The notes beneath the pieces are model-generated. The model saw nothing but the letters and a program-made list of their open reading frames with translations, was not told the DNA's origin and searched no databases. Source: Pseudomonadota bacterium (lineage in GTDB: Bacteria > Pseudomonadota > Alphaproteobacteria > Micavibrionales > UBA2020). From it: a stretch of DNA of 64,000 bases. The stretch is from positions 581 through 64,580 of the forward strand of contig JAEXMB010000033.1 of NCBI GenBank assembly GCA_023444705.1. The letters are read 5' to 3'. The position numbers and the translations under genes are program-made. Of the stretch, positions 1 to 64,000 are shown one piece after another (positions within the stretch are counted from its first letter, which is position 1; each line of letters begins with the position of its first letter).

Positions 1-1095
1 AACCACCGGGAACGCGCCAGCCTGCGATAAGGTTGAGGACCGCGCGCGCCGCATTCTTGCGCGCCGCATAGGGGCGGCGCTCGATCCAGTTTTGCTGGCC
101 CGCGCTCTTGGCAATGGCGTCTTCGCTGATAGGTGCCGCGCGCGGGCGGCCCATCATGTTATCAGCCATATGCTCGACTGCCTTCAGGTGACGGTCGTCT
201 TTATCGACAGGAATAGTCAGGGTGTTAAAGATACGGCCCGTGACTTGCGTATCAGCGTTGTAGAATTTTGAGTCAGAGGAACCGCAGTTGTTCTGTCCGC
301 CGTTATCTTTGGGGTTACAGAACAGGGCCTGGAATTCCTGTGCATGGACAGCGACAACCGCAGCAGGGCCGCGCGCGGAAGCGGTGCCGCGCCTATTCAG
401 CGCCACACCGTTTGAATCGTTTTGCCAAGCACCGCGCATCGCACGCGAAAAAGCATTAGCGCTGCCAAGGCTACCAGCAGACGTTGCGACGGCGCAGGCT
501 TCTTCGCCGGCGGCGTCGGATTGGGCGATGGCGCTGCGCGCATCCTGCGTCTGGATTTCAAGCGACGCGCGGGTTTGCTGTTCGGCATCGGTGATGGCGG
601 CGATCTGCTGCGCCTGGTCCATGCCAGCGATATTGGCCTGTTCGGTCATCGCCTGCAACGATGGCTTGTAGTTGTAATACCAATAGGTGTCAAACCAGTC
701 GGCGATATCCTGTTCGGCCTGCTCAAGACGGCTGAACACCGTTTGCACCAGCGTGTCGACCGACATGCTGATATAATTTTCAACGACTTCGGTTGATGCG
801 ACCAGCGCCTCGTAATAGGCACTCTCAACCGCTGCCGTCAAAAGCGCGGTCGAACCGGGCACCGTGCAAGGGACAGTATTGACGCCGGCACAGCCGCAGG
901 GGCTTGGCAAGACGGGTTGCAGGGGGGAGCCCGGGATAGGCGGCGTCACACTGTACTGCGCACTGCATGACTGCGTCGATGCCGTCATGCTGTTATAGCC
1001 GACCAGAAAGAAGACAATCACCAGCACAGCCGAGAAAGTCCGGCGCAACAGGCGGCGCGCGGTCAGTGGCGGTTTATATGAAGGGGCTTTTGCCA
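1..1095 (-). CDS. 3'-truncated (window edge) membrane-anchored Cys-motif protein, paralog of 1096..2430; possible T4BSS periplasmic component
   Basis: Absent from the ORF track because it has no stop inside the window. My reverse translation from ATG (complement 1093-1095) stays open to position 1: MAKAPSYKPPLTARRLLRRTFSAVLVIVFFLVGY...QDIADWFDTYWYYNYKPSLQAMTEQAN...FCNPKDNGGQNNCGS. It shares the DWFDT(F/Y)WYYN, TEQAN and C-x-P-x-DN-x-G-x-N-x-C blocks with the upstream 444-aa ORF. Its start abuts that ORF's stop. Confidence 0.7.
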
Positions 1096-2430
1096 TCAGT
1101 CGCTCCCCTGCCCTTTTTCGAGCCCTTTGCCGTCGCGCAGCTCGCGCGCCTCAAGCCCCATTTCCGCCGCTAGCATCAGGGCGTAGCGGTCTATCAACTC
1201 CAGATGATCGTGCATCTGCATAACCTGAAAGGCATTTTGCACCGCCAGTTCGCGGTCTGCGTTGGCGGGGGTGTCGATCTGCTCGACGGAATACTGGCCG
1301 TTGCGGAAGCGCTCGCTCAGCATCGCTTCCATGATTTCCTGATAGGACGGGTTATCCGACAAAAGGTCAGGCGGAATGCCCGCACTGTCGCGGATCGCCG
1401 CGATGAAGGCACCGTTGCTGCCGCTAGGCGCGCGGCGGGCGATTGTGTATTGCAGGGCAGTGTGGATTGTCTGACGTTGTGCGCGCAACTCGTCACGCGC
1501 AAGCGCGGCTTGGATACCCTGAGCTGTATTAAGGCTGGCAGGATTGATGTTGTTGCTGACAAAAGGCTCTGCCACGTTGATCACCAGCGCATCTGCAGCC
1601 GCCTTGCGCTGGGCATCGGTCAGGTCGACGGTATCACGGCTGAAGACAGTCCCCGCAACATCGATGTCGGCATTGACCAGTGCCCCGCCGCCGCTTTGGC
1701 ACGTATTGATACCGTTATTGTCAGCAGGGTCGCAATAAACTGCGCGCACCTGATCCCAACGCTCGGCGATATCAGCCGCGGCACCACGCGCTGCCGTGCT
1801 GCCGCGCGCGCCGCCGCTGCGCGGTGCGGCGTCGGCAGGTGCGGCGCGCGCATAGGCGTCGACGATCGCATTGGCGCGCGCGATACCGCCAACGGCAGTG
1901 GCGGCCATGCACACTTGCGTGCTGGGCGCGGCATTGCGCTCGCTTTCGAATTCAAGTTCACCCATCAGGTGATTGGCGCGCAGCACCTCGGCACCATCGC
2001 GGAAGGTACTCATAGCGGCAGCTTGCATGGAATCCATCACGTTGGCCTGTTCGGTCTGGCCCTGCATTGATGGTTTTTCGTTGTAATACCAGAAGGTGTC
2101 AAACCAGTCGTCAATGTCCATGACGATCTGGCCGAAGCGAATGGTCGCCTGCAGGGCAAAGGCCTCTGCCGCAAGTGCGTATTGCGCATTGATCAGGCCG
2201 GTGGCAACCCCGATCTGCGTGGCCGTCTGCCCCGCAACAACAGCGAAGAGCGCCGATACACTGGTCGGGCCCTGCGCCACGCAAATGCCGCAACTGCAGG
2301 CCTGCGCCTCTGCAGGGCAGGACGTCGCGACACTCATGGTTAGATAGCCAACCGTGATCATCGCCAGAAAAACGGCGACGATGGCGATCTTGCGCCATGA
2401 TCTGCGTAAATAAGTCCCGGCTGTGGTCAT
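1096..2430 (-). CDS. membrane-anchored Cys-motif protein; IcmX-like in size and position, family not confirmed
   Basis: 444-aa ORF with an N-terminal TM (IAIVAVFLAMITVGYLTM), the motif CPAEAQACSCGIC, and DDWFDTFWYYNEKPSMQGQTEQAN plus YCDPADNNGINTCQS. Clear paralog of 1..1095. Same strand and neighbourhood as the dot genes. Confidence 0.75.
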   Translation of the reverse strand: MTTAGTYLRRSWRKIAIVAVFLAMITVGYLTMSVATSCPAEAQACSCGICVAQGPTSVSALFAVVAGQTATQIGVATGLINAQYALAAEAFALQATIRFGQIVMDIDDWFDTFWYYNEKPSMQGQTEQANVMDSMQAAAMSTFRDGAEVLRANHLMGELEFESERNAAPSTQVCMAATAVGGIARANAIVDAYARAAPADAAPRSGGARGSTAARGAAADIAERWDQVRAVYCDPADNNGINTCQSGGGALVNADIDVAGTVFSRDTVDLTDAQRKAAADALVINVAEPFVSNNINPASLNTAQGIQAALARDELRAQRQTIHTALQYTIARRAPSGSNGAFIAAIRDSAGIPPDLLSDNPSYQEIMEAMLSERFRNGQYSVEQIDTPANADRELAVQNAFQVMQMHDHLELIDRYALMLAAEMGLEARELRDGKGLEKGQGSD

Positions 2431-2524
2431 TACACCCCTGAATTCCCTGACATTGGCGTCATATTCAGCCTATCCTGATAGTGTATCATATTTAGTTAAA
2501 ATGTGAGATATTTTCAGAATATTA

Positions 2525-2553
2525 AGGAAAATCAAGGGGCTGAAATCCAGCCC
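2525..2553 (-). terminator. putative rho-independent terminator after the TcpQ-like gene
   Basis: On the minus strand, GGGCTG-GATTT-CAGCCC hairpin (2537-2553) followed by a T-rich tract (CTTGATTTTCC). Confidence 0.4.
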
Positions 2554-2605
2554 TGCCGCCATTTTTTGCAACTGGCGGCGGTCATTCAGCCCGGAAAAGC
2601 GGAAA

Positions 2606-3829
2606 TCAGTAGCCGACTCCGTAAGCCTTGACCACCAGCGTGCGGGCCTGCCCGCCTTGCTGGTGCAGTTGCGCATAAGGGCGCGGCTTGGCATTGGCGA
2701 AGCGGTCCAGCAGTTGCGATGCGGCATCGCTGAAGGTGCCGTCGATGCTCACGCTCTGGCGCAGGCGGTAGTCGTAGTCGATCGACCAGTAAAGATCGAC
2801 ACCCGCGCGGTTGGCCCAGTCCTGCAAAACGTCGCGCAGAGTCATGCCTGCCTCGGCCTGCCAGCTGGCGGCAGGGGCGCTGACCACAGCGCGCGACGAC
2901 ATCGGCGGGCGCACCACAGGGGCTGCCGCGCGTGCCGCCGCTGGTGGTGTCGCGGGTGGCGCCATCGTCAGCGCGATCGGGGAGAGGTCTTCGCCGGGTG
3001 CGGTTGCCAGTTGCTCGTCATTATTAAGCGCGGATGCCGCAACATCGTTTTGCGCGTCGTCCCACTCTGCGGTCATTTGCTCGGCCGCGTTGCGCGGGGG
3101 TGCGCCAATGGTCGCCTCGACCGGCGTTTCCTCGCGCGAGAGCTGCGAGCGGATGCGCGAGATCAGGCCCGCGGGTTTTTTGCGGCGGATGTCAGCCGTT
3201 TCAACTGATGACGGTGCCGCAGGTACTGCGGGCGGTGTTACCTGCGCCGTTTGCAGCGCGGGTGCGCTTGCACCCTGCTCCATCACCATCAGGACGTTGT
3301 CGTCTTGCGTTTCAAAGGTCAGGCCCTTACTCGCCAGCATATCATGCGCGACGTCGCGCCAGGGCTTGCCGCCCTCCCACGATACGCGCTGGCCGAGATC
3401 GACACCCGGTGAAAACGCGAATTGATAACCCGGCGGCGCCACCTGTTGCAACGCGATCACCAGCGGCAGGTCGGTGCCAAAACCGCTGAGCATCCCGTCT
3501 GCCTGCGCAACAGCAAGTGGCGCGGCATCGACAGGCGCGGGTGCGTCGATCGGCACGGCAGTGACGGGAATGGTGGCCTGCCCGGCCGCATCGGGCATCA
3601 TGCCGATGGGCGCAAGGGTGCTGTCGCTCTGGATTGCGCCACCCGATTGGGGTTGCGCCTGCGGAATACCCGCGCCGCGAATTTCAAAGCCGGCATGTGC
3701 CGCCAGCGGCACCAGTACGACAGCCACAGCGACCGAGGCCGCAAGCAGGCGCGGCAGGCAGGGGAGCATTTGGGCGGGGCGGCGTGAGGTCATCGGGCGG
3801 GCCAGTGCTAAGGACGGGTTTATGCGCAT
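2606..3829 (-). CDS. secreted TcpQ/PilL-like domain protein (secretion or pilus outer-membrane accessory class)
   Basis: Signal-like segment LLAASVAVAVVLVPLAAHA. The C-terminus WQAEAGMTLRDVLQDWANRAGVDLYWSIDYDYRL...GTFSDAASQLLDRF resembles the TcpQ/PilL C-terminal domain. A weaker earlier copy is SWEGGKPWRDVAHDMLASKGLTFE. Start is ambiguous (3898, 3829 or 3793). Confidence 0.6.
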   Translation of the reverse strand: MRINPSLALARPMTSRRPAQMLPCLPRLLAASVAVAVVLVPLAAHAGFEIRGAGIPQAQPQSGGAIQSDSTLAPIGMMPDAAGQATIPVTAVPIDAPAPVDAAPLAVAQADGMLSGFGTDLPLVIALQQVAPPGYQFAFSPGVDLGQRVSWEGGKPWRDVAHDMLASKGLTFETQDDNVLMVMEQGASAPALQTAQVTPPAVPAAPSSVETADIRRKKPAGLISRIRSQLSREETPVEATIGAPPRNAAEQMTAEWDDAQNDVAASALNNDEQLATAPGEDLSPIALTMAPPATPPAAARAAAPVVRPPMSSRAVVSAPAASWQAEAGMTLRDVLQDWANRAGVDLYWSIDYDYRLRQSVSIDGTFSDAASQLLDRFANAKPRPYAQLHQQGGQARTLVVKAYGVGY

Positions 3830-3924
3830 GTGATGCCGGATTTCTATGACAGAATCCAGCCGCACAGCGGCTTTGCCGAAAGTACACCCGAAAGGCATGG
3901 AAAATCAATGCGGTTAGAGCGTGC

Positions 3925-3953
3925 TTGACAGGCTTCTTTGATTTTCATATTGT
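3925..3953 (+). promoter_or_regulatory. sigma70-like promoter for the two small plus-strand paralogs
   Basis: TTGACA (3925-3930), a 17-nt spacer, then TATTGT (3948-3953), about 37 nt upstream of the ATG at 3991. Confidence 0.4.
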
Positions 3954-3990
3954 GACTTAATTTTTCAGAATCTACAAAACTGAGCATCCT

Positions 3991-4245
3991 ATGGCCAAAA
4001 GCACAAAAACGACGCTCGACAAAATCGACTGGGACAGCATCGCAACCGAGCTGCTGGCCACATTCAATGCGGCCAATACGTTGCGCACCACTGCCTATGG
4101 CAACGACGACAGACGACACAATGCCGAGCTGGCTGTACAGGCCGCGCTTGCGCTTGCGCAAGTCAGCGCCGAAGCCCGCGCCGTGCGCGAAGAAAAAGAG
4201 CGCGACAACTTCACGATCAGCAAACCCAAAGGGCAGCAGGCATGA
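3991..4245 (+). CDS. small hypothetical protein, tandem paralog A
   Basis: 84 aa. Shares IDWD, AY-x-x-D, an A-rich helix and the C-terminal F-x-(I/L)-SKP-x-G with the next ORF. Confidence 0.6.
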   Translation: MAKSTKTTLDKIDWDSIATELLATFNAANTLRTTAYGNDDRRHNAELAVQAALALAQVSAEARAVREEKERDNFTISKPKGQQA

Positions 4246-4487
4246 GCAACCCCGTAAAATCAGCCAGCGAGATCGACTGGGATAAAATGGCCAAGCGTCT
4301 TGGCCGTGCCTTTGATGATGCGATGGACGAGGCAGAACAGTATGCGTATTCCGATCAGGATTCCTGCGCGCCGCTGATCGCCGCCAGCAAGGCGGCACAA
4401 GCACTGGTCAAAATTTCCGAACGCGCGCAGGCGCAAAAGGAAGCGGCTGAAAAGAGCGGCTTTAAACTCTCCAAGCCCGCAGGCTGA
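4242..4487 (+). CDS. small hypothetical protein, tandem paralog B
   Basis: 81 aa. ATGA start/stop overlap with paralog A. Sequence SEIDWDKMAKRL...AAQALVKISERAQAQKEAAEKSGFKLSKPAG. Confidence 0.6.
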   Translation: MSNPVKSASEIDWDKMAKRLGRAFDDAMDEAEQYAYSDQDSCAPLIAASKAAQALVKISERAQAQKEAAEKSGFKLSKPAG

Positions 4488-4504
4488 TTTCATTTCAGAA
4501 AAGG

Positions 4505-4777
4505 TTAGCGCGAACCGGTGTCTTGCAGACGGCGGCGGCGTGTCCATATCCATGCCGGACGGTACTTGCCGATCAGCCACAGGCGACCAGCACGCAAGGC
4601 AGAGGCGAACGACAGCCCTTTGCGCTCCAGCACCCAAAACGTCAGAAAAACGCCGATCAGCAAAAACAGCGTCCACAGGCGGAAGTGAACCAGCAGCAGG
4701 ATGACGAAAAACCCCGCACGCGCGTCAAAGGCAAAGAAGCGCACGGGCTTCATGGTATTGCGCCAATGCCAGCTCAT
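4505..4777 (-). CDS. icmT: IcmT/TraK-like small inner-membrane T4BSS protein
   Basis: 90 aa. WHWRNTMKPVRFFAFDARAGFFVILLLVHFRLWTLFLL matches my memory of the IcmT pattern (WR..ar..rFF.vDa.a.fp...fLlHir.WT). It lies immediately downstream of dotB. Confidence 0.7.
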   Translation of the reverse strand: MSWHWRNTMKPVRFFAFDARAGFFVILLLVHFRLWTLFLLIGVFLTFWVLERKGLSFASALRAGRLWLIGKYRPAWIWTRRRRLQDTGSR

Positions 4778-4798
4778 GATACTCCCCTTCCCTTGCCG

Positions 4799-6019
4799 TT
4801 AGTTGATTTCAGTGACGACTGCGTCGTCGTCGTCATCAGTGATGCCAAGCGCCGTCGCGGCGGCCTTGGTACCCTGCGCATAAAGAAGATAGTAGCGGTG
4901 TTCGATCAATCCAGCCTCGTAAGCATCGCGCGCGGATTTTTCCATCGTCTTGCCGTACTTGGGCACCATCGTCATCAGCTCGAACGGCCAGCGGTCGGCA
5001 GGCAGGTTGAGCATGCGCTCGCGGATTTCCTCGGTGAAAGGCATGTATTCGCGCAAGGCCACGCGTCCGCCGCCGATTCTCGGCACCAGCGTCTGCGTAA
5101 CGATCAGGCGCACGGTTTCCATCAGCGAATAGGCGCGCTCGGAGCGCTCGGACGGCTCGAACGTCGAGACCATGCGTCGGATGGTGGCGGCCACACCCGT
5201 GGTGTGGACGGTGGCGTAAACCGTGTGGCCGGTCTGCCCCGCTTCGATTGCGGCGTTGATGGTTTCGCGGTCGCGCGCCTCGCCCACCATGATGATCTCG
5301 GGCTTGCGGCGCAGGGCGTTGCGCACACCGGCGGCAAAGGTCGGCAAGTGGCGCGGAATTTCCGTCTGCGCGACCAATGATCTGCGCGAGGTGATGGTGT
5401 CGTAGGTGAATTCGATCGGCGCTTCGTACGTCAGCATCTTGCCGCAGCCGTGCGGGCTTTCGATCAGCATGCGGTTGCCAGCGGCCAGCAAGGTCGACTT
5501 ACCCGAACCGGTCGGCCCCGTCACCAGCACAAGCCCCTGACGCGGTTTCCAGTTTTCGATGATCTCGGGCTCGATGTTGAGCTGCTTCATCGTGGGCGGC
5601 GCCTGCGGCAGGGTACGCATGGTGACCTGCACGCCGTCGCGGCCATCGGCCAGAATCGCCGTCATGTTCACGCGAAAGCGCGTGCGCGTGAAACGATCAA
5701 CCATGATCTCGTAAGACAAGTCGATGTCCGCACCGCCGGCAAGGATGGCCAGTGCCTCCGTACCATAGAGGCGGGTGAGGATCGCCGTCATGTCGGCGGC
5801 GTCAAGCGCGCGGTGCGTGCCCGGATAAAGCGTGCCGTGAATTTCACAATAGACGGCGCGGTTGGATTGAAATGTGATGTCCGATGCGCCGCGCTTGACG
5901 CACCACAGCAGGAACGGGTCAATGTGATGCTCGAGAAAACGGTCCGGCTCGTTCGGCCAGGTTTCCTTGAGGTCATCGATACCCTTCTTGAGAAGGCTTA
6001 CCGGTCTGCCGGCTTCCAT
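4799..6019 (-). CDS. dotB: DotB/TraJ-type secretion ATPase (PilT/VirB11 superfamily)
   Basis: Walker A LVTGPTGSGKSTLL. Asp/His boxes IIMVGEARDRETINAAIEAGQTGHTVYATVHT. Sits in dotD-dotC-dotB order and overlaps dotC by 22 nt. Acidic C-tail DDDDDAVVTEIN. Confidence 0.85.
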   Translation of the reverse strand: MEAGRPVSLLKKGIDDLKETWPNEPDRFLEHHIDPFLLWCVKRGASDITFQSNRAVYCEIHGTLYPGTHRALDAADMTAILTRLYGTEALAILAGGADIDLSYEIMVDRFTRTRFRVNMTAILADGRDGVQVTMRTLPQAPPTMKQLNIEPEIIENWKPRQGLVLVTGPTGSGKSTLLAAGNRMLIESPHGCGKMLTYEAPIEFTYDTITSRRSLVAQTEIPRHLPTFAAGVRNALRRKPEIIMVGEARDRETINAAIEAGQTGHTVYATVHTTGVAATIRRMVSTFEPSERSERAYSLMETVRLIVTQTLVPRIGGGRVALREYMPFTEEIRERMLNLPADRWPFELMTMVPKYGKTMEKSARDAYEAGLIEHRYYLLYAQGTKAAATALGITDDDDDAVVTEIN

Positions 6020-7290
6020 TGCTGCGATCCTGTCAGGAATTCAGACGGGCCGGTGATACGCAGCGCGCGATCGCCCACCCGCATGAGGTTTTTGCCGCCG
6101 GTCACCCCGCGGTCTTCATGCATGGCGTAGGGTGCGGAAATCTTGCCCTCTGCCAGCAGGGTCCGGTAACGCACCATACCGTTATAGTCTGACACCAATT
6201 GGTTAAGATTGGTTTCAAAGGCTTCTTCACCCTGATTGTAGCCCGCTGTCCAGCCCTGCTTGACCCAGCTGTTCCATTCCAGCTGTTCCTTGTCATCCTT
6301 GGGCCACAAGACACGCGGCGGCGGCGTGATGTCGGTTTCGTATTCGGGCATCAGATAGGTGCGCCAGTCGCGCGGCGCGGCGACGATCTTCGCCTGCTTG
6401 TTGATGTCGAGGATCTGGTCGGCAACGGCGGCTTCGTTGCCGTCGTTGGTGATGAGGATATTGTCGAGCGATTCGCGCACGATCGGCGGTTCGATCAACA
6501 GGCCCGACGGCGCGCGCACCAAAAGCGCGCGGAAATTGAACACGCCGTCCATGACCTGTTCGTAATCTTCAAGACGTTCGGCCACCTGATACTGGCGCTT
6601 GGCAAGGCCGCCGCGCGCGCCGTACGACAAGGCCGCCTCGCGCTGGGCATCGCGGCGGATGTCGAGGTTGAGCAGTTCTTCCTCCACTTCCGCATCGGTG
6701 ACGTTATAGGTCGTGCCGTGCGTCTTGTGGACGTCTTGCAGGCGGTCAAGCTCGGGCGGGGTCGGCTCGTCCGTCACGGTCTGGCGCGGATCGACCACAG
6801 TCGCGCGCGCAAAGTTGGTGACGTCGCCGTCGCGCTTGGCCTTGTCGGCCAGCTTGTTCGCCTTGTATTGCGGGCTGTCGGGGTTTTTCAGCAGTGCATT
6901 CATCTCGTCGGATGAAATCTCGTCAGGTTGCTGGCCGGGCAGGACCATGCCGGGCGGATAGTAAAAACTCTGCACGCCCTGCGGCGTGACAAAGCCCTGC
7001 GGCACCATGATCTGGCCCTGCCCGTACTGACCTTGCCCGTACTGGCCTTGCATATAGGGCTGTTGCTGGCCGATCTGCTGGCCATAGCCGTATTGCTGTT
7101 GCGTGCCGCCCGTCGTCGTGCCCGATGACGGCGCGCCAAACATCTGCGCGATGGCGCTGGCGTTTGAATTGGGTTGTTGTTGCGTCGTGGTGGTTGTCGT
7201 CTGCGCATGGGCAGCCGTGTGCAGGGCCATCAGGGCGCCCGCCGCGACAATCATGAATGCTGTGCGTTTAACCGCCGGAAGCAGGCGCAT
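5998..7290 (-). CDS. dotC: DotC/TraI-type T4BSS outer-membrane-complex protein with an N-terminal Thr/Gln/Gly/Tyr low-complexity insert
   Basis: Signal peptide MIVAAGALMALHTAAHA. The conserved block EAALSYGARGGLAKRQYQV...FNFRALLVRAPSGLLIEPPIVRESL...AKIVAAPRDWRTYL fits the DotC family as I recall it. Lies between dotD and dotB. Confidence 0.8.
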   Translation of the reverse strand: MRLLPAVKRTAFMIVAAGALMALHTAAHAQTTTTTTQQQPNSNASAIAQMFGAPSSGTTTGGTQQQYGYGQQIGQQQPYMQGQYGQGQYGQGQIMVPQGFVTPQGVQSFYYPPGMVLPGQQPDEISSDEMNALLKNPDSPQYKANKLADKAKRDGDVTNFARATVVDPRQTVTDEPTPPELDRLQDVHKTHGTTYNVTDAEVEEELLNLDIRRDAQREAALSYGARGGLAKRQYQVAERLEDYEQVMDGVFNFRALLVRAPSGLLIEPPIVRESLDNILITNDGNEAAVADQILDINKQAKIVAAPRDWRTYLMPEYETDITPPPRVLWPKDDKEQLEWNSWVKQGWTAGYNQGEEAFETNLNQLVSDYNGMVRYRTLLAEGKISAPYAMHEDRGVTGGKNLMRVGDRALRITGPSEFLTGSQQWKPADR

Positions 7291-7801
7291 AGTTCAGCTC
7301 GACAACTTTCTGGTCGACATCGACCGAAATATCCGCGCGCGTGCCAGCCTGCAGGCCAACGTCGCGCAGCACCTCAACCACCGATTTCTGCTTGGCGATC
7401 ACATGCACAACCACGGGCGCGGGCGGCACATCGCCGTTGACGCGGAAGCGATAGCCCGCGCGGTCGGCCAGTTTTTGCGTCAGCGGTTCGATCGGGCCGA
7501 CCCACTCGACACTGACGCTGCGGCGCAGTTCCTGCGGTGCGGAGGGCACGGACTGGATGGCGACAGCGGGCGTGCGCGCCTGTTCGACCGACGCCAGCGT
7601 TTGCAGCGCAGCCGACGCGCGGTCGGCGGCGGATGCCAGACGCAGACTGACCGGATCGGGTTCGGCGACCATTTGCTGGTCGACCTTCTGGTTGAAATTC
7701 AGCGGCGCGCAGGCAGCCAGCGTGACGGCGAGCGCGGCGCACGCGACCAGCGCGGCAACGCGGCGGTATGGCAAGAGTGTGACAGCGGTATGTGACGGCA
7801 T
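7268..7801 (-). CDS. dotD: DotD/TraH-type T4BSS lipoprotein
   Basis: Lipobox-like LTLAAC after a hydrophobic stretch. The C-terminal domain VSVEWVGPIEPLTQKLADRAGYRFRVNGDVPPAPVVVHV...VLRDVGLQAGTRADISVDVDQKVVELNY resembles DotD. I chose the internal ATG at 7801 over the ORF-track start at 7906. Confidence 0.8.
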   Translation of the reverse strand: MPSHTAVTLLPYRRVAALVACAALAVTLAACAPLNFNQKVDQQMVAEPDPVSLRLASAADRASAALQTLASVEQARTPAVAIQSVPSAPQELRRSVSVEWVGPIEPLTQKLADRAGYRFRVNGDVPPAPVVVHVIAKQKSVVEVLRDVGLQAGTRADISVDVDQKVVELNYAPASGG

Positions 7802-8008
7802 GACGCCTGCGCTTCCCCTAATTTTTACCCTTGTGCAGGCGCGACGCCGTGCCAAAGGCATTTGGCGTGGCTGGCACCGGTCCCCCGACCGGACATCCCC
7901 ACGCATGAACCTATGTTTTTTAATTTTATGGGTTTACGCCGCCGCAAGCAAGCCTTTCGCGGACATGATGGCGGCAAAAGTCACAGTGTAATCTGGTAAA
8001 TGGAAACT

Positions 8009-8497
8009 TCAGCGCGTTTGCGCGCCCTGCGTCGTGCGGCTGGCGACGGCGGCACTGGCGCGCGCGTGCGCCGCGACAAGGTCGCTTGGCTGGCGCACAA
8101 GGCGGTAGTTCTGCATCGCGCGCAAAACTTTCTCGCGGTACTTGTGGCCGAATTTCGGCGTGGCGGAGTGATACCACGCAATCCCCTGATAAAGACTACC
8201 GGTATCGTTCATCTTTTTACGCAGGATCCACGCACCGACGCCGATGTTGATGCAGGCGTCGTCGCGCACCATCTGCTTGGCGCGGCTTTCCGACACGTTC
8301 CAGTGACGCGCCAGTTCGGGCATCCAGATGGTGTTGATCTGCATGGGGCCAAGGTCGTGCGTGCCGTTGGTGTTGGGCACCGCCTGACCGACGCGCCCGC
8401 CTTCGACATGCAGGATACCGAGAATAACGGGGGCAGGCACAGAATAGGTCTGTGCCGCAGCGAAGATACACATGGCAAGGGCCTGCGCGGTAATCAT
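8009..8497 (-). CDS. lytic transglycosylase (SLT domain; VirB1/TrbN-like specialised muramidase)
   Basis: Motifs LHVEGG (catalytic Glu context), GPMQIN and AWYHS. Signal-like N-terminus. ATGA-coupled to the upstream Dsb-like gene. Confidence 0.8.
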   Translation of the reverse strand: MITAQALAMCIFAAAQTYSVPAPVILGILHVEGGRVGQAVPNTNGTHDLGPMQINTIWMPELARHWNVSESRAKQMVRDDACINIGVGAWILRKKMNDTGSLYQGIAWYHSATPKFGHKYREKVLRAMQNYRLVRQPSDLVAAHARASAAVASRTTQGAQTR

Positions 8498-9429
8498 GGC
8501 GTGGCCTCCGGTTGCGGTGCCGGTGTATCTTCGGCAGGTGCCGAGGGCATTTCAGGCGGCAGCAAATCGGCCAGCAATGCCAGCGTGTTTTTCGGACGTC
8601 CCACCATCGCGGTCACCACGCCGTCAGCGGGGCGGCGGTAGATGGTAAAGGGCGGGCCTTGCAGTTTGTTCGTCGTGGCGAAGGCCGTATTGGCGGCGAT
8701 TTTTTCAAGCGCGCCGGCGGCGATCTTGTCTTTGCCAAGTGCTGCTTCGTCGCCATTGATATAAGCCTGCCATGCCGCAAAAGGATCGCTGACCGACAAA
8801 AGCGCCGCACCGCCGTCGCGGTTGGCATCCGCAGCACCAAAGGGCACCAGGCGGATCTGCATCTTGCCCGCCTTGACCAGAGGGGCCACGTCCATGAACA
8901 TCGCCTTGCAGTGGTCGCAGTTCACGTTCATGAACATGTATATATAAGGCGCATCGTCGTTGCCGACCTTGACCCATGCGGATTTTTCGGTGCCGCTGTA
9001 AACCTGTTCGGCCTTGGACAGCTTGCTGGCATCAGCGCCCGCAATAGCGGATTGATCGCCGCTCAGGCGCTTGCGATAGGCGATCAGCTGCGGGGCCGTC
9101 ATGTTCTGCCCTTGCTGGTCGACCATGATGCCCATGACCATCGTGTTTTCAGGCGTGACATAGACAGTCTTGACCGATTTATCGGCACCGATCAGCACGA
9201 AACCTTCAAGGCTGCCGCTGCGGCCCAGATAGTCGACGATGCCGCCGTTGCGCTCGAAATCGGCGAAGGCAGGGAATTTTTGCGCAAGCGCGGACACTTC
9301 GGCGCCAGCGTCTTGTTGCGCGGGGACAGCCGCAGCCGGTGCCGCCTGTTGCGCCTGTGCAGGCATGACCGCAACCAGCGAAAGCATCGCTGCGGGCAAG
9401 AGGACGGCATAACGTGGCAAAGCGGCCAT
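8494..9429 (-). CDS. periplasmic thiol:disulfide interchange protein (DsbC/DsbG/TrbB-like thioredoxin fold)
   Basis: Signal peptide MAALPRYAVLLPAAMLSLVAVMPAQA. CxxC active site in FMNVNCDHCKAMF. I chose the start at 9429, which has a GGGGGAA upstream. Confidence 0.75.
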   Translation of the reverse strand: MAALPRYAVLLPAAMLSLVAVMPAQAQQAAPAAAVPAQQDAGAEVSALAQKFPAFADFERNGGIVDYLGRSGSLEGFVLIGADKSVKTVYVTPENTMVMGIMVDQQGQNMTAPQLIAYRKRLSGDQSAIAGADASKLSKAEQVYSGTEKSAWVKVGNDDAPYIYMFMNVNCDHCKAMFMDVAPLVKAGKMQIRLVPFGAADANRDGGAALLSVSDPFAAWQAYINGDEAALGKDKIAAGALEKIAANTAFATTNKLQGPPFTIYRRPADGVVTAMVGRPKNTLALLADLLPPEMPSAPAEDTPAPQPEATP

Positions 9430-9667
9430 TGGCTGAAAAAGTTCCCCCGGAAAACAGCGCCCTGCACGGGCGCGGTGACACCTCACCATAGCGAAGGCGC
9501 GCATAAGAATCCAAGCTTGATTGCAAGATTGCCGCCCTGCACCGCGCCGCGCGCCTACCCTACATATCTTAACACAGCTTGGATAACACTTTGGATAAAT
9601 TCATTAACACGCGCATAAGTACACGCGGGGACATGCATTTTTATTCATGATAACAACACGATAAAGA

Positions 9668-10207
9668 TCACGGGGCCGGCGGCGGCGATTTTTTGTCGCC
9701 AGGTGCCGGTCCGTCGCTGGCGGGCTTTTCGATGCGCTCGGGCGCGCTGACCATATTGAATCGGGGCGCGATCAAGGTGCGGGTTTCGCTCAAGCCTTCC
9801 TCCTGCTGGCGCAGACGGTCGCGCGCGCTGGCGATATCGGGCATTTCCTCCATCACGCGCAGGCGGCATTTGCGCAGCATCTCGATATAAGCTTCGTGGC
9901 GGTAGGGAATAAGCTGGTCGTCGATCTTGTCGTCAAACAACGTGCGCCCCTTGGTATTGGCGACGAAAAGATCGTCTACATGGGGCAAAACATGCGTCAG
10001 CCAGTCGTATTTCTGGTCCTGAATGGCGCGCTTGATGCCTGCGTGCAATAACGGCAGGCCGTCGCCGTTGCGCGCATGGACATCAGCACCCTTGGCGATG
10101 GTCATGTCAAAAAGCTTTTTGTCGCCGTTCTGCACGGCGGCAAACATCTCGCCGGTCATCAGGGCGATTTGCTTTTTCAGGCCTTCTTCGGTGACGGGGC
10201 GGTCCAT
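9668..10207 (-). CDS. small ankyrin-repeat protein (candidate effector)
   Basis: DKKLFDMTIAKGADVHARNGDGLPLLHAGIKRA fits the ANK consensus. Basic/Pro C-tail GDKKSPPPAP. Confidence 0.75.
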   Translation of the reverse strand: MDRPVTEEGLKKQIALMTGEMFAAVQNGDKKLFDMTIAKGADVHARNGDGLPLLHAGIKRAIQDQKYDWLTHVLPHVDDLFVANTKGRTLFDDKIDDQLIPYRHEAYIEMLRKCRLRVMEEMPDIASARDRLRQQEEGLSETRTLIAPRFNMVSAPERIEKPASDGPAPGDKKSPPPAP

Positions 10208-10484
10208 AGGGCGTTATCGGGATTCTATATGCTGTTAATATGCCATAATACATAACAGGTCAGCGTGCAGGAGTCGACCTTCTTTTCGCGCCTAGATGAT
10301 GCGCCGCAACAGCGCGGCGCAATAAAATATCATTGAAAAATCAGGAAAATTTAACCTGCAGAGGGCTCTTTTCCCCTTGCCAGCCGATGTAGCGGCGTAT
10401 AAGTTTCTTTCCGTATCTAAACCCGAGTCTTTTTATTTATGTCGCAGGCGCGGCGATCAGCACGCGCAGGCCGGAGTAACGACC

Positions 10485-11117
10485 ATGAAGGTATCGCAGA
10501 TTTTCAAAGCCAGTGCTGCAGCCGTTGCCATCGGCGGTGCCGGGTATGGCGGCTATGTCGCCGCCGATCATGCGCACCAGTATCTGGCGAAAACCCCGAT
10601 GCCCGCGCTGAGCGCAAGCGCGCGTGACCGCGCCAAGGACTACAGCCTGCGCTTTACCACCGTGCTGGCGCAGCAACAACTGCTCGACAACACCACGGAC
10701 GAGGAAGAAGCCGGCAACACCCTGTTTGAAGCCAAGCGCGAACTGGCGACCGATGCCGTGCTGGACAGCACGCTGAGCGAAGCCGACCTGTCGCGTCTGG
10801 CGCGCGACTTCAACGCCATCAGCGAAGACGACGCCGTGCGCTTTCGCTCCTACGCCTACGACCCGCAAACCATCGCGCGCCGCAACGAATGCCTGCGCGT
10901 CACCCCCGCCACCAACGACAAGCACGGAGCCGACCGCTTTGCCTACGCGCAGCGTGTTGAAACCTGCATGATCGAAATGACCGACCAGACTCCGGCGACC
11001 AATACCATTGCCGCGCGCATAGGCGGCATGATGGGCGGCGGCATGGCTTTCACCTTCCTGCTGGGCTTTTCCGCGCGCCGCCGCATTCACGGCGCCAAGG
11101 CACCCAAGGCCGGTTAA
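10485..11117 (+). CDS. hypothetical protein with N- and C-terminal TM segments
   Basis: GGAG lies 8 nt upstream of the ATG at 10485. Sequence MKVSQIFKASAAAVAIGGAGYGGYV...IGGMMGGGMAFTFLLGF, tail GAKAPKAG. Confidence 0.6.
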   Translation: MKVSQIFKASAAAVAIGGAGYGGYVAADHAHQYLAKTPMPALSASARDRAKDYSLRFTTVLAQQQLLDNTTDEEEAGNTLFEAKRELATDAVLDSTLSEADLSRLARDFNAISEDDAVRFRSYAYDPQTIARRNECLRVTPATNDKHGADRFAYAQRVETCMIEMTDQTPATNTIAARIGGMMGGGMAFTFLLGFSARRRIHGAKAPKAG

Positions 11118-11176
11118 GCGCGCCTTCATTGCGTGTTTGACATCATCACACTCTTCGCAAAGGATCCCGCGCCAAG

Positions 11177-11698
11177 ATGCTGAAATCATCTGTCTCGCTG
11201 CTGCCTGTTCTGTTCGCCGCCTTTTCGGGCGCGCTGGTTACCGTGCAGGCGGGCTATAACGCCCAGCTGGGCAAGATGCTGGGCCATCCGCTGTGGGCGA
11301 CGCTGGCGTCCTTTGTCATCGGGCTGGTCGGCATCGTCGCCATCATGGGCGCGCTGCGCGTACCCGCCCCTGTGCTGGGCGGCCTGACGGGCGCGCCGTG
11401 GTATCTGTGGCTGGGCGGCTTTTTCGGCGCCATCTACGTCACCGCCGCGATTATGTACGCGCCGCAGCTGGGCGCTGCGGTCTTTATGGCCGCCGTGGTC
11501 GTCGGGCAAATGCTGGCGTCGCTGTTGCTGGACCATTACGGGCTTGCAGGATTCAGTGAACGTCCTGTATCACTGATGCGCCTGCTTGGCGCGGCGTTGC
11601 TGGTTGTAGGCTTGCTGTTGCTGCAGGCGCCCGCCAAAAAGGCATCGGGTGCCGCAGCGCCCGTTGTGCCCGCCCAGCAAGAGAACCCATTGCCGTGA
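11177..11698 (+). CDS. DMT-superfamily membrane protein, YdcZ/DUF606-like
   Basis: 173 aa with about 5 TM. GALVTVQAGYNAQLGKMLGHPLWATLASFVIG and GGFFGAIYVTAAIMYAPQLGAA are typical of the family. Confidence 0.75.
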   Translation: MLKSSVSLLPVLFAAFSGALVTVQAGYNAQLGKMLGHPLWATLASFVIGLVGIVAIMGALRVPAPVLGGLTGAPWYLWLGGFFGAIYVTAAIMYAPQLGAAVFMAAVVVGQMLASLLLDHYGLAGFSERPVSLMRLLGAALLVVGLLLLQAPAKKASGAAAPVVPAQQENPLP

Positions 11699-12258
11699 AC
11701 GAACCCCAAACTCCCCGTCAAAGCGCACCCGCAGGACTGATCCAGATCGAGATGGTCGAAACGCTGTCGCCCGCCGATCTCAACGATCTCTGCGACGCAA
11801 CCGATGCTGCCGTAGAAAGCGGCGGCGGCTTTGGCTGGATCACGCCGCCCGCGCGCGAAGTGATGGAGCGTTACTGGAAGGGTGTGATGGTCGTGCCCGA
11901 ACGCCACCTGATCCTCGCACGCCGCGACGAAGTAGTCTGCGGTGCCGTGCAGCTGGTCGAACCCAGCCGCCATAACGAAGCGCAATCGTTTTGCGCCAAT
12001 ATCCTTGCCTGCTTCACAGCGCCGTGGGCGCGCGGACAGGGTGCGGGGCGCAAACTGGTCGAAACGGCAGAGAAGCTTGCGCTTGAAATGGGCTACAAGG
12101 TCGTGCAGGTCGACGTGCGCGAAACACAGCAGCACGCGATTACGCTGTTTGAAAAAACCGGCTATGTGCGCTGGGGCGTGAACCCGGCCTATGCTTTCGT
12201 GCAGGGCCAGATGATCCGCGGCTTTTATTACACCAAGACGCTGGCAGCCGTCGGCTGA
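11695..12258 (+). CDS. GNAT-family N-acetyltransferase
   Basis: Acetyl-CoA motif ARGQGAGRKLVETAEKLALEMGY and a C-terminal FEKTGYVRWG. ATGA-type overlap with the upstream gene. Confidence 0.85.
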   Translation: MNEPQTPRQSAPAGLIQIEMVETLSPADLNDLCDATDAAVESGGGFGWITPPAREVMERYWKGVMVVPERHLILARRDEVVCGAVQLVEPSRHNEAQSFCANILACFTAPWARGQGAGRKLVETAEKLALEMGYKVVQVDVRETQQHAITLFEKTGYVRWGVNPAYAFVQGQMIRGFYYTKTLAAVG

Positions 12259-12277
12259 TTATTTTCTTTGCTGTTTA

Positions 12278-12907
12278 TCAGGGCTTGGGCGGCGCTTTGG
12301 GCGCGGCAGTCTTTGGCGTGGCCTGATCGTCATTGGCGCGCTTGCGGCCAAAAATGTTGCTGAGGCTGATCGACGCAGCTTTGCGTTCAGGCTGTGGCGC
12401 GGATGTAGGCGCAGGCGCTGCCGGTGCAGCGTTGCCAGCCTTTGCCGCACGTACGGCATCGCGGCGCGCACGCCATGCGCTGGCGATTTCTTCCATCTTG
12501 TAAGCGGCGTAGCGCTTGCCGATTTCTTCCTTGAGGACGGGCAGCGTTTCTCCCTGCGCGCGTGCCCATATTTTTTTACCGCGCCATGCGGCAAAACCGC
12601 ACCCTGCGGCCAGCACGCCAATAAGGCCGGCACCGCTGGCCAGCGTCAGTGCGCCGCCAACAGCAAGCGCAATCCCGCCGCCTGCGGACAGCAGCACACC
12701 GCCAATCGCCGCCGCTGCCGCAACACCCGCAGCGCGCACATCGCGTTTGAAGGGGGCCACGGTTTTATACATGTCCTTGAGCGTTGCGATGATCCAGGTA
12801 TCAGGCGGCAGCAACGCTGAATCCGACGCGATGAAGGGCATGACCTTGCGTGCAAGGCGGCGCGAGGGATCAAGCTTGGCTGGCGTTTGCGTCGGCTGGG
12901 TCATCAC
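12278..12907 (-). CDS. Gly/Ala-rich bilobed-hydrophobic membrane protein (Inc-like architecture), hypothetical
   Basis: One roughly 50-aa hydrophobic block, AAGVAAAAAIGGVLLSAGGGIALAVGGALTLASGAGLIGVLAAGCGFAAW, followed by an A/P/K-rich tail ending APKAPPKP. Confidence 0.6.
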   Translation of the reverse strand: MMTQPTQTPAKLDPSRRLARKVMPFIASDSALLPPDTWIIATLKDMYKTVAPFKRDVRAAGVAAAAAIGGVLLSAGGGIALAVGGALTLASGAGLIGVLAAGCGFAAWRGKKIWARAQGETLPVLKEEIGKRYAAYKMEEIASAWRARRDAVRAAKAGNAAPAAPAPTSAPQPERKAASISLSNIFGRKRANDDQATPKTAAPKAPPKP

Positions 12908-12915
12908 ATCAATCC

Positions 12916-13878
12916 TTATTTCTTTTTATTGTCGGGCGCGCACGCTTTGGGCGCGGCGCGATGATCGCTCGGGTTATCGTTGGCGCTGTCGCTGTCGGGT
13001 TTTGCGCCCTGCGCGAAATCCGCGCGCGCGCTAAGCTGGCTGACAGGCGCTTTGCCCGTTTGCGCGGGCGGTGCCATCTCGCGGTTGGCAACCATCGCGG
13101 CGGCGGCTTTTTCCGCACGCGACACACGGTGCCAGCGGATCAGCGATTTGCTGCCGAAGTAAAGCCCGGCACATCCGCTGACGACACCCGCAACGGCCCA
13201 CAGCGCAACGAAAGACACGGCACTGCCGATCGCAACGACAGGCAGAACGGCCAGTTGCGCCGCCAGCACCCACGCACTCATGCCGGTGGTCAGCGCCGCA
13301 CCGCTCAGTGCCGTGGTGCCAAGCATCCATTTTTTCTGTTCGCGGATGAAGCGTTCGGTCACTTGCCAGATGCGTGTCTGCCCGACGGCCTTGACGGCCT
13401 TAAGCTCTGCAATCTTGTTGACGGTGCGATAGAACGGGCGGTCCGATGCCGCGGGTACGGGCGGCGGCGGTACGGACGGATCGGCCGTCTCGCCGTTCTT
13501 CATTGAATCATAAGCGGCGCGCATGCGGCCCAGAATAAAACGTGTGCCGGCAATGATGCCCACGGTTGCAACGCCCGCCACCACGGCAACGCCGGTGATC
13601 ATCGTCGCCGCCAGCATGAAAGGCAGCGTCATCGCATAGGCGCAGGCACCGGCCACCGTCAGCGCCGTCATGGCGGCACCCGAGCGCACCGCCATCATGT
13701 GCAGCCAGAAGGTATGGTCGCGGCTCAGCTCGTTCATGAAGGTATAGATCGTATTGAAGGCGCGCTTGGGCGAACGCAGCGAGGCCAGCAGCGATTTCAG
13801 CCAGCGGCGTTGCACGGCAGAATCGCCCGCAGCGGCTGGGGTCTGGTTTTCCGTTTGTGTTTCAGGCGTTTGCGTCAT
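12916..13878 (-). CDS. Gly/Ala-rich membrane protein with two bilobed hydrophobic blocks, hypothetical
   Basis: Blocks AMTALTVAGACAYAMTLPFMLAATMITGVAVVAGVATVGIIAG and LSGAALTTGMSAWVLAAQLAVLPVVAIGSAVSFVALWAVAGVVSGCAGLYFG. Basic tail APDNKKK. Confidence 0.6.
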   Translation of the reverse strand: MTQTPETQTENQTPAAAGDSAVQRRWLKSLLASLRSPKRAFNTIYTFMNELSRDHTFWLHMMAVRSGAAMTALTVAGACAYAMTLPFMLAATMITGVAVVAGVATVGIIAGTRFILGRMRAAYDSMKNGETADPSVPPPPVPAASDRPFYRTVNKIAELKAVKAVGQTRIWQVTERFIREQKKWMLGTTALSGAALTTGMSAWVLAAQLAVLPVVAIGSAVSFVALWAVAGVVSGCAGLYFGSKSLIRWHRVSRAEKAAAAMVANREMAPPAQTGKAPVSQLSARADFAQGAKPDSDSANDNPSDHRAAPKACAPDNKKK

Positions 13879-14134
13879 TGAAAGGACATCGCTTGAATCT
13901 GGTGGGCGTTAAGACACAACTGGCGGACGTTTTTACTGTCGCAGAATATCAAAACAAATCAATGGTGTGTTGCGAAAAGGCGTTATCCGCCGGGGGTGTT
14001 AACATATTGTTCATGATATTTGCATAAAGTACATAGTGTGGAAAGCAAAAAACATGGGGCTACATAAGGTTTTTTGCCGGACCACACGGGAATATCCCAA
14101 GGGGCAAGCCCCTTTATAAGAGGAGAAGGCAACG

Positions 14135-14401
14135 ATGGAAAACGTGGTGGGTTTAAAATATACGGGCACGGGGTTCTTTGACCTCAGCGCCAATAACGGC
14201 CTCGGCGAATACAAAGGCTACTTTGTGGTGATGCGCCCCGGCCAGGAAAACGAGGCACAGGACAAGTTGCGCGCCTTTAGCTCGGCAGGTGCCAAAAACG
14301 CCATGCGCGTGCGCGACGGCGTCATCGCCCTGACGCGCAAACAGGCGGAAGAGCGTATCGCAGCCATCCGCCGCAAGCTCAGCGAAATCGAAGGGAACTG
14401 A
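14135..14401 (+). CDS. hypothetical small protein
   Basis: Strong RBS (AAGAGGAGAAGG) about 6 nt upstream. 88 aa. Confidence 0.55.
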   Translation: MENVVGLKYTGTGFFDLSANNGLGEYKGYFVVMRPGQENEAQDKLRAFSSAGAKNAMRVRDGVIALTRKQAEERIAAIRRKLSEIEGN

Positions 14402-14403
14402 CC

Positions 14404-14577
14404 ATGTCCAAGCAAACTGTTATCGACACCCTGCAAACATCCATCGACGGCTTGCAAGCCTTTGCACTGGATGCCGCCAACCCCGCAATCGTGGGCCCGG
14501 CGCGTGACGCGGCGCTTGCCAAGCAGGCAGGCGTTGACCACGTGGCCAACCGCGCGGTACACGTCAAGCTCGGCTAA
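14404..14577 (+). CDS. hypothetical small protein (57 aa, below the ORF-track cutoff)
   Basis: My translation: MSKQTVIDTLQTSIDGLQAFALDAANPAIVGPARDAALAKQAGVDHVANRAVHVKLG. It starts 2 nt after the preceding stop and is followed by a strong terminator. Confidence 0.45.
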   Translation: MSKQTVIDTLQTSIDGLQAFALDAANPAIVGPARDAALAKQAGVDHVANRAVHVKLG

Positions 14578-14596
14578 AACAGCCTCTATCAACAAC

Positions 14597-14640
14597 AAAA
14601 AGTCCCTGCAGGTCCATCGCTGCAGGGACTTTTTGTTGTT
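14597..14640 (+). terminator. rho-independent terminator
   Basis: AGTCCCTGCAG (14601-14611), loop GTCCATCG, CTGCAGGGACT (14620-14630), then TTTTGTTGTT. Confidence 0.85.
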
Positions 14641-14695
14641 GATGCGCCTTGCGCGCGGCGGCTAGAATCATCATGCATTTCAAGGGAGCGCTGCC

Positions 14696-15055
14696 ATGAC
14701 CTATGACACCAGCAATATCTTTGCCCGCATCCTGCGCGGTGAAATTCCGTGCAAGAAAATCCACGAAAGCGCGCATAGCCTTGCGTTTCACGACATCGCG
14801 CCACAAGCCCCCGTGCATGTGCTGGTCATTCCTAAAGGTGCCTATAGCGACATGAGCGATTTTGCCGCCAATGCCAGCGCCGAAGAAAAGGCGGATTACT
14901 TTGCTGCCATCGGCGCAGTGGCCGAGATGACCGGCCTGAAAGATGAGGGCTATCGCCTCATCAGCAATTGCGGCAGCAACGGCGGGCAGGAAGTGCCCCA
15001 CCTGCACGTCCATCTGGTGGGCGGCAAGAAACTCGGCAAGATGCTCGCGGGCTGA
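14696..15055 (+). CDS. HIT-family (histidine triad, Hint-like) nucleotide hydrolase
   Basis: IFARILRGEIPCKKIHE N-terminus and the histidine triad QEVPHLHVHLVGG. Confidence 0.9.
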   Translation: MTYDTSNIFARILRGEIPCKKIHESAHSLAFHDIAPQAPVHVLVIPKGAYSDMSDFAANASAEEKADYFAAIGAVAEMTGLKDEGYRLISNCGSNGGQEVPHLHVHLVGGKKLGKMLAG

Positions 15056-15331
15056 GCGCGACTCGCCCGCCGCCCCCCGCTTTCCCATACATGAATGCCG
15101 CATTGCGGCAAAAGGCGCTTTGGACGAAAAAACCCATTTTTTGTAATATTGTTTTAATATTTCAATCTGAACGGCCTTAAAATTGCCAAAGTATTAATTT
15201 TTCGGTAATTTTATCTTGTCGAGAATCCTGATCGCCTGTACCTTACGTAAACGATCTGACATCCAAATAACAAAAAAGGCTCCGGCCGTTTCTGGCGGTT
15301 GAGAGGCTTGTTTTCAGGAGGCCACTTTCCC

Positions 15332-17986
15332 ATGACCGATCACACTGGTTACACCGGCTACCGCTTTATGGTTGATGCCAAGACGTCGCGCCAATACGCC
15401 CTGCGCTATGTCGACGGCGCCCCCCAGCCCCCGGTGACCATCCACGCAACAGACGTGGCGGAAAGCAAACTCAAGCCCCATGAAACTGTTTTCGCCTTTG
15501 ACGACGAAATCCAGACCGAAAAGCGCGCCGACGGCGTCTATCTGTCGACCGTTGTCTGGCAGATGAAAGCCAACGCCAACGGCGATTTCGGCCAGGGCGC
15601 CGAAGGCAAGCGTTGCGCTGTTGAATACAAAGTCATCTTCAAGCCCGACGCCGAGCGCGAAGGTGCAGTGAACATCGAATACGTGCTGACCGATGAATCG
15701 CGCGCGGATCTTGATGAAAAAGGCTTCTCCGAAGACCTGCCGGAAATGTTCGTGGAAGAACTCGAACTCGACAACCCGGGCATCGACCGCGCACGCGGCA
15801 TCGTCAAGCCGGAAATCCTCTCCACCATCGCCTTCCCGCCGCATCACAACGGCAGCGCCACGATCGCGCGTTATAACGTCGAGCAAAACCCGCAGCCCGC
15901 GCCCAAGCCGGCCACTGTGAGCCAGCCCGCCGCCAATACCAATACCGCGCCGCGCCCGACCCCCGCGTTCCCCCGTCCGACGTCGACCACGTCGCCGCGC
16001 ACGCGCACTGTCGAGCGTCCGCGCGTTCCCGACAGCGCGATCGAGGCGATCATCAAGCAGTTCTGCGACGACCTCAGCGAAAAAGCCGCCAGCGGCAAGC
16101 TTGACCCCGTCGTTGGCCGCGATGGCGAAACCGATCAGGCGCTGAAAGTCATGAGCCGCCGTAAGCAGGCCAGCATGTGCTTCACCGGCGATGCCGGCGT
16201 GGGTAAAACCGCGATGTTCTCGGCCGTTGCGCAACGCCTGCACGACGATCGCGATAACCTGCCCGAAAGCCTGAAGGACGCGCGCGTTCTGGTGCTTGAC
16301 TTGCAGGCGATGAACGCGGGCGCGAAATTCCGCGGCCAGTTCGAAGAAAAGCTGAAACCGCTGATCGACGGCCTGAAAGAGCGCGAAGGCTACCTCAAAG
16401 GCCGCAAGGTTATCCTGGCGATCGACGAGATCCACAGCCAGCTGACCGCCGGTAAAGCCGAAGGCGGCTCTGACGCGGGCAACATGATGAAGCCCTTCCT
16501 GACCTCGCAGGGCATCTCCGTCATGGGCACCACCACGGCCGAAGAATACCGCAAGTACATCGAGAAAGACGGCGCGTTGTCCAGCCGCTTTGAACAACTC
16601 GTTGTCGGCGAGCCGAGCGCGAAAGACACCAAGCTCATCCTCAACAGACTGTGGCCGCTCTACCGCGATCACCACGGCCTGACGCAGGACCTGTCGGACG
16701 AAGACCTTGATTACATCGTCACCATGTCCAACCGCTACGCGCCCAACGAATCCCAGCCCCGCAAAGGCGAGAAAGTTCTCTCGACCGCAGCGGCTTCGGC
16801 TGAATTCCGCGGCTCGAGCAAGATCGAAAAAGAAGACATCATCTCCGCCGTTGCGCAGATGTCGAAACTGTCGGTCGACTTCCTCAACCAGAACGACCTC
16901 GAGCGTTTTGTGCAGATGGAAAAAGAGCTGCCGCAGAAAGTTCTCGGCCAGCCCGGCATCCAGAAAGTCGTCGACGGCCTCGTCGGTGCGCGCTCGGGCC
17001 TGAACGATCCCAACCAGCCCTGGGGCTGCTTCGTTCTGCAAGGTCCGACCGGTACCGGTAAAACCGAACTCTGCAAAGAGCTGGCACGTTACCTGTTCGG
17101 CACCGAGGAAGCGATGATCCACCTCAACATGGGTGAATACGCGCAAGAACATTCGGTCGCCCGCCTGATCGGCGCGCCTCCGGGCTATGTCGGCTTTGAC
17201 AGTGCCGAACCCGCCCTGACCGAAAAAGTCCGCCAGCGCCCCTATTCGATCGTCCTGTTCGACGAAATCGAAAAAGCGCACCCGAAAGTCTTTGACGTCC
17301 TGCTGCCCGTCCTCAACGACGGCAAGATGGAAGACAACCAGGGTAAAACCGTTCTGTTCAACAACTGCATCGTCGTCATGACCACCAACCTGGGTGCAAA
17401 AGACGCGATGGCGCTGGTGAAAAACGGCGGCACTGCAGGCATGGGCTTTGGCACCGAAACCAAGGCAAAAACGCCCGAAGAAATGCAGGACGATCTTGCC
17501 AAGGTCTACAAAAAGGCCCGGGGCGACTTCTTCCGCCCCGAAATGATCAACCGTATCGAGGAGCTGGGCGGTTTCGTGACCTTCCTGCCCCTGAGCCAGG
17601 TTGTCGTGTCCAAGCTGATCGACCGTGAAATCACCAAGGTCAGCGCGCGCCTGAGCAAAAACGACGGTGCAGGCCTGGCCGGTGTCAGCCTCGAGGTCGG
17701 CGAAGAAGTCCGCGCGAAACTGGCGAAAGACGGCTACGTGCCCGAAATGGGCGCGCGTCCGATGCGCAAAGTCATCCGCGAGCAGATCGCCAACCCGCTG
17801 GGCAAATGGCTGATGGTCAACAAGGAAGAGCTGATGACCTTCGTTGCCAAGAACGGCCCCGCGAAACTGGTCATCAACAAAGTCGGTGCCGATTTCGCAC
17901 CGAAGATCGAAAAGGCCGTCAGCAACACCAACGAAGTTGTTGCCAAGCCGGTCCGCAAAAAGGCAGCTGGCCCCAAACCGGGCTAA
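15332..17986 (+). CDS. atypical two-ring Clp/Hsp100 AAA+ ATPase (ClpA/ClpV-like, no long M-domain) with a non-canonical N-terminal domain
   Basis: D1 has Walker A FTGDAGVGKTAM and Walker B ILAIDEIH. D2 has VLQGPTGTGKTEL, IVLFDEIEKAHPKVFDVLLPVLNDG and sensor-2 GARPMRKVI. The first roughly 260 aa (MTDHTGYTGYRFMVDAKTSRQYALRYVDG... then a Pro/Thr-rich linker) do not resemble a Clp_N repeat. Start taken at ATG 15332, downstream of CAGGAG. Confidence 0.85.
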   Translation: MTDHTGYTGYRFMVDAKTSRQYALRYVDGAPQPPVTIHATDVAESKLKPHETVFAFDDEIQTEKRADGVYLSTVVWQMKANANGDFGQGAEGKRCAVEYKVIFKPDAEREGAVNIEYVLTDESRADLDEKGFSEDLPEMFVEELELDNPGIDRARGIVKPEILSTIAFPPHHNGSATIARYNVEQNPQPAPKPATVSQPAANTNTAPRPTPAFPRPTSTTSPRTRTVERPRVPDSAIEAIIKQFCDDLSEKAASGKLDPVVGRDGETDQALKVMSRRKQASMCFTGDAGVGKTAMFSAVAQRLHDDRDNLPESLKDARVLVLDLQAMNAGAKFRGQFEEKLKPLIDGLKEREGYLKGRKVILAIDEIHSQLTAGKAEGGSDAGNMMKPFLTSQGISVMGTTTAEEYRKYIEKDGALSSRFEQLVVGEPSAKDTKLILNRLWPLYRDHHGLTQDLSDEDLDYIVTMSNRYAPNESQPRKGEKVLSTAAASAEFRGSSKIEKEDIISAVAQMSKLSVDFLNQNDLERFVQMEKELPQKVLGQPGIQKVVDGLVGARSGLNDPNQPWGCFVLQGPTGTGKTELCKELARYLFGTEEAMIHLNMGEYAQEHSVARLIGAPPGYVGFDSAEPALTEKVRQRPYSIVLFDEIEKAHPKVFDVLLPVLNDGKMEDNQGKTVLFNNCIVVMTTNLGAKDAMALVKNGGTAGMGFGTETKAKTPEEMQDDLAKVYKKARGDFFRPEMINRIEELGGFVTFLPLSQVVVSKLIDREITKVSARLSKNDGAGLAGVSLEVGEEVRAKLAKDGYVPEMGARPMRKVIREQIANPLGKWLMVNKEELMTFVAKNGPAKLVINKVGADFAPKIEKAVSNTNEVVAKPVRKKAAGPKPG

Positions 17987-18003
17987 TCGCCAAGACCTTC
18001 TCC

Positions 18004-18041
18004 AAAAAATCCCCGGAAAGTCATTTCCGGGGATTTTTTGT
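18004..18041 (+). terminator. rho-independent terminator after the Clp-like gene
   Basis: ATCCCCGGAAA (18009-18019), loop GTCA, TTTCCGGGGAT (18024-18034), then TTTTTTG. Confidence 0.85.
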
Positions 18042-18152
18042 TTCATCACAAAGAGATAGCGCAAAAGCAGGCGGGCAAGAAAAGCTTGACTCTTTGTATT
18101 ATGGCTAATAAAGTCAGGGCATTCATTTCCGCCGTCTTTAGGAGAGTCGCTT

Positions 18153-18974
18153 ATGTCCGTCAGCTATAATGGCAAAAAACCCGGTGCCCTCTGGTACATG
18201 CGCAAGCGCACCGGCGCGTTAATTGCGGCCTGCAAAGACAAAAGCACACGCCATATCGCGCGCGCCATGCGCCGCGACGGCATGCTCAGCACCGCTGGCT
18301 TTGCCACCGCAGGCATCTTCCTCAAGGTTTCAGCCACTGCCATCACCGGCTTTATCTTCAGCTATGGCCTGCCCGTCGCGGCTGGTGCAGGCGTGCTGAT
18401 GGGGGCAAAAAGCTACATGTCCTATCGTAAATCCGCCAAGAGCGGCAAAAAATCCACGCACGTGCGTGACGGGCTGATTGCCGTCGGCGCAATTGGTGTC
18501 GGCGTATTCCTGCTCAGCTCCGGTGCCGCTGCCGTGGTGGCAATGGCCGTTGGCGTCGGCGCACCGGTCGCCGCTGGGGCAGGCATTTTGTTCGCGGGCA
18601 AGGGTTGGCTTGCCAGCCGCAAGCTTGGCAAATCAGCACCTGCGTATAATTACATGCGCAAGGCCGAGCAAAACTGGCTCGACAAAAAAGAACGCGCACC
18701 TCTTCACAAGCGCATCGGCGCAACGCTGGCGCGCATCGCAACCAGCCCTTTGCGTCTGTTCACCCGCAAAGGCGCGCAACAAGACACCGCACAGCAAGAT
18801 GCGCCCGCGCTGGAACAGCAAGGCCGCGCGCCTGCGCTTGAAGCCACCGCCGGTGATGCTTTTGCGAAAAGCGCGCCCGCGGGCGAGCAAGACCCGCAAC
18901 GCGCCGCTGCCGCGGCAGAACGCGCCGCCGCACGCCAGCGCCGCCAGCGCGATGGCGGTACGCGCTTTAACTGA
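18153..18974 (+). CDS. Gly/Ala-rich membrane protein with two bilobed hydrophobic blocks, hypothetical
   Basis: Blocks TAGFATAGIFLKVSATAITGFIFSYGLPVAAGAGVLMGA and GLIAVGAIGVGVFLLSSGAAAVVAMAVGVGAPVAAGAGILFAG, followed by an A/Q/R-rich tail. Same architecture as 12278..13878. Confidence 0.6.
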   Translation: MSVSYNGKKPGALWYMRKRTGALIAACKDKSTRHIARAMRRDGMLSTAGFATAGIFLKVSATAITGFIFSYGLPVAAGAGVLMGAKSYMSYRKSAKSGKKSTHVRDGLIAVGAIGVGVFLLSSGAAAVVAMAVGVGAPVAAGAGILFAGKGWLASRKLGKSAPAYNYMRKAEQNWLDKKERAPLHKRIGATLARIATSPLRLFTRKGAQQDTAQQDAPALEQQGRAPALEATAGDAFAKSAPAGEQDPQRAAAAAERAAARQRRQRDGGTRFN

Positions 18975-18992
18975 TCGCCGGATAGCGCGCAT

Positions 18993-19030
18993 AAAAAAGA
19001 GCGGCCTTGATAGGGCCGCTCTTTTTTATT
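18993..19030. terminator. bidirectional rho-independent terminator between convergent genes
   Basis: A-run, AGAGCGGCC (18998-19006), loop TTGATAG, GGCCGCTCT (19014-19022), T-run. Confidence 0.75.
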
Positions 19031-19060
19031 CAATCGCAGTGCAGCAGTGCAGCGGCGCGA

Positions 19061-19708
19061 TCATCCGCGCCCGACGATACTGTGCAATGCCGCGACATCG
19101 CGCGCGGGCAGTTCCTCCAGCCGCGCGGGATTAAAGGCCTGCACCACGATTTTGTCGGCGGATTTTTGCGCAAGACGGCGCAACAGCACACGTCCGTCGG
19201 TGAATTCGACCACGCAGTCGCTGCCCGTCATGACCGGTTTGGCCGGATGCACATAGACCAGCTCGCCGCGGAAATAGCGCGGCTGCATATCTTCGCTGTC
19301 GACATAGAGGGCATAGGCATCGCGCAGCGCAAACTGGTGCGGATGGCGCACGGCCCAATCAATCACCTCAGCCGTGCGGCGGTCGCGGTAAACAGGTACG
19401 GGAGGCGGCATGGCATGCGCGGCAGCGTCGCGGCCGTCAATCTCTGTCCTGCGCACGTCGGAAAAGCCGCGCGCGGGCGTGCGGGCATTTTGCTGATACT
19501 CGGCAGAGGTCGCGCGGCCAAGGTCAAGCGTGACACCAAGATAGTCTTCAATCACCGGCAGCTCGTCCGCCATGATGTTGCGGCGGCCATAAAGCATGCG
19601 GTTCACAGCGGCGGGATTGACCCCCATACGCTCGGCAAGGCCGCGTTGCGTCAGGCCAGGCGTGCTTTCAAGGTAGTGACGGATTTTTTCGTGCAAACGC
19701 ATATTCAT
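19061..19708 (-). CDS. CI/LexA-like repressor (XRE HTH plus S24-like domain with apparently degenerate catalytic dyad)
   Basis: HTH GLTQRGLAERMGVNPAAVNRMLYGRRNIMADEL. C-terminal domain YALYVDSEDMQPRYFRGELVYVHP...GRVLLRRL. Start is ambiguous among TTG 19750 and ATGs 19732, 19720, 19708 and 19702. Confidence 0.75.
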   Translation of the reverse strand: MNMRLHEKIRHYLESTPGLTQRGLAERMGVNPAAVNRMLYGRRNIMADELPVIEDYLGVTLDLGRATSAEYQQNARTPARGFSDVRRTEIDGRDAAAHAMPPPVPVYRDRRTAEVIDWAVRHPHQFALRDAYALYVDSEDMQPRYFRGELVYVHPAKPVMTGSDCVVEFTDGRVLLRRLAQKSADKIVVQAFNPARLEELPARDVAALHSIVGRG

Positions 19709-19832
19709 GGCACCGAGCATAAGCGATTTCATAAAATGATAAAAGTGCAATTTTTAAAAGAAATAATAATTCTTTTATATCATTAGTTTAATAACATAAA
19801 TTGCGAAAATCAAATTATATATAGACTTTTAA

Positions 19833-19847
19833 TTGCGTATATCGCAA
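19833..19847. promoter_or_regulatory. candidate operator palindrome in the AT-rich divergent repressor/early-gene intergenic region
   Basis: TTGCG-TATAT-CGCAA is a perfect inverted repeat. Another TTGCG half-site is at 19801-19805. The surrounding 19751-19860 is very AT-rich. Confidence 0.35.
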
Positions 19848-19957
19848 TATTGTCAGGATCGCGATTCGACAGTTCCTGCGCACTCCGGCCATCCCTGATG
19901 GCGCGGCGTACAGGCCGACGAAACGCTCGCGCATAACAAGACAAGGAACGCCGACAG

Positions 19958-20455
19958 ATGACACGCAGAAAGTGGTTTAGAGTTTATCACGGCCTTGCCA
20001 GCGATATGACGCTGGCCGTCGCAGCCGAGCAGGCGGCCATCACCCGCGCGGACATGATCGCGCTGTGGCTCTGCCTGCTCGACCATGCCAGCCGCGCCAC
20101 TCCTGCGGGTAGCATCGCGCAATTTGAAAAAGAAGAAACCGCCTTGTTGCTCGGCCTGCCGCTGGCACGCGTTGAAGCCGCCCTTGCCGCCTTGCACGCG
20201 CGCAAAAAAATCGATACCCACCAGCGCATCACCGGCTGGGACAAGTACCAGCCAAGTTCAACCGCGCGCGTGCGTGCCCTGCGCGCGCGACGCCAGACAA
20301 CGCCAAAGGCACCGCAGGCCGCAACCCCTCCTGCCCCACCACGCACGCCGGTGCGCGATGCGGATCATGACAGCCCCGCCGCGATTGCCGCACGGCGCGC
20401 ACGTCTGCAGCACAACAACGCGCTCATCATCGGCCAGCCTGCACGCAACGCCTGA
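19958..20455 (+). CDS. phage early-region hypothetical protein
   Basis: AAGGAA RBS. Divergent from the repressor. 165 aa with a basic, Pro-rich C-half. Confidence 0.6.
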   Translation: MTRRKWFRVYHGLASDMTLAVAAEQAAITRADMIALWLCLLDHASRATPAGSIAQFEKEETALLLGLPLARVEAALAALHARKKIDTHQRITGWDKYQPSSTARVRALRARRQTTPKAPQAATPPAPPRTPVRDADHDSPAAIAARRARLQHNNALIIGQPARNA

Positions 20456-20493
20456 ATTTCCGCTACGTCACGTGTTTTAACGGATGTCATCTT

Positions 20494-21090
20494 ATGTGCC
20501 AGACAACGTCTCTTCCGCCCCGCCCTCACGCTAAAAAGAAATCAACCCCGCGCAAGCCCGTGGCAGCACCGCTTGATCCGTGGCATGACTGGCAACCGCA
20601 ATGGCATGGCAAGAAAACAGGCGAGACACCCCATAGCCTTCAGGAAAGACACGCGCCCACCGTCGCCGTTACCATGCGTATCAGTGCAGAGCGTGCAGAT
20701 TACGTCTGCCAGCGGCGCATGCTGGATGCGCGCCTCTGGGACAGCCTGCCGCGCGAGGCACAGGATGCCGCCACCGACATCGCCGCATCCTACGAGGCCC
20801 TGACCAGAGGCATGGGGGCAGCCACGTCGAACTGGGCGCGCGTTCCCGGCGCGCGCAACCCGGGCGCCGTATCAAATGGCTATGGCCGCCTGAGCGGCAC
20901 TTACATGGATTGGGCCCGCGCCTGCCACGGCGCGGGGATCAGTCATTCAATGATCATCGATGTGCTGTGCCTTGGTATCAGTTGCGCCGCTCTTGACCGC
21001 GACCGCCGTGTGCGCAAAGGCACGTCGCGCCAGAACCTGCACGACGGGTTGATGCTTTATGCACGTCAGCGCGGCTGGGTGCGCAACTGA
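20494..21090 (+). CDS. phage early-region hypothetical protein
   Basis: 198-aa ORF on the same strand as its neighbours. No motif recognised. Confidence 0.5.
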   Translation: MCQTTSLPPRPHAKKKSTPRKPVAAPLDPWHDWQPQWHGKKTGETPHSLQERHAPTVAVTMRISAERADYVCQRRMLDARLWDSLPREAQDAATDIAASYEALTRGMGAATSNWARVPGARNPGAVSNGYGRLSGTYMDWARACHGAGISHSMIIDVLCLGISCAALDRDRRVRKGTSRQNLHDGLMLYARQRGWVRN

Positions 21091-21127
21091 AAATTGAGGC
21101 TTGGATTGACCACTGCGCGGCGCTAAC

Positions 21128-21433
21128 ATGAACACCATGTCAGCTTCTAAAAAACATACGCCGGCGTATACCCCCTATACCACGCGCCCCGTGCTGCCGG
21201 CCGGGCTGGCGGCGTTCTTCAATGACGTTGCACCGCAGGGATCCATCCTGCCCGCGCGCAAATGCACCACCCCCGCCGAGCGGCCGTCTGCCGCGCCTGC
21301 CATGCCTTATACGACGCATGGCAACGAGGTCAGTCAGATGGCCGAGCTGCGCATCCGCCAATGGATCGTCCAGCAGGAACAGGATTTGCGCAAACAGCAC
21401 CACCAGCGCCTGTTCGGTCAGCCCAAGGGCTAA
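21128..21433 (+). CDS. phage early-region hypothetical protein
   Basis: 101-aa ORF. No motif recognised. Confidence 0.45.
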   Translation: MNTMSASKKHTPAYTPYTTRPVLPAGLAAFFNDVAPQGSILPARKCTTPAERPSAAPAMPYTTHGNEVSQMAELRIRQWIVQQEQDLRKQHHQRLFGQPKG

Positions 21434-21552
21434 AAACGTCATAAAATTACCCTGTTGTTACAGGCAGTTGGTTTTTATCGGCCCTTTAACCTGCCTTTAA
21501 CCACCACCTGATAGGGTTGAAACTGAGGGATTATTTTATTGAGGGTTTATTC

Positions 21553-21870
21553 ATGATCGAGTCGACAGTGTCCTTGTCCGCTACCTTTCGCAACGCTTTT
21601 GACAAACGCGTCGCCGATGCGGCAGGGGAAGTCGGCCGCGCCGAAGACCTGATCTCAAACTTCGAACAGCACCTCAAAACCGGCCAGCGCGTCGATACCG
21701 ATGCCGTCAAGGACGCGCGCAAGCTGGTCAGCGATCTCAACATGACAGGCAGCGCGATGGCCCTTGAAGGCCTCAACGGCAATATGTCCGATGACGAGCT
21801 GCAGACCAGCATCACCAAGGTCGAACGCGTGGCCGAACGCCTGACAGGCGTGCTGGCGCGCATCCGCTGA
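21553..21870 (+). CDS. hypothetical helical protein
   Basis: GAGGG RBS 7 nt upstream of the ATG at 21553. 105 aa. Followed by a strong terminator. Confidence 0.55.
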   Translation: MIESTVSLSATFRNAFDKRVADAAGEVGRAEDLISNFEQHLKTGQRVDTDAVKDARKLVSDLNMTGSAMALEGLNGNMSDDELQTSITKVERVAERLTGVLARIR

Positions 21871-21883
21871 AGATCCGCAAACG

Positions 21884-21918
21884 AAAAAAAGCCCCCGGCT
21901 TTCACCGGGGGCTTTTTT
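21884..21918. terminator. bidirectional rho-independent terminator
   Basis: AAAAAAA, GCCCCCGG (21891-21898), loop CTTTCA, CCGGGGGC (21905-21912), TTTTTT. Confidence 0.85.
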
Positions 21919-21939
21919 ATCGTATTGATCTACGCCTGC

Positions 21940-22425
21940 TTAAAACTTGAAGCCGTCGCCGTTATCCTTGGGCGGCTTGCGCGCGGGCGGTGCCGGCGGC
22001 GTGGGGGGCTTTGGCGGTGCGGGCGGCTGCTTGGGCAGGCCAAAATCCATGCCCGGCAGTTTGGGCAGGCCGGGAATACCGGGCAGGTTGCCCAGCATCG
22101 GCAGCAGCGTTTTCATTTCATCCTGAATGTCGCGCGCCAGGTCAGCCAGCACGCTGGCGACTGCAGGATTGGTCTGCGCTTCGCGCTTGAGCTGCGACAG
22201 CGTCATTTGCAGATCCATGATTTGCGGCAGCATCTTCATCATCATGCGCTTGGGATCGCTGTCCTGATTGCGCGGATCCATTGATTGCGTGATCAGGTTG
22301 TCGATCTTGGTAGCCAGTTTCTTGAAGCTGCGTTGCGCGCTGCCGCTGTCGGCCTCGGCTGCGCGGTTGAAAGCCTCGCGGATACGCTCAACGGCTTTGA
22401 GGATTTCTTCGGGATCAAAACTCAT
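21940..22425 (-). CDS. hypothetical protein with a polyproline C-terminal region
   Basis: 161 aa. Helical N-part, then GIPGLPKLPGMDFGLPKQPPAPPKPPTPPAPPARKPPKDNGDGFKF. Confidence 0.6.
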   Translation of the reverse strand: MSFDPEEILKAVERIREAFNRAAEADSGSAQRSFKKLATKIDNLITQSMDPRNQDSDPKRMMMKMLPQIMDLQMTLSQLKREAQTNPAVASVLADLARDIQDEMKTLLPMLGNLPGIPGLPKLPGMDFGLPKQPPAPPKPPTPPAPPARKPPKDNGDGFKF

Positions 22426-22621
22426 CGTCTACTCTCCATGCCTGGACCGGTGCTGAACTTGCAAACGGCCATTATTATTCAGAAACAAAGTATCTGAGCA
22501 TCCCCCAGATGGCGGGCAGGGTCAATACGTTCGATGACCATAATCGCAGCGCAGCATGCAGTTTTTTCTTTCGTCTGCCATGCGCAGTTACGCTCATATG
22601 GAAATAATCTATACAGGAACT

Positions 22622-22664
22622 AAAAAAGGCCCTGCGCCGTTTATCAGGCACAGGGCAATAAAAC
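22622..22664 (-). terminator. orphan rho-independent terminator-like hairpin (minus-strand orientation)
   Basis: Minus strand reads GCCCTGTGCC, loop TGATAAAC, GGCGCAGGGC (one mismatch), then TTTTTT. It lies inside the doubtful ORF 22475..22681. Confidence 0.5.
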
Positions 22665-22765
22665 GAGACGACGTTAACCATTCATTCAGTATTTGGTGGT
22701 GTAGAATGTAAACACCTACCACATCTCGTAGAAGCGACCATTTCCTCACCCCCTAGGAGGCACCC

Positions 22766-23371
22766 ATGGCAGCACCGACGCACACCATCGATCTGATCGC
22801 CTACAACTTCAATATCGAAAGCACCGATTTCTTCACCACCCTGCAAAAAGCCGCGCGCCCTTCGCTGGTCGGCGAAAGCTACCTGCACACCCTTGCGCGC
22901 GAAGGTGACGCGCTGACAATCGACCTGCTCTTGCAAGACGGCGCGGATGCCGATGCTGTTGACGCACAAGGCAATCGTCCCCTGCACGAAGCCGCCCGGT
23001 GCGGGCATGCCGATGTCGTGCAGTTGTTGCTCGACCACGGCGCGAAAATCGACGCCAAATCCGACCCGCTTGGGGTCAGCGCCCTGATGCTGGCGATTGA
23101 GCAGGGCCATGACGATGTCGTACGCCTGCTGGTATCGCGCGGGGCAAGCCTTGCCGCCCGCAATCGCCTTAATGGCTATGGCGTGCTACACCTTGCCGCG
23201 CAACGCGGCGACCTGACGACGATCGGCCTGCTGGTCAGTGCCGGCGCGGGCGTCTTCATGGAAGACCGCCAGGGCCAAACCCCGCGCGACCATGCGGCGC
23301 GCACGCGCAATCGCGCGGCCGAGCAAGCCCTTGTCAAGGTGATGACCCACCAGGCCCGCTATCTTCACTGA
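22766..23371 (+). CDS. ankyrin-repeat protein (cargo gene of the phage-derived element)
   Basis: AGGAGG RBS. About 5 ANK repeats, e.g. GNRPLHEAARCGHADVVQLLLDHGAKIDA and GVLHLAAQRGDLTTIGLLVSAGAGV. Confidence 0.85.
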   Translation: MAAPTHTIDLIAYNFNIESTDFFTTLQKAARPSLVGESYLHTLAREGDALTIDLLLQDGADADAVDAQGNRPLHEAARCGHADVVQLLLDHGAKIDAKSDPLGVSALMLAIEQGHDDVVRLLVSRGASLAARNRLNGYGVLHLAAQRGDLTTIGLLVSAGAGVFMEDRQGQTPRDHAARTRNRAAEQALVKVMTHQARYLH

Positions 23372-23597
23372 TCGCGCAAAGCTGCCACCAGACAGCATTG
23401 TTGACGTCCGCCTGCGCGCGCGTTTGCGTGGTATCCAGCCCGTCCGTATAGACGGGCTGGTAAACCGCGCAAAAGCTATCGTGTGAAGCGCGCACGCACG
23501 CGGCGGGCAAAAACAGCGTCGCGCAACAGGCGATCGCGCACATGTGCGGCCTGTATGACCGTTTTTCTTTGCTCTTCGTCATTGTCATGGCGTTCAT
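23334..23597 (-). CDS. o-spanin (Rz1-like outer-membrane lipoprotein), overlapped architecture
   Basis: Basic n-region, hydrophobic MCAIACCATLFLPAAC ending in Cys, and a mature part containing CAVYQPVYTDGLDTTQTRAQADVNNAVW. It starts in a different frame inside the i-spanin ORF and extends past that ORF's stop. Confidence 0.55.
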   Translation of the reverse strand: MNAMTMTKSKEKRSYRPHMCAIACCATLFLPAACVRASHDSFCAVYQPVYTDGLDTTQTRAQADVNNAVWWQLCAISEDSGPGGSSP

Positions 23598-23691
23598 CCA
23601 GCTGACCGTTGTGATAACTGGCCCTGACGACCATCCACAGCAGCAACGCGCAGGCGCAGCATAAAACGGCGAGCGCTATTGTAGCGCTCAT
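23476..23691 (-). CDS. i-spanin (Rz-like, N-terminal TM plus charged periplasmic domain)
   Basis: MSATIALAVLCCACALLLWMVV TM followed by a charged helix. Positioned after the holin and endolysin genes. Confidence 0.55.
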   Translation of the reverse strand: MSATIALAVLCCACALLLWMVVRASYHNGQLDERHDNDEEQRKTVIQAAHVRDRLLRDAVFARRVRARFTR

Positions 23692-23873
23692 GCCTTTTTA
23701 TCCGGCGTCAGTGCGGCGATCAGTCCGGCCACAGCACTGCCCGCCGCGATGATTGCTTCCTGTTGCACGTCACTGATGACAAGCCCCGCTGCCGTTACCA
23801 GCGAAATCAGACCAATCCAGGTCGAACGTTCGCGCAGGCGCAACAGGATAAACTCCAGCACATCGTGGATCAT
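23688..23873 (-). CDS. holin-like small membrane protein
   Basis: MIHDVLEFILLRLRERSTWIGLISLVTAAGLVISDVQQEAIIAAGSAVAGLIAALTP. Its ATG overlaps the endolysin-like gene's stop (TAATG). Confidence 0.5.
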   Translation of the reverse strand: MIHDVLEFILLRLRERSTWIGLISLVTAAGLVISDVQQEAIIAAGSAVAGLIAALTPDKKA

Positions 23874-24349
23874 TATACATTTTCCTTCTGTTTGATTTCG
23901 CTCATCACCATCGCGCACGCCGCTGTGTAGACGCTGTTGGCGTACCAGTCGGCGGGATAGTCTTTGGGTGCCGGTCCGTTTTCATGCCGCGTAATGGCGC
24001 GCGCCAGCGTGACCAGCACATCACTGCGACGCAGATCAAGCGGTGTCATACGCTCCACCCCCAAGCGCCGCGCAACCTGGTGGATATAGGCATCCGTTGC
24101 ATTTTCATGCGGCGGGGCATAGCGGTTGATCAAAGCCGTCACGCTGTCGAGGCCGTATTTGAAATGATACGTCAGCAACAGGCGCATCATGGCGCGCAAT
24201 CCCAACATGGGCGTTTCGAATTCGACAAAAGCCGGATCGAACTGAAAATTGCGCTGCCCCTTCCACCGCGTGGACGACAGGCGAATATTGCCGGGATTGT
24301 TGTTGCGGATACCGCGCGGCAAAACCGGCGGCATTTTTGGTGCCGTCAT
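23873..24349 (-). CDS. putative endolysin or cell-wall hydrolase (RNNNPGNIR-motif phage protein family)
   Basis: GIRNNNPGNIRLSSTRWKGQ motif and its position in the lysis cassette. The enzymatic class is not determined. Confidence 0.45.
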   Translation of the reverse strand: MTAPKMPPVLPRGIRNNNPGNIRLSSTRWKGQRNFQFDPAFVEFETPMLGLRAMMRLLLTYHFKYGLDSVTALINRYAPPHENATDAYIHQVARRLGVERMTPLDLRRSDVLVTLARAITRHENGPAPKDYPADWYANSVYTAACAMVMSEIKQKENV

Positions 24350-24373
24350 ACTCGTTTGTCCTTGTGATAAGCG

Positions 24374-24601
24374 TCAGGTGCGCTGGCGCAACAGGGTCTC
24401 GATGCGCAAGACGCCACCGTTCAAACCGGCGATTTGCTGTTCCAGCGCGGCCAGCCGTTCGCCGGTATGCTCGTGGCTTGAAATCCACTTTTCGATGTAG
24501 TCGACGCGCTTGGTCATCGATGCCGCCCACCAGGCCGTTGCGATGAGATGCACTGACAATGTCATCGAAATCGTGGCAAGACCGATCAGATCGCCCGTCA
24601 T
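24374..24601 (-). CDS. small membrane/coiled-coil protein (possible second holin or antiholin)
   Basis: TM LIGLATISMTLSVHLIATAWWAA followed by a heptad-like helix. Confidence 0.4.
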   Translation of the reverse strand: MTGDLIGLATISMTLSVHLIATAWWAASMTKRVDYIEKWISSHEHTGERLAALEQQIAGLNGGVLRIETLLRQRT

Positions 24602-24783
24602 GCCGGCACCAGTTCAAGCGCGGCCAGTTGCTGCCACAGGCCTGCGTTGTCCAGACGGCACACCATGACAGGTCCGTCATCTGCGGTTTCAACGATAACG
24701 CTATCGGGATCTTCAGTCGCGGCGACTGAAACGACTGTCAGCGTGCGCGCAAGGGCATTGGGATATGTGTAAATGATTTGCAT
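24598..24783 (-). CDS. hypothetical phage protein (possible fiber assembly factor)
   Basis: 61 aa, coupled on both sides by overlapping start and stop codons. Confidence 0.4.
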   Translation of the reverse strand: MQIIYTYPNALARTLTVVSVAATEDPDSVIVETADDGPVMVCRLDNAGLWQQLAALELVPA

Positions 24784-25772
24784 TATTGTGAATACTCCTC
24801 GACAACCATTTGCCAGCGTGCGATGCCGCCAAACATGCGCCCGGCACCATTGCTGTTGGGACGCGACCAGCCCGATCCGGCGCCGACGCGCAGTTTGTAG
24901 GTTATGGGTGAAAGACTGCCCGGAACATGCTCTGTCAGGATAGACAGGCCGTTCGTATAGTTCGTATCCGGCGCATAGACAGTAGATGCCGCGAATGCGC
25001 TGGACTCGCCATGTACGACAACAGAGCAGGAAAAATTGGTGGCCAGTCCGCAGGCGCCAAAACCCGCGGCCCTGATAACCATTTTACTGGTCGCAGTCAT
25101 TGGCGTGATGCTGACACTCATGATCTCCGTACCTTCGGTCGAAGTCGGGATCGTATCATCGAACGGCAAAGTCGTCGCCAGAAGCGCATAGCTGCTATAT
25201 GTCGCGGTTTGCGTCTGCAAAACGGCCGGCGTTTGTGCCTGCGATGGATTGAGAAGTTTGAAGTTCGCACCGTCGTAACACAGCAGATAGATGCCGTTTG
25301 CGCGCAAAGCGCCCGCAATGGCATTTCCACCGTCAGGCATCTTGACTGCCACTGCGGATAAACCGTCAATGGCCAGTGTGCAGGCACCGGTATTGGTGTG
25401 CGCTGCCTTCAGCAAAACCGTCAGGCCCGCCGTATAGCTACTGACCGTGGGCGACAACGCCGCCGCATAGGCGTTAAGCGACCCGCTGTCGTCATGCAAA
25501 TGCAGGCCGCGCGACGCCTGCACCCCCGCATAGGGAAGCACGGTATTCGATCCGGCATTGATCTGTGACAGACAAATCCAGTCAACGCCGTCATACATCT
25601 TGAGCAACCACGGGGTCGCCGCATCGTCAAGCCAAAGCGTGCCGGCCTGCGCGTATGTAGGGGCCGACGGCCCCTTGTGATGGGTCAGCAAGGCCTGCTT
25701 GCCGTCGTTGTCTTCCTGGCGATAGGTCAGGCCGCTTTTATTCGGGCCGATCAGGGGGGGTGCCTGCGACAT
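24783..25772 (-). CDS. tail fiber / receptor-binding protein
   Basis: 329 aa directly after the host-specificity protein. The N-terminal GTLWLDDAATPWLLKMYDGVDWI motif is typical of fiber N-termini. Ser/Thr/Gly/Ala-rich beta-type C-half. Confidence 0.55.
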   Translation of the reverse strand: MSQAPPLIGPNKSGLTYRQEDNDGKQALLTHHKGPSAPTYAQAGTLWLDDAATPWLLKMYDGVDWICLSQINAGSNTVLPYAGVQASRGLHLHDDSGSLNAYAAALSPTVSSYTAGLTVLLKAAHTNTGACTLAIDGLSAVAVKMPDGGNAIAGALRANGIYLLCYDGANFKLLNPSQAQTPAVLQTQTATYSSYALLATTLPFDDTIPTSTEGTEIMSVSITPMTATSKMVIRAAGFGACGLATNFSCSVVVHGESSAFAASTVYAPDTNYTNGLSILTEHVPGSLSPITYKLRVGAGSGWSRPNSNGAGRMFGGIARWQMVVEEYSQ

Positions 25773-25796
25773 TGTATTCTCCTCTTTTTTTGAAAA

Positions 25797-28700
25797 TTAG
25801 GCGTGTAGACGCCCATAACCTTTGGCGACGTAGTCGAACCGACGGCTGACGCCCTCACCCGCCGCGTTGAAAAACCGCAGGTAAAAGCCCGACGGGCCAA
25901 TATCTTCAACGCGGTAGTAATCGCCGCTACTCAGGTCATGCGGCGTAATCTGGATCGCCGGGACATCACGAAACGCATGCGCGAATGAAACCACCGCGCC
26001 GCCAGCGTCAAAGCCGCCGATACTGGCGCTTTCATAGCGGTCAGGCATGTCGATGCACACCCGCAGGGTTTCGACCACAGGCGTTATTGTTGCGTCACTG
26101 CTGCCCAGCAACAGGCGGAAACGAAAGGCGCGCGCCGTGTAATCACCGACTGTCAGATCCGACCATGCCGACCATCCGCCTTCCGCCTCCGGTGTATCGA
26201 CAGTCGTGGAGATTTGCAGACGAACCGACCATGCGACAGGATCAACCGTTGAATCCCATGACTCACCCGCATCGACATCGCCCCACTGGTCGACCGATGT
26301 ACTCATATCAAGACCCTGCGCACCAATGACGGCACTCACCCGCGAAGTGTAAACCTCACCCAGATCATGGATCGCCATGAACGCATACGCGCCTTCGGCG
26401 CGCAGGCCTGCGATGCCGGTATCAAGCGAGACAACCGCATCGATATTTTCCAGGTCGTCCATCTCGTCCGCGCCATCCAGACGCAATGCGCCTTCGATAC
26501 GCGCCAGACCTGTCTTGGTACCGACAAAATGATGAGCTGCCTCATCTATAGCGATAACAGCGTTATACCCCTGAAGCACGCCCATCGGCGATTTAGCCAC
26601 GGCGGCCCGCACGCTGGCGCGTCCGCCGACATCGACGGCTTTGATCAGATAACTTCCCGGCAGAGCGGGCAGCGCGATTGTCGTCGCATCAAGCGGGACG
26701 ATCTGCGCGATATCAAGCGCATTTGACCACTCGGCACCTTCTGTTTGCGCGCTATGCCTGATGCAGTAATGCGAAAGGTCAATATCACTGACCGCTGGCC
26801 AGCGCAGGTAAGCGACATCGCCCACCACACTGATATCAAGCGCTTCGACATCCGATGGCAGGGCAGAGGTCCCTGCTACCTGATAGCCGCCGATCAGACG
26901 CGGCAGGGAGCGCGTGTTATTGGCCGCGAGATAGCGGAGCTGGATGTCATAGCGTTGCCCCTCTTCCACACCCACGATCGAGATTTGCGTTGGCCCTTCG
27001 CTTAAAATATCGGCAGGAACAAACTTGCTCTCGCCCTCACCACGGATCAGCACCTGCGTTGTCAACGGATGGCTGTAAGCAGGCGGAATCAACGTGACAA
27101 CGATACGCGTGGTCAGTGAACCATCCGCATTGCGGATCAGCGATTCTTCACCCGACTGCACCTCCGCAACATCGGGCGCGGGCGGCAGGCGCGCCGCATC
27201 ATCAAGTGTAATATTGCTCTTGAAGGGCGGGATCACCCCCTGATCGGCCTGATAAATCTCCGGTGCCGCGTCAACGCATGTCAGACGCGCGCTCAGGTCA
27301 CCCTGTGGCTCGATCGACTTAACGACCAGCGCAACGCTTTCCTGACCACTTTCGCCAAACATGACAAGGTCACCCGCTTGCGGTGCCTGCTCCGCTTCAA
27401 GTGGCTGCGCCAGCTGTAGCGTTTTGGACTTGCCCGCAAGTGTTTGCAACCCCACCAGCAGACTGCCGCCTGTTTTGGTGCGGCAACGCAGGCTATAGGA
27501 CTTTCCGGCCTCTTGGCTTGTTTCAGTGTCAAGAGCGATAGCGGTAACTTTGCCGTCCTCGTCCGTCTCCAAGCCTGTGATGCGCGCCGATGACAAGCCG
27601 AACATCGGCACGTCATGCGTCAGACGGATTAGATCCCCGCGCGTGCAAACCAGATGTTCGATATCTGCATTGAATTGATAGGTTTCGGGGCGCAGCAACG
27701 CCGTGGCCAGATGGTAGCGCCCGTGCTTCCATGCCTGTTGCGCACTGGTCACACCAGCCAGTTCCAGCGTTTCGTAATGACTGGCCGTGCTTTCGCTAAA
27801 GCCATCGGCGAAAACCAGACGTTCATCTGCTGTCCACCCCTTGTCGCGGTTGACAAAGCGCACGCGCAGGGCCTGCGGCTGCTCGTCAAAGGCCTTGTGC
27901 GCCTCAAAAGCGAAGCTGTTGCGTGGCGTAAAATGCTGCACAGGGACAGATTGCGCGATATCCTCGACCACCGACCACTTGCCGTCGACAATCGCGGGAC
28001 TGGCACGGCCAAGCGCTGCCACATCTTGCAATACCTCGCGCACCGATGTGTCATAGTTGATGATTGCATCATAGGCATAGCCTGCCTCGCGGCAGCGTCC
28101 GTGCCAATCCTCGATTTTCTGTACGTCCAGGCGCAGGTCGGCCAGCGGGCGGTTGTTGCCCGCCCCCTGCAACACATGGCGATAGATGGCGGCAGGGTTG
28201 GACGTCGGCTGCACGATCCATTCACTGCCGGTAAAATCAGGGATCAAGGCCTGCACCACACCGTTAAAGCGGTCGACAATGCCGTTGAGCTGGTCGGTCG
28301 CCTTGATGCGCAGTGCCGTCATCGCCAGTCCCTGCATGCGCACCGGCGCGCTTGAGCGCACGCTGCGCAATGCCGTCCACATGCACTCGTCGAAAATATC
28401 GTCATTGGCCGCATCCGCCGTCAGACGGCGCAGACGCACATCGTATTGGCCTTTTGGCACCTTGAAGCTGACGGCACGGCGTAAAGTCGTGGCCTGTTTG
28501 GCCGTGATCGACAGCGGGTTATATTTCAGCTTGCCCACCGCAATGGCAAGCTGATCAGCAGCCACGCCTGCACTGACAAGAAAGTCGCCTGATGTTTCAA
28601 ACGTAACGCCCGCCGCCGACGGCAGGCGCTCATCCATCAGCGCGCCGGCAGCAATGACACCCGCAGCGTCAGAGCGGCGCATAACTTTCGCAAGACTGAT

Positions 28701-29882
28701 ATACCCCGCAGGCACCGCAGGGGGCAGCGCCTCCCCGCTATCAAGCCCCTGACGATGCACATCGCCCGCCAGCACTTTCAGACTGGCCGCAGCGGGGTCG
28801 AGGACGACCCGGTCGATGCGCGTTGTCAAATAACCAATACCGCCACTCACATAAGCCGCAGGCGCTGGCGCCAGCGTGACTGTAGCCGCATCGACCGCAC
28901 GGAATTCCTGCGCGCCCGTACTCCAGTTTTCCGTCCCCGCTGGGGCGTACTGCACTTCGACTTCGACCGTGGCGGGTACCTTGGTACTGCCCTTGAATTT
29001 GAACAGACCACGCGCAAACGTGATGTCAACGGAAAGCTCCTCCGCATCCGCCTCGCTTGTGCGGGTGACATAGCCCGCGCTGTTGCGCAGCACGACCTGA
29101 AGGTCATTTTGCAACACAGCGTTGCTATATAACGTCAGCGGCAGGTCATCCACATACCCCTGCCGCGTTTCGATTTCAACGCCTTCAAATTCGGATAGCG
29201 GCGTTTCACCGATACGCAGGTCGGTAATTTCAAGCGGCCCATAGCCCCAAACAAACAGCATGCGCAGGTATTGGTCGCTGCCCAGCGTTTCGGTATAGGG
29301 CAAGGCACCCAGCGGCGGCACAAAGCGGTGGCGCCCCAAGACCTTGGGGACACGGGCAAATGCCTCCACGCGGTTTTGCGCGCCATAGATGCTGTAAACC
29401 GGCGCGTCTTTCTGGCCCATGTTATAGCGTGGCCGGGGCGGCGGCGCGAGCGCGTTCACCGCAAGACGGCCCAGCAGGTTGACGCCGCCCAGAATCAGCC
29501 GTGCCGTGCTGATACCAAGGATCGAGCCTGTGGCACCCAAGGCCCCGGCCAGCGAAGTCGCCAGCATCGGACTGGCCGCCAGCACCGCAATCGACAACAG
29601 CGTGCGCAACGGGTTCTTACCCCCGCCGCCACCCTGCGGCACCATACGCACGGTCAGGGTCGTACCCGCCTTGGGGTACACGCGCGCCCAGTCGGATTGC
29701 GCGACTACATGGCCGTCGAGCAACACATGCGCGCACCCGCGCAATACGGGGTCGGGCTGGATGTGCGCCAGCATCGCCGCGAGCGAGGCACCGGCCGTAG
29801 CCGTATGCGTCACACGCTCAAGCGAAAACGGGTGCGGCGCGACGTTGAGCGTAATGTCACTCTGCGGCGTGGTCATCGGCAT
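25797..29882 (-). CDS. host-specificity / central tail-tip protein (lambda gpJ / GTA g15 class) with a gpI-like N-terminal segment
   Basis: About 1360 aa, positioned after the NlpC/P60 gene. The N-terminus (LDGHVVAQSDWARVYPKAGTTLTVRMVPQGGGGGKNPLRTLLSIAVLAASP) looks like tail assembly protein I fused to the J-like body. Start is 29882 or 29876. Confidence 0.7.
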   Translation of the reverse strand: MPMTTPQSDITLNVAPHPFSLERVTHTATAGASLAAMLAHIQPDPVLRGCAHVLLDGHVVAQSDWARVYPKAGTTLTVRMVPQGGGGGKNPLRTLLSIAVLAASPMLATSLAGALGATGSILGISTARLILGGVNLLGRLAVNALAPPPRPRYNMGQKDAPVYSIYGAQNRVEAFARVPKVLGRHRFVPPLGALPYTETLGSDQYLRMLFVWGYGPLEITDLRIGETPLSEFEGVEIETRQGYVDDLPLTLYSNAVLQNDLQVVLRNSAGYVTRTSEADAEELSVDITFARGLFKFKGSTKVPATVEVEVQYAPAGTENWSTGAQEFRAVDAATVTLAPAPAAYVSGGIGYLTTRIDRVVLDPAAASLKVLAGDVHRQGLDSGEALPPAVPAGYISLAKVMRRSDAAGVIAAGALMDERLPSAAGVTFETSGDFLVSAGVAADQLAIAVGKLKYNPLSITAKQATTLRRAVSFKVPKGQYDVRLRRLTADAANDDIFDECMWTALRSVRSSAPVRMQGLAMTALRIKATDQLNGIVDRFNGVVQALIPDFTGSEWIVQPTSNPAAIYRHVLQGAGNNRPLADLRLDVQKIEDWHGRCREAGYAYDAIINYDTSVREVLQDVAALGRASPAIVDGKWSVVEDIAQSVPVQHFTPRNSFAFEAHKAFDEQPQALRVRFVNRDKGWTADERLVFADGFSESTASHYETLELAGVTSAQQAWKHGRYHLATALLRPETYQFNADIEHLVCTRGDLIRLTHDVPMFGLSSARITGLETDEDGKVTAIALDTETSQEAGKSYSLRCRTKTGGSLLVGLQTLAGKSKTLQLAQPLEAEQAPQAGDLVMFGESGQESVALVVKSIEPQGDLSARLTCVDAAPEIYQADQGVIPPFKSNITLDDAARLPPAPDVAEVQSGEESLIRNADGSLTTRIVVTLIPPAYSHPLTTQVLIRGEGESKFVPADILSEGPTQISIVGVEEGQRYDIQLRYLAANNTRSLPRLIGGYQVAGTSALPSDVEALDISVVGDVAYLRWPAVSDIDLSHYCIRHSAQTEGAEWSNALDIAQIVPLDATTIALPALPGSYLIKAVDVGGRASVRAAVAKSPMGVLQGYNAVIAIDEAAHHFVGTKTGLARIEGALRLDGADEMDDLENIDAVVSLDTGIAGLRAEGAYAFMAIHDLGEVYTSRVSAVIGAQGLDMSTSVDQWGDVDAGESWDSTVDPVAWSVRLQISTTVDTPEAEGGWSAWSDLTVGDYTARAFRFRLLLGSSDATITPVVETLRVCIDMPDRYESASIGGFDAGGAVVSFAHAFRDVPAIQITPHDLSSGDYYRVEDIGPSGFYLRFFNAAGEGVSRRFDYVAKGYGRLHA

Positions 29883-30306
29883 ATTCCAGATCGTCAAGGT
29901 AAGTACGATAGCGATAGATGGCATCGATGCGTGACGCCCATCGCGCGCCTGTATAGCGTTCAAGCGCGCTGTTCACCCCGCGCTCCACGTGCAGCATCTG
30001 GCCATCGCCCGCAACTAGCCCCACATGCATGGGCTGCCCGCGCATGCGCATGACCAGCACATCGCCAAGACTTTCGTCACCGCGCGCTACACTGCGCCAG
30101 TCAAGCGCCTCGCGGCTGATCAACTTGCTGATAGAGGCCGCATCAGTGGTGCGGGTATAGTCGGCGACGTAGGACGGCACATGAAAGCCAAACTGCTCGG
30201 CCAGCACCAGGCGCACCAGTCCCCAGCAGTCCAGCCCTGTGCGCTCACGCCCATGTTCCTTGAACGGCAGGCCTATATAGTGGCCAAGCCAGATCGGTAT
30301 CGCCAT
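29857..30306 (-). CDS. NlpC/P60-family tail peptidase (lambda gpK / GTA g14 class)
   Basis: Catalytic Cys context GLDCWGLVRLVLAEQFG and His context GQPMHVGLV. I chose the start at ATG 30306 (MAIPIWLGHYIGLPF). Confidence 0.8.
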   Translation of the reverse strand: MAIPIWLGHYIGLPFKEHGRERTGLDCWGLVRLVLAEQFGFHVPSYVADYTRTTDAASISKLISREALDWRSVARGDESLGDVLVMRMRGQPMHVGLVAGDGQMLHVERGVNSALERYTGARWASRIDAIYRYRTYLDDLEYADDHAAE

Positions 30307-30340
30307 GACGGATGCTCGCTGTGTGCAAAAGTGAAACGCG

Positions 30341-30375
30341 CAACAAAAAACCCGCCAGATCATGGCGGGTTTTTC
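30341..30375 (-). terminator. rho-independent terminator after the small cargo ORF
   Basis: AAACCCGCCA (30348-30357), loop GATCA, TGGCGGGTTT (30363-30372), flanked by an A-run and a T-run. Confidence 0.75.
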
Positions 30376-30396
30376 GGGGAAGAAACTTGAAGCGTA

Positions 30397-30645
30397 TTAA
30401 CGTCCGCCGGGACGGGGACCTGCGACAGATTTATTCGCAGCCGCTTGTGCGACCGGCTCTTCGCCACGCTGGACAAAGAAGGCGCTGAGCGTATCCATCG
30501 AGCGGCTGTTGTCTGCATAGGCGCTGATCAATCTTTCGCGCGCACCTTGCTCGCCAACCGCGTGGTCAAGAGAAGCAAACAGCAGGTTGCCCACCTTTGC
30601 GGTGTCGGGAGCTTGCTGATTGATGAACTGCGATGTCAGTACCAT
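30397..30645 (-). CDS. small hypothetical cargo protein (moron) inside the tail module
   Basis: AAGAGG RBS 7 nt upstream. It has its own AT-rich upstream region (30700-30840) and its own terminator. Tail AGPRPGGR. Confidence 0.6.
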   Translation of the reverse strand: MVLTSQFINQQAPDTAKVGNLLFASLDHAVGEQGARERLISAYADNSRSMDTLSAFFVQRGEEPVAQAAANKSVAGPRPGGR

Positions 30646-30840
30646 TCTCGACCTCTTGTGTAGTCCCTTCGCATAACCAACGCATCGGCTGGTGTTTAAG
30701 TGCCAGCGGGCGGCGTAGTCTGCGTCAGGAAGGCTATCAATTTAACCGATTTTTAATAGCCTAGCTGATTTATTTTCACTTTACCATAAGAAAATGAACA
30801 GATGGTTTACATAGTAATTTATGTGTGGAAAATCATGCTC

Positions 30841-31314
30841 TTAAAATATACCCGGAAACAGGCTGGGGCAAAAACTCCCTGCCGGATAGGGCTCCGCCGT
30901 GAAGTCTTCTATGGTTAAATCCGCCTCGATCACATGCGAATCATAGCGCACGTTGCGCAGGCGAAAGTCGTGAAAAACAGCCTCCACCACATCTGGCTCG
31001 CTTGCGCGCACTACCTCCAGCGTCAATACGGGCGAGGTCGTCAGCTCGCGCAAAACGGCAACAATCTGCCGGTCCACGTTGTCAATGATCAGACGTGCGC
31101 GCGGGGCGCGGCTTTCGTCGTCATCCGGCAGGGTCAGTTCAAAGGGATAGGCCACATATATGTGGCCACGGCTGACCGTATCGACAGCGTCGCTGCTCAC
31201 GCGGATAGGTTCGGCAAGGCTTGCGTGCGTAAAAGTGAGCAAGATGACAAAGGCCTCGCCACTGTCGGCGGCAAAGATCGCCTGACGCGCGCTGGCGGAA
31301 AGATTACGGCTCAT
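30841..31314 (-). CDS. minor tail protein, DUF1833/gpL-like
   Basis: EAFVILLTFTHASLAEPIRVSSDAVD...YVAYPFELTLPDDDESRAPRARLIIDNVDRQIV fits the DUF1833 pattern as I recall it. Confidence 0.6.
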   Translation of the reverse strand: MSRNLSASARQAIFAADSGEAFVILLTFTHASLAEPIRVSSDAVDTVSRGHIYVAYPFELTLPDDDESRAPRARLIIDNVDRQIVAVLRELTTSPVLTLEVVRASEPDVVEAVFHDFRLRNVRYDSHVIEADLTIEDFTAEPYPAGSFCPSLFPGIF

Positions 31315-31667
31315 GGCAAAATCTCAAGCTCAAGGCGCACAGTATAATACTGGCCGTTGCATGCGACCAGCTGAGGCGGCTTGCGAAAGCGCGCGCTGAC
31401 TTCGACATCGCGGCGTGGGTGAATATAAGCAAACCGCGCACTGCCGCCTGCCAGCGTCGTCATGTAAAACGCCTCCAGCACCCCGGTCTGTGCGCCGGAA
31501 AGCAAATAGCTCACCGTCAGCTCGCTCACGCCCGCACTGCTCCGCTGGCGTGTTTTGGCCGGACCCTGATCCATTTTGGAGCGAATAACCGTATCGGCAA
31601 AGTTTTCCTGATAACGGTCAACCAAAGGCTTGGCCGGCAGATCAGCCGGCCATGATGGCATCGTCAT
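31311..31667 (-). CDS. minor tail protein (gpM-like position)
   Basis: 118 aa, ATGA-coupled to the DUF1833-like gene. Confidence 0.5.
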   Translation of the reverse strand: MTMPSWPADLPAKPLVDRYQENFADTVIRSKMDQGPAKTRQRSSAGVSELTVSYLLSGAQTGVLEAFYMTTLAGGSARFAYIHPRRDVEVSARFRKPPQLVACNGQYYTVRLELEILP

Positions 31668-31687
31668 GTTCTCTGTCCCTTCCCTGC

Positions 31688-32002
31688 CTAACGGCCGATC
31701 AGCCCGGGCGCCAGCCCGAACAGGCTGCGCAACACGCCGGTTGTCTGGCGGCCCTGTGCCAGCGATTGCGCCACCATCTGGTCAATGGTGATCTCAAGCT
31801 GCTTTTGGTTCATGACCCCGGTGGTTTCCCGCGCTGTCACCTGTGCCGAACTGTTGTTGTTCACAATAACCTGCACACCGCCACCTTGCCCCTGCCCCAG
31901 CAGGTCTTCGAACACTCCCCGCAGACCTTGCGTCAACTCCTGGCGCAAAATACGGTTGAGTTCCGTCGTCACGATATCTTCTATGGGCCTGCCTGTACTC
32001 AT
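31688..32002 (-). CDS. short tape-measure-like / tail assembly protein
   Basis: 104 aa. It is the only ORF in the slot where a tape-measure gene is expected, between the chaperone-like gene and the tail-tip genes. Confidence 0.4.
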   Translation of the reverse strand: MSTGRPIEDIVTTELNRILRQELTQGLRGVFEDLLGQGQGGGVQVIVNNNSSAQVTARETTGVMNQKQLEITIDQMVAQSLAQGRQTTGVLRSLFGLAPGLIGR

Positions 32003-32007
32003 AACTG

Positions 32008-32424
32008 TTATCCTTTGTCATCGGGGAACAAAGCCTGCATCTCTGCCAGAAAAGCAGACGACGGGGCGGCGTGCGCACCCGCTTTCGGTGCCAGACGGCG
32101 GTGATGCAATGCCAGTTCATGCAGTGTGAGTTCATACAGCGCCGCATGACGCGACAGCCCGCAGGCGACGATAGCAAAATCGCAAAGGGCCTGACGGTCG
32201 ATTTTCCTGCACCCCGCTGCATCCGTATAAAATCCACCCATGTCAAGCAACGGCGCGATAATATCGCACAGCAACCTGCCAAGGGGCGCCGCCTGCGCGT
32301 CGGCCTGCCCGCTGTCGGCGACCGCGCGCGCAGCAGCGAACAAATCGCCGCAGTCTTCAAGCGCACAGGCCAGTGCAAGCGTGACCGGCAAATATGTTTT
32401 TGGCGTAGTCAGGCGCTCGTCCAT
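32008..32424 (-). CDS. tail assembly chaperone-like protein (GTA g10/g10.1 class)
   Basis: Lies immediately after the major tail gene. The C-terminal LSRHAALYELTLHELALHHRRL resembles the GTA 'lTp.El' motif. Confidence 0.45.
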   Translation of the reverse strand: MDERLTTPKTYLPVTLALACALEDCGDLFAAARAVADSGQADAQAAPLGRLLCDIIAPLLDMGGFYTDAAGCRKIDRQALCDFAIVACGLSRHAALYELTLHELALHHRRLAPKAGAHAAPSSAFLAEMQALFPDDKG

Positions 32425-32822
32425 GTACCCGCCCCGCTGCGCGTCAGGGACGCGCTGAACATTTCAAGCCCGTCATAACTGCCTTCGCGGCGATAGGTTT
32501 CCACCACGAAGTTTGCTTCGTAAGTATCCCCGTTGGGAAACACCATACGGTAGCACCTGATCGCACCACTCTCCGCCGCGTGCCTCAGCAAAGCTTCGGC
32601 GGCACTATCCTTGAAAATCCCCTGTAGCGCGATACGTGCGCTGCGGTTGCCCGCCGCTGCGCAATAGGCCGCCTCGCCCGTGCTGCCAAGTGCCGTTGTG
32701 CCTGCAAGGTCGTTTGCGAAATCAAACGCCGTCGCACGCGCGGCACCCAGTGTCAGAAACGTCATCGGCTCGCCATCATCCGCGATTTTCAGCAATAGCC
32801 CACGGCCTGCATAGCTCGTCAT
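32409..32822 (-). CDS. major tail protein (small GTA g9 / TP901-1-like class)
   Basis: 137 aa. Sequence GRGLLLKIADDGEPMTFLTLGAARATAFDFAND...YEANFVVETYRREGSYDGLEMFSASLTRSG. Sits between the tail terminator and chaperone genes. Confidence 0.6.
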   Translation of the reverse strand: MTSYAGRGLLLKIADDGEPMTFLTLGAARATAFDFANDLAGTTALGSTGEAAYCAAAGNRSARIALQGIFKDSAAEALLRHAAESGAIRCYRMVFPNGDTYEANFVVETYRREGSYDGLEMFSASLTRSGAGTWTSA

Positions 32823-32825
32823 ATC

Positions 32826-33245
32826 CTAACCCTCGTCTTTTTCGATCACGACACGCAGTGCATAGGTGCCGCGGTATGTCTTGCCGTCGCCCATCAGCTG
32901 CACCTGCGCCGCCCCGCCCTGCTGAAGAACAACCCGCTGCCCTTCAATAGTAAGCGGGTTTGACAGCGCGCTTGCCACACCGGCAAGAACATCGCGCGCC
33001 TGCGCACCACCCGCCTGATCGCTATAGACCGCGCAAACCACCTGACAATCATCAAGCGTGTCAGCCTGGGTCGATAGCGGGCTGCTGGCGATCGACTCGA
33101 TCACGACATAAGGAAATTTGCCTTTCGCAGGCGCATAGGCACCAATACCCTGCTCTGCGTCCAGCAATAGCGACACCAGCGGCGCATGGCCTTGCAATGC
33201 CAGAAATACAGCCGCCTGCACGGCAGCATGATCGGGAACAGACAT
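32826..33245 (-). CDS. tail terminator/completion protein (DUF3168-like, GTA g8 class)
   Basis: AVFLALQGHAPLVSLL...KFPYVVIESIASSPLSTQ... pattern and its position. Confidence 0.55.
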   Translation of the reverse strand: MSVPDHAAVQAAVFLALQGHAPLVSLLLDAEQGIGAYAPAKGKFPYVVIESIASSPLSTQADTLDDCQVVCAVYSDQAGGAQARDVLAGVASALSNPLTIEGQRVVLQQGGAAQVQLMGDGKTYRGTYALRVVIEKDEG

Positions 33246-33331
33246 AAAGCCGCCTTCTCCTTGCTGTTGGCAATTTTGCCGAAAAGCTCTAAAATAAAGG
33301 GACCATAGACAGCGTCACCACAGGGGTACCC

Positions 33332-33982
33332 ATGACACGTTTTCCGCTTCTGGCCTTTGCCATCGCCCTTGTTCTTGCAACACCGGCCTATGCCGACTTC
33401 GCCGCCGGAAAAAACGCCTATGACACCAAAAAATGGGAACAGGCCATCATCAACCTGCGCCCGCTGGCCGAAAGCGGCGACGCACGCGCGATGGTCTTGC
33501 TCGGCAACATGTACGCGCAGGGTTATGGCGTCACCAAGGACGACAGCGAAGCCTACAAGCTCTACCGCCGCGCGGCACTGGCCGGCAATAACGAGGCAAT
33601 GGTCGTCACTGCCGCAATGCTGCAACAAGGTCTTGGCGTACCAACCGATGTCGCCACTGCGGTGCAGTGGTACAAGCGCGCGGCACAAACCGGTCAGCCC
33701 GGCGGCGCTTTCTTTTATGCGCTTTATCTGTTTCGCGGCAACAACGTCAACGACGCCAGCAAAAACCTGCTGCCCGACGCCCCCCAGGCCTATCAGTGGA
33801 TGCGCATCTGCGAGAAAATCAGCAAAGACCAGAAAATGAAGACAACGGCTGGCAAGATCGCCGATGAAATCGCCAAAAAGATCACGCCGGAGCAAGTCAG
33901 CGCCGCCGATGCCGCCGCCGCAGCGTGGAAACCAACACCCGTCAGTGAACTCGGCCCTGCGCCCGGCATCACCGTACCTTAA
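33332..33982 (+). CDS. secreted Sel1-repeat (SLR/TPR-like) protein; cargo gene on the opposite strand
   Basis: Signal peptide MTRFPLLAFAIALVLATPAYA. Sel1 repeats GDARAMVLLGNMYAQGYGVTKDDSEAYKLYRRAALAGNNEAMVVTAAMLQQGLGVPTDVATAVQWYKRAAQTG. Confidence 0.85.
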   Translation: MTRFPLLAFAIALVLATPAYADFAAGKNAYDTKKWEQAIINLRPLAESGDARAMVLLGNMYAQGYGVTKDDSEAYKLYRRAALAGNNEAMVVTAAMLQQGLGVPTDVATAVQWYKRAAQTGQPGGAFFYALYLFRGNNVNDASKNLLPDAPQAYQWMRICEKISKDQKMKTTAGKIADEIAKKITPEQVSAADAAAAAWKPTPVSELGPAPGITVP

Positions 33983-34362
33983 TCAAGGCGCGCGCCGAAT
34001 ATCCTGCGTCCCAAGAGAAAAATCGCATATTGGCGTGTGGCTGCATCGATGCGTGTCTGCGCGACAAACCATTTCAAAAAAACAGCCGCCGTGTATAAAA
34101 CCGCCGGTGCCCAGTAACGAAACACCACCAGCCAGACAAACAAGAAAACCACAGGCAAGGTATAGCGCAAAAGATCACCGCGATCGGTGATTTTAAAGGC
34201 ACGCTTCAGCGCAACACCACCGTTGCCGGCTGTCACCTCGCGCCAGTCGCCGCCGCGCGCACCGTCCATATAACGCTGCACATCACGTTCAAAACGACGG
34301 TGGTCCCACAGGTGGAAAATAGCCACCAGCCATAAAAACCCGCTGAAAAGAACAAACTTCAT
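33979..34362 (-). CDS. hypothetical 3-4 TM membrane protein inserted in the head-tail joining module
   Basis: 127 aa with FVLFSGFLWLVAIFHLW and LPVVFLFVWLVVFRYWAPAVLYTAAVFLKWF. No counterpart in canonical GTA/HK97 modules. Confidence 0.5.
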   Translation of the reverse strand: MKFVLFSGFLWLVAIFHLWDHRRFERDVQRYMDGARGGDWREVTAGNGGVALKRAFKITDRGDLLRYTLPVVFLFVWLVVFRYWAPAVLYTAAVFLKWFVAQTRIDAATRQYAIFLLGRRIFGARLD

Positions 34363-34371
34363 GCCCGACCG

Positions 34372-34704
34372 TCATTCGCTGCGCACCTGGATCTCAAGAT
34401 ATTCCTTCCGGTGGCCGACATCAAGGACACTCTCCACGATATAAACGGCATTGTCACCCAGCAGCCGCATATCCTCCCTGACATCGGTGCGATAAGCGAT
34501 GGTGATTTTATGGCGCGTGCGGGTTTTCAGCGCCCCGGCCTCCACGCCCCGCGTAACAGCAATATCATCAATTGCCGCATAGACAACCGGACATTCCTCC
34601 GGCTCTTGCCACATCACAGTAGTGCCGCCCTTGCCGTCGGCCACCAGCGTGAAGCCCTGCAGTTTCAAGACATGGCGCAAAGCGCCGCGTGGTTTTTTAC
34701 TCAT
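34372..34704 (-). CDS. head-tail adaptor / head closure protein (GTA g7, SPP1 gp16 class)
   Basis: LRHVLKLQGFTLVADGKGGTTVMWQE...TRHKITIAYRTDVREDMRL...YIVESVLDVGHRKEYLEIQ. ATGA-coupled to the connector gene. Confidence 0.65.
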   Translation of the reverse strand: MSKKPRGALRHVLKLQGFTLVADGKGGTTVMWQEPEECPVVYAAIDDIAVTRGVEAGALKTRTRHKITIAYRTDVREDMRLLGDNAVYIVESVLDVGHRKEYLEIQVRSE

Positions 34705-35348
34705 CGCAGCGATACCTCGCGAAAGGGCGCCAGCAAGGCCGCAGCACCGCACCGTGCCAGCGCGCTATCGCCGCCATCACCACGGTTTGCGTAAAGATAC
34801 GCCGTCAGCTGGCGGATGGCCTGTTTGTAAACCAGCGGTACCGCGCTTGCATCGCCATACCCCGCCACTATGCGGATTTCGATGGCGTTCATTGTGCGCA
34901 GATCCGCAAATCCCGTATCAGCCAGCGACAGCCGCGCGCCAAGGGCATCAAAAGCGTAATCTGTCGGTGCGATGGTGCGCGCGCCACCAGCAACGTCATG
35001 CAGGTAAATCGCCTCGATCGCCTGCACCGGCGCCACAGGCAGGCGCACGGCCAGATTGTCCTGCAACGCCGCACCCTCGCGCACGCCGTCCCACCACACC
35101 ACATTGGTGTCAAGCGGCCAGCGGTCCAGAAACAACGCCAGCGTGCGCGTAACCAGCACTTTGCCGGCGTAGCTTTCACACAGCACACGCGCCGTTTGTA
35201 GCAGCGTGGCAAGTTCGTCATCCTGCACCGTATCGCTTATACGCAGGTGCGTCTTGATCGCCGCCAGTTCAACCGGCTCTTGCCCGGGCGCGGTCAGTTC
35301 CTGCACGCGGTATTCATGGGGTGCCAGTATTTTCAAATGTGGCGGCAT
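34701..35348 (-). CDS. head-tail connector protein (gp6-like)
   Basis: ELAAIKTHLRISDTVQDDELATLLQTARVLCESYAGKVLVTRTL is the typical gp6-like N-terminal motif. Confidence 0.7.
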   Translation of the reverse strand: MPPHLKILAPHEYRVQELTAPGQEPVELAAIKTHLRISDTVQDDELATLLQTARVLCESYAGKVLVTRTLALFLDRWPLDTNVVWWDGVREGAALQDNLAVRLPVAPVQAIEAIYLHDVAGGARTIAPTDYAFDALGARLSLADTGFADLRTMNAIEIRIVAGYGDASAVPLVYKQAIRQLTAYLYANRGDGGDSALARCGAAALLAPFREVSLR

Positions 35349-35417
35349 AGCCTCTCTCCTGCTTGATCAATCGTGCAAAAAGGGCAGGCAGGGCCCCCCG
35401 CCCGCCCTTTTGCCGTT

Positions 35418-35861
35418 TTACGCCTGCGGCTTTTGCGCAAGGTTGCCTTTGATGGCCAGCACAGCGAGCGCACCGCCACTTTCCAGCGACACCGGTGTTG
35501 CGCTCACGCGCACAAAACGCTTGCCGCCCTGATAGGCCAGCGTGTGGCGTTTGTTGGTCTTGCCCGCCGCATCGATAGACAAAAAGATGCCATTGGCCAG
35601 GCCGCTTGCGCCCAGCACATCGGCATCGCCGCAAGCAGCATAGGCGCCTGCGTTGCCGCTGCCGTCGTCATCGGCATGTTCGATCTTCACATCAATGCGG
35701 TTATCCGCGTCGAGCGCATCGCCAACCGCGCCGACAGCCACGATGAAGGCCAGATTTTCCGCGCCCTGCATGTCGATGGCGGCACCGGCCACAGGTGCCG
35801 AGAGTACCGTTTGCGGCGCAACCGCCTGAATGACGGCCAGAGAGTTGATAAGGTCGTGCAT
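35418..35861 (-). CDS. head-associated hypothetical protein (possible decoration/cement protein)
   Basis: AGGA RBS. 147 aa, between the capsid and connector genes. Gly/Ala/Asp-rich. Confidence 0.5.
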   Translation of the reverse strand: MHDLINSLAVIQAVAPQTVLSAPVAGAAIDMQGAENLAFIVAVGAVGDALDADNRIDVKIEHADDDGSGNAGAYAACGDADVLGASGLANGIFLSIDAAGKTNKRHTLAYQGGKRFVRVSATPVSLESGGALAVLAIKGNLAQKPQA

Positions 35862-36076
35862 AGTTATTTTCCTTTCGTGAAAAGAGGGGCATACAGGCCC
35901 GCACGTTCTGGCGGCGCAGAACCACACAGGGGAGATGCGGTTTTTCTGCGCCAAAGGCATGATGCGGGAGGGGAGCCCGAAAACTCATGCCGGACTGCGG
36001 CGGCAAACGCCGGTCATATTCGCCATGATGGCGGGCCTGTATGCAGACGGGAGCGCTATCAACGTCCCGCCAAGGC

Positions 36077-37363
36077 TTAGGCGCTGAATTTCATCAGCTT
36101 GATGGCCTCGAAGTTGACAACATCGCCGCCGACACGCTTCGTCGTATAGAACTTGACGTAGGGCTTGGCAGTGAAGCTGTCGCGCAGGATGCGGATACCT
36201 TGGCGGTCAACGATCTGATACCCCGCCTTGAAATCGCCAAAGGCGACAGACAGGCTGCCGCTGGCGATATCGGGCATATCTTCAGCCTCGACGACGTCAA
36301 AGCCCAGCAGTGTTCCGCCCTGCTTGAGCTGGAAGTCAGGCTGCCACAGATAATTGCCGTCGCCATCCTTGAGCTTGCGCACCTCGGCCAGCGTCGAGCG
36401 CTTCATCATGAAAACCGCGTTTTCGCGATAGGCCGACTTCAGCGCAAAGACCAGATTGATCAGACGGTCGCCAGGGTCTTCGTCGTCAAAGGCACCATTG
36501 GCGCCCGACGCGATCTGCTCGATCACGTTGAAAGCCGACGCCGTCGGCGTACCCGCAGCATAGGTCAGGAAACCGCGCGGCTTGCGCACGCCGTTGCCGG
36601 TGACGAAGGCCTCGTTTTCCATGCGCGCCATGCGCTCGGCAATCTTGCCGGCCAGCCATTCTTCGACGTTGAACATCGCATCGTCGAGCAGTTTTTGCGT
36701 CGCACGCGGCTCGGCATATTGCTCATGCACGGGAATGCGGTATTCGCCGATCTTGGGGCTTGTGGTTTCGCTGCGCGCCTCGTTCTCGCCCACCCAGCCC
36801 GATGTTGCTTCGTTGACATCATGGATGCCTTCAAGTGCGTCGGTACCGATGGTTACCACATTGGCGACCTGACGCAGGGGCGAGGTTTCGCGCACCAGCT
36901 GCGCAATGCGGCCCGACATATCCGGCGTGACGGTATAGCCACCATCGGGATCCGACCCGACGGAGAGCGCCTTGATCTCGTCCACCGCGCTGCCGGCGTT
37001 ATTCTTGCGCACATAGCTGCGGAAAGCCGATTTATAGTTGCGGTAGGCATCGATGCCAAGATCGGCAATGCCGCTGCCTTTGCGCTCCAGCGCGAAGGTT
37101 TCCGCTTCTTTCCACTCATCACCCGCGCTCAGGCGCGAGCCGCGGCTGATTGCGGTTTCCATCTGGTCCAGACGGCGTTTGGCGTTGTCCGCAGCATCGA
37201 TTGCGCGCGTGATTTCACCGTTGAGACGGTTGACCTTCATATCCGTCAGCGGATCAGCGTGCCCGCGGCGCTCGATCTCGCGCAGGCGTTGGTCGTTGGC
37301 ATCCTTGAATGCCTCAAAGGCGCGGCCGAGGTCATAGACCGCCGTTTGAACGTCGTTGCTCAT
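36077..37363 (-). CDS. major capsid protein, HK97 family
   Basis: 428 aa. N-terminal coiled delta-like region. C-terminus NYLWQPDFQ...LLGFDVVEAEDMPDIASGSLSVAFGDFKAGYQIVDRQGIRILRD...YVKFYTTKRVGGDVVNFEAIK. Confidence 0.9.
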   Translation of the reverse strand: MSNDVQTAVYDLGRAFEAFKDANDQRLREIERRGHADPLTDMKVNRLNGEITRAIDAADNAKRRLDQMETAISRGSRLSAGDEWKEAETFALERKGSGIADLGIDAYRNYKSAFRSYVRKNNAGSAVDEIKALSVGSDPDGGYTVTPDMSGRIAQLVRETSPLRQVANVVTIGTDALEGIHDVNEATSGWVGENEARSETTSPKIGEYRIPVHEQYAEPRATQKLLDDAMFNVEEWLAGKIAERMARMENEAFVTGNGVRKPRGFLTYAAGTPTASAFNVIEQIASGANGAFDDEDPGDRLINLVFALKSAYRENAVFMMKRSTLAEVRKLKDGDGNYLWQPDFQLKQGGTLLGFDVVEAEDMPDIASGSLSVAFGDFKAGYQIVDRQGIRILRDSFTAKPYVKFYTTKRVGGDVVNFEAIKLMKFSA

Positions 37364-37390
37364 GTCTTGTTCCTTTTATGCTGTGAATGT

Positions 37391-38083
37391 TCAGGTCAGC
37401 GCGCGGATGCGTGCCGCCAGGTTGCGCAATGCCGCAACCGCATCAGTACCGCCGTCGCACGTCGCAGGCACGGCATCCCGCCAGGCCTCACCATCCGCGC
37501 AAAGCGACTTGTAGCCATCGGCCAGCAGGGCCTTGGCTTGTTTGCGGCTTAGCCCTGCATCCCGCAGGAACGCCTCAAATTCTCTTTCCGTCGGCATCTC
37601 GCCGGTGGCCAGCGCCGACTTCACGCGGACAATGCGCGCGCTGTCGTTGGCCGGAAATGTCACCATCGACACCTCCAGAAGGTCTACATCGGTCAGAACA
37701 CGCACGCCGCTTTTCTGGTCGCGGTGGGATTGTCGCACGCGGTAGCCGATGGACAGGCCATTGACGACTTTTTCCTGCATAAGCTTATACGCCTCGCGCG
37801 CACGTGCGATATCGGCGACGAACAGGTCGCCTTTGACGTAGAGGCCGCGGCTGTCCTCGTACATCTCCCGCCATGCGCCGATGGGTTGTGCCGTATCATG
37901 CTGCCATAACAGTGGCGGCAGGCGTTGCCCGCTTTTCATTTCTGCAAGACAGCGGCGAAACGCCCCGGGCGAAATGCTGTCGCGCACGGAGTCAACAACA
38001 TTGAAAACCGACGCATATCCTTCGAACTGCCCGCTTTCCGCCTGAAATTTGACCTCAAAGCGGCTTTCCATCTGCTTGTGCAT
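37391..38083 (-). CDS. prohead protease, HK97 family
   Basis: GQFEGYASVFNVVDSVRDSISPGAF...PLLWQHD...IGAW...GLSIGY pattern. Confidence 0.85.
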   Translation of the reverse strand: MHKQMESRFEVKFQAESGQFEGYASVFNVVDSVRDSISPGAFRRCLAEMKSGQRLPPLLWQHDTAQPIGAWREMYEDSRGLYVKGDLFVADIARAREAYKLMQEKVVNGLSIGYRVRQSHRDQKSGVRVLTDVDLLEVSMVTFPANDSARIVRVKSALATGEMPTEREFEAFLRDAGLSRKQAKALLADGYKSLCADGEAWRDAVPATCDGGTDAVAALRNLAARIRALT

Positions 38084-38086
38084 CGC

Positions 38087-38386
38087 TTATCCCTCGTCCG
38101 TTGTAAAGACCCGCGCCAGCAACGACGCCACCGCACTGCGGTAACGCTCAAAACCCTGCGCAACCATGTCCTGCCCAAGCGCCATATAGTCGCAGGAACA
38201 TCCCGCGCGCGCCAAAAGGATATGGCAGAGGCTGACCAGCTCACCCGCCGTCCACGCACCCTGCGTCAGGCGCGCATACACCATGCCAAGACTGCCCATT
38301 TCATCTTCGATCTCGCAGATCGTGGCGAAATCAAGCGTGACACGATACAGCCGCTGCGCATACGCCAAAGCAATATCCGCACTCAT
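38087..38386 (-). CDS. small GTA g3.5-like protein between portal and protease
   Basis: I chose the start at ATG 38386, which is ATGA-coupled to the portal stop. 99 aa. The position matches the small ORF of GTA clusters. Confidence 0.45.
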   Translation of the reverse strand: MSADIALAYAQRLYRVTLDFATICEIEDEMGSLGMVYARLTQGAWTAGELVSLCHILLARAGCSCDYMALGQDMVAQGFERYRSAVASLLARVFTTDEG

Positions 38387-39675
38387 GACAAGCGGTCTCC
38401 GTCGGGTAGCGGTCCCATGCCAAGGGCCTGGCGTTTTTCGTTGATGGTCATGAATGATGCGCCGGATATACGCGTCCATACTTTTTCGCGGCGCGGGGCC
38501 AGCGCCTCGATATGGTCGAGGTCATAATCGATGTGGATATCGTTACCGAATTGCGGCGCCAGCCATGCGTTCAGCTCTGCCTTCATATGTTCGACCAGCG
38601 GCAGGATAGCGTCATCATAAAGTGCCAGCCGCGCCTGCTCGAAATTGGCGAAGGTCAGCGATCCTTCAATGCCGATCAGCTGCGGCGGCACATGAAAGGC
38701 CAGCGCAATCTCGCGCGCCGATACGTCCTTGCCCGCCAGCCAATCCATATCCTTGGGGCTCAGCGACATCTCGCGCCAGTCAAGCCCGCCTTCCAGCACC
38801 AGCGGGCGGCCCGCGCGGTCACTGCCGGTATAGTATTGCTCAAGCTCGCTGCGCAGGCTGGCGCGTTGCGCCTCGGTCAGCGTATCAGGTGCATCGGCAT
38901 GGGCAGGCTTGAAGACAAGCGCACCCGACGGGCGGCCCGACGCCTGCAACAGGCTGGCGTTCCAGCGCGCGGCGTCGTTGTGCTGGTCAACGGATACCGC
39001 TGCGGCTTCAAGCGGGCTCATGCCGTACCAGTCATCAAGCGGGTGAAAGGTCTTGAGATGCAAGACATCCGCATAGCCGCTTACCGCATTGACGGGATAG
39101 TCAACGTGTTGCTGGCCCATCTGACAGCGGTAGGCGCCGACCACGCCTTGCGCCGTGGGAATAACGCGCATACGGTCAGGGCGCAGTGTCCACAATTCGC
39201 GCACGCCGCCGTCAAGCCCCCGAATGGCCTCAAGATAGCTGTTACCCGCGATCAGGTAATAGGCATAGACGCTTTCGAAAAACTCCGCCCCCGCCTGCAT
39301 GGGGTTGGGCTGGCGCAGCAGATCCACCAGCGGATGGTCCTGCACCTTGAACCTGCCCTCGCCCGTGCCGCGATAGACAACAAACGGCACACAGGCCGCA
39401 TTACGGCTCACCAGCTGGATAGCACGGTAGGCGACCACATTCTTGCGGTACCCCTCGTCGGCCAGCGTATCATACTGGCGCGGGGTAAAACGCGGCTGGC
39501 CCGCGCCAAACGGCACCATCAGCGTCGCGCTGTGCGAGGCTTTCTGCTCCGGCGCGCGGTGCAAAACCTGTCCATCCATCCGCTCCACAGTATGCGCGGC
39601 GCGCGTAAACCACCCGCGCCAGCCGGTTTTCTTTTCTGCCGTCATCGACATGATCCTTCCTGTTATATTCGCCAC
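38383..39675 (-). CDS. portal protein, HK97 family
   Basis: 430 aa. NSYLEAIRGLDG...LWTLRPDRM...AAVSVDQHNDAARWNASLLQ...LEGGLDWREMSLSPKDMDWL. Confidence 0.85.
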   Translation of the reverse strand: MANITGRIMSMTAEKKTGWRGWFTRAAHTVERMDGQVLHRAPEQKASHSATLMVPFGAGQPRFTPRQYDTLADEGYRKNVVAYRAIQLVSRNAACVPFVVYRGTGEGRFKVQDHPLVDLLRQPNPMQAGAEFFESVYAYYLIAGNSYLEAIRGLDGGVRELWTLRPDRMRVIPTAQGVVGAYRCQMGQQHVDYPVNAVSGYADVLHLKTFHPLDDWYGMSPLEAAAVSVDQHNDAARWNASLLQASGRPSGALVFKPAHADAPDTLTEAQRASLRSELEQYYTGSDRAGRPLVLEGGLDWREMSLSPKDMDWLAGKDVSAREIALAFHVPPQLIGIEGSLTFANFEQARLALYDDAILPLVEHMKAELNAWLAPQFGNDIHIDYDLDHIEALAPRREKVWTRISGASFMTINEKRQALGMGPLPDGDRLS

Positions 39676-41138
39676 ACGGTCGGCTTGGCAGGCGCCATGC
39701 GGCCCAGTAAAAGCTCGCTCACCGCCCAGGTGCGCGCATCCATGCGGTCAGGGCTGCCCGCCGGCATCTGCGGGTCAAAACTGCACATCTGGTCTTCGAG
39801 TTTTTCAAACAGGCCGGCGTGGTGTACGCGGCCACTGCTGTCAAGGGCTGCCACCGGCTCCGCACGCGCGACTTTGCCGCGGCTGGCACGCACAGCCTTA
39901 TAAGATACGCCCGGGTCAATCGCGCGCAGTGTTTGTTCGACCAGGTCACCACCCTGATTGACCTCGGCCACCACACGGTCGGCCTGATAGGTGTGATAGG
40001 CATCAATCGCGCGCTGCGCCCACAGGACCGGCGGCATGACACCGCTGAGGTCATCCAGCACATAGGCGTGTCCGTGCGCGTCGCACCCCGCCACGATAAT
40101 GCCCGTTTCATCGCTGCCCGCATGCGCCGTCACTGCGGGATCAACCGCGACGACAATACGCGTCAAGGTTGGAACATCGGCGCGCGTCATGCGGTTGCGC
40201 GCGATCGTTTCGCGCGACCATAGCGCACGCGGATGATCGGCCTGAAAGGCCTCGTCCGGATCACAGGGATATTCGCGGCGAAAACGGTGCGCACCACCCA
40301 GCTCGGCGATTTTCGCGCGCCGCCAGAACACCTGCGCTTCGTCAAGACCATAGCGCTGCATCAGCGCCTTTTCATCTTCGCCCAGAATGAACAGCGCCGG
40401 TGGCGTTTTACGGTATTCGTCCTGCCAGAACCACGGCACGAAGATAAAACGATACGGCGAATTACCCTGCCGTGCGCGCTGGCACAAATCATAGAACAGC
40501 CCGGCCGGACCGGCCGAGGTGCTTTCAAGAATAATCTCCGTCCCCGCGACATCGGGCACAGCTTGCAAAACACCGGCCATATGGCGCTCTGCATGCGGCC
40601 AGTAGGCGACTTCGGAGCCGTGAAAAAGCTGTACGGTATCCGAACGCCCCACATCCTGGGAGCGCGCCGTACCAACACGGTAACTCGCGTCCAGACGGTC
40701 AAAGACAAGTGCCCTTGCGTTCAGCTGGCCCGCATGCGGCTTGACCACTGCCGGACAGTGTTCGTGAAAGCGCCGCACAATCTGGTAGACGTTGCGGCTG
40801 GCATCCTCAAGATGCGTCAGGATAAAAGCGCGCATACCGCGTTGATGCGTCAGGCGCCAGTAAAACCGCCCCTGCACATAAGTCGAACAGCCTTGCTGAC
40901 GGCCCTTGAGAATGATCGCGCGCACGCGCCCTTCCTGCCGCCGCTGTTCTTCCAGCACGTGATGGATATATGCCTGCGCCGCATTCAGCGTAAACGGCAA
41001 TACCCAGCCCTGCTTGCTGCGCAATTTGAGACATTTTTGCGCATAATGCGCGAAGTCGTCGCGCAGGCGCTGGCGCAGCGCACGTTCATCCGGCGTCATG
41101 CGTGTCAGGCAAGCTGTTGCAAAGCGTCTTCGTGGCAA
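39663..41138 (-). CDS. terminase large subunit
   Basis: 491 aa. ATPase motif AIILKGRQQGCSTYV. Nuclease-half acidic motifs VAVDPA...GSDETGIIVAG and ADRVVAEVNQGGDLV. Confidence 0.85.
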   Translation of the reverse strand: MPRRRFATACLTRMTPDERALRQRLRDDFAHYAQKCLKLRSKQGWVLPFTLNAAQAYIHHVLEEQRRQEGRVRAIILKGRQQGCSTYVQGRFYWRLTHQRGMRAFILTHLEDASRNVYQIVRRFHEHCPAVVKPHAGQLNARALVFDRLDASYRVGTARSQDVGRSDTVQLFHGSEVAYWPHAERHMAGVLQAVPDVAGTEIILESTSAGPAGLFYDLCQRARQGNSPYRFIFVPWFWQDEYRKTPPALFILGEDEKALMQRYGLDEAQVFWRRAKIAELGGAHRFRREYPCDPDEAFQADHPRALWSRETIARNRMTRADVPTLTRIVVAVDPAVTAHAGSDETGIIVAGCDAHGHAYVLDDLSGVMPPVLWAQRAIDAYHTYQADRVVAEVNQGGDLVEQTLRAIDPGVSYKAVRASRGKVARAEPVAALDSSGRVHHAGLFEKLEDQMCSFDPQMPAGSPDRMDARTWAVSELLLGRMAPAKPTVWRI

Positions 41139-41347
41139 TAAGCCGAAGCGTCATCCGCCCCTGATACCGGCGGCTTGACCGCATAGATCTTGAGCAATGA
41201 CAGCGCGACGTTCACCTGCGTCGGCGTCATTTCATGTTCGCCCAGCGCATGCGCCTGCAACACGGCAACAAGCGCCGCCGTATCGGGAACGATATGCACA
41301 GGCGGCTGTCTTCGCGCGGGCGAAGCCGTTTTTTTGCGTGATGTCAT
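41105..41347 (-). CDS. small protein upstream of TerL (possible small terminase / g1-like)
   Basis: 80 aa from ATG 41347. Assigned on position only. Overlaps the TerL start. Confidence 0.35.
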   Translation of the reverse strand: MTSRKKTASPARRQPPVHIVPDTAALVAVLQAHALGEHEMTPTQVNVALSLLKIYAVKPPVSGADDASAYCHEDALQQLA

Positions 41348-41515
41348 GGGAAAATCTTTTCGGTTGGCAGGTCGGTGTGGCTGAACCTGATAAGCGATGA
41401 TGAACAAAACCTATCAAACATGACCCCGCAGCACCAGCACAAACGCACACACGCCAGCATCACGGCATGTAATCGCTTTACGTGCCAACGCTTTAGACAC
41501 GAAACTTTTTCTCCG

Positions 41516-41552
41516 TGCAAAAAGTAACGCCGGATACATCGCAACCGGCGTT
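41516..41552 (-). terminator. rho-independent terminator ending the long ankyrin operon
   Basis: Minus strand reads AACGCCGG, 11-nt loop, CCGGCGTT, then ACTTTTTGC. Confidence 0.6.
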
Positions 41553-41588
41553 ACAATCATGAATTGATGTTGAGTAAGAACGTCTTGC

Positions 41589-42218
41589 TTACTTCTTGCC
41601 TTCCTCGACGGGGACAATCTGGACCTGCTGCGGCTGCTTGGGTGCAGGGGCAACTTGTCCCGGACGGCGCATCTTCGGCTGGTTGGCGCGGCGTTCGCGC
41701 GCTTCTTCCTCGGCTTTTTTGCGGTCTTCGATTGCTTTGCGGCGTGCCTCGGCCTCGGCTTCGCGCTTGGCCTTGAGGTCCTGCATGCGCTCAAGGCGTT
41801 TTACACGGTCCTGGCAAACAGCATAGATGTCGTATGAATTCAGGTATGCCGCACACGGATCGGTGGGCAAACTGCTGGCATCAAGTTGTCCCGGCGCTGT
41901 GGCAGGTGCGTTGCCTTGTACAGGCGCTTGCGCCTGTGGCTGGGTCACCGGCACTGTCGGCGCGACAGGTGCCGACGGCAGGGCCGGAGGAACCGTTGAA
42001 GCTTGCGACGGCGTGTCAGTGCCCTGGAATACCGGCGGCAGCGTTTGCGCCTGCGGCGCAGACGGAGTCGTCACACCCGTGATGGGCGACGGCGTACCGC
42101 TTGTTCCCGCACTGTCGGTGCCGGTCGTGCCGCTAAAAGCCTGCGCCTGCGCAGGTTGCGCAGCGAGTGGCATGGATAGCATCGCAAGGACAGCAAAAAT
42201 ACCGAATGAAACGCGCAT
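41589..42218 (-). CDS. secreted Pro/Thr/Gln-rich protein with a Cys pair and a Lys/Glu-rich tail
   Basis: GGGGAA RBS. Signal peptide MRVSFGIFAVLAMLSMPLAAQPAQA. DPCAAYLNSYDIYAVCQDRVKRLERM followed by KAKREAEAEARRKAIEDRKKAEEEARERR. Confidence 0.65.
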   Translation of the reverse strand: MRVSFGIFAVLAMLSMPLAAQPAQAQAFSGTTGTDSAGTSGTPSPITGVTTPSAPQAQTLPPVFQGTDTPSQASTVPPALPSAPVAPTVPVTQPQAQAPVQGNAPATAPGQLDASSLPTDPCAAYLNSYDIYAVCQDRVKRLERMQDLKAKREAEAEARRKAIEDRKKAEEEARERRANQPKMRRPGQVAPAPKQPQQVQIVPVEEGKK

Positions 42219-42368
42219 ATTATTCCCCGTAGACATGGTCCAATGTGCCGACGGCCATTGCATGAAACCACCTGATATTATTAATTTTAGGCCTGTTGGC
42301 GGAATTTGAAAAGGGCGCAGGCGGTCAAAACCACCCTAAATATCCCCGTTCTTGTTGTTTTATAATGA

Positions 42369-42815
42369 TTATTTCTTTTTTGACGGCTTGGCGGCGCCGC
42401 TTTTGTCGCGCGGCGAATCCGCGGGCATCGCGTCATCGTCTTCATCATCGCTGACGCGCTTGTAATTACGCGGGGTTTCCTCAACCGGCGCGTTTTTGAC
42501 GGCTTTTTTTTCGACCGCGCGCTCGCGCAGGCGTTTTTGGCAATCGGCATAAGGGGTCAGGGAATTGCGCTTGATCTCTGCCGACTCGTCCGGTCCAAGC
42601 TCTTCAAAGCATTTGCTGACCGAGGTCACCACATGCGACCCAGCCACGGGTACCTCGGCCTGCGCGGGTGCGGGGGCTTGCGGCGCTGCAGGCGGTTCGT
42701 ACTGCGCAGGTTGCTGGCGGTAATACTGCTCAAGCGCGGGTTGCTGTGCCACTGCCGCGGTGGCGAAAGCAACGCAGAAGAAAACAGCACCGGTAAGAAA
42801 ACGCATTAAGGCCAT
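42369..42815 (-). CDS. secreted protein, architectural paralog of 41589..42218
   Basis: Signal peptide MALMRFLTGAVFFCVAFATAAVA. P/Q/A-rich stretch. SKCFEELGPDESAEIKRNSLTPYADCQKRLRERA. Basic/acidic tail ending AAKPSKKK. Confidence 0.65.
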   Translation of the reverse strand: MALMRFLTGAVFFCVAFATAAVAQQPALEQYYRQQPAQYEPPAAPQAPAPAQAEVPVAGSHVVTSVSKCFEELGPDESAEIKRNSLTPYADCQKRLRERAVEKKAVKNAPVEETPRNYKRVSDDEDDDAMPADSPRDKSGAAKPSKKK

Positions 42816-44689
42816 GACGGCGGATACCCATAGGGATAGATTGGCACCTGACGCGGCGTATGCGTGCGGCCTGTTTTCTTAAGGTGCGCGTTAAACACCT
42901 CCATCAAGCGTTCCAGACGATAGCTATAGGCGATGTCATAGGGCGTGATGCTGTTCTGGTCGCGTGCCAGCGGGTCAAAGCCGTTATCAAGCAGATGACG
43001 CACTACGCCTTCCGCCCCTGCCGCGCGCGTGATCGCCATATGCAGCGGCGTGCGGCCATTGCTGTCGCGGGCATGCCTGTCACTGCCGTGGAACATCAAA
43101 CGGCGCACTTCCGCCAGCTGGCCGCTTTGCGCCGCCAGATGCAACGGCGTACGGCGGTTGCTATCGCGGGCAGAAACATCGGCCCCTTTGTTGACAAGCG
43201 CCGCCGTTACGTCTGCGCGCGCCATTGCGATTGAAAGGTGCAACGGCGAAAAACCGCTGTCATCCTGCACCTTGACGTTAGCGCCCGCCTTGATGAGTTC
43301 ATGCGCAACGCCCGCGTGTTCGGCGTGCAATGCCGCCAGCAGCGGTGTGCGCTGATATTTGTCGCGCGCCTCAAGCTCCGCCCCCGCCAAAACCAGACGC
43401 GCCAGCAACGAGGCCGACAGGCCATCGCCACCCCAATGCAGCACGTTGCGCTCTATTTTATCCTTGAGCGCAGGATTGGCACCTTGCTCGAGCATGATTT
43501 CGACCAGGTCGTAAAGGCTGTTGCTTGCCGCCATCATCAAAGGCGTCACGCCGTTTTTGTCCGCACGGTTGCCGTCGGCACCCTGCCCGAGCAAAATGCG
43601 TGCCGTGGCGCGCTGGCCTGCATTGACAGCTACCAGCAACGCACTGGCCCCATCCTTGCCGTCGGCGGCATCAAGCGTGGCGCCGTTTTCCAGCAGCAGA
43701 TAGACCAGTCCGGCTTTACCCGCCTTGGCCGCGATGTGCAGCGGCGTCATGCCTTTGTCGTCGTAGTGATTGGTCAGCGCGCCCTGCGTCAGCATTTCCT
43801 GCGCCAGCGCCTCGTGGCCAGCCTCGACCGCCAGATGCAATGGCGTGCGGCCTTCGTGATTGACGGCATTCAGCAGCTCCGCCGTCCAGCCCTGCAACAA
43901 GGTCATGGCACAGGCCGTGTCGCTGCGCTTGACTGCTTCGTGCAGGCAGGTCTGGCCGTCGTGCGTGGCGGCGTGCGGATCAAGACGGTAGTAAAGCAGT
44001 TTTTCAAGTGCGGCCTGATGGCCGCCGCGCACCGCGTAATGCAGTGCCGTCGCCCCCTTGCCGTCGCGCCGGTTGGGATCAGGCGTCGCTTCGACGATGC
44101 GCGCCAGCAGGTCAAGCGCGTTATTGACATTTCCAAGTTGCGCCGCCGCATGCAAGGGCAATACGCCGGCCTTGTTGGCCAGCGTCACGTCCGCGCCGGC
44201 ATCAAGCAGGATGGCAGCCAGACCTGCCGTTTCCGGTTTGGCCAATGCAACGTGCAAGGGTGTATCTGTGTTCTTGGCGGCCGTATTGGGATTGGCACCA
44301 CGTTCCAGCAACAACGTAACCAGCGGCAGCGAGCCCTGTTGAAGCGCGTGATGCAAAGCCGTCTGGCCCAGCTTGTCGGCGCGCTCGACATCCGCACCGC
44401 TTCTGACGATGCGTGTGGCAAGGTCGATATTGCCCGCGATGACCGCATCCATCAAAATGGTGCGCCCGCTGGCAGCGTCAGAGATACGGTCCGCATCACG
44501 CACAAACCCGCGGTTGCGCGGGGTCAGGCGGTCGTTATCATTGAGGGCAGCCGGCAGCGGCAACATATCCTTGCCGTCCGCTGCGCCAGTGCGCGCGGTC
44601 TTGTTCTTTGCGCTGCGCGTGCGCGGCTTGGCCGCGCGGCGGCTGTGCGTATTAAAGATATGCCGGTTTTTTCTGTGACGCATGGCCAT
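42806..44689 (-). CDS. large ankyrin-repeat protein (about 15 repeats), candidate effector
   Basis: Repeats such as GQTALHHALQQGSLPLVTLLLERGANPN, GRTPLHLAVEAGHEALAQEMLTQGA and GRTPLHMAITRAAGAEGVVRHLLDNGFDP. Confidence 0.9.
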   Translation of the reverse strand: MAMRHRKNRHIFNTHSRRAAKPRTRSAKNKTARTGAADGKDMLPLPAALNDNDRLTPRNRGFVRDADRISDAASGRTILMDAVIAGNIDLATRIVRSGADVERADKLGQTALHHALQQGSLPLVTLLLERGANPNTAAKNTDTPLHVALAKPETAGLAAILLDAGADVTLANKAGVLPLHAAAQLGNVNNALDLLARIVEATPDPNRRDGKGATALHYAVRGGHQAALEKLLYYRLDPHAATHDGQTCLHEAVKRSDTACAMTLLQGWTAELLNAVNHEGRTPLHLAVEAGHEALAQEMLTQGALTNHYDDKGMTPLHIAAKAGKAGLVYLLLENGATLDAADGKDGASALLVAVNAGQRATARILLGQGADGNRADKNGVTPLMMAASNSLYDLVEIMLEQGANPALKDKIERNVLHWGGDGLSASLLARLVLAGAELEARDKYQRTPLLAALHAEHAGVAHELIKAGANVKVQDDSGFSPLHLSIAMARADVTAALVNKGADVSARDSNRRTPLHLAAQSGQLAEVRRLMFHGSDRHARDSNGRTPLHMAITRAAGAEGVVRHLLDNGFDPLARDQNSITPYDIAYSYRLERLMEVFNAHLKKTGRTHTPRQVPIYPYGYPPSWP

Positions 44690-44713
44690 GCCTCCATAAA
44701 AAACAATCGCGCG

Positions 44714-45826
44714 TCAGCGCCCGAAACGCGGTGGTGCCTTGGGGCCGACGAATTTCTTTTCCTCAATCAGGGCACGGTGCGCCTTCTCGAAATGGTCGCG
44801 CAGCCGGAAAGATTCTTCGCTCTTCATGAAATCGTAAAGCTCGCGATGGTTCTGCTGGCTGACAAGGTCAGCGGCGGTTTGCCCGCTTTTGTTTTGCGCC
44901 AGCGCATCAGCACCCGCGACCAAAAGCTCGATCGCAATTTCGTCATAACCGCGTCGCGCCGCGGCCATCAATGCTGTTTCGTCATACATGTCAGGCATCG
45001 GCGCATCCACCGTGGCGCCTGCTGCCAGCAAAATTTTCACGCAATCAATCTGCTTTTTGATCACGGCGGTATGCAACGGTGTATGGCCGCTGGCATTGCG
45101 TGCATCAATATCGACACCATGATCGATCATGGCCTGCAAAACAGCGATACGCCCGTCCGCCGCCGCCAGATGGAACGGCGTCTGCCCTTCGTTATTCCTG
45201 CATGTCGCATCAGCACCCGCCTGCAACAGCGCAACGGCATGATCGGAGGTATTGCGCCCCGCCGCCAGATGCAAGGCCGTCGCGCCGTCCTTGGTACGGC
45301 GCAGTTCAACCAGCGCACCGGCATCAAGCAAGGCCGCAATCATATCCTCGCGCGGGGCCGACAATGCCGCCAGCAAGGGCGTATCGGCACTGATGTCCTT
45401 GTTGACCAGAAGGCCGCCGGTGTTCACACCCATGCCACGGCCTGTGCGTAACAAGACGCCAAGCGCTTCGGGCTTGTTGGCATCCACCGCATACAGCACG
45501 GCGTTAAAATCACCCGTGACGATGCTTGCACCAAGGTCGCGCAGGCAGGCGACGGTTTCACTATCGCCGTCGCTGATCGCATAGGCCAGCGCGGGCAGAC
45601 CTGCGGCGTTTGGCATATCGGGTACCGCGCCCAGCGTTTTAACCGCCTCGACGATGCGGGCCTTGCCTGCCTTCTGACGGCACAATTCGTGCAAATAGGT
45701 ATTGCCTTCGGACGTAACAGGCTCGTTGACCTGTTCAGGCAGAGGGCGCGGCACAGTGACCGCCGCCGTCTCGGGGGCGGTATCGGGGGCGGTGGTCTCT
45801 GCCGGTTTGTTGTCTTCTTCTTGCAC
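44714..45826 (-). CDS. ankyrin-repeat protein, candidate effector
   Basis: GQTPFHLAAADGRIAVLQAMIDHGVDIDARNASGHTPLHTAVIKKQIDCVKILLAAGATVD. Confidence 0.9.
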   Translation of the reverse strand: MQEEDNKPAETTAPDTAPETAAVTVPRPLPEQVNEPVTSEGNTYLHELCRQKAGKARIVEAVKTLGAVPDMPNAAGLPALAYAISDGDSETVACLRDLGASIVTGDFNAVLYAVDANKPEALGVLLRTGRGMGVNTGGLLVNKDISADTPLLAALSAPREDMIAALLDAGALVELRRTKDGATALHLAAGRNTSDHAVALLQAGADATCRNNEGQTPFHLAAADGRIAVLQAMIDHGVDIDARNASGHTPLHTAVIKKQIDCVKILLAAGATVDAPMPDMYDETALMAAARRGYDEIAIELLVAGADALAQNKSGQTAADLVSQQNHRELYDFMKSEESFRLRDHFEKAHRALIEEKKFVGPKAPPRFGR

Positions 45827-45869
45827 AGTGTGCCGTCCTTGCTTTATCGGTTCATCAGTATGGTTTATT

Positions 45870-47111
45870 TCAGCGCGGCTTTGAAGGGTAAAAACCCCCG
45901 CGCCCGCGTCTGGTGCGCACGGGTGCCGCGCGCATATTTCTTCTGCCGCGGCGCAGTTTGGCAGAATCCGGCCATTTGCGCTGTGCGTCCATAACGATCT
46001 TGCGCGTCATCTGCTGCATCGGCGCCTGGCACACCATATCGGGTGTGCGCATTCTGCTGTCGGCGATCGTCGGGTCAGCACCCGCATCAAGCAAGGCGAT
46101 CACCGTGTCGCGGCGGTTATGGTGCGCTGCCAGCCACAAGGGCGTCTGGCCCAGGTGATTGCGCGCATTGAGGTCATGCGGCGCCAGCGCCAGCACGCGC
46201 AGGAACAGATCATGGCGCATGCCGCGCGCCGCGATATGCAGCAGTGTGGTGCCATCATTGCGTCTGGCCTGTGGCGGCACGCCCGCCGCCAGCAAATAAT
46301 CAAACGCCTGCACCCAGCCTTTCTCTGCCGCGAGCATCAGCAAGGTTTCCCCGCCCGCGCTGGCGGTTTGCAACATATCCGCCCCCGCATCATGCAGACG
46401 GCGCAGCAAATCAGCGCTTTCAACCATGCTGGTGCGGTGGCAGATCAGGAATTGCACCGGTGTCTGCCCGTCGCTGCCGCGGGCATTGATGTTGATCCCG
46501 TAGTCGATCAGCACATCAAGAAGATCCGCGCGTTGCGCCGCCAGCACGGCGCGCAAAGTATCAATGCGCAGGCCTTTTCGCGCATATGTCGTGTGGACTG
46601 CCAGCGCCTGCGGACTGCGCAACAGCAGGCGCAGGATTTCCGGCGTGCTGTCCGCCGCCAGATGAAAGGCATTCATCTCGTTACGGTCGATGTCATAGGC
46701 CGCCAGTGCGGGGTTGGCGCCGTAATGGAGCAGCCATGCCACCGCTTTTGCATCGCCCGCTATCACCGCCTGATGCAACATGGTCAAACCGCGCGGACCA
46801 TAAGCGTCGATATCTGCCCCGTGGTCGAGCAACATGACCGCACTGCCGCTTTGCCCCGCACGCAACGCCGCATGCAACGGCGTCAGGTGGCTTGCGCACC
46901 GCGCATCGGCGTCACAACCCGCGCGCAGCAGCGGTTCGATCAGCGCCGTACAGCCGCGCCGCGCTGCCACATGCAAAACGCTTTCACCGTTGTCATAGCG
47001 ATAGCTTGCCACATCGCCACGCTCTGCAGGCGCAAGCGCCTGCCATATGGCCATGATATCATCAGCACTCTGGCTTGTCAGTGCGCGCGCAAACGCCGCC
47101 ATAGTATTCAT
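45870..47111 (-). CDS. ankyrin-repeat protein, candidate effector
   Basis: GESVLHVAARRGCTALIEPLLRAGCDADARCASHLTPLHAALRAGQSGSAVMLLDHGADID. Confidence 0.9.
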   Translation of the reverse strand: MNTMAAFARALTSQSADDIMAIWQALAPAERGDVASYRYDNGESVLHVAARRGCTALIEPLLRAGCDADARCASHLTPLHAALRAGQSGSAVMLLDHGADIDAYGPRGLTMLHQAVIAGDAKAVAWLLHYGANPALAAYDIDRNEMNAFHLAADSTPEILRLLLRSPQALAVHTTYARKGLRIDTLRAVLAAQRADLLDVLIDYGININARGSDGQTPVQFLICHRTSMVESADLLRRLHDAGADMLQTASAGGETLLMLAAEKGWVQAFDYLLAAGVPPQARRNDGTTLLHIAARGMRHDLFLRVLALAPHDLNARNHLGQTPLWLAAHHNRRDTVIALLDAGADPTIADSRMRTPDMVCQAPMQQMTRKIVMDAQRKWPDSAKLRRGRRNMRAAPVRTRRGRGGFYPSKPR

Positions 47112-48547
47112 GGCTGGCGGCCGCCCGGCCCGTAATGCCCACGAAACAGCGGTTTGACGTCACGGCGCAGCGCTTCGGCAAGTATGGGAACGGTCTGCTC
47201 TTTGGCGCGCATATTGACTTGCGCGTAATACATCGCTGAATGCCCGTTGTTATCGAGCAGGCGCGGATTGGCCCCCGCCTGTAACAGCTCGCGCATCGTG
47301 TCGCCCTGCCCCAATGCTGCCGCAATCATCAGCGGCGTGCGCGCATCATGGTCATGGCGCGCGTTGGGGTCCGCACCGGCGGATAAAAGATTGGTGATTT
47401 CATGCAGGCTCGACCCTTCGATCGCCAGCATCAACGCGGTGGCGCCGTCGCGGCTGCGTACATTCACACGCGCGCCATAGCGCAAAAAGACCGACAGCGT
47501 TGCTGTCACGCCGCCAAAAGACATCAGGCGGTGCAACGGCGTTGCACCGCTGTGCGGGTCGTGCGCATTGACATCCGCACCCGCTTCGATCAGCAGGCGC
47601 GCGATCTGCGCGCGCACGTCATCGTTCATGCTGCGAATACCCGCCAGATGCGCAAGCGGGGTCGTCTGCAATTGTTTAAGCACCCCCTGGCCCGTTGCCA
47701 TCACCGGACGGCAGGCATCTGCCCCCTTGGCCAGCAGGACCGCAACCAATGCCGCGTCAGCGCGGTTGATCGCCAGCAACAGCGGCGTCATGCCGTCATC
47801 GCGCGCAAGATTGACCAGCGCGCCGTCATCGATCATGGCATCGACCAATGCCGCATCCGCGCGCATGACCGCAAGGTGGAACAGCGTGCGTCCCTCGCGG
47901 TCGCCGGGCAGGCGCGCGTTAAGGTCGGCGATAATTTCGCGCTGGCGCAACAAGCTTTGCGCGGCAACGGTTTTTTTGGCATTGAGAGCGGCCATCATCG
48001 GCGTGACGTGCAGCGCACTTGGCGTGCGCAAATCCACGCCCGCCGCGGCAAAGGCCAGGATGACATCACCCATGTCTTTTTCGCAGGCGCGGTGCAACAG
48101 GTCTTGCGTGGCCTGCATATTGTCGGGGCAACCGCCACATGTGATCAGCGTGGCGGCGGCGGCGGCCTTGCCGAAATGAATCGCGTCTTGCAGCGGTGTG
48201 CGGCCTGCATCGTCAGCGATACCACGGCGCACATCCGCACCGGCGCGCGCCAGCAGGGCGATCATGTCGGCGCGGTCAGCGCGCGCTGCGATATGGATGG
48301 CGCTTTCGCCGCTGGCGTTGGTCGCATTGGGGGACATTCCCGCCGCCAGTTGCGCGCGCACCCCTGCGCTATCACCGTTTTTCACCATGCGAAAGAAGGC
48401 ATCAACATCGCTTTGCGGGGTCAGCGCGGCGGTTTTCAAACGGTTGAACAGACTGCCCAGCACGCCTTCACTTTTTGGTTGCGCGTCGTCACCACCCGAA
48501 GGGGCGGCACTGTTTTTCGGGTCTGGCGGTCGTGGTGTAAATGACAT
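47108..48547 (-). CDS. ankyrin-repeat protein, candidate effector
   Basis: GESAIHIAARADRADMIALLARAGADV and GATPLHRLMSFGGVTATLSVFLRYGARVNVRSRDGATALMLA. ATGA-coupled to the next gene. Confidence 0.9.
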   Translation of the reverse strand: MSFTPRPPDPKNSAAPSGGDDAQPKSEGVLGSLFNRLKTAALTPQSDVDAFFRMVKNGDSAGVRAQLAAGMSPNATNASGESAIHIAARADRADMIALLARAGADVRRGIADDAGRTPLQDAIHFGKAAAAATLITCGGCPDNMQATQDLLHRACEKDMGDVILAFAAAGVDLRTPSALHVTPMMAALNAKKTVAAQSLLRQREIIADLNARLPGDREGRTLFHLAVMRADAALVDAMIDDGALVNLARDDGMTPLLLAINRADAALVAVLLAKGADACRPVMATGQGVLKQLQTTPLAHLAGIRSMNDDVRAQIARLLIEAGADVNAHDPHSGATPLHRLMSFGGVTATLSVFLRYGARVNVRSRDGATALMLAIEGSSLHEITNLLSAGADPNARHDHDARTPLMIAAALGQGDTMRELLQAGANPRLLDNNGHSAMYYAQVNMRAKEQTVPILAEALRRDVKPLFRGHYGPGGRQP

Positions 48548-48548
48548 C

Positions 48549-48625
48549 GCTTGAACACTGAAAAGACGCGCATGACGCGCATGATGCGCGCGGGGCGTGA
48601 CGGCAATAACGTAGAGTGTTCAAGT
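48549..48625 (-). promoter_or_regulatory. long-range hairpin with nested GC palindromes in the leader of the 479-aa ankyrin gene
   Basis: CTTGAACACT (48550-48559) is the exact reverse complement of AGTGTTCAAG (48615-48624). The proximal arm ends 2 nt before the start codon at 48547. Inside, GCGCATGA occurs as a direct repeat, with a GCGCA/TGCGC palindrome followed (on the minus strand) by TCTTTTC. Confidence 0.45.
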
Positions 48626-48706
48626 CATAGCACCCGCGGCTGGGGGTGACAACCGTTTATGACAAGATTATCCGCTGATTTGTAATTATATTATAGTGTT
48701 ATGTTA

Positions 48707-49237
48707 TTATGGTGCGGGTTTTTGGCCAGCACCTTTGAATGCCGCCTGCGGCGCGCGCAAGGTCACTTCTTTTTTAAGCGCCATGTCTTCTTCACCTTGC
48801 GGATCGGGCAAGGCCGCCAGCAAGCGCGTGCTGAGTTTCTTTTGCCCTTCGTTAAGGTCCCATCCCTCGGATTTGCGTTTACGCATTTGCGTTAGCAGAA
48901 TTTCAAGCGCGCTTTCCTTGCCGAGAGTAAGGTTCGGGTCCGCGCCACGGTCCAGCAAGGATTGCGCAGCACTCAGATGGTCGTTGCGGACATAAGAAAT
49001 CAAAAACGTATCGCCGTCAGGCTTGCCGTTGACACTGGCATTGATGTCCGCGCCTGCCGCCAGCGCAAGATCGATCATATCCCAGTGGTGGGTGGCGTGG
49101 CCCTGCCGCAAGACCGCCTGCGCATCCGCACCTTTATCAAGCGCCTGTTTAAGCATCGTCAGATCCTTGGTTGCAAAACAAACATCAAGCGCAAGGGCAA
49201 GCGCGCGCTTCACATTTTCGGGGTTGGCGGTATTCAT
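48707..49237 (-). CDS. short ankyrin-repeat protein, candidate effector
   Basis: I chose the start at ATG 49237, which is ATGA-coupled to the upstream HExxH gene. Sequence LKQALDKGADAQAVLRQGHATHHWDMIDLALAAGADINA. Tail GAGQKPAP. Confidence 0.7.
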   Translation of the reverse strand: MNTANPENVKRALALALDVCFATKDLTMLKQALDKGADAQAVLRQGHATHHWDMIDLALAAGADINASVNGKPDGDTFLISYVRNDHLSAAQSLLDRGADPNLTLGKESALEILLTQMRKRKSEGWDLNEGQKKLSTRLLAALPDPQGEEDMALKKEVTLRAPQAAFKGAGQKPAP

Positions 49238-50229
49238 GCGACCCTCATGCTGAAACTGTAGCCGGACATTTTGGGGTCGCGCGCCCTTTGCCGCGGAACG
49301 CGGATATTCGACAGGCGTAAAATATCCTGCCACTCCTCGCTGTGCCGCGCCTGGTCCTTGATGAATTCTTTGACCGGCGGATAGTTCAAGAACCGCTTTC
49401 CTGCCTTGATCACGTCGGCGTTATCTGCGGATGCATGCATGACCTTGGCCGTTTCGCGGCAGAACAGCGCATACGCCTCCTCATCACGGCCATAGAGCGC
49501 CCTGACAATGTTGTGCGGCGTTTCATAGCGTTGGTGATATGCTTGCGCCGCATCGTTGAACTTCATGGCAAGCAGATGGTGCGATATGCGCGTATGCATA
49601 TGTCTGCCCACGATATCGTGCGCCAGCGCCGCTGTTTCGTCGAGCGATAGCGCGCTGATGTCGTGCTTGCACGCATGCCTGCGCACAGCCGCCAGAATAT
49701 CGTCGGTATAATGAATAGGCGAGGTACCAAGCACCAGCGTACTGGCCTTGTTCGCGTATTTGAAAAAGTCGCTATCAAGACCAAAGCGCTGGATGTGGCG
49801 CAGGGCCGCAAAAGCATCGGCACGGCATTCGCCTTCATGGCCGCCGATCATCCCGCGCTCCATCACCTGATGGCCGATTTCGTGGTCGAGTACATAGAGC
49901 GTGCGCATTTCAAGCGTATAGCGCGGCGTGAACACCCCGGGCATCTCGCGCAACAGGCCGATCATCTTGATCCCCGCCACGCCGCCCAGTACGGTGGGAT
50001 GATACGCCATGCCCGCAGCGTTGCGTTTTTTGATATATGCGCTTTCCTGATGGATGCGTGCGCGCAGGGCACGCGTTTTCTCGCTCAGGTCATCGGCGAT
50101 CGCGCTCGAGATAAAAACAGGCGCGTCGCTGTCGGTGACGAAAACGACCAGACGCTGCAGACGCTCGGGAAAGCTCTGACAGGCATCGCGCAGGGAGTGC
50201 TGCACTGTGGTGTGAAGATCGTTTTGCAT
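49234..50229 (-). CDS. HExxH-motif protein (putative zinc metallopeptidase), paralog 1
   Basis: YVLDHEIGHQVMERGMIGGHEGECRADAFAALRHIQRFG. Alignable along its whole length with 50385..51341. Confidence 0.7.
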   Translation of the reverse strand: MQNDLHTTVQHSLRDACQSFPERLQRLVVFVTDSDAPVFISSAIADDLSEKTRALRARIHQESAYIKKRNAAGMAYHPTVLGGVAGIKMIGLLREMPGVFTPRYTLEMRTLYVLDHEIGHQVMERGMIGGHEGECRADAFAALRHIQRFGLDSDFFKYANKASTLVLGTSPIHYTDDILAAVRRHACKHDISALSLDETAALAHDIVGRHMHTRISHHLLAMKFNDAAQAYHQRYETPHNIVRALYGRDEEAYALFCRETAKVMHASADNADVIKAGKRFLNYPPVKEFIKDQARHSEEWQDILRLSNIRVPRQRARDPKMSGYSFSMRVA

Positions 50230-50235
50230 GCGGCA

Positions 50236-50264
50236 AGAATAAACGATTCTTGTTTATATGTAAA
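50236..50264 (-). promoter_or_regulatory. promoter positioned for a leaderless mRNA (HExxH paralog 1)
   Basis: Minus strand reads TTTACA (50264-50259), 17 nt, TATTCT (50241-50236), 6 nt, ATG. No Shine-Dalgarno sequence. The 13-mer TTTATATGTAAAA (50253-50265) is shared with paralog 2. Confidence 0.5.
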
Positions 50265-50384
50265 ATAATAAAAGGGCAGGCGGGTTGTGTTAAATTATTG
50301 AATATAATCAATGGATTATCTATTAATTCGGTTTGTGCAACGCTGGGTTTTACTCATCGCGTCACCTTGTATCTGCGTCTTGTC

Positions 50385-51341
50385 TCACGCACCGTGTTTT
50401 TTCATGGCTGGCGTTGGGGCTTTCGAAAGGTCGGCGATGCGCCGCCACGCAGGGTCGGCTTTGGCACGGGCAGTGATAAAATCATGCACTGGCGGGAAAT
50501 TTAAAAAGCGTTGTCCGGCACTTATAACACGCGCATCGGCAGGGTGGGCACGCATCACGCTTGCCGTTTCACGGCAGAAAACTTCATATGCGTCATGGTC
50601 CCTGTCATAGAGCGCGTCAACAAGCTCTTTCTTGCCGCCACAATGGCGCACGGCCATGCGCGCAGCTGGCCTGAATTTCTTTGCCAAGCGGTGAATGTCA
50701 GCAGAGCCAACAGGCAACGAGCGGACAAGACGGTCGGCTAAACGCGCAGTTGCCGCAAGCGGTAAGCCGCTAATATCATTGTCGCGTGCATAAGCGCGCA
50801 CCGCTTCCATGATGTCAGTCGTGTAATGGACAGGCGATGTCCCCAGCACGACCGAATGCGCACGCGTCATCAAGACAAAATAATCCGTGTCAAAGCCATA
50901 GCGCTGAAGATGGCGCAACGTTGCAAAAGCATCCGCGCGGCATTCGGCTAAATAACCGCTGACCATCCCCCGCGGCACAACCTGATGACCGATCTCATGG
51001 TCAAGGACGTAAACGCTGCGCATGTCCTTGGTATAGCGTTTGTTGAAAACGCCTGACACATCGCTGTGTACACCAATCATCTTCACCATATGCCCTGCAA
51101 CACGCATCGGATGATAGGCCATGCCAACACAGTTGCGACGCTTGATATAGGCTGTTTCCCGCGCGATCACACGACTGACTTCCTGCGTCGCCGAAGACAG
51201 CTTTGCCGCTGTTGCAGGTGCGAGATATACCGGCGTTTTTGCATCGGTCATAAAAAGAAACAACGTGCGCAACTGCCGCGGAAAAGCGTCATAAGCTTCG
51301 CGGGCGGTTTGTTCGAAAATGGCGCCGAGCTCTTTTTGCAT
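50385..51341 (-). CDS. HExxH-motif protein (putative zinc metallopeptidase), paralog 2
   Basis: YVLDHEIGHQVVPRGMVSGYLAECRADAFATLRHLQRYG. Further shared blocks are ETAYIK(K/R)RN..GMAYHP and VLGTSP(I/V)HYT.DI..AVR. Confidence 0.7.
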   Translation of the reverse strand: MQKELGAIFEQTAREAYDAFPRQLRTLFLFMTDAKTPVYLAPATAAKLSSATQEVSRVIARETAYIKRRNCVGMAYHPMRVAGHMVKMIGVHSDVSGVFNKRYTKDMRSVYVLDHEIGHQVVPRGMVSGYLAECRADAFATLRHLQRYGFDTDYFVLMTRAHSVVLGTSPVHYTTDIMEAVRAYARDNDISGLPLAATARLADRLVRSLPVGSADIHRLAKKFRPAARMAVRHCGGKKELVDALYDRDHDAYEVFCRETASVMRAHPADARVISAGQRFLNFPPVHDFITARAKADPAWRRIADLSKAPTPAMKKHGA

Positions 51342-51347
51342 CAGGCT

Positions 51348-51377
51348 ATATTACCCGATTCATTTTTTATATGTAAA
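51348..51377 (-). promoter_or_regulatory. promoter positioned for a leaderless mRNA (HExxH paralog 2)
   Basis: Minus strand reads TTTACA (51377-51372), 18 nt, TAATAT (51353-51348), 6 nt, ATG. The identical 13-mer TTTATATGTAAAA is at 51366-51378. Confidence 0.5.
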
Positions 51378-51434
51378 ACATTTATAGGGAGATTTTGTCG
51401 GCTAAAAAAGTATTTTAAATCAGCACTATAGGTA

Positions 51435-51959
51435 TCAATTGGGTTTTCGCGGCGGCGGTTTTGCACCACTCTTGAGGTTCTGGCGGCCCGTCATCATCAC
51501 GCGCAGGCGCTCGGCGGCGGCGGGGTTGTCGTCCCACAACGCCATGTAATCGCGTGCGGTCCAGCCCTGCTTGTCGGCGATATCGTCACGTGCGCCCGCA
51601 TCCTTGAACAACGCGATGATGTCCGCACGCGTGCGCAGGCCGCCCGACACGGCCGCCGCATGCAGCGGCGTCCAGCCGTGATCGTCCACCCGCGCAACGT
51701 CGGCACCGGCCTTGAGCAACAGACGCACAATATCGCTTTCACCCCAATAGGCTGCTTCGTGCAGGGGTGTGGTGCCGCCATCCGCCGCCTGATTGGGATC
51801 GGCGCCGCGGCGCAAACGGTCGCGCACTTCACTGCGGTTTCCCGCACGCACCGCACGATAGAGCGCGCTTTCACCGCGCGCATTGCGCGGGTCGCGCCCG
51901 CCATGCGTCATGCGGTTAAAGCGGTCGGTGATGGTGTCAAGAAACGAAAGTGGTTTCAT
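51435..51959 (-). CDS. ankyrin-repeat protein, candidate effector
   Basis: AGAGGA RBS before ATG 51959. Sequence GTTPLHEAAYWGESDIVRLLLKAGADVARVDDHGWTPLHAAA. Tail AKPPPRKPN. Confidence 0.85.
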   Translation of the reverse strand: MKPLSFLDTITDRFNRMTHGGRDPRNARGESALYRAVRAGNRSEVRDRLRRGADPNQAADGGTTPLHEAAYWGESDIVRLLLKAGADVARVDDHGWTPLHAAAVSGGLRTRADIIALFKDAGARDDIADKQGWTARDYMALWDDNPAAAERLRVMMTGRQNLKSGAKPPPRKPN

Positions 51960-52128
51960 GGCGCAAAAAAGTCCTCTGGCCATTACTCTACGCGAAAAAA
52001 GACAGTATCACCAAGCTTTGCCCGATCTGAACACCGCGCAGACCAGCGCGATGTTGCAGTGCATGCACCACAAACTCTTGACGGTGCCTTGATTGACGGC
52101 TGATTTTTTCGCAATGCAACAGCGTGGA

Positions 52129-53118
52129 TTATTGCTCCGGGCTGACCGCCGCAAATTCGCTGTCGTTGAACAGTTGCGCCGAATCGGCAATGAAATCCTG
52201 CGCGCTTTGCGCCACGGCAAAGCGCGACAGACCCGGCGACAGCGTGCTTGAAAACGGCGGTACCGGGTTAAAACCCATGTTGCTGATCGCCGACAGACTG
52301 ATAACGCTGATCATCAGACCGACCGCAAACGATAGCGCCGCCTGCCTGCGCTTGCGCGCGGACAGCATTGTCGCCGCCGCAAGACAGGCCGAGGTCAGCG
52401 TCGCAAGCAATACCGTCTGTGTCAATATGGTCGCCGCTTGCGATGCCAGACTACCGCTCAGCAAAAAGTCAACGCCGCGCAGCGCCATGCCCGTCACCAG
52501 CGAGGCGATGACATAGACGCTGGCCAGCGACAGCTGTTGCGCAAAGCGCGAGCGATGCGTCAGCAACCGCCCCACCACCGACCACATCGCCGCCCAGACC
52601 ACGATAATCATGAATACGGCCGCCACGCTCATGGCGGCGGTCATTGCGGCTTCGCTGCTCCAGATTTCAAGGTATGACCATCCCGCCGTCAGCGCCAGCG
52701 CCAGCGCGAACAACGCGGCCGCCACCGGCATGCGCCCCAGCGAGGAGCGAAGCCCCCCGTTCTGCGCCATCGGCAACGCCGCCGCAACGGCGTAATCGCT
52801 GGCATAGGCCGCGATGACGGTTTCCCCCGCTTCGACTACATCGCCCGAGGCCAGCGGCGTCCATTGCCCCGCCGTCAACACGCGTGCGTTGAGCAAGGTG
52901 GGATTGACGCTGTCAAGCGCACAGATTTCCCACGGCGTTTTGGCATCCGCCGCATCGTTGGCGCGAATGATGTATTGGCGTGCCGCCAGATAGGGATCGG
53001 CGACGATAACGTCACAGGCAGGGCTGCGGCCCACAACCACGGGCAGGGACGTGATCTTTTCGTGATGCGTGCGCACGCTGTCAGTCAGGGGCGCGATTGC
53101 AAGGACCATCATGCTCAT
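52129..53118 (-). CDS. FHA-like domain protein with a polytopic membrane C-half
   Basis: The N-terminus VVVGRSPACDVIVADPYLAARQYIIR...WEICALDSVNPTLLNARVL...LASGDVVEAGET follows the FHA pattern, with substitutions at the usual Ser/Asn positions. About 6 TM segments follow. Confidence 0.65.
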   Translation of the reverse strand: MSMMVLAIAPLTDSVRTHHEKITSLPVVVGRSPACDVIVADPYLAARQYIIRANDAADAKTPWEICALDSVNPTLLNARVLTAGQWTPLASGDVVEAGETVIAAYASDYAVAAALPMAQNGGLRSSLGRMPVAAALFALALALTAGWSYLEIWSSEAAMTAAMSVAAVFMIIVVWAAMWSVVGRLLTHRSRFAQQLSLASVYVIASLVTGMALRGVDFLLSGSLASQAATILTQTVLLATLTSACLAAATMLSARKRRQAALSFAVGLMISVISLSAISNMGFNPVPPFSSTLSPGLSRFAVAQSAQDFIADSAQLFNDSEFAAVSPEQ

Positions 53119-54560
53119 GGCGCCACCATCCCGTCCGGCGACTTGTCCATCACGCTGTCGCCTGCAGGCGCGACGACGTCGCGGACATCCGGCGCATCCC
53201 CGCGTGCGGGTGCGATTTCAGAGATAAACCGCGACATGAATGCCTGCGCGTTGTCGCGCGTCACCCCGAGCGCATTGACGGTGATGACGACACCGGTGCG
53301 CGGCGCATCGACCATCGCCATATAAAGATGCGCGTCGAACAACGACGGATATTTGGTGTATTGGCGCACGCAATACGATGTCTTGAAGCGATGGCCCGCC
53401 TGATCGACGAAGCCGTCATGGCAGGCAAAGTTGCCGACATCGCCTTCGCCTGCGTTGCTTGATTCAACGCTATTTGAATACAGCCCTTCGTAAAAGCTGT
53501 AAAAACGCGCCGTCCACATCTCAGGCGACGGTGTCACCAGGTCATAGCGGTAAAAGTACACGCCCGTTTCAAACGTATCACTGAGGAACAAGCTGTCCTC
53601 GTTATAGCAGGTCGACCAGAAATGCGTGTAGGGGTCCTTGTCTTCATGCGCGGGCGCACCCCAGCATTTCAATGCAGGATGCAGACGGCCCGGCAGCGAC
53701 AGCGGCCCAAAAGTCATGCTGTCCCACGTGTGCGCGGGGTCGAGCATGGTCTTGATGATCGACGACTGGCTGGCGTCAAGCTGTGCTTCGATATCGGCAT
53801 GCGCACGCGTCAGGAAATCGCCCGCCATATCACCCGTCATATCACCCGTTTGGCCGCTGTTGCGGTATTTTGCGACCAGTGCGGCAAGCGCTTCGACCGG
53901 CACCAGAAAACCGATCTGGTTGCCGCCCGTCATGACGTTGATCCCCACAACGCGGCCATCGCCTGACAGGGCGGGCCCGCCGCTCATGCCCTGGTTGATC
54001 GCACCGGAAAAGTGAATCTTGTCGTGGAACGTATCCGAAGCCATGCCATTGTGGATACCCTCGACGATCGTAAAGCCGATGTCGTGCGGGTTGCCAAGCG
54101 CAAAGACGCGCGTGCCCTTGCGCAGGTCGGACGTGCCGAGCATGACAAAAGCCGGCCCCGCCTTGTCCATGCGCAACAGCGCAAGATCATTGACGACATC
54201 AACACCCACCAGCGACAGCGCGCCGCGCGTGCCGTCCTCGTGCAGGTATTCTAGGCGGTTGTTGGCCGGGCGGTTGATCATGTCGGACACGACATGGTAG
54301 TTCGTCGCCAGCAAGCCCTGCGCATCGATCTGAAACCCGCTGCCAATCGCGGCTTTCTTGCCCGAGGCGCGGTCGATGACCTGTACCTGATAGACGGCCG
54401 CGCCATGATCCTGATACATGCGCTCCGCCGCATCCGTCAGCGGCGGTTGCGGCGCGGTGACGCCTTGCGCCGGTGTGTCCGTTTGCGCACGCGCGGGCGG
54501 GGACAAGAAAGTTGCAGCCAAAAGCAAAGCACAGGCAAGTGATCGTGTGTATGTGGTCAT
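53115..54560 (-). CDS. secreted trypsin-like (S1/HtrA-class) serine protease with an unknown Cys-containing C-terminal domain and no PDZ recognised
   Basis: Signal peptide LACALLLAATFLSPPARA. Triad contexts ATNYHVV (His), NDLALLRM (Asp) and GMSGGPAL (Ser). About 250 extra C-terminal aa. ATGA-coupled to the FHA gene. Confidence 0.8.
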   Translation of the reverse strand: MTTYTRSLACALLLAATFLSPPARAQTDTPAQGVTAPQPPLTDAAERMYQDHGAAVYQVQVIDRASGKKAAIGSGFQIDAQGLLATNYHVVSDMINRPANNRLEYLHEDGTRGALSLVGVDVVNDLALLRMDKAGPAFVMLGTSDLRKGTRVFALGNPHDIGFTIVEGIHNGMASDTFHDKIHFSGAINQGMSGGPALSGDGRVVGINVMTGGNQIGFLVPVEALAALVAKYRNSGQTGDMTGDMAGDFLTRAHADIEAQLDASQSSIIKTMLDPAHTWDSMTFGPLSLPGRLHPALKCWGAPAHEDKDPYTHFWSTCYNEDSLFLSDTFETGVYFYRYDLVTPSPEMWTARFYSFYEGLYSNSVESSNAGEGDVGNFACHDGFVDQAGHRFKTSYCVRQYTKYPSLFDAHLYMAMVDAPRTGVVITVNALGVTRDNAQAFMSRFISEIAPARGDAPDVRDVVAPAGDSVMDKSPDGMVAP

Positions 54561-54865
54561 GGACCCTGATATTTCGCGGAGGATAGACAGCTTGCGCCAG
54601 TCTGCACGTCCCGGTCTTTAATGTATACAGCCGCGTCCATACGGGGCACCTCGCCGGATTGTTTACAGAATCTGGTATTTTTCCATTTTCTGCGTGCAAC
54701 GCGTCAATTTTTTGCATTGATTGCGCCTGCGGTTATCCAAACGTAGCAAGATTACACTTTTCCGCCTTTTTTCGTTTTTACGGGGTTGTCCACAGGTCGC
54801 CTGCTTGCTACGGTTTTGCGGTATTCAAAACGGGACCCGCCGACGTGAAAAAGTTTTTCAACGCC

Positions 54866-56284
54866 ATGTCCGACCGCACCAGCCGCGATCTTGACCGGAT
54901 CGGCAGCAAGGGTCTGACGCGCCTGCAACAGGCCGCGGATGAAAACGACACCGACCGCATCCGCCTGCTGTTGCGCCGCAAAGCCGACATCAACGAAACC
55001 GGCCTGTGCGGCGAAACCGCCCTGCACCGCGCCGCGCGCCACAACAACTACAGCGCCGCGCGCCTGCTGGTCGATATGGGTGCCGATGTCAACCTGCCTG
55101 ACGCGCAGGGGCAAACAGCGCTCCACAATGCCGTCCTGCATGGCAACACGATGATCGTCGCCCGCCTGATCGAAGCCGGCGCAGACGTCAACATCGCCGA
55201 TCACGAGGGCCGCACCGCCATGCATATGGTGCCGCGCGGGTGCGAGGATATTTTCACCCAGCTGGTGGCGCAGGGCGGCGACGTCAACGCGCTCGACAAG
55301 CAAGGCTATCCGCCGCTCAACTACCATCTGCGCCACGACAGGCTGGTCACGGCCATCATCAATCTTGGTGCCGACCCCAATCTTTCGACGACACAGCCAT
55401 CGCCACTGGTCACCGCACTGAGCATCCCTTTGCTGGCCACACATCCCGCAATCATCAGAAGCCTGCTGGCAGGCGGCGGCGACGTTAACGCGCGCAGTGC
55501 GTCAACGGGCGAACCGCTGATCCACCTTGCCGCACGCAGCGGCCAAAACGCCCTGCTGGTCGAAGCCCTGGCGCGCAAAGCCGACGTCACCGCAACCGAT
55601 CCCGCGGGCATGACCGTCGCGCATGCGCTGGCGCAACTGCCCCAGCCCGACCTGATGCGCCTTGTACTGTTGCGCGCGCCCGATCTTGCGCGCACACGCG
55701 CCAAGGACGGCACCACGCCGCTGCATCTGGTCGTGCAGCATCTGACGCAAACGCCGTTGCGCGGTGCCGAAACCCATGTCGCAACGCTGGTGCAACTGGC
55801 GCAACTGCTGATCGAATACGGTGCCGATCCTTCGACCGCCACCACCAACGGCACGACCCTGCTGCACGAGGCCACGACGCGCAACATGCCGGGCTTCATT
55901 GATTTCCTTGCCAAGCATAAGGCGGATTTCAACCTGCGCGACCAGCAGGGCAACGCCGCGCTCAATGTCGCGATCACCGCGCGCAATGTGGAACTGCTCG
56001 ACCGCTTGCTCGACCACGGCGCCGATCCGGACCTTACGGATGCACGCGGCTGGACAGTGCTTGACCGCCTTGCTGAAAAGAAAGACCGCGAAAGCCCGAT
56101 CGTGCAACGCCTGATCGTGGCGGGCGGGCAATACAACAAACAGTTGCCCCTCTACCCCGATCTGATCCGTCCGCGCAAAAACACAGCTCCGGCCCCCGCC
56201 AATGACACCGCGCCCAAGCCAGCGCCCGAGACTATTGTCTCGCCGATCAAAAAGATCATCAAGCGCCAGCCACCAACAAATTAA
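54866..56284 (+). CDS. ankyrin-repeat protein (about 12 repeats), candidate effector
   Basis: GETALHRAARHNNYSAARLLVDMGADVNLPDAQGQTALHNAVLHGNTMIVARLIEAGADVN. I chose the start at ATG 54866. Tail KIIKRQPPTN. Confidence 0.9.
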   Translation: MSDRTSRDLDRIGSKGLTRLQQAADENDTDRIRLLLRRKADINETGLCGETALHRAARHNNYSAARLLVDMGADVNLPDAQGQTALHNAVLHGNTMIVARLIEAGADVNIADHEGRTAMHMVPRGCEDIFTQLVAQGGDVNALDKQGYPPLNYHLRHDRLVTAIINLGADPNLSTTQPSPLVTALSIPLLATHPAIIRSLLAGGGDVNARSASTGEPLIHLAARSGQNALLVEALARKADVTATDPAGMTVAHALAQLPQPDLMRLVLLRAPDLARTRAKDGTTPLHLVVQHLTQTPLRGAETHVATLVQLAQLLIEYGADPSTATTNGTTLLHEATTRNMPGFIDFLAKHKADFNLRDQQGNAALNVAITARNVELLDRLLDHGADPDLTDARGWTVLDRLAEKKDRESPIVQRLIVAGGQYNKQLPLYPDLIRPRKNTAPAPANDTAPKPAPETIVSPIKKIIKRQPPTN

Positions 56285-56392
56285 TACAAAACAACAACTT
56301 AACCGTTCACCGTGCGGCCAATCCGCTGTTGACGCAGTTCTGCTTTATGACTAAACTCTGTTTTACCTAATAACAAAGCAGATTCTTGCCCC

Positions 56393-57403
56393 ATGTCATC
56401 CAGCGAAAACGACAGCACCGGCGGCTCCGCGCGCAGTGCCTATAACAGTGCCGCCATAAGCGGCGACGACGGCACGACCAGCGTTGACCCCCTGGCCGAT
56501 CTGCCGCCGCGCGTGCGCGACTTTTTGCGCAATGCCGATGTCGCGCAACCGCTCAAGGATCTGTGCCTGCACATTCTCCCTGCTGCCGATTTTGCAACTT
56601 TCAAAAGACGTCTTGATCGCGGTGACTTTGACGCCCACCTGACCTGTGATGCGCACCCAATGGGCGGTCTGCTTGCGCAACTGGCGGCGGCCCCCAAGGA
56701 ACTTGGCAACGACTGGCTACAAGCCGTGGCACAACGCGAGGCTTTCGCCGTCGATGCGCTCAGCGTCCCCTACTATTACACGGGAAGTTATTACAGCAGT
56801 CACATCAAGGACTATACCGGCCAAAGCGTGTCACAACGCCCGCTTGGCAGCTGGATGCTCGGCCATCGCAGCATGAAATACCCCGATCTCGCGCAATTCT
56901 GCGCGCGCCTGCTTGCACATGAATACAAAGCCAATGACGTATCGCAACCGATCGCCCATCACGCGATTTACGGCACGCCGACGCTTGAATACCTGCGCGA
57001 CTTCGCCGACAAGGCAGGCACGCTTGACTTCATCAACGTAAAAAACGCCAATGGCGAAAGCGTTTTTTACCGCCTTGCAACCAATAAAAACCTCTATAAC
57101 CACGCATCGACGCTGAATGTGCTGAGCTGGCTGCTGGAGCGCAAGCCCGAGCTGATCCACACCACCGACGATGCCGGCTGGACGGCGCTTGACCGCTATG
57201 TCCTGCAGATGACGGTGCAAAGCGGCGTCTCGCAAGCCGTCACCACCGAAAGCGGTATGCTGCGCCTGTTGCTTGCATCGGGCGCGCAGTTCCGCCGGCA
57301 AACGCCGCCGGGCATGTCACTGGTGGACTATCACAATAATCAGCAGACGACCACGCTGCTCGGCAAACCGGCAGCGGCAGGCCCGATCAAACGCAAACCC
57401 TAA
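56393..57403 (+). CDS. hypothetical protein with 2-3 C-terminal ANK-like repeats, candidate effector
   Basis: NANGESVFYRLATN...LNVLSWLLERKPELIHTTDDAGWTALDRYVLQ. Tail AAGPIKRKP. Confidence 0.6.
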   Translation: MSSSENDSTGGSARSAYNSAAISGDDGTTSVDPLADLPPRVRDFLRNADVAQPLKDLCLHILPAADFATFKRRLDRGDFDAHLTCDAHPMGGLLAQLAAAPKELGNDWLQAVAQREAFAVDALSVPYYYTGSYYSSHIKDYTGQSVSQRPLGSWMLGHRSMKYPDLAQFCARLLAHEYKANDVSQPIAHHAIYGTPTLEYLRDFADKAGTLDFINVKNANGESVFYRLATNKNLYNHASTLNVLSWLLERKPELIHTTDDAGWTALDRYVLQMTVQSGVSQAVTTESGMLRLLLASGAQFRRQTPPGMSLVDYHNNQQTTTLLGKPAAAGPIKRKP

Positions 57404-57415
57404 GGCCCGCGTTTA

Positions 57416-57676
57416 TCACAGCGTTGCTTGCGCGTCGTCCAGATGGCGGTGCAGTTGCAGCGGCTTGAGTACGGGATTTTTCAGCACCTCGGGCGCGCTG
57501 AGGTTGGCAAGGCGCAATGCCGTCGCCACATGTGCGCCTGTTTCCATCAGAAAGCGCACGCGGATGCTGTCGATGCGGGGCTGGGTCAGCTCCCATGCCA
57601 GTTCGCGGGTTTCGTAATTGATATCATCGTTGGGCGAAATCACAGGCTGGCCAAACGAAGCGTCGTGCTGTCCCAT
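57416..57676 (-). CDS. hypothetical small protein
   Basis: AAAGG RBS about 10 nt before ATG 57676. 86 aa. No confident family. Confidence 0.45.
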   Translation of the reverse strand: MGQHDASFGQPVISPNDDINYETRELAWELTQPRIDSIRVRFLMETGAHVATALRLANLSAPEVLKNPVLKPLQLHRHLDDAQATL

Positions 57677-57792
57677 CGGAAAATAACCTTTCAAGTATAC
57701 AGGTGGCTGTTGCAAGCGCATGCGAAAGCCCTGCGGCCCTACGACCGCACGTCACCGCGCCGCTTTCACATACGTGCATCCCTCTATGCTAG

Positions 57793-57817
57793 TTCGAAAA
57801 TATGAAAATTTTCTGAA
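57793..57817. promoter_or_regulatory. imperfect palindrome, candidate TetR operator
   Basis: TTCGAAAAT-ATGAAA-ATTTTCTGAA in the AT-rich divergent intergenic region. Confidence 0.3.
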
Positions 57818-57999
57818 ACCATTGCCAGCGAGGCATTTTTTAAACCAGACAGACGAAAAACATCGCAAAATCGCTTATTTTATTGCTTTTTTGAACAGCC
57901 ATTCACATGAAATGTTTGCACTGGCGTCCCCCCGCCTGCTATACCCCTAAGCGCATTTTTATTTTCCGAGAATCATTTAAGCACCAAAGGCTAACGACA

Positions 58000-58590
58000 A
58001 TGGGACGCAAGCTGGAATTCAGCAAAGACAAGGCGCTGTTACAGGCAATGGAAAGTTTCTGGGCGCAGGGCTACGACGCCACCTCGATGCGCGACCTCGC
58101 CCAGCGCCTTAACCTTCACCTCGGCTCGGTCTATAACGCCCTCGGCGACAAGGAAGAAGTCTTCGAGCAATCCCTGCGTCTCTACCTCAAGCACAAGGTC
58201 GTCCCTGTGATGTCGGCACTGGAAAGCAGCGAAGACCCGCGCGCCGCACTGTCGCAGTTCATCGACAAAATCATGGTTGACTGCCGTGCGGACAGTACTT
58301 CGCCCGGTTGCTTCATCGTCAACTCCCTGCTGTGCATCACCCGCATCAATGACAAGATCACCTCTGCCGTCCACGAATACATGCAGGTGCAGGAAGCCGC
58401 CATTTCCGCCTGCATCGCGCGCGCGCAGGCCGCCGGACACATTGACCGCGACGAGCGGCCCCAGCAACTAGCGCGCTTCGTCATCGCCTCGCTGAAATCC
58501 ATGCATGTGATGAAAAAGATCGGCGTCAATGACGACTATCTGCAGGACATCCGCGATACCGTCGACCGCCGCCTGTTTCAGGCCGCCTGA
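58000..58590 (+). CDS. TetR-family transcriptional regulator
   Basis: N-terminal HTH AMESFWAQGYDATSMRDLAQRLNLHLGSVYNALGDKEEVF. Start at ATG 58000. Confidence 0.85.
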   Translation: MGRKLEFSKDKALLQAMESFWAQGYDATSMRDLAQRLNLHLGSVYNALGDKEEVFEQSLRLYLKHKVVPVMSALESSEDPRAALSQFIDKIMVDCRADSTSPGCFIVNSLLCITRINDKITSAVHEYMQVQEAAISACIARAQAAGHIDRDERPQQLARFVIASLKSMHVMKKIGVNDDYLQDIRDTVDRRLFQAA

Positions 58591-58611
58591 CGCACGTCAC
58601 CGCCTGCCCCC

Positions 58612-59550
58612 CTATAATTTGAATTTATCGGGCCGCTGCGCCTGCTGTCGCGCGTTGATGTCTTCGCGCTTGAGCGCCGCCACGAAAGGTGCGAGGCTGA
58701 CTTTGTCTTTCATGCCAAAGGCCTCAAGCGCCTCGTGCAGCTTGAACGCATCCTCGCGCGCCGCGCGCCAGTGACGCGCATCAAAAACCTCCGTCAGCCG
58801 TCCGCGGGCGGCCAGAATACCAAGCAAAGTAACAGGCGCACCGGTGCGGTCATAGCTGATCGGATTAATGAATGCCGCCGCACGCCACTGGTTGCCGGCA
58901 GCGCGCATATGGTCAAACCGCGCCAGTGCCGTGCGCGCATCACCATGTGCGCAGGCCGCCTGCCACCACACCCTGTGCGTGTCTTCGTCACGGCGTTCTT
59001 CGTCAAAAACCTCGCGCAGCATCCTGGGCGCAAAGGGCGACATGCCCTGTTCGATCAGCAATTGCATCAGCTCGGGGCGGCATTCGTCGATGGCGATTTC
59101 TACCGCATCGCCGCCCAGTAACACATCAAACCCCGCCGCTGCCAGTTGCGGCACCACTACGGGGGCTGCAGCTTGCCGCCACGCATCGCCGATCAGCGTG
59201 CGCACATCGATTTCAGGCGCGGCAGCCACCACAGGCGCGAAAGCCTGCGCCACCGCTTCCTGTTCGGCCCCATCCACAAATTCAAGCTTGTCGACGATCG
59301 CCTTGAGGTCCTCGCGCTTTGGCACATAGCCGCGTGACAGGATATCCGCCGTCAGGGCGGATTTTCCGGCCAGAACCGCGGCCTCAAGCACAGCAATGGT
59401 CAGGGTATGGCGCGGTGTTTTCTGCGCGGGCGAAGCATCAAGGTATTCCTTGAGCAACGGCCAGTCCTTGGCATCCGCCGCGCGGTTGAGCGCAAACCAA
59501 AAACTGAAATCATCCGCAGGCAATTCTTTGTCGTCATCAGGCATGTTCAT
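58612..59550 (-). CDS. degenerate ANK/helical-repeat protein with a shared C-terminal module ending FKL
   Basis: Start at ATG 59550, ATGA-coupled. C-terminus PVTLLGILAARGRLTEVFDARHWRAA...RQQAQRPDKFKL. Confidence 0.6.
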   Translation of the reverse strand: MNMPDDDKELPADDFSFWFALNRAADAKDWPLLKEYLDASPAQKTPRHTLTIAVLEAAVLAGKSALTADILSRGYVPKREDLKAIVDKLEFVDGAEQEAVAQAFAPVVAAAPEIDVRTLIGDAWRQAAAPVVVPQLAAAGFDVLLGGDAVEIAIDECRPELMQLLIEQGMSPFAPRMLREVFDEERRDEDTHRVWWQAACAHGDARTALARFDHMRAAGNQWRAAAFINPISYDRTGAPVTLLGILAARGRLTEVFDARHWRAAREDAFKLHEALEAFGMKDKVSLAPFVAALKREDINARQQAQRPDKFKL

Positions 59551-60743
59551 GCGCCATTGCTCCCGCCTGCGGGTGCCAGCTTGAAGCAAGGCATCGGCGT
59601 TCCGATGCGATGGCGGCCAAACGCTGACCTGACCCTGCCGAGATCGACCTGCGCCTGCAGGTGTTGTGGTAATTGTCCGTGCATAGCCGCCGCCAGTGCG
59701 AAATCGCCGCGCCATGCCGCAGGATCAAAGGCCTGCGCCAGTTCCCCCCGCACGGCCAGCACCTCGGCCAGCGTGGCGCCATGTTCGTCTTGCGCTTGCA
59801 ACAGGTTGATGCCCGCCTGCGGCAACAGCGGCGCAACCACGCGCAGAAACGCGCCGCTGCGCGTCAGCGCAAATGCGGCCTGCGCACCCTCGGCACTGTG
59901 CAGGCTCTGCGCTGCCAGCACGCGACAGCTATGCGCCAGTGTTTGCGCATCAAGCACTTGGTGATTATCTGCATGCACCCAGGCTTGCATCAGCTCGCGC
60001 ACGCGCGCCGCGCGCATATTATCTGCGCCTGCTTCTTCAAGAAGGGCGAGATGCGCGGCTTTTTGTGCTGCATCGGGGCGGTAGCCTCTCTCGTAAAGAT
60101 CGCGCAAAATCGCGTAGGCGTGCTTTTTCATTGCTACGTCGTACAACGTATGCGCGGGCAGGCCTTCTTGCAGCGCGATGGCCGCATCGTCCGCATATTC
60201 GTTGTGGGCGATGGCTTCCAGCGCCGCCAGCAGTGCATCGGCCATCGCTTTTTCATCCATGCCGGTGCGCAACTCCGCCGGTTTTTCCAGCGACGCGATA
60301 TAGGGTAATTCATGCAGCATGTGGCGAAACAGCACGGGTGCTGCGTTGACCATGTTACCCAGTACGCGCGGCATATGCATGACCTTGGCGCCGCACGCGA
60401 TCAGCCATTGCGCAACCTCCCAGCGGCTGTTTTCAAGCGCGCAGTGCATGGGGTATTGCGCGATAGTCACGGCAGGATTGCTGTCGTCGAACAGGAACCC
60501 GTCGACCTTCACACCCAGCGCATGCAAACGTTGCGCAACAGCCAGATGGCCTTTGGCGCAGGCCGCGGCCAAGGCATCCTCGCCAGCGGCGCGCACAATC
60601 GCGGGCTCTGCCGTGATCAGCTTTTGCAGGCCGTCAATGTCGTTGCCGTCCGCACAAGCGATCAGCATTTGCTTGCGCTGCGCCTGTGTTGTAGAGGCCA
60701 GCAGGAAATCAATTGTCGCTGTCGGAAGGTCTTGCGCGTTCAT
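59547..60743 (-). CDS. degenerate ankyrin-repeat protein with a shared C-terminal module
   Basis: ACADGNDIDGLQKLITAEPAIVRAAGEDALAAACAKGHLAVAQRLHALGVKVD. C-terminus GATLAEVLAVRGELAQAFDPAAWRGD...MPCFKLAPAGGSNGA. Confidence 0.65.
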   Translation of the reverse strand: MNAQDLPTATIDFLLASTTQAQRKQMLIACADGNDIDGLQKLITAEPAIVRAAGEDALAAACAKGHLAVAQRLHALGVKVDGFLFDDSNPAVTIAQYPMHCALENSRWEVAQWLIACGAKVMHMPRVLGNMVNAAPVLFRHMLHELPYIASLEKPAELRTGMDEKAMADALLAALEAIAHNEYADDAAIALQEGLPAHTLYDVAMKKHAYAILRDLYERGYRPDAAQKAAHLALLEEAGADNMRAARVRELMQAWVHADNHQVLDAQTLAHSCRVLAAQSLHSAEGAQAAFALTRSGAFLRVVAPLLPQAGINLLQAQDEHGATLAEVLAVRGELAQAFDPAAWRGDFALAAAMHGQLPQHLQAQVDLGRVRSAFGRHRIGTPMPCFKLAPAGGSNGA

Positions 60744-62245
60744 AGCTTGAACTGCCCGTTGCTGGCGCGCTGGCGTGCTTCGAGCGTATCCAGCTGGACC
60801 TTGTGCAACAACGCGTGGCGCGCTTGGGGCGGCAGATATTTATCGTCAATCACCGACAGTAGCGCGCGCAGCGGTGCAACCCTGCCTGTCCAGAAATCCG
60901 GCGACAGCAGGATATCAAGCTGCCCGCTGGCCGCTGCCAGGTCGACCAGCCGCACACCGGCGGGGTTTTTAGCTGTCCATACCACACTATCAGGCAGCGC
61001 GATCATTTCACGGCGCAACAGAATATCAAGAACGCGATGGCGCGCGGCGTGGTGCAGCAGGCCTTCGTAGCAGCCCTTGACGGTGGGAACATGCGGATCG
61101 CGATAGACCTGCGGCGCCAGCGCGGCATCATCGTCAAGTGTTTGTTGCGGCATCAGCCGAGCTGCATTGCGCGCGCGCAGGTTTTGGGTGCTGGCATCGA
61201 TGCGCGCAATCGTTTCAGCGCACAGATCGGGGCGAACCCATTGCCCGACCGCCTGGATTGCCGCCACGGGATTGGCGCCAGTGGCCAGCAACGTATCGAC
61301 AATGCCCATGCGGCGTTCGATTTCATCCGCGCGTGCATCGGCATGGGCGTCACGCGCGTTCAGTGCGGTGGCAAGGTTGCGCACGGCATGGCGGATGGCG
61401 GCATTGTCAAAAGCCAGCGGATCACCGCCAAAGCGCTGCGCAATGCGCGCGCATTCGATATTGTTTTTATCAAGCGCCGCCACAAGCATCTGGCCGATAT
61501 GATCGTCGTTGAGGTAGTCGATCCCATGATCGAGCAATGCCTGAAACGTGCGCGCATGGCCTTCGGCAGCCGCGCGGATGGCGATGTTGTGAAAGGCGTT
61601 GTTGAACGGCGAAAACACGCCATCCGCAGCGCTGAAATGCGCCGTAAGAATTTCAAGCGCGAGTTCCGCGCGGTTATTGGCACTGCAGGCATGCAGGTAG
61701 TTGACTAGCAGCTTGATCTTTTTTTCCGCCAGTTGCGGGCCAAGCCCGCAGGCAGGCGCAATCAATGCGCGCGCCAGCGCCGCATGGCCTTCGCGCACGG
61801 CCAGTCCGGCCAATGCCGCCTTTTCCTCGTAATTGGTATAGGCGGCATCACAGGCCGCAAGCCATGTCAGTGCCGCATCATTGTGCGCAATGACAGCACC
61901 CTGCCAGGCGGCGTGACACAGGCTGGCGATATCGCGGCGTTGTCCGTGCGTGTCGTAAAGTGCCGCCAGTACCGCGCTGTCGCCCTGCCCGCCGGCGGCG
62001 CGCCAAAGAATTTCCGCCGGTGCGGGCACGTTGTTTTCGGCGATGATGACCAGCGTATCGCGCAACGCGCGCGCGTCTTGTGCGGCAATCGCGCGCAATG
62101 CCGCATCAACGCGTGCCTGATGCGCGGCCGCCACCTGAAAGGGCAGACGCGAGCTGGGCGACAAACGTGTACGCGCGGCGCGGGAGCGCATGGGCCAAAT
62201 ACCGGAAAAACAAGTTAACTCAATGGGTTCGCGCAAGTCTTGCAT
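60740..62245 (-). CDS. degenerate ANK/helical-repeat protein with a shared C-terminal module ending FKL
   Basis: C-terminus GVRLVDLAAASGQLDILLSPDFWTGRV...RQRASNGQFKL. The start may instead be the internal ATG at 62191. Confidence 0.6.
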   Translation of the reverse strand: MQDLREPIELTCFSGIWPMRSRAARTRLSPSSRLPFQVAAAHQARVDAALRAIAAQDARALRDTLVIIAENNVPAPAEILWRAAGGQGDSAVLAALYDTHGQRRDIASLCHAAWQGAVIAHNDAALTWLAACDAAYTNYEEKAALAGLAVREGHAALARALIAPACGLGPQLAEKKIKLLVNYLHACSANNRAELALEILTAHFSAADGVFSPFNNAFHNIAIRAAAEGHARTFQALLDHGIDYLNDDHIGQMLVAALDKNNIECARIAQRFGGDPLAFDNAAIRHAVRNLATALNARDAHADARADEIERRMGIVDTLLATGANPVAAIQAVGQWVRPDLCAETIARIDASTQNLRARNAARLMPQQTLDDDAALAPQVYRDPHVPTVKGCYEGLLHHAARHRVLDILLRREMIALPDSVVWTAKNPAGVRLVDLAAASGQLDILLSPDFWTGRVAPLRALLSVIDDKYLPPQARHALLHKVQLDTLEARQRASNGQFKL

Positions 62246-62353
62246 AGTTATTTTGTTATGTCAACACAACCGGCTTTATTCTACGCAAGCCATTGAAAGT
62301 GGTGACTTTTACCCCCGTGCCGCCTAAACTGGTGAAAACGGGAGAAAAGCGCC

Positions 62354-62569
62354 ATGAATCCAACAGAAGTCAAACGCCTGCAAACCTACCTGCAGACCAA
62401 ATTCGGCAATACCAAGCTGACCCTCAACGTCCGCAAGGAAGATAAAAATTCGCTCGAGGTCATGCTGGCTGGCGAGTTCATCGGCACCATCTACCGCGAC
62501 GAAGACGAAGGCGATGTGTCTTACGACTTCAACATGGCCATTCTCGACATGGACCTGCCCGCCGCCTGA
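62354..62569 (+). CDS. DUF3126-like small conserved protein
   Basis: EVKRLQTYLQTKFGNTKLTLNVRKEDKNSLEVMLAGEFIGTIYRDEDEGDVSYDFNMAI matches my memory of this alphaproteobacterial family. GGGAGAA RBS. Confidence 0.75.
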   Translation: MNPTEVKRLQTYLQTKFGNTKLTLNVRKEDKNSLEVMLAGEFIGTIYRDEDEGDVSYDFNMAILDMDLPAA

Positions 62570-62606
62570 GCATCGCGGCCTCTGAATCACGACAAGGTCA
62601 GGGTTC

Positions 62607-63779
62607 ATGCGTCTTTACAACAAAACGTTGCGCGAGATTTGGGACGACCTGCCGTTGCCCTACCGCATCGTCGTGGTTGCGGGCGCACTGTTCATCGTCT
62701 TTACCCTGATCTTTTTGTTGTTTCTGACCGCATCGGGCCTTGGTCGCGCAATGAACGCGGGCAAGGGGCAGCTTGAAATCAACGCCGCGCGCGCCGTTGG
62801 CCTGCTCGATCCATCGATGGCCAGCGATGGTAAAACTATCAGTGCGCTGGCCTATACCAGCCTTGAAGCGCAAAACGGCATTCGCATCAGCCTTGCCACC
62901 ACCGGTTTTCCCTGCCAGCGCTGGCGTTGGAACCAGGATATTTTCGAAGAGCGCCGCGAAACGCTGCTCGCACCCGATGGCACCACCACGCTGTCACAGG
63001 GCATGACGCGCTATGAAACACCCGCCCTCGTCTACGATCCGCAAGACAGCGCCGCACCGTGGAAGATCTTCGCCTACCGCTATTTCTGGATGGGCAATGC
63101 CGATTTCGCGCAACGCTACAGCACCATTGTCATGCGCACCGCACCCGCCGTCACCGGCCCGTGGAGCAAGGAAGAATGGATATTGGGCACCGCGCCCGAC
63201 TATCCCCCGCCGCCCTATCAGGGACTGGTGCGCGCACATATCAATCCGATGAGCGCGCAATTGTCTGGCATCACCGGCTACGCACGGCCAAGCGTCGTTG
63301 AAGACCGCGGGGTTTTGCTGATGTCGCTTGCCGCATTCAAAGGCCCCGCCGATATCGAGCGCATCGTCCTGCTGGCCTCACTTGATCACGGCAAGCGCTG
63401 GGTTTACGCCGGCACGCTTCTCACGCGCGCGCAACTGGCGCAAATTGGCGCCTTTACGCGTATCAGCGGCGCTTCTCTGCTCAAGCAAGGTCAGGCGATC
63501 TATCTCGCGGCCGTTTTCGGCGATGCGCAGACCAGTGCCAACGGCACCTATCTTTTCCGCATCAGCGACCCCGCCAAGGCCAAGCTGGTCAGCAATGACA
63601 ACGGCGTGCCGGCACCCGTGCTGTTTATCGACCGCCAGTCCGCGGCCCCCACGCCCCAGGGCGGCGGCTATGCGGCATTTGACGAGAGCTGCCCCCTTGG
63701 CATCGTTACGTCGGAATATTCGGGCTTGCTCAACAACTACCGACTGTTCAGCACACTGGTCATGCCGGCAGGCAAATAA
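62607..63779 (+). CDS. membrane-anchored hypothetical protein (beta-rich ectodomain)
   Basis: N-terminal [24 protein letters not shown]. 390 aa. No catalytic motif recognised. Confidence 0.55.
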
Positions 63780-63802
63780 CAGACAGGATAGACGCACACG
63801 CT

Positions 63803-64000
63803 ATGGCTTCTCTTTACTTCAAATACGCCGCCATGAACTCCGGCAAGTCGACGCAACTGCTGCAGGCGCATTACAACTATGCGGAGCGCGGGATGAACCC
63901 TGTCGCCATGACTGCGGCCATCGACAACCGCAGCGGCCACGGCAAGATTTCATCGCGCCTTGGCATCGACAGCGCGGCCCGCACCTTCAGCGCAACGACA
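63803..64000 (+). CDS. tdk: thymidine kinase, 5' part (truncated by the window end)
   Basis: My translation: [55 protein letters not shown]. This closely parallels the E. coli Tdk N-terminus, including the P-loop MNxGKST. Confidence 0.85.

Follow-up and report, generated by a model that had tools for sequence, protein, structure and literature searches.

A conserved Sel1-repeat gene lying antisense to the head-tail genes of a phage-derived cluster in an alphaproteobacterium

Two additional genes at the head/tail junction

The 64-kb window (the whole stretch of DNA analysed) carries on its − strand a phage-derived head-tail cluster of about 18 kb, whose limits are approximate. The terL, portal, protease, capsid, connector and head closure genes are followed by a membrane-protein gene and a Sel1-repeat (SLR) gene, referred to below as Sel1, and then by the tail terminator, tube and chaperone genes, a short tape-measure-like ORF, M/L/K-like genes, an I-J fusion, a fibre gene and small genes. 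The tail tip carries DUF1833, NlpC/P60, Lambda_tail_I, FNIII-A_GpJ and Phage-tail_3 domains. The structural genes were found to be under purifying selection, and the scanned ORFs, which came from across the window and from upstream of terL in two relatives (L121 and L128), contained no integrase, repressor or replication domain. The cluster resembles a gene transfer agent (GTA) or a defective prophage. The relevant features are the following:

23873..41407, − strand: phage-derived head-tail cluster (approximate extent)
34372..34704, − strand: head closure (head completion) gene, bordering the insert on its upstream side (Pfam Phage_HCP, E=1.6e-14; TIGR01563; phrog_25)
33979..34362, − strand (the structural strand): orphan membrane-protein gene, ORF of 127 aa
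33979..33982: overlapping convergent stops of the Sel1 and membrane-protein genes
33332..33982, + strand: Sel1 gene, ORF of 216 aa, antisense to the structural operon
33332..33394, + strand: predicted Sec signal peptide of Sel1, residues 1-21, with cleavage after A-Y-A (heuristic)
33267..33295, + strand: predicted sigma-70-like promoter TTGGCA-N17-TAAAAT facing Sel1 (consensus match)
33246..33331: divergent intergenic region of 86 bp, from the tail-terminator start to the Sel1 start
32826..33245, − strand: tail terminator (tail completion) gene, bordering the insert on its downstream side (Pfam Tail_completion_gp17, E=6.5e-13; phrog_176)
29857..30363, within the cluster: tail-tip NlpC/P60 peptidase
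25797..29963, within the cluster: J-like protein
24783..25772, within the cluster: fibre

The original prediction had described two ORFs between the head closure and tail terminator genes, namely a 216-aa Sel1-repeat protein with a signal peptide on the opposite strand and a 127-aa multi-TM protein on the structural strand, with overlapping stops. All of these observations were confirmed: the coordinates were exact, both flanking genes were identified by Pfam and PHROG matches, and the Sel1 stop codon (TAA, 33980-33982) overlaps that of the membrane-protein gene (complement of 33979-33981).

The Sel1 protein matched the Pfam profile PF08238 with an E-value of 5.7e-16 (58.8 bits, against a cut-off of 30.7), and two of its repeats scored on their own against the Sel1 profile. 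The Sel1-family profile matched 34 SLR chains in the PDB, and the AF2 model of the protein (pLDDT 93) was all-helical, with 10 paired helices following the signal peptide. Foldseek comparisons of this model returned LpnE, LceB, c5321, HcpC and SEL1L at a probability of 1.00, the best matches being the Legionella proteins LpnE (6deh) and LceB (8sxq), while the SLR immunity proteins PA5086-5088 were weak fold matches (E=0.02-0.04). As modelled, Sel1 is a protein of the SLR fold, an alpha/alpha repeat solenoid. Its identification as MerG, ExoR or MotX was rejected, with scores of 46, 43.5 and 29.4 bits against cut-offs of 350, 450 and 330, respectively, as was AlgK, whose score was far under the family cut-off.

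The Sel1 N-terminus is composed of M-T-R, a hydrophobic core at residues 4-16 and then A-Y-A followed by DF, and the first 20 residues of the model showed low pLDDT. The cleavage site, AxA followed by (D/G)F, was kept in all 34 aligned homologues, and the signal peptide was also kept in 9 IMG/VR loci. By this heuristic reading of sequence features, Sel1 is a predicted Sec-exported protein and, since its signal peptide is conserved and export would precede use, it would not be a virion part assembled in the cytoplasm. The Sec signal alone would place it in the periplasm, and one more step of export would be required for it to meet a eukaryotic host.

The membrane-protein gene starts 10 nt past the head-closure stop, and its product presents hydrophobic segments at residues 3-19 and 64-80 and, in the AF2 model (pLDDT 87), helices at residues 2-32, 61-81 and 84-100 plus a small beta-sheet. 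Its family is conserved in alignment and rare, with only 42 representatives among 1.84 billion proteins. No match was found in Pfam, NCBIfam, PHROG or PADLOC, and no fold match with E<0.9 in the PDB; neither a holin-family match nor an endolysin neighbour was detected, its neighbours being head closure and Sel1. The existence of 43 near-full-length homologues of Sel1 and eight of the membrane protein, together with dN/dS values of 0.09-0.33, argues that both ORFs are real genes and not chance ORFs. An antisense ORF of 264 aa (33101..33895) was rejected as a true overlapping gene, its length and frame varying in every relative; comparable shadow ORFs were also seen opposite the capsid and portal genes.

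Distribution and inheritance of the Sel1 gene

Sel1 was found in the same slot and orientation in 21 of the 21 related clusters that span the head/tail junction, with identities of 66-92% for the capsid and 33-85% for Sel1 itself. Conversely, 24 more distant clusters had no insert at this junction, and the distance from connector to tube had a median of 780 bp in these outgroup loci versus 1509-2318 bp in 12 Sel1-bearing loci. A comparison with clusters lacking the insert, which had been proposed with the original prediction, was thus possible for distant clusters, but no family member without Sel1 was found. Moreover, the same slot was occupied by every full-length Sel1 homologue for which the gene context was examined (6 from database look-ups and 13 further loci), and P0044, the first homologue covered only in part, was an ordinary chromosomal Sel1 gene. 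Deposited phage genomes gave only weak generic Sel1 matches (27-34% identity), none of them in a comparable slot, and a literature search for Sel1 in connection with gene transfer agents, morons or prophages returned nothing relevant.

The proposal that Sel1 and the membrane-protein gene formed one insert did not hold, since the membrane-protein gene is missing from five relatives that carry Sel1. It is best explained as a separate, later and lineage-specific addition, co-oriented with the head genes.

The dN/dS values of Sel1 (0.085-0.24) point to purifying selection and were lower than those of the tail terminator, head closure and membrane-protein genes in 3 of the 4 comparable pairs. Pairwise Sel1 distances correlated with those of the neighbouring genes (r=0.74-0.89), indicating co-inheritance with the cluster, and this comparison gave no sign of independent horizontal exchange of Sel1 between elements. 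A foreign base composition was also rejected: the GC content of Sel1 (0.59) and its GC3 (0.70) match those of the cluster genes (GC 0.53-0.62, GC3 0.58-0.74) and the GC3 of host genes (0.67-0.79), so that Sel1 lacks the deviating composition that is classically taken as the mark of a moron.

In one relative (L085), three deletions took out the capsid, connector, tube and other genes. A 1.7-kb segment with Sel1 and the membrane-protein gene remained intact, its DNA being 80% identical to that of an intact relative, with dN/dS values of 0.24 for Sel1 and 0.33 for the membrane-protein gene. Sel1 thus survives, under purifying selection, where particle genes were deleted, and it behaves as cargo.

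The view of Sel1 as a moron insertion was therefore retained only in part. It is an extra gene relative to the 24 outgroups, with its own predicted promoter and a predicted exported product, but the insert is old and fixed in the element family (21/21), not recent or sporadic, and its composition is host-like. Morons that benefit the host are usually patchy in distribution, and the presence of Sel1 in every family member could point instead to a function tied to the element.

Transcription signals at the junction

The divergent intergenic region, in which the ribosome-binding site of the tail terminator also lies (read as CTCCTT on the + strand), contains the only promoter-like site found in positions 32000..36200, which faces Sel1 and lies 19-22 nt from the tail-terminator start codon. 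Of 10 orthologous intergenic regions, 9 had the pattern TTGnnn-N17-TAnnnT on the Sel1 strand and none had it on the other strand, against a mean of 0.8 of 10 in shuffled sequences, and it was also present facing Sel1 in 7 of 9 IMG/VR loci. Sel1 is thus predicted to have its own conserved promoter.

It had been suggested that tail-gene transcription might restart within 33246-33331, but the sole promoter-like site there points to Sel1, and no sigma-70-like site was detected on the − strand of this region or inside Sel1. A search of the intergenic region and of the sequence within 700 nt of Sel1 for a tail-gene restart promoter yielded none, save one site in 1 of 11 loci, and read-through is the default assumption.

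As the stops overlap, there is no room for an intergenic terminator or hairpin between Sel1 and the membrane-protein gene, and no terminator was found for the Sel1 transcript; in relatives this junction varies from a 4-nt overlap up to a 30-bp gap. The nearest terminator-like site on the + strand (34673..34697) lies about 700 nt downstream of Sel1. On the − strand, weak hairpin and T-run candidates were seen 46-180 nt past the membrane-gene stop in 9 of 11 loci, in a permissive scan that gave similar candidates elsewhere, and their T-runs come from sense-strand Lys/Glu codons. Mutually exclusive expression of Sel1 and the particle genes, as originally proposed, is plausible.

Candidate roles of Sel1 and known counterparts

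The explanation that we favour, and to which we assign an even chance, is that Sel1 is an ancient moron-type accessory gene, fixed in the cluster, which has its own promoter and encodes an exported scaffold serving the carrier cell. The gene would have been anciently acquired and then become a fixed part of the head-tail cluster, being read from the sigma-70-type promoter at 33267..33295, which is directed away from the tail genes and is convergent with the head operon. Exported by its Sec signal peptide, the mature product (residues 22-216) would form a small solenoid, built of some four Sel1-like repeats, and act as a protein-binding scaffold in the periplasm or envelope and possibly further out. 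It would work for the cell that carries the element and not for the particle, its likeliest role being that of a factor of the LpnE/EnhC type, acting in the envelope or in host interaction and synthesised while the cell makes no particles, and the tail genes would most likely be reached by read-through over about 740 nt of antisense Sel1. We infer in this way the timing of Sel1 expression, its final location, its binding partner and its benefit to the host; the SLR fold by itself points to no particular partner. A role in virulence or symbiosis is plausible.

In the context of the host, dotD, dotC and dotB were found together with more than 8 ankyrin genes, and an ankyrin array upstream of terL is syntenic in relatives. 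In fact, the cluster occurs in ankyrin-rich, dotDCB-carrying alphaproteobacteria, represented by MAGs labelled Micavibrio or Alphaproteobacteria. The bacterium probably lives with eukaryotic hosts, a lifestyle that fits both dotDCB and the many ankyrin genes, including the array upstream of terL.

An alternative that we consider unlikely is superinfection exclusion or self-immunity, in which periplasmic Sel1 would bind a component of an incoming particle of the same family, such as the P60 peptidase (29857..30363) or the J-like tip, and block its entry. This would be comparable to T4 Spackle, which inhibits the gp5 lysozyme, to T5 Llp, which masks FhuA, or to TPR adaptors such as NlpI, which binds the P60 enzyme MepS. 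The restriction of Sel1 to this family, in every member and never found outside it, would suit such a role, as would its predicted periplasmic location, its constitutive-type predicted promoter, its retention after particle-gene loss and the P60 peptidase in the element's own tail; moreover, SLR proteins act as periplasmic immunity proteins in PA5086-5088, weak as those fold matches were. However, Sel1 matched no known exclusion or defence protein by sequence or structure, PADLOC detected no defence system among Sel1, the membrane protein and six neighbouring proteins, and a non-replicating GTA-like particle would give little selective reason for exclusion, least of all in a lineage without particles of its own.

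A more elaborate version, which we regard as decidedly improbable, is that Sel1 is the periplasmic guardian of a domesticated phage-like particle system in Dot/Icm-bearing alphaproteobacteria, binding the P60 or J protein of the element's own tail tip for kin immunity or recipient control, while the convergent constitutive promoter gates the tail genes. If true, this dual role of protein and promoter would account for the fixation of Sel1 at the head/tail boundary throughout the family.

It is very unlikely that the convergent promoter, and not the protein, is what has mainly been selected. In this transcriptional lock, constitutive transcription from 33267..33295 would collide with, or be antisense to, leaky late transcription and silence the tail genes and those downstream except under strong late transcription, which corresponds to the mutual-exclusion model of the original prediction. 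In all loci Sel1 keeps both its antisense orientation and its place at the head/tail boundary, the promoter lies close to the tail-terminator start codon, a terminator would find no space between the convergent stops, and no − strand restart promoter was found. Nevertheless, simple inheritance can conserve orientation and position, purifying selection and the conserved signal peptide indicate that the protein itself is selected, and Sel1 was kept in L085, where no tail genes are left to regulate; interference of this kind is also compatible with the favoured accessory-gene explanation as a side effect.

A particle-linked envelope function is equally hard to credit: Sel1 and the membrane protein would act jointly in lysis or release, or in periplasmic steps of particle export or DNA uptake, the membrane protein perhaps as a holin-like protein with Sel1 as its periplasmic accessory, and the two genes do adjoin in most loci, the membrane-protein gene is co-oriented with the head genes, its three-helix product is predicted to be N-out/C-in like a class I holin (positive-inside rule, loop charges) and the rest of the cluster showed no recognisable holin or endolysin, but Sel1, on the opposite strand with its own predicted promoter, would not be co-regulated with late genes, the five relatives without the membrane-protein gene, the retention of both genes after particle-gene loss and the want of a holin-family match stand against it, and the membrane protein exposes next to nothing on its periplasmic side that Sel1 could contact.

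Under the favoured explanation, Sel1 would be a natural example of a passenger gene made permanent in a phage-derived cluster and selected even after the loss of particle genes. It would also illustrate how proteins of the envelope or of host interaction can be brought in by phage-derived elements and then become fixed in bacteria that are probably eukaryote-associated. Promoter and gene form a defined, conserved unit, oriented such that transcriptional interference with the tail genes can be tested directly.

Among known systems, RcGTA resembles this cluster in the gene order from terL to a J-like gene, the size of about 18 kb, the very short tape-measure candidate, the absence of integrase, repressor and replication genes found nearby, the host-like composition and the purifying selection. 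In contrast, the tail tip of this cluster is lambda-like (DUF1833, Lambda_tail_I-J fusion, FNIII-A_GpJ) and not of the g12-g15 families, its capsid is only 43-46% identical to those of Hyphomicrobiales clusters, and RcGTA has no gene between g7 and g8. The eukaryotic association module of Wolbachia phage WO likewise links eukaryote-like repeat genes (ankyrin, TPR/SLR) to a phage-derived cluster in an alphaproteobacterium, although that module is a block at the prophage end and not a gene inside a head-tail operon, and WO is a temperate phage of the myovirus type.

At the protein level, Legionella LpnE, EnhC, LidL and LceB and Helicobacter Hcp share with Sel1 the SLR fold and an N-terminal signal peptide, and the Legionella proteins are further comparable in that the present host also has a Dot/Icm system (dotDCB). 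Sel1 is only 19-27% identical to these proteins and much smaller, with about four repeats in 216 aa, lacks the cysteine pairs of the Hcp type, belongs to a family with its own C-terminal W-x-P...LGP-x-P motif, and is encoded inside a phage-derived operon. T4 Spackle, T5 Llp and phi80/N15 Cor are also small exported proteins encoded by the element and expressed independently of its late genes, and T5 llp, like Sel1, adjoins a structural gene in the opposite orientation, but no sequence or fold similarity to Sel1 was detected and the functional parallel is speculative.

Further counterparts are bor and lom of lambda, which are lysogenic-conversion morons within the late region. Like Sel1, they are extra genes among late structural and lysis genes, with their own promoters, envelope-targeted products and presumed expression while the late operon is silent, and bor is, like Sel1, transcribed against the late operon. 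Sel1 differs in that its product, an SLR protein, is soluble and carries a type I signal peptide, being neither a lipoprotein nor a beta-barrel, in lying at the head/tail junction, and in being fixed in every member of its element family, with host-like composition, instead of patchy. The Sel1 gene is a passenger of a well-known type and not an unusual insertion, and it overturns no established idea.

The Sel1 gene and its membrane neighbour in the head-tail cluster

The phage-derived cluster lies on the - strand and comprises the following genes.

Genes of the head-tail cluster in the window
39663..41138 (-), terL
38383..39675 (-), portal
37391..38083 (-), S78-type protease
36077..37363 (-), HK97-type capsid
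35418..35960 (-), unnamed conserved gene between capsid and connector
34701..35348 (-), gp6-like connector
34372..34704 (-), head closure
32826..33245 (-), tail terminator
32409..32822 (-), tube
after the tube (-), chaperone-like ORF
31688..32002 (-), short, conserved tape-measure-like ORF, 104 aa
(-), gpM-like gene, then a gpL-like gene with DUF1833
29857..30363 (-), NlpC/P60 gene
25797..29963 (-), I-J-like tip protein, 1388 aa, Lambda_tail_I domain fused at the N-terminus
24783..25772 (-), gene after the J-like protein, carrying a Pgp3 C-terminal (Chlam_vir) domain; likely to encode a trimeric fibre or a receptor-binding protein

The tape-measure slot holds the 104-aa ORF alone, and an ORF of 105-150 aa in relatives, a size from which one would expect the tail to be very short, or its length to be set by a non-canonical ruler, as in GTAs. 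A region of low GC (0.46; 30363..30841) separating the gpL-like gene from the P60 gene contains an 82-aa ORF (30397..30645, -), matched at the same place in relatives by an ORF of 81-85 aa. Directly after the unnamed gene that follows the capsid gene, a GC-rich hairpin with a T-run (35382..35407, -) may serve as an attenuator behind the head genes. Relatives vary at a second slot, the portal-protease junction, which is empty in the window; in the related loci L082 (15503..17610) and L088 (15487..17582) and in the gaps of L001 (6733..9301), L096 and L097 it is filled either by a PTR-domain protein of 587 aa together with a TAC_11 protein or by about 2.5 kb of additional DNA. In the closest relative, L081, the terminase was called in two pieces of 258 and 127 aa (16330..17529), a split that may be due to misassembly, to a frameshift or to the gene being a pseudogene.

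The gap between head closure and tail terminator holds exactly two ORFs, Sel1 (33332..33982, +) and the membrane gene (33979..34362, -), whose stop codons overlap at 33979..33982. The originally noted layout, a 216-aa signal-peptide Sel1 protein opposite a 127-aa membrane protein, was borne out by the ORF coordinates, by a Pfam Sel1 match well above threshold and by a predicted N-terminus typical of Sec signal peptides (M-T-R, hydrophobic core at residues 4-16, A-Y-A|DF). An antisense ORF at 33101..33895 was rejected as a shadow ORF, since relatives preserve neither its length nor its frame, and ORFs of this kind are also found opposite capsid and portal.

Near-full-length homologues numbered 43 for Sel1 (42-99% identity) and eight for the membrane protein, whose family amounted to 42 representatives in all in an exhaustive profile search of 1.84 billion proteins. 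In the Sel1 alignment the cleavage site of the signal peptide is conserved, 30 columns are invariant and about four SLR units can be recognised; a C-terminal W-x-P...LGP-x-P motif is specific to the family, and behind it many members carry a variable tail rich in Pro, Glu and Ala. Its dN/dS in four locus pairs was 0.115, 0.085, 0.244 and 0.205, below that of tail terminator and head closure (3/3 comparable pairs) and of the membrane gene (4/4). The Sel1 model consisted of paired helices (pLDDT 93), and its best PDB matches were Legionella LpnE and LceB, E. coli c5321, Oxalobacter SLR proteins, HcpC, SEL1L, AlgK and MotX; the SLR immunity proteins PA5086-5088 matched weakly, and the viral matches were functionally uncharacterised Sel1 proteins from giant viruses and a few phages. 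This predicted fold identifies Sel1 as a protein-binding scaffold and does not point to a partner. The membrane gene starts on the structural strand 10 nt past the head-closure stop, and its product was modelled as three helices plus a small beta-sheet formed by the loop and the C-terminus, both of which the charged residues would place on the cytoplasmic side; it had no match in Pfam, NCBIfam, PHROG, PADLOC or PDB.

Distribution, age and retention of the insertion

Among species-representative genomes, the closest capsid relatives were seven MAGs (70-83% identity) labelled Micavibrio, Alphaproteobacteria, Rhodospirillaceae and, for one bin that is probably a binning error (L002), "Patescibacteria"; the remaining relatives belonged to Hyphomicrobiales and similar clusters (42-46%). 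Whereas only small clusters of RcGTA homologues have been reported from Micavibrio (Shakya et al. 2017, PMC5721377), MAGs bearing the label Micavibrio or Alphaproteobacteria (L001-L007) share the complete, conserved head-tail cluster.

Loci were compared across species-representative genomes, contigs with Sel1 homologues and IMG/VR. Every locus spanning the head-closure/tail-terminator junction (L001, L002, L005, L007, L081-L083, L088-L090, L093, L094 and L095-L103) carried Sel1 in the same slot and antisense, an arrangement that holds down to 33% identity in Sel1 and 66% in capsid. The median connector-to-tube distance was 780 bp in 24 outgroup clusters, room for two structural genes only, versus 1509-2318 bp in the Sel1-bearing loci. 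Outside the family, the first homologue (P0044, 55% coverage) was an ordinary chromosomal Sel1 gene, and still more distant ones were Sel1-SPOR fusion proteins. Pairwise Sel1 distances correlated with those of neighbouring genes (r=0.74-0.89), which fits co-inheritance rather than cassette exchange, and its base composition and GC3 were those of cluster and host genes. Because the gene is universal within the family, the outgroup spacing is short, the distances co-vary and the composition is host-like, the insertion is real relative to the outgroup, yet old and fixed. The proposal of a moron-type insert therefore stands as regards an extra gene relative to the 24 outgroup clusters, with the qualification that this gene is ancient and universal in its family.

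The membrane gene, present in most loci, was missing from five Sel1-positive ones (L005, L090, L101, L102, L103), the most divergent relatives (66-70%) where the capsid was fully comparable; the supposed single insert of both genes thus gives way to separate additions.

Moreover, a decayed copy of the cluster (L085 at 9300..12000; also L086 and L087) was found on contigs of up to 1.4 Mb from several samples. It shares with the intact locus L093 a single continuous 1.7-kb match (80% identity) that runs from the initial 200 bp of the tail terminator across the intergenic region, Sel1 and the membrane gene into the head-closure end. Deletions flank this match, three in all, having taken out everything from the remainder of the tail terminator to gpM, a portion of head closure, and the stretch from connector to capsid; protease, head closure, tail terminator and DUF1833 gene survive as fragments only. 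Since neither Sel1 (293 aa in this copy) nor the membrane gene (160 aa) is disrupted there, with dN/dS of 0.24 and 0.33, the comparison argues for a Sel1 function that is independent of particle production, as is probably that of the membrane gene.

An unrelated signal-peptide Sel1-repeat ORF also lies antisense in a 2.6-kb protease-capsid gap of Pseudolabrys/Bradyrhizobiaceae-type clusters (L038, 8965..9798, -; also L039 and L046); here, independently, a secreted Sel1 gene has come to lie within a head module.

Promoter and transcription

The sole sigma-70-like site across 32000..36200, TTGGCA-N17-TAAAAT (33267..33295, +), leaves 36 nt between its end and the Sel1 start codon. TTGnnn-N17-TAnnnT recurred upstream of Sel1 in nine of ten orthologous intergenic regions, representing about five independent lineages, and in 0/10 on the opposite strand (shuffle control: mean 0.8/10, maximum 5); such a promoter-like site was likewise present in 7/9 IMG/VR loci. 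The -35 element begins 19-22 nt from the tail-terminator start codon, beside the ribosome-binding site of that gene.

A restart promoter for the tail genes, proposed as one option in 33246-33331, was not found: the only promoter-like site faces Sel1. As the intergenic region and Sel1 hold no conserved - strand promoter-like site, and the convergent Sel1/membrane stops leave no space for a terminator, transcription would most simply arrive at the tail genes by reading through about 740 nt of Sel1 in antisense. Candidate - strand hairpins with T-runs were unconvincing as terminators. A terminator-like site at the 5′ end of the head-closure gene (34673..34697, +) could end a long Sel1 transcript.

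Role of Sel1 and host setting

The best-supported reading, to which we give about an even chance, is that Sel1 is a long-fixed, moron-type accessory gene in the sense of lambda bor/lom, which it would resemble in being driven by its own promoter, antisense to the late genes, and in an exported product that would serve the cell, not the particle. That Sel1 is a factor for exclusion or immunity of the Spackle or Llp type, binding for example the tail P60 peptidase, is rather unlikely. A transcriptional lock on the tail genes, which would make expression of cargo and particle genes mutually exclusive as originally proposed, is improbable as the main role, failing to explain selection on the Sel1 protein, although it is compatible with the accessory-gene reading as a side effect. 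A joint role of Sel1 and the membrane protein in lysis or release is equally doubtful, because Sel1 lies on the opposite strand with a separate predicted promoter, occurs in loci without the membrane gene, and is kept together with it in the decayed copy.

Secretion and ankyrin-repeat genes lie elsewhere in the window.

Secretion and ankyrin-repeat genes in the window (2606..7906, -, for the secretion genes)
7268..7906 (-), dotD
5998..7290 (-), dotC-like
4799..6019 (-), dotB-like
2606..3898 (-), TcpQ-domain protein
42806..48547, ankyrin-repeat
54659..56284, ankyrin-repeat
59547..60743, ankyrin-repeat
48707..49333, ankyrin-repeat
22766..23371, ankyrin-repeat
9668..10207, ankyrin-repeat

By its gene content, the dot set is a Dot/Icm-type type IVB secretion system of an alphaproteobacterium of about 60% GC. 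The many ankyrin-repeat genes flank the cluster on both sides and occur in relatives too (L121, 1028..7189; L128, 1..3568); in the window and two divergent IMG/VR relatives, terL is preceded on the same strand by three ankyrin genes and then small genes. The idea of a cargo-like gene in a eukaryote-associated setting is supported by the dot and ankyrin genes and by the retention of Sel1 in the decayed copy. Given these genes, and since no ORF scanned (in the window, and upstream of terL in relatives) had integrase, repressor or replication domains, the element has the appearance of a GTA-like or defective prophage cluster that has long resided in bacteria equipped for eukaryotic-cell interaction. 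It differs from RcGTA in its tail tip, which is lambda-like, and the ankyrin array beside it is reminiscent of the eukaryotic association module in phage WO.

Follow-up and report, generated by a model that had tools for sequence, protein, structure and literature searches.

A conserved ankyrin-repeat gene array adjoining a phage-derived head-tail-lysis cluster in uncultured Alphaproteobacteria

Dot/Icm pathogens typically have ankyrin-repeat (ANK) effectors, and the substrates of Legionella and Coxiella carry C-terminal signals of the acidic E-block type. In lambdoid phages, stx and lysis genes occupy the position upstream of TerS, and Shiga toxin is released from the prophages by lysis. Among phages, WO is the single well-known carrier of ANK genes (PMC9203015). 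ANK matches were found in 21 of 50,697 phage records, 13 of which are Wolbachia WO. Here, we describe an ANK operon with a WO-like arrangement, seen here outside Wolbachia, in a window (the whole stretch of DNA analysed) of 64,000 nucleotides from contig JAEXMB010000033.1.

The dense ANK island that a sequence-only reading had marked at 41589-62245 is real: strong ANK genes account for ~37% of it, far beyond chance. Seven clear ANK proteins and one partial one had been counted. Pfam recovers six strong ANK genes (42806-44689, 44714-45826, 45870-47111, 47108-48547, 51435-51983 and 54659/54866-56284), for which a repeat HMM built from the island's own ANK proteins gives 13, 5, 7, 9, 3 and 8 repeats, respectively. 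The other two are weaker: 48707-49333 is a marginal match with a single repeat, scoring 23.8 bits for Ank where the cut-off is 21.1 (the true gene is probably 48707-49237, 176 aa), and 56393-57403 falls below the Pfam threshold. Two additional ANK genes had been placed elsewhere in the window; the one at 22766 (ANK201) is strong, with 4 repeats, and the one at 9668 is weak, with 1. GC content is uniform (~0.55-0.63), and the ATGA overlaps taken as translational coupling are present at five junctions.

On the minus strand, the proposed operon 48547->41589 has intergenic gaps of -4 to 105 bp and stops at a terminator-like hairpin and T-tract (41517..41554, minus; dG -20.2 kcal/mol, z = -2.98). 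ANK479 (47108..48547; Pfam Ank_2 2.7e-41) comes first, followed by ANK413 (45870..47111), which overlaps it by ATGA, ANK370 (44714..45826) and ANK627 (42806..44689; Pfam Ank_2 3e-78). Orthologues at corresponding positions, with the gene order preserved, are 42-54% identical to the ANK proteins in near relatives and 32-39% identical in distant ones; for ANK479 the values are 44-51% in loci L003 and L006 and ~34% in distant relatives, and for ANK627 51-54% and 36-39%. ANK413 occurs as an identical protein on metagenome contigs ERZ24927784 and SRR13366722, the ANK370 orthologue group conserves a C-terminus ...FE[KR]SYKK[FY]RP, and ANK627 combines a very basic N-terminus with a Pro/Gly/aromatic C-terminal tail that its orthologues share. 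A check of the N-terminal sequences of the ANK proteins found no hydrophobic segment or Sec signal; at the C-terminus they have conserved tails of basic, Pro-rich sequence. The operon also contains the two secreted Cys-pair proteins previously recognized, both with signal-peptide-like N-termini. The first, sec148 (42369..42815), adds a Pro/Ala/Gln-rich linker and a Cys-pair segment, has no match in Pfam or PHROG and is kept directly upstream of TerS throughout the clade; the second, sec224 (41589..42263), has a Cys pair and a charged, coiled-coil-like tail and is also clade-conserved. A search for a motif common to the upstream regions found none.

A complete phage head-tail-lysis cluster (23334-41346), which the sequence-only reading overlooked, abuts the island. 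The ANK operon lies directly upstream in the same orientation and ends 242 bp before TerS, with the hairpin standing between them. Annotated with Pfam and PHROGs, the cluster comprises, on the minus strand, TerS (41105-41346), TerL (39663-41099), portal (38383-39675), S78 protease (37391-38083), HK97 capsid (36077-37363), connector (34701-35348), head completion protein (34372-34752), a gp17-like protein (32826-33245), tail tube (32409-32822), a truncated tape measure (31688-32002), t118 (31311-31667), DUF1833 (30841-31314), NlpC/P60 (29857-30363) and a gpJ-like protein (25797-29963). A Pgp3-C-like fibre protein (24783-25772) then precedes a lysis cassette of endolysin (23873-24349; PHROGs 2e-51), a holin-like protein with two TM segments (23688-23918) and an Rz-like lipoprotein, or spanin (23334-23597; PHROGs spanin 4e-5). 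Two plus-strand genes are antisense to the cluster: a secreted Sel1-repeat protein within the head-tail genes (33332..33982; Pfam Sel1 5.7e-16) and ANK201 at the tail/lysis end (22766..23371). The tape-measure homologue is 104-158 aa long (~104 aa here), whereas outgroup phages that share the tail-tip module have tape measures of 640-1271 aa; the truncation is common to the whole clade. The capsid is 75-89% identical among seven compared genomes, and no deposited phage exceeds 45% identity to it. Near the lysis end, the window also holds a CI/LexA-like repressor and divergent early-type genes (19061-21870), which might mark a still-active phage in this sublineage.

Related loci were defined by a capsid at least 65% identical and at least 4 kb of upstream sequence. 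ANK genes lie upstream of TerL in 28 of 30 such loci, compared with 0 of 61 outgroup terminase loci; in the other two (L012 and L028), ANK is absent within the upstream sequence available. The full order ANK479>ANK413>ANK370>ANK627>sec148>sec224>TerS recurs in L021, L022, L027, L031, L033 and L047, and the antisense Sel1 gene holds the same place in 24 of 26 related loci. Downstream of gpJ, the Pgp3-like, endolysin, holin, spanin and antisense ANK201 genes are found in 10-11 of 11 relatives, the ANK201 orthologue being at the same position in 10 of the 11 with enough downstream sequence. The conserved unit consists of the ANK array, the two secreted proteins, TerS/TerL to gpJ, the lysis genes and ANK, and it is intact though its flanks vary (cmk-rpsA, ClpB-T4BSS, TetR or unk390-tdk); both flanks together are seen in no single relative. 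The ANK array very probably belongs to this phage-derived unit. The metagenome-assembled genomes (MAGs) of the lineage are labelled Micavibrio, Rhodospirillaceae or Alphaproteobacteria, labels that suggest kinship with bacterial predators and not with proven intracellular symbionts.

We consider it reasonably likely that the unit has been inherited vertically as a domesticated element and is not an active temperate phage. The identity matrices of TerL, portal, capsid, ANK627, ANK370 and DotC yield the same groups in seven genomes, and TerL divergence follows that of DotC (r = 0.91 across seven genomes, the pairs being non-independent). Such co-divergence could also arise from a strictly host-bound temperate phage. 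We found no integrase, recombinase or replication genes in the window or in 56 flanking ORFs of relatives, which include the housekeeping genes cmk, rpsA, tdk, tilS and gyrB, and no tRNA genes or att-like repeats within the window. An active temperate phage family with a WO-like ANK 'eukaryotic association module' outside Wolbachia would carry the ANK genes as lysogenic-conversion cargo and still excise, replicate and infect, its lysogeny and replication genes being small, divergent or outside the sequence seen. The complete and intact packaging, head, tail and lysis set, the repressor and divergent early genes adjoining the lysis end, the same ANK-TerL arrangement on three IMG/VR viral contigs and the WO precedent (PMC9203015) all speak for such a phage. 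We nevertheless think it unlikely, given the absences just listed, housekeeping genes that abut the unit, divergence that follows DotC, a tape measure truncated clade-wide, a CI/early block missing from 10 relatives with downstream sequence, and an IMG/VR membership that is a prediction only.

Because the flanks are housekeeping genes, the tape measure is cut short and divergence tracks DotC, we regard the array as ancient and not as a recent expansion in situ. BLAST gives just 25-37% identity among the ANK paralogues of the window, compared with 42-54% and 32-39% for positional orthologues in near and far relatives. This contradicts the earlier suggestion of in situ paralogous expansion, if recent, whereas the long residence proposed with it agrees with the uniform composition and with positional orthologues throughout a deep clade.

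The T4BSS reported in the same window proved to be a fragment (2606..10207) with only DotD, DotC, DotB, a 90-aa gene in the IcmT position and accessory genes. Annotated with Pfam and NCBIfam, this minus-strand operon is headed by the small ANK179 (9668-10207), followed by DsbG-like (8494-9504), SLT (8009-8497), DotD (7268-7906), DotC (5998-7290; matching Legionella DotC, PDB 6x62, at 5e-33), DotB (4799-6019), the 90-aa gene (4505-4777; IcmT_2 match in the relatives' operon) and a TcpQ-domain protein (2606-3898). DotC homologues share contigs with the phage-derived element in at least seven genomes. In distant relatives, the DotD-C-B-IcmT operon is likewise headed by small ANK genes, and the T4BSS lies ~95 kb away from the element, so the linkage within the window is not general. 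Since the lineage carries DotD-DotC-DotB-IcmT in an operon headed by small ANKs, export of ANK proteins by the T4BSS is plausible, and we put the chances that they would take this route at somewhat below even. Their basic, Pro-rich tails differ from the acidic E-block signal of Legionella and Coxiella substrates.

The ANK proteins might instead exit via the element itself, either released by holin/endolysin lysis after co-expression upstream of the late genes or packaged in particles. Their operon sits immediately 5' of TerS, much like the stx and lysis genes of lambdoid phages, a conserved lysis cassette belongs to the unit, and the proteins are without Sec signals, the N-termini of ANK627 orthologues being strongly basic. 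With a terminator-like hairpin ahead of TerS and no shared upstream motif found, we judge this exit improbable, and we know of no precedent for packaging ANK proteins in particles.

We consider the original proposal, a chromosomal island of T4BSS effectors that would neighbour the phage cluster only incidentally, very unlikely. One window does hold both the T4BSS fragment and the ANK genes, ANK genes adjoin the T4BSS operon in relatives too, and such effectors are common in Dot/Icm pathogens; however, ANK genes adjoin TerL in a conserved order in 28 of 30 related loci despite varied flanks and in none of 61 outgroup loci, the phage cluster encloses a Sel1 gene and has an ANK gene at its distal end, and the T4BSS is remote in distant relatives. 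Synteny already disfavours a free-standing island, the core operon being part of the phage-derived unit. The original interpretation thus holds for ANK density, long residence and a plausible T4BSS link, but not for a free-standing island or recent expansion.

The genes beyond the conserved operon, namely the HExxH pair, small ANKs, FHA/protease pair, TetR regulator and FKL proteins, are additions that vary between lineages. The two HExxH genes (49234-50229 and 50385-51341, minus strand), already read as paralogs, encode proteins 47% identical by BLAST; the first is ATGA-coupled to the small weak ANK at 48707-49237 (minus), which follows it, and the second is preceded by the small ANK at 51435-51959/51983 (minus). 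Their family numbers 57 members among 5.8 billion proteins, has no match in a Pfam search and, where a source is named, comes entirely from alphaproteobacterial or Pseudomonadota MAGs. The AF2 model (pLDDT 93.6) has no PDB fold match, and H116, E117, H120, E134 and H173 are invariant. Pfam confirms an FHA-domain multi-pass membrane protein (52129-53118, minus) that is ATGA-coupled to a secreted trypsin-like protease (53115-54560, minus), a pair conserved upstream of the ANK genes only in L003 and L006. On the plus strand follow the divergent 8-repeat ANK protein (54845..56284; start GTG 54845 or ATG 54866), the 336-aa sub-threshold protein (56393-57403) and a TetR-family regulator (58000..58590), whose orthologue in L170 and L173 lies on the other side of the unit, at the tail end. 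Three ATGA-coupled helical proteins (58612..62245, minus) had been read as degenerate ANK: 59547-60743 alone passes Pfam (Ank_2 28.7 against a cut-off of 27.3; AF2 model all-helical, low confidence, pLDDT 49), 60740-62245 stays below the threshold, and 58612-59715 gives no match. BLAST finds no similarity among the three, and their only shared feature is a C-terminus ...FKL.

There is a very small chance that some ANK proteins, chiefly the small ones paired with HExxH peptidases, act inside the cell to inhibit, or give immunity to, hydrolases encoded alongside them and are not eukaryote-directed effectors, which would suit a predatory, non-intracellular lifestyle. In favour are the two pairings above, the Micavibrio labels of relatives (bacterial predators) and a Bdellovibrio ANK protein reported to protect the predator from its own DD-endopeptidases (PMC4686830). 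Against it, the large ANKs (5-13 repeats) are not partnered with any enzyme, small ANKs are retained in L003 and L006 where HExxH genes are missing, and eukaryote interaction is a better fit to a Sel1 protein and a Dot/Icm-like T4BSS.

We give about even chances to the explanation that an ancient, vertically inherited, phage-derived particle cluster has the core of the ANK-rich island as its conserved accessory arm. ANK479-ANK413-ANK370-ANK627-sec148-sec224 would form this arm of an element that encodes an HK97-type head, a tail with a drastically shortened tape measure and its own endolysin/holin/spanin cassette, carries the Sel1 gene internally and a further ANK gene at its far end, and has no integrase, replication or repressor genes in its conserved core. 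The unit would have passed vertically in an uncultured alphaproteobacterial lineage with a chromosomal Dot/Icm-like T4BSS. With no Sec signals and with orthologue-specific disordered tails, the ANK proteins would most likely be exported host-interaction proteins, the T4BSS being the likeliest route. Their genes probably arrived as cargo of a phage, in the manner of WO's eukaryotic association module, and their fixation may have come with domestication of the prophage into a particle locus resembling gene transfer agents. The nearest analogues of the unit are that module of phage WO and the gene transfer agents.

Directly downstream of the ankyrin (ANK) operon at 48547-41589, and on the same strand, lies a complete phage late region that the sequence-only reading of this DNA had missed. 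It runs on the minus strand from TerS (41105-41346) through TerL, the portal, an S78 protease, an HK97 capsid, a connector, a head-completion protein, a gp17-like protein and the tail tube to small tail proteins, DUF1833, NlpC/P60 and a gpJ-like protein of 1388 aa. After a fibre protein comes a lysis cassette made up of an endolysin (PHROG match, 2e-51), a 2-TM holin-like protein and an Rz-like lipoprotein. A secreted Sel1-repeat protein (33332-33982, +) is encoded antisense inside the head-tail cluster, and ANK201, also antisense, stands at its end. The set of packaging, head, tail and lysis genes is complete, with the tape measure reduced to 104 aa.

To follow this arrangement beyond the window, we scanned one genome per GTDB species, IMG/VR and, with a gpJ profile, metagenomes, and then used tblastn and ORF maps. 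Window proteins, including that of the ANK gene ANK413, were found as exact matches on metagenome contigs. Three terminase loci (L003, L004 and L006) have TerL proteins 76-77% identical to that of the window and the same synteny, from the trypsin-FHA pair, ANK genes, sec proteins and TerS on to gpJ; L004 belongs to a pond MAG labelled 'Alphaproteobacteria bacterium'. Across the three scans, the unit was present in MAGs labelled Micavibrio, Rhodospirillaceae or Alphaproteobacteria.

We took as related those loci with a capsid identity of 65% or more and 4 kb or more of upstream sequence. ANK genes stand just upstream of TerL in 28 of 30 such loci, against none of 61 loci with more distant terminases, and the antisense Sel1 gene is in place in 24 of 26. 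In many loci the order is ANK479, ANK413, ANK370, ANK627, sometimes an extra ANK protein of ~770 aa, the secreted proteins sec148 and sec224, sometimes an antisense ANK protein of ~260 aa, and TerS. Beyond gpJ, 10-11 of 11 loci carry genes for the fibre protein, endolysin, holin and spanin as well as antisense ANK201. In one MAG the unit (L017) coexists with an ordinary, ANK-free prophage whose TerL is related (L039). A decayed copy (L183, Ga0208830_1000001) lacks TerL, portal and protease and keeps an 83-aa capsid fragment; its tail and lysis genes and the neighbouring ANK gene are retained. In the literature searched on Micavibrionales or Micavibrio with ankyrin, type IV secretion or gene transfer agents (GTAs), the arrangement is undescribed.

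We counted as ankyrin proteins those with tandem repeats of ~33 aa scoring over the Pfam gathering threshold (Pfam Ank clan), and counted repeats with an HMM built from the window ANK proteins. The dense island and its ATGA coupling (five overlapping junctions in the window) were confirmed, some members being weaker than first thought. Six of the seven proteins called clear ANK proteins from the sequence match Pfam strongly: ANK627 (42806-44689, 13 repeats), ANK370 (44714-45826, five), ANK413 (45870-47111, seven), ANK479 (47108-48547, nine) and a small ANK protein (51435-51983, three), all on the minus strand, and a plus-strand protein with eight repeats that begins at 54659, 54845 or 54866, depending on the start chosen, and ends at 56284. 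The seventh (48707-49333) has one recognisable repeat and barely passes the threshold. The supposed partial member (56393-57403) is sub-threshold, and of three proteins described as degenerate, 59547-60743 just passes, 60740-62245 is sub-threshold and 58612-59715 has no Pfam ANK match at all. As for the two outlying genes, ANK201 (22766-23371, +, outside the island) is confirmed by Pfam with four repeats; ANK179 (9668-10207) has one recognisable repeat and falls below the threshold.

The ANK paralogues of the window are 25-37% identical, which is the level of the repeat consensus, and positional orthologues reach 42-54% identity in near relatives against 32-39% in far ones; these identities indicate that the array is older than the clade. 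The long residence proposed for the island is thus right, and GC content is uniform across the window (about 0.55-0.63). The in situ paralogous expansion proposed with it would, by the all-vs-all comparison, be very old at best. The trypsin/FHA pair, the HExxH genes, a TetR gene and the genes for proteins ending in ...FKL are lineage-variable. An exact 24-nt repeat, encoding ...ALHRAAR..., occurs at 55017-55040 within the ANK gene 54845-56284 and again at 9532-9555. The latter copy is an out-of-context relic, intergenic and upstream of the type IVB secretion system (T4BSS) operon, where relatives have extra small ANK genes.

A strong hairpin with a T-tract separates sec224 from TerS. This hairpin (11-nt loop) was spotted by eye and then folded; a sigma-70 and terminator scan gave numbers near shuffle expectation and did not pick it up. 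Its position indicates that the ANK-sec genes are probably a separate transcription unit heading the late region. We also looked for a regulatory motif common to the upstream regions of three operons (ANK, TerS and T4BSS); two candidates that seemed to recur, AATCTTG and ATTCTTGCC, were not enriched over shuffles.

In outgroup phages with the same DUF1833/gpJ tail tip, the gene before t118 (31311-31667 in the window) encodes a tape measure of 640-1271 aa. The tape-measure gene of the window (31688-32002, -) encodes 104 aa that align to part of three outgroup versions (774-786 aa), and the homologue is 104-158 aa long in every ANK/Sel1-linked unit, which points to a very short tail. The protein directly after gpJ (24783-25772, -) shows similarity (3e-7) to the C-terminal domain of Pgp3, a Chlamydia plasmid protein, and is probably a receptor-binding fibre; its N-terminal part is 44-64% conserved in relatives.

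Several observations bear on whether this element is a phage or has become part of the chromosome. The flanks of the unit differ among relatives and consist of housekeeping genes (cmk-rpsA, tdk, tilS, gyrB and others). Among 56 flank ORFs of relatives and the scanned ORFs of the window, no genes for integrase, recombinase or replication were found; the window also has no tRNA genes and no long direct repeats fitting att sites, the repeat search returning ANK-coding repeats only. In seven genomes, pairwise identities of TerL, portal, capsid, ANK627, ANK370 and the chromosomal DotC give the same grouping, and those of TerL and DotC are almost equal (r = 0.91). The capsid is 75-89% identical among these genomes and at most 45% identical to that of any deposited phage. 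In the structural terms that define GTAs, the unit is a phage-like cluster without replication or integration genes, conserved and vertically inherited, as judged from co-divergence in seven genomes and from flanks in different relatives.

From gene content and divergence, we read the element as vertically inherited, selectively maintained, GTA-like and apparently domesticated. As the best explanation of the ANK genes, to which we give an even chance, they would be the conserved ANK/Sel1 accessory arm of this domesticated phage-derived element in a T4BSS-bearing lineage. The main rival, that the element is an active phage, would draw on a CI/LexA-like repressor (19061-19750, HTH and S24 peptidase) that stands with four divergent, early-type genes without family matches in a block (19061-21870) between the lysis/ANK201 end and ClpB. 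We detected no replication domain, and in 10 relatives that are more distant the block was not seen beyond the lysis cassette. It may therefore be a remnant or a lineage-specific early region. We consider an active phage unlikely.

The TetR gene (57907-58590) and the gene for unk390, a membrane-anchored protein of 390 aa (62607-63779), lie beyond the ANK end in the window and beyond the tail end in the relatives compared (L170, L173, L174, L177, L179 and L181-L183), which indicates that the whole unit has been inverted, as a block, against its flank. The oppositely oriented ANK genes at its two ends could mediate such an inversion.

The T4BSS of the window was identified from its core genes. 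DotC matches Pfam T4SS_TraI (8.7e-71) and the Legionella DotC of the solved core complex (PDB 6x62, 5e-33); DotD gives 5.8e-35, with an NCBIfam score of 114.6 bits against a cut-off of 140; and DotB scores 375 bits with the Dot/Icm model against 229 for plasmid TraJ, under the equivalog cut-off of 463. The core trio DotC, DotD and DotB is thus present in the window, and the Dot/Icm call rests on these genes, with DotA, DotG/IcmE, DotH/IcmK, DotL/M/N, DotO and IcmS/W lying outside it. DotB is followed by a 90-aa gene where relatives have an IcmT_2 match, and then by a TcpQ-domain protein; in relatives, only the IcmT_2 match and the TcpQ-domain protein follow DotB.

In at least seven genomes, the contig that carries the element also carries a DotC homologue. 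L003 and L006 are arranged like the window, with about 33 kb between TerL and the downstream T4BSS; the T4BSS and ClpB of L015 adjoin the ANK end, and in two distant genomes the T4BSS is about 95 kb from the element. In the latter two genomes, the DsbG-like-SLT-DotD-C-B-IcmT operon begins with two or three small ANK genes, a place that ANK179 occupies here. This chromosomal Dot/Icm-like operon (DsbG-like, SLT, DotD, DotC, DotB, IcmT and TcpQ-domain genes), with one to three small ANK genes at its head, is seen in the window (2606-10207, -) and in L239, L240 and L242-L244. According to a 2024 review, T4BSS of the effector type belong to gammaproteobacterial groups (PMC11338181). A chromosomal DotD-C-B-IcmT operon in an alphaproteobacterial lineage is of note by itself. 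The gene for a divergent ClpB-like double-AAA+ protein of 895 aa (15299-17986, +) is transcribed away from the T4BSS block. The pairing recurs in L015, L239 and L240, and the protein may therefore be a T4BSS-associated unfoldase rather than a housekeeping ClpB.

None of the ANK proteins has a hydrophobic N-terminal segment. Their C-terminal tails, particular to each orthologue group and conserved within it, are of low complexity and abound in K/R, P, G and aromatics: ...PKRYNGYGGYYGG or ...PPRPPWGGYY in the ANK627 group, ...FEKSYKKFRP in the ANK370 group and ...RGKRFQKPSSRGWKNRR in the ANK413 group. The conservation of these disordered ends suggests a targeting signal. The Legionella-type Dot/Icm C-terminal signal has an acidic E-block and small polar residues; the ANK tails, basic and rich in proline, glycine and aromatics, do not conform to that signal as commonly understood, and an alphaproteobacterial T4BSS could use a different one. 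On the strength of the conserved tails, export through the T4BSS would be the likeliest route, which we propose tentatively, at somewhat less than even chances. When the window genes at 42806-48547 were compared with L006-L091, several ANK627 orthologues had R/K-x(3-5)-P-Y followed by Gly/Tyr-rich ends, resembling eukaryotic PY-type nuclear localisation signals. In addition, the N-termini of ANK627 orthologues are very basic, and several ANK groups have in common an N-terminal F-N motif ahead of the first repeat.

The remaining features seen in the island were borne out: an FHA/trypsin pair, two secreted Cys-pair proteins with hydrophobic N-termini (sec148, 42369-42815, and sec224, 41589-42263) and two HExxH paralogues, 47% identical to each other (49234-50229 and 50385-51341, -). 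The HExxH proteins belong to a family of 57 members whose source names, where given, are only alphaproteobacterial or Pseudomonadota MAGs, and which is seemingly confined to this lineage. The AF2 model is confident (pLDDT 93.6) and has neither a sequence match nor a fold match in the PDB. H116, E117, H120, E134 and H173 are invariant, and the proteins are probably zinc peptidases. A small ANK gene is ATGA-coupled to one of the two copies, an enzyme/inhibitor-like layout that recalls the ankyrin-mediated self-protection described in Bdellovibrio (PMC4686830).

At 58612-62245 (-), three ATGA-coupled genes encode helical proteins with an ...FKL motif at or near the C-terminus, which is all they have in common, BLAST giving no mutual similarity. 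No homologues were seen in any of the loci examined, and the single-sequence AF2 model of 59547-60743 is all-helical and unreliable (pLDDT 49). Searches of PHROGs and Pfam gave no matches for sec148, sec224, the HExxH proteins, the ...FKL proteins or unk390. An anti-phage defence island can be dismissed, PADLOC having returned generic protease or AAA domain matches only and no defence system.

The overall interpretation of the island offered by the sequence-only reading, an effector arsenal serving the T4BSS, is supported in part. In a more far-reaching scenario, which we consider improbable, an uncultured order-level alphaproteobacterial lineage would have domesticated a short-tailed phage into a particle and lysis machine with ANK and Sel1 proteins as functional parts. 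Made together with the particles, these proteins would get to a eukaryotic host through programmed lysis or as particle contents; alternatively, the particle would be a GTA with a preference for mobilising the effector locus. The unit would then be a second, independent eukaryotic association module (EAM) alongside the first effector-type Dot/Icm system outside Gammaproteobacteria.

The Wolbachia phage WO has so far been the main example of a bacterial virus with eukaryote-like genes. A second, unrelated case would make the coupling of a phage structural module to host-interaction genes a recurrent solution, and the present one is conserved over deep divergence and apparently domesticated. The unit is now defined to its exact genes, tails and lysis cassette, providing a basis for asking how Sec-less ANK proteins exit the cell. 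The Dot/Icm-like genes and the many ANK and Sel1 genes also mark this environmental alphaproteobacterial lineage as a probable, so far unrecognised eukaryote associate. For annotation, the case is a warning that 'effector islands' beside secretion systems may be arms of phage-derived elements.

Among known systems, the Legionella and Coxiella Dot/Icm ANK effectors are similar in that multiple ANK proteins without Sec signals occur in a genome with DotB, DotC, DotD and IcmT homologues, with ANK genes adjoining T4BSS genes. Here, in contrast, the host is alphaproteobacterial, the tails are basic and Pro-rich rather than acidic, and the genes, whose products are only candidate effectors, are not scattered but gathered in a single conserved operon linked to a phage-derived cluster. 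The ANKp protein of the sponge-symbiont Ankyphage is phage-encoded and thought to act on the eukaryotic host, but it is secreted via signal peptides and found in bona fide viral genomes, whereas the ANK proteins here have no signal peptides and the element looks domesticated. The Bdellovibrio Bd3460-type ANK immunity protein is similar in being a small ANK protein of a predator-related lineage, with its gene next to that of a hydrolase that is secreted or acts on the cell wall; translational coupling joins the HExxH-ANK pairs here. This parallel applies at most to the small ANK proteins, and the partner here has a novel HExxH fold, unlike the DD-endopeptidases of that system.

The GTAs (RcGTA-type and BaGTA) resemble the unit in having a ~16-kb head-tail cluster without integration or replication genes, clade-wide conservation, vertical inheritance, host-like composition and a short tape measure. 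The BaGTA of Bartonella is linked to secretion-system and host-adaptation loci, and we know of no described GTA with conserved ANK or Sel1 genes in its unit. Unlike RcGTA, the element has a lambda-like tail tip (DUF1833, NlpC/P60, gpJ) and a lysis cassette inside the cluster. Membership of the RcGTA family, judged by homology to the g1-g15 large cluster and by gene order, was rejected: rhizobial and caulobacteral loci are matched by TerL only (N-terminal 320 aa, about 50%), with no match there for the portal or capsid, and Micavibrio and Rhodospirillales are reported to lack large RcGTA-like clusters (PMC5721377).

ANK matches occur in 21 of 50,697 deposited phage records, and 13 of these are WO. 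A recombinase, replication genes and a baseplate/contractile-type tail characterise WO and were not seen here; instead, there is a siphovirus-type cluster with a truncated tape measure, housekeeping flanks and co-divergence with a chromosomal gene. In host lineage, GC content (about 60%) and protein families the two are unrelated, and the ANK proteins are only about 30% identical to those of WO, which is repeat-consensus level, with no homology beyond the ANK consensus. As in WO, an ANK-carrying phage with an EAM (PMC9203015), ANK genes and other eukaryote-like ones stand in arrays beside the structural modules of a lambda-/HK97-like phage element in an alphaproteobacterium. ANK/Sel1 adjacency and embedding in the structural cluster are both present, in a carrier whose status as a phage genome is doubtful. 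The WO EAM is the closest analogue in organisation, and the GTA is the closest analogue in evolutionary status.

Follow-up and report, generated by a model that had tools for sequence, protein, structure and literature searches.

A paralogous pair of HExxH proteins with predicted leaderless promoters and an ankyrin-repeat partner

Two adjacent genes encoding HExxH proteins are best explained as old tandem duplicates of one ancestral gene, members of a large, undescribed family of soluble proteins of about 330 amino acids. The two genes are paralogous and their HExxH-and-Glu motif is invariant; the promoters are conserved in sequence and geometry, one gene is coupled to an ankyrin gene, and the genes evolve fast. 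The account as a whole, in which duplicated zinc-peptidase-like genes would have leaderless promoters, an ankyrin partner and type IVB export of the products, draws on sequence comparison and structure prediction and is judged modestly probable. Overall, the family is new and its leaderless mode of expression would be an ordinary one.

The gene pair and its family

The window, the whole 64-kb stretch of DNA that was analysed, comes from an uncultured alphaproteobacterium, and the gene pair lies in an ankyrin-gene island. Copy 1 (49234..50229, minus strand, 331 amino acids) was defined by its open reading frame, the family alignment and an AlphaFold model with a pLDDT of 94, and copy 2 (50385..51341, minus strand, 318 amino acids) by its open reading frame and its alignment to copy 1. 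As a sequence-only reading of this DNA had proposed, the two align end to end, with 47% identity over 312 residues (E=1e-99), and both carry YVLDHEIGHQV and ECRADAF, with ECRAD 14 residues after HEIGH. In copy 1 HEIGH is residues 116-120 (nucleotides 49870-49884), and E134 and Y174 are encoded at 49828-49830 and 49708-49710. The putative catalytic residues of copy 2 are all intact. A stop codon in frame with the ATG lies 27 nt before it in copy 1 and 12 nt before it in copy 2, N-termini across the family align at the start Met of both copies, and the start codon is ATG in all six genes compared, the two copies and four syntenic orthologues.

Each of the four syntenic relatives has a single copy of the gene with the same promoter as the window pair, and an upstream ankyrin gene (51435..51983, minus strand, 182 amino acids) keeps its position in all syntenic loci. 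In a bootstrapped tree copy 2 falls at the base of the syntenic clade and is not sister to copy 1. A recent tandem duplication was rejected, the two copies being grouped in only 4 of 200 bootstraps. The promoter was duplicated along with the gene, as had been suggested.

The family comprises 57 close and 754 distant clusters (at least 754 clusters at 50% identity), all annotated "hypothetical" and derived from uncultured Alphaproteobacteria and Micavibrio-like MAGs. The sequence-only reading did not recognise it, and neither did any of the libraries searched. Pfam gave no consistent family for either protein (E up to 0.1) or for the 57 members (E up to 10). NCBIfam, PADLOC and PHROGs had no match to the family, nor was there a toxin-family match. 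Phmmer and profile searches of the PDB with the single sequence and with 57-sequence and 129-sequence profiles found nothing below E=0.05; the best profile matches (E 0.3-0.6) were non-significant, as was a profile match to the thermolysin-like neutral protease 1npc that spans query positions 112-147. M48, M78 (ImmA/IrrE), M85, M91 and DUF4344 gave nothing above the Pfam gathering threshold, the best stray matches being M48 in 1 of 57 members (E=0.019) and DUF4344 in one distant member (E=0.002; 18 bits, where the cut-off is 29.6). A scan for fused domains in ten of the longer members found none. The fold search by Foldseek that the same reading called for found no neighbour for the pLDDT 94 model: neither the full model, compared with the PDB and BFVD, nor the separately predicted N-terminal domain (1-164), compared with the PDB, had a match with E<0.08, and the best results had E of at least 0.8 and TM of at most 0.32.

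The ankyrin partner and the destination of the proteins

Downstream of copy 1 is a gene for a small ankyrin-repeat protein (48707..49237, minus strand, 176 amino acids from the ATG at 49237; Pfam Ank E=5e-5), identified from its sequence and the Pfam match. The copy 1 stop codon (49234-49236) and the ankyrin ATG (49237-49235) form a 4-nt ATGA overlap, and the ankyrin gene has its own GAGGG Shine-Dalgarno 4 nt upstream. This coupling was seen from copy 1 at the outset and proves to be conserved in the orthologues: the same 4-nt overlap occurs in loci L026-L029 and is present in all five genomes, in an ATGA or GTGA form. The partner is adjacent to the gene in copy 1 and the four orthologues and absent for the homologues in L030-L033 and for copy 2, which has no downstream coupled ankyrin gene. 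When genes were compared in all four syntenic loci, between-genome identity was 50-56% for the HExxH gene, 55-65% for the ankyrin partner and 58-85% for every other gene. The HExxH gene is the fastest-evolving in the island.

Copy 1 would be co-transcribed and, through the ATGA, translationally coupled with this rapidly co-evolving ankyrin protein, which is probably its partner, perhaps as an adaptor, an inhibitor or a chaperone. Enzyme and ankyrin pairs are known from polymorphic toxin systems (Imm-ANK) and from effector/metaeffector pairs, and they resemble copy 1 and its neighbor in the 4-nt overlap and the fast evolution of both genes. Unlike them, the present pair lacks a toxin-delivery domain, neither copy 2 nor the distant homologues have such a partner, and the interaction is a predicted one.

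The window also encodes a dotD-dotC-dotB operon (4799-7906), with DotD (E=6e-35), DotC/TraI (E=9e-71) and a DotB-type ATPase. As these are the only three T4BSS components seen in the window, they may also belong to a conjugative I-type system. DotC homologues are found in the GC185 MAG, which also holds the family member P0008, and another is on a 1,221,186-bp contig taken to be that of L020. A literature search on T4BSS in Alphaproteobacteria found nothing usable. The net charge of the last 25 residues averages +3.2 and is positive in 91% of 158 members; for the remainder of the protein it is -0.13 per 25 residues. This C-terminal tail is disordered (pLDDT<60), basic and Pro-rich and resembles T4A-type signals; no Legionella-type E-block was found in the family tails. 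At the other end, the proposed lack of a signal peptide holds, since no hydrophobic segment was found in the first 40 residues (maximum Kyte-Doolittle 11-residue score 1.0), and residues 2-19 are a confidently modelled helix within the fold.

As the fastest-evolving gene of an island that lies in the same window as a Dot/Icm-like system, the HExxH gene is a candidate for a host- or prey-directed effector, and the operon and the basic tails likewise make such a role plausible. The most likely destination of the proteins would be export as substrates of the type IVB (Dot/Icm-like) system encoded in the window, alongside many ankyrin proteins of the island. RavK of Legionella and NleC/NleD of E. 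coli offer a parallel; they too are small and soluble, carry HExxH and lack a Sec signal, their genomes encode a dedicated secretion system along with many eukaryote-like (ankyrin) proteins, and they too show fast evolution and paralogue expansion. The present family differs in that Pfam gave it no significant or near-significant match to a peptidase family, M85 and M91 among them, its tails are basic and Pro-rich rather than bearing an E-block, and its translocation is a prediction.

The protease might instead stay in the bacterial cytoplasm and be no effector, serving as a regulatory or quality-control metallopeptidase or as a toxin-like enzyme for which the coupled ankyrin protein would be an inhibitor, immunity protein or substrate adaptor. 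Such a role is consistent with the lack of a signal peptide, with the tight coupling in five genomes of the two fastest-evolving genes of the cluster, and with the distant members, which adjoin housekeeping genes (acyl-CoA dehydrogenase, MaoC, enoyl-CoA hydratase) and have no ankyrin neighbors. Micavibrio-like relatives are not known to be eukaryote symbionts. Coupling is general in the island, since ATGA overlaps also join a trypsin-like/FHA pair and ANK479 to ANK413. However, no ankyrin gene is coupled to copy 2 or to most of the distant homologues, and the enzyme therefore needs no immunity partner; PADLOC and the toxin families gave no match; and the basic disordered tail and co-occurrence with DotC fit a T4SS substrate better. 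A cytoplasmic role is on balance somewhat unlikely.

Promoter architecture and the predicted start of transcription

The promoter arrangement described in the sequence-only reading, TTTACA, 17 or 18 nt, TATTCT or TAATAT and 6 nt before the ATG, is present upstream of both copies. The copy 1 block (50230..50265, minus strand) consists of the 10-mer TTTTACATAT (50265-50256), which includes the -35 TTTACA (50264-50259), a 17-nt spacer containing GAATCG (50249-50244), the -10 TATTCT (50241-50236) and the discriminator TGCCGC (50235-50230), with the predicted +1 on the A of the ATG at 50229. In the copy 2 block (51342..51378, minus strand) the 10-mer TTTTACATAT lies at 51378-51369 with TTTACA at 51377-51372, GAATCG at 51361-51356 within an 18-nt spacer, the -10 TAATAT at 51353-51348 and a 6-nt discriminator AGCCTG, and the predicted +1 is again the A of the ATG, at 51341. 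Across the window there are exactly two matches to the pattern TTTACA-N16-19-TAnnnT-N5-9-ATG, against 0.03 expected, and none of 100 shuffles reached two. These two are also the only ones among 57 window genes with TAnnnT at -12 and a -35 matching 5/6 of the consensus. The absence of a Shine-Dalgarno, also claimed earlier, was borne out: no GGAG, GAGG or AGGA core lies in the 20 nt before either ATG, while a lenient scan found a core in 33 of the 56 other window genes.

The six genes, from five genomes, have in common TTTTACATAT-N6/7-GAATCG-NN-TAnnnT, followed by 6, 6, 6, 8, 7 and 7 nt to the ATG. Only T-12, A-11 and T-7 of the -10 element are invariant, the profile that would be expected of a functional -10. 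In all, 19 of 36 promoter positions are invariant in the six upstream regions; at four-fold degenerate sites change is saturated, with pairwise identities of 30-45% and 2 of 43 sites the same in all six genes. By this comparison the promoter is more conserved than its coding sequence. A separate clade of the family (L003, L005, L006) has TTTACC/G-18-(TGg)TAATGT-7-ATG, and many members in other genera have a normal leader and Shine-Dalgarno. Gene callers place the starts of P0003 and P0004 at spurious ATGs within the promoter.

A TAnnnT placed about 12 nt before the start codon is an in-silico marker of bacterial leaderless genes (PMC3160421), and both copies have it together with an AUG start and no Shine-Dalgarno. 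The conserved geometry, which puts the textbook +1 on the A of the AUG, supports a leaderless mRNA for each gene, with a start site that is predicted; in the predicted folds each mRNA begins with 9-20 unpaired nt. Each copy would retain its own sigma-70-type promoter (TTTACA, 17-18 nt, TAnnnT and a GC-rich 6-nt discriminator), and the leaderless mRNAs would be translated without a Shine-Dalgarno, with control mainly at transcription initiation. Leaderless "TA-led" genes (lambda cI and many in Actinobacteria, Deinococcus and Caulobacter) share the TAnnnT about 12 nt before the ATG, the AUG start codon and the lack of a Shine-Dalgarno. In contrast to these, the arrangement here is gene-specific (2 of 57 window genes) rather than genome-wide and is kept with an unusually long invariant block (TTTTACATAT, GAATCG), and the leaderless mode is predicted. 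Alternative sigma factors (ECF-type GGAAC/CGTT, sigma-54, sigma-32), compared by eye, were rejected because their spacing would place the start site inside the conserved N-terminal coding region.

Sigma-70 would not need all of the invariant 10-mer and GAATCG, and these extra invariant bases suggest a dedicated DNA-binding regulator. The identical 13-mer noticed in both upstream regions, TTTATATGTAAAA, occurs in the window only at 50253 and 51366, even allowing one mismatch (0.03 expected). It had been put forward as the mark of a possible regulon, to be sought across the genome, but neither it nor a looser box was found in the window or related loci beyond the upstream regions of family genes. 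A metagenome-wide scan with the 19-base promoter pattern gave 20 matches, the chance expectation, all on low-GC contigs and none before a family gene. The inverted repeat CAAGAAT-N5-ATTCTTG (50234..50252, minus strand), a perfect 7-bp repeat overlapping the copy 1 -10, is present as described. It had been considered a possible operator, but copy 1 alone has it in perfect form; the orthologues carry degraded versions and copy 2 lacks it. A role as operator or hairpin was rejected, since the repeat is not conserved and does not fold with significant energy (z=-1.1).

Further upstream is a distal AT-rich element starting TTGAT (50289..50311, minus strand, about -82 to -60 from the copy 1 ATG), whose TGAT core is common to all six aligned upstream regions. 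It has promoter-like matches, TAGATA-17-AATAAT and TTAACA-17-TATTAT, and might serve as a site for an activator, as an UP-like element or as an alternative promoter. Transcription from such an AT-rich upstream promoter would give an mRNA with a leader and no Shine-Dalgarno, translated by SD-independent, S1-type initiation, and TTTTACATAT...GAATCG...TAnnnT would then be a repressor or activator operator or a 5'-UTR element. In copy 1 the TTAACA-17-TATTAT (10/12 matches) outscores the proposed promoter and ends 1 nt before the box, with an SD-less leader of about 29 nt if used, and L028 has TTAAGT-17-TGgTAATGT at the equivalent place. A similar box, TTTTACCTAAT...GATTCT, precedes the gene at 56393-57403; there it lies in the probable leader, downstream of a strongly conserved, invariant TTGACG-17-TAAACT promoter, and as it cannot itself be the promoter it could be an operator or leader element. 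The 10-mer also occurs inverted upstream of a distant homologue in L001, and sigma-70 contacts leave the conservation of GAATCG in the spacer unexplained. The upstream hexamers, however, vary in sequence and position among the six genes, whereas TAnnnT is fixed 17-18 nt from TTTACA and 6-8 nt from the ATG, as a real -10 predicts. Directly before the ATG come 6-8 GC-rich nt of variable sequence and length, a stretch poor for SD-independent initiation and typical of a discriminator, and no significant RNA structure is predicted (z=-1.1 for the copy 1 region and -0.6). A leadered mRNA is considered unlikely.

The metal site and the question of peptidase activity

HExxH and the downstream Glu, read at the outset as a plausible third ligand, form the conserved core of the family: an alignment of 129 diverse members shows no variation at H116, E117, H120 and E134, which lie in successive predicted helices. 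G119 is conserved in at least 90% of the 129 and Y174 in about 90%, and D138, completing an ExxxD, is invariant in the 14 closest members. The HExxH is found once in 178 of 190 retrieved members, and the His-to-Glu spacing, 14 residues here, ranges from 13 to 26 across the family. In the AlphaFold model (pLDDT 94) strands 27-31, 73-81 and 84-92 lead to the HExxH helix (106-122) and then to the Glu helix (131-149), at the start of which E134 is located. The protein would have an N-terminal alpha/beta domain with a gluzincin-type metal site, formed by the HExxH helix, the E-x-x-x-D of the next helix and a Tyr about 40 residues on, then an all-helical C-terminal domain and the basic disordered tail.

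An E-x-x-x-D after HExxH is the arrangement of thermolysin- and neprilysin-type gluzincins, with NEAISD in M4 and GENIAD in M13 as the equivalent Glu motifs. The invariance of H116, E117, H120 and E134, together with Y174, is a gluzincin-like signature. The assignment as gluzincin is made on motif and predicted topology, because there is no significant sequence or structure link to characterised peptidases. As in thermolysin (M4) and neprilysin (M13) of clan MA(E), the HExxH helix follows a small beta-sheet, the Glu, here a putative third ligand, opens the following helix as E-x-x-x-D (ECRAD here), and a Tyr or His further downstream could stabilise the transition state. The family differs from M4 and M13 in its shorter His-to-Glu spacing, an unrelated C-terminal helical domain and the lack of a pro-peptide or signal peptide, and it has no significant HMM or Foldseek similarity to them.

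It is quite improbable that the HExxH is not a peptidase center and that the proteins are instead zincin-like hydrolases with a substrate other than a peptide, or serve as a structural or pseudo-enzyme scaffold. Neither homology to any MEROPS or Pfam peptidase nor a fold match was found, the conserved C-terminal helical domain matches no known function, and several full-length members have lost the HExxH and yet retain an "ALRHIQRFG" helix. But H, E, H, E and Y are retained together in members with the motif, the E-x-x-x-D is that of the gluzincins, the non-significant 1npc match spans query positions 112-147, and pseudo-enzyme offshoots are common among true enzyme families. We infer that the proteins bind zinc and are active metallopeptidases made in the cytoplasm without a Sec signal.

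The fullest form of the effector proposal, rather doubtful as a whole, is that this orphan metallopeptidase family would be a type IVB-secreted effector with a leaderless, hyper-conserved promoter, a dedicated regulator acting at TTTTACATAT-N6/7-GAATCG and an ankyrin protein that restrains or guides it; the bacteria that carry it would then belong to a large uncultured Micavibrio-related alphaproteobacterial radiation with chromosomal Dot/Icm systems and ankyrin islands. In principle, leaderless expression would not be novel, and nor would an effector of the HExxH type. The promoter is a clean comparative case of selection on what appears to be a leaderless architecture, and the case illustrates how gene calls can be mis-started at such genes. 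The candidate effector lies in a poorly known alphaproteobacterial lineage, and the fold of its family is unrepresented in the PDB. If the proteins are active, a sizeable unclassified branch, of at least 754 clusters at 50% identity, would be added to the zincin peptidases.

Two paralogous genes with a predicted promoter at the start codon

Two complete open reading frames lie on the minus strand of the ankyrin island, copy 1 (331 aa, 49234-50229) and copy 2 (318 aa, 50385-51341). As proposed in the sequence-only reading, the encoded proteins are paralogues that align end to end, with 47% identity across 312 aligned residues (E=1e-99). Both contain YVLDHEIGHQV, and ECRADAF follows 14 residues past the second His. 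The start codons are secure because in-frame stops lie 27 nt (copy 1) and 12 nt (copy 2) upstream of the ATG, and the N-termini across the family align at the same Met.

The promoter-like sites were found exactly as that reading described them. Its other observations were confirmed too, and its interpretation is supported in part. In copy 1, TTTACA (50264-50259) is followed by 17 nt, TATTCT (50241-50236), 6 nt and the ATG at 50229; in copy 2, TTTACA (51377-51372) is followed by 18 nt, TAATAT (51353-51348), 6 nt and the ATG at 51341, all on the minus strand. The 64 kb contain this composite pattern twice, compared with 0.03 occurrences expected. The 20 nt upstream of each ATG contain no Shine-Dalgarno core; of the 56 other window genes, 33 have SD-like cores in a lenient scan, several of them strong. 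The 6-nt gap puts the -10 element at -12 to -7 and the -35 element at -35 to -30 relative to the A of the ATG, the textbook geometry for a +1 on the AUG. A TAnnnT about 12 nt upstream of the start codon has been published as the computational marker of leaderless genes in bacteria (PMC3160421). Within the window, it is combined with a good -35 only at the two HExxH genes.

The upstream regions of the two copies can be aligned across ~110 nt, and therefore the promoter was copied together with the gene. In a neighbour-joining tree copy 2 joins the syntenic clade in 199/200 bootstraps and pairs with copy 1 in only 4/200, which rules out a recent tandem duplication. Either the duplication would be older than the split of these genomes, with the other genomes losing one copy, or copy 2 would have diverged fast. 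Tandem arrays of 3-4 genes encoding ~320-356 aa proteins without a Pfam match occur in other genera. Two such arrays, in alphaproteobacterial MAGs (L032, 4997-7976; L033, 5003-9198), lie between MaoC-dehydratase and acyl-CoA dehydrogenase genes and have no ankyrin neighbours. One gene in each of these two arrays is a confirmed family member, the rest being assumed paralogues by length and absence of a Pfam match; the members P0042 and P0044 share one contig.

Conservation of the promoter and the alternative of an operator

Four metagenomic contigs (L026-L029) have the gene order of the window: HtrA-like protease, FHA/membrane protein, ankyrin (~175 aa), HExxH, small ankyrin (~177 aa) and four larger ankyrin genes. 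A single HExxH gene is present on each contig. With the two window copies and the four orthologues taken together, all six upstream regions share TTTTACATAT, 6-7 nt, GAATCG, 2 nt, TAnnnT, 6-8 nt and ATG. The -10 element is TATTCT in copy 1, TAATAT in copy 2 and TATCCT in L026 (each 6 nt from the ATG), TATTCT in L027 (8 nt), TATGCT in L028 and TATCAT in L029 (both 7 nt). Its only fixed bases are T-12, A-11 and T-7, a distribution of information that matches a working -10. The stretch between the -10 and the ATG is GC-rich and variable in sequence and length, as expected for a discriminator free of sequence constraint. Four-fold synonymous sites are saturated among the six genes (30-45% pairwise identity; 2/43 identical in all six) and 19/36 promoter positions are invariant; thus the promoter is more conserved than its gene.

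The prediction of a leaderless mRNA, made from the window, was strengthened by these six regions and by a separate clade of the family (L003, L005, L006), which has its own version, TTTACC/G-18-(TGg)TAATGT-7-ATG, without a Shine-Dalgarno sequence. In other family members AGGAG-type sites with leaders are clearly present. Two public gene calls, P0003 (L027, 4638-4667) and P0004 (L028, 6001-6012), start inside the promoter at ATGs in TTTTACATATG and TATGCT, respectively, because the gene callers found no Shine-Dalgarno sequence. These starts, which add 10 and 4 spurious residues, are an annotation artefact typical of genes lacking that signal. Taken over the six genes, it is fairly probable that the mRNAs of copies 1 and 2 are leaderless.

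Alternatively, the mRNA may have a leader and the conserved box may be an operator, a reading considered unlikely. A higher-scoring promoter-like site, TTAACA-17-TATTAT, lies just upstream in copy 1, and L028 has a promoter-like site at the same place; these upstream hexamers lack conservation among the six genes. Both the invariant 10-mer and GAATCG exceed what sigma-70 requires, so they probably also serve a regulator. An inverted 10-mer is found upstream of one distant homologue. Between an invariant promoter, TTGACG-17-TAAACT, and the ATG of a conserved 336-aa gene (56393-57403) there is a related box, TTTTACCTAAT...GATTCT, at a spacing that rules out a promoter role. That promoter and its ~35-nt leader, which has no Shine-Dalgarno sequence, occupy 56330-56395 on the plus strand. 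The leader holds TTTTACCTAAT...GATTCTTGCCCC-ATG, conserved in L026, L028 and L029 and resembling the HExxH promoter box and the 11 nt that immediately precede the ATG of copy 1. The two regions may be a shared regulator site.

The sequence-only reading had offered two regulatory elements. The inverted repeat at 50234-50252 is real and perfect in copy 1, where conserved GAAT meets ATTC of that copy's -10 element, but its proposed role as an operator is not borne out: copy 2 lacks it, the orthologues have it only in degraded form, and the RNA fold is not significant. The 13-mer common to both upstream regions occurs in the window only at those two places, and the idea that it marks a regulon does not stand. 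The predicted leaderless expression signal is ordinary in kind and conserved unusually well.

A gene for an HTH and S24-peptidase (LexA/cI-like) repressor (19061-19750, minus strand) has a very AT-rich upstream region, with TATGCT at -13 from an internal ATG at codon 14. This ATG could be another leaderless start, like that of lambda cI.

A zincin-like family and its predicted fold

The proteins had been assigned to no recognised family, and none was found in Pfam, NCBIfam, PHROGs or PADLOC. Relatives number 57 in a word-indexed search and at least 754 clusters at 50% identity in an exhaustive profile search, 150 of these at E<1e-30. Every named relative is a "hypothetical protein" from uncultured Alphaproteobacteria, Rhodospirillaceae or Micavibrio MAGs. 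Across 129 diverse aligned members H116, E117, H120 and E134 are invariant and G119, A137, G150, Y174, A203 and G277 are conserved in at least 90%. In closer members D138 completes an E-x-x-x-D motif.

A confident AlphaFold2 model made from the family alignment (pLDDT 94, pTM 0.91) begins with a small sheet (strands 27-31, 73-81 and 84-92), followed by helix 106-122 with the HExxH and helix 131-149, which opens at E134. The C-terminal half is all-helical and ends in a disordered tail. Gluzincins such as thermolysin and neprilysin share this succession of elements and the HExxH/ExxxD/Tyr signature. Foldseek searches of PDB and BFVD, run with the full model and with an N-terminal domain modelled on its own, found no neighbour; the likeness to gluzincins is one of signature and predicted topology. 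PDB sequence and profile searches gave nothing significant. The sole profile matches were zincins around the HExxH helix at non-significant E values of 0.3-0.6: ADAMTS-5, an M48 protein and the thermolysin-like protease 1npc (query positions 112-147). The family is described as predicted to work like a gluzincin and is placed in no known family; by its signature it is a new family inside a known kind, the zincin-like enzymes. Six full-length members (P0094, P0109, P0145, P0165, P0181, P0183), probably pseudo-enzyme offshoots, have lost the HExxH (e.g. LDYQLSRH, QDYVLGQL) and retain the "ALRHIQRFG" motif as well as the Glu helix.

Neighbouring genes and the effector question

The window contains at least 11 ankyrin-repeat genes in its 64 kb (42806-49237, 51435-51983, 54659-56284, 59547-62245, 22766-23371, 9668-10207), and four other metagenomic contigs are syntenic with the block 42806-56284. 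The ATGA coupling of copy 1 to the small ankyrin gene, seen in the initial reading, is real: in 5/5 genomes a 4-nt overlap (ATGA or GTGA) joins this gene to the stop of the HExxH gene, and a Shine-Dalgarno sequence of its own precedes it. When the window is compared with the syntenic loci, identity is lowest for the HExxH protein (50-56%) and second lowest for the small ankyrin partner (55-65%); the remaining genes compared in all four loci have 58-85%. Such fast joint evolution would fit an effector and a partner that co-evolves with it, or else an enzyme-inhibitor pair. A strict toxin-immunity relation has two points against it: ATGA overlaps occur in two other gene pairs of the island, and the partner is missing beside copy 2 and beside distant homologues.

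The best-conserved gene of the syntenic cluster (80-85%) encodes an HtrA/DegP-like serine protease (53115-54560, minus) that has a signal peptide. The gene overlaps by 4 nt (ATGA) the gene for an FHA-domain protein (52129-53118, minus; 65-74%), which has a hydrophobic C-terminal half and is probably membrane-spanning. In L020 an HtrA-like gene also follows a distant HExxH family member. Directly beside the island is a phage- or gene-transfer-agent-like head-tail cluster (25797-41138, minus) with a large terminase (39663-41138), a portal protein (38383-39675) and a 1388-aa protein (25797-29963), all on the minus strand. Between this cluster and the T4BSS genes lies a ClpB/ClpV-like double-AAA+ ATPase (895 aa, 15299-17986, plus) in which no Clp_N match was found.

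On the minus strand dotD (7268-7906), a dotC/TraI-like gene (5998-7290) and a dotB-type ATPase gene (4799-6019) have the Legionella gene order. An SLT transglycosylase gene (8009-8497) is next to this operon and a TcpQ-domain protein is encoded at 2606-3898, both also on the minus strand. Together these genes make up either a type IVB (Dot/Icm-like) or an I-type conjugation system. DotC homologues with 60-89% identity are widespread in MAGs of the same kind (uncultured Alphaproteobacteria, Micavibrio). One is in the GC185 MAG, which also holds the family member P0008, and another is on a 1,221,186-bp contig taken, from its equal length, to be that of L020; therefore the HExxH family co-occurs with a chromosomal type IVB system.

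The HExxH proteins have no signal peptide, in agreement with the earlier reading, and no membrane segment. Across the family they end in a disordered, Pro-rich and basic tail: over the final 25 residues the net charge averages +3.2 and is positive in 91% of 158 members, and the protein body is neutral. Such a tail occurs in many type IV substrates and is not specific. No Legionella-style E-block is visible in these C-termini. From the tail and the gene context, secretion of the HExxH proteins is suggested tentatively, and their status as effectors is plausible.
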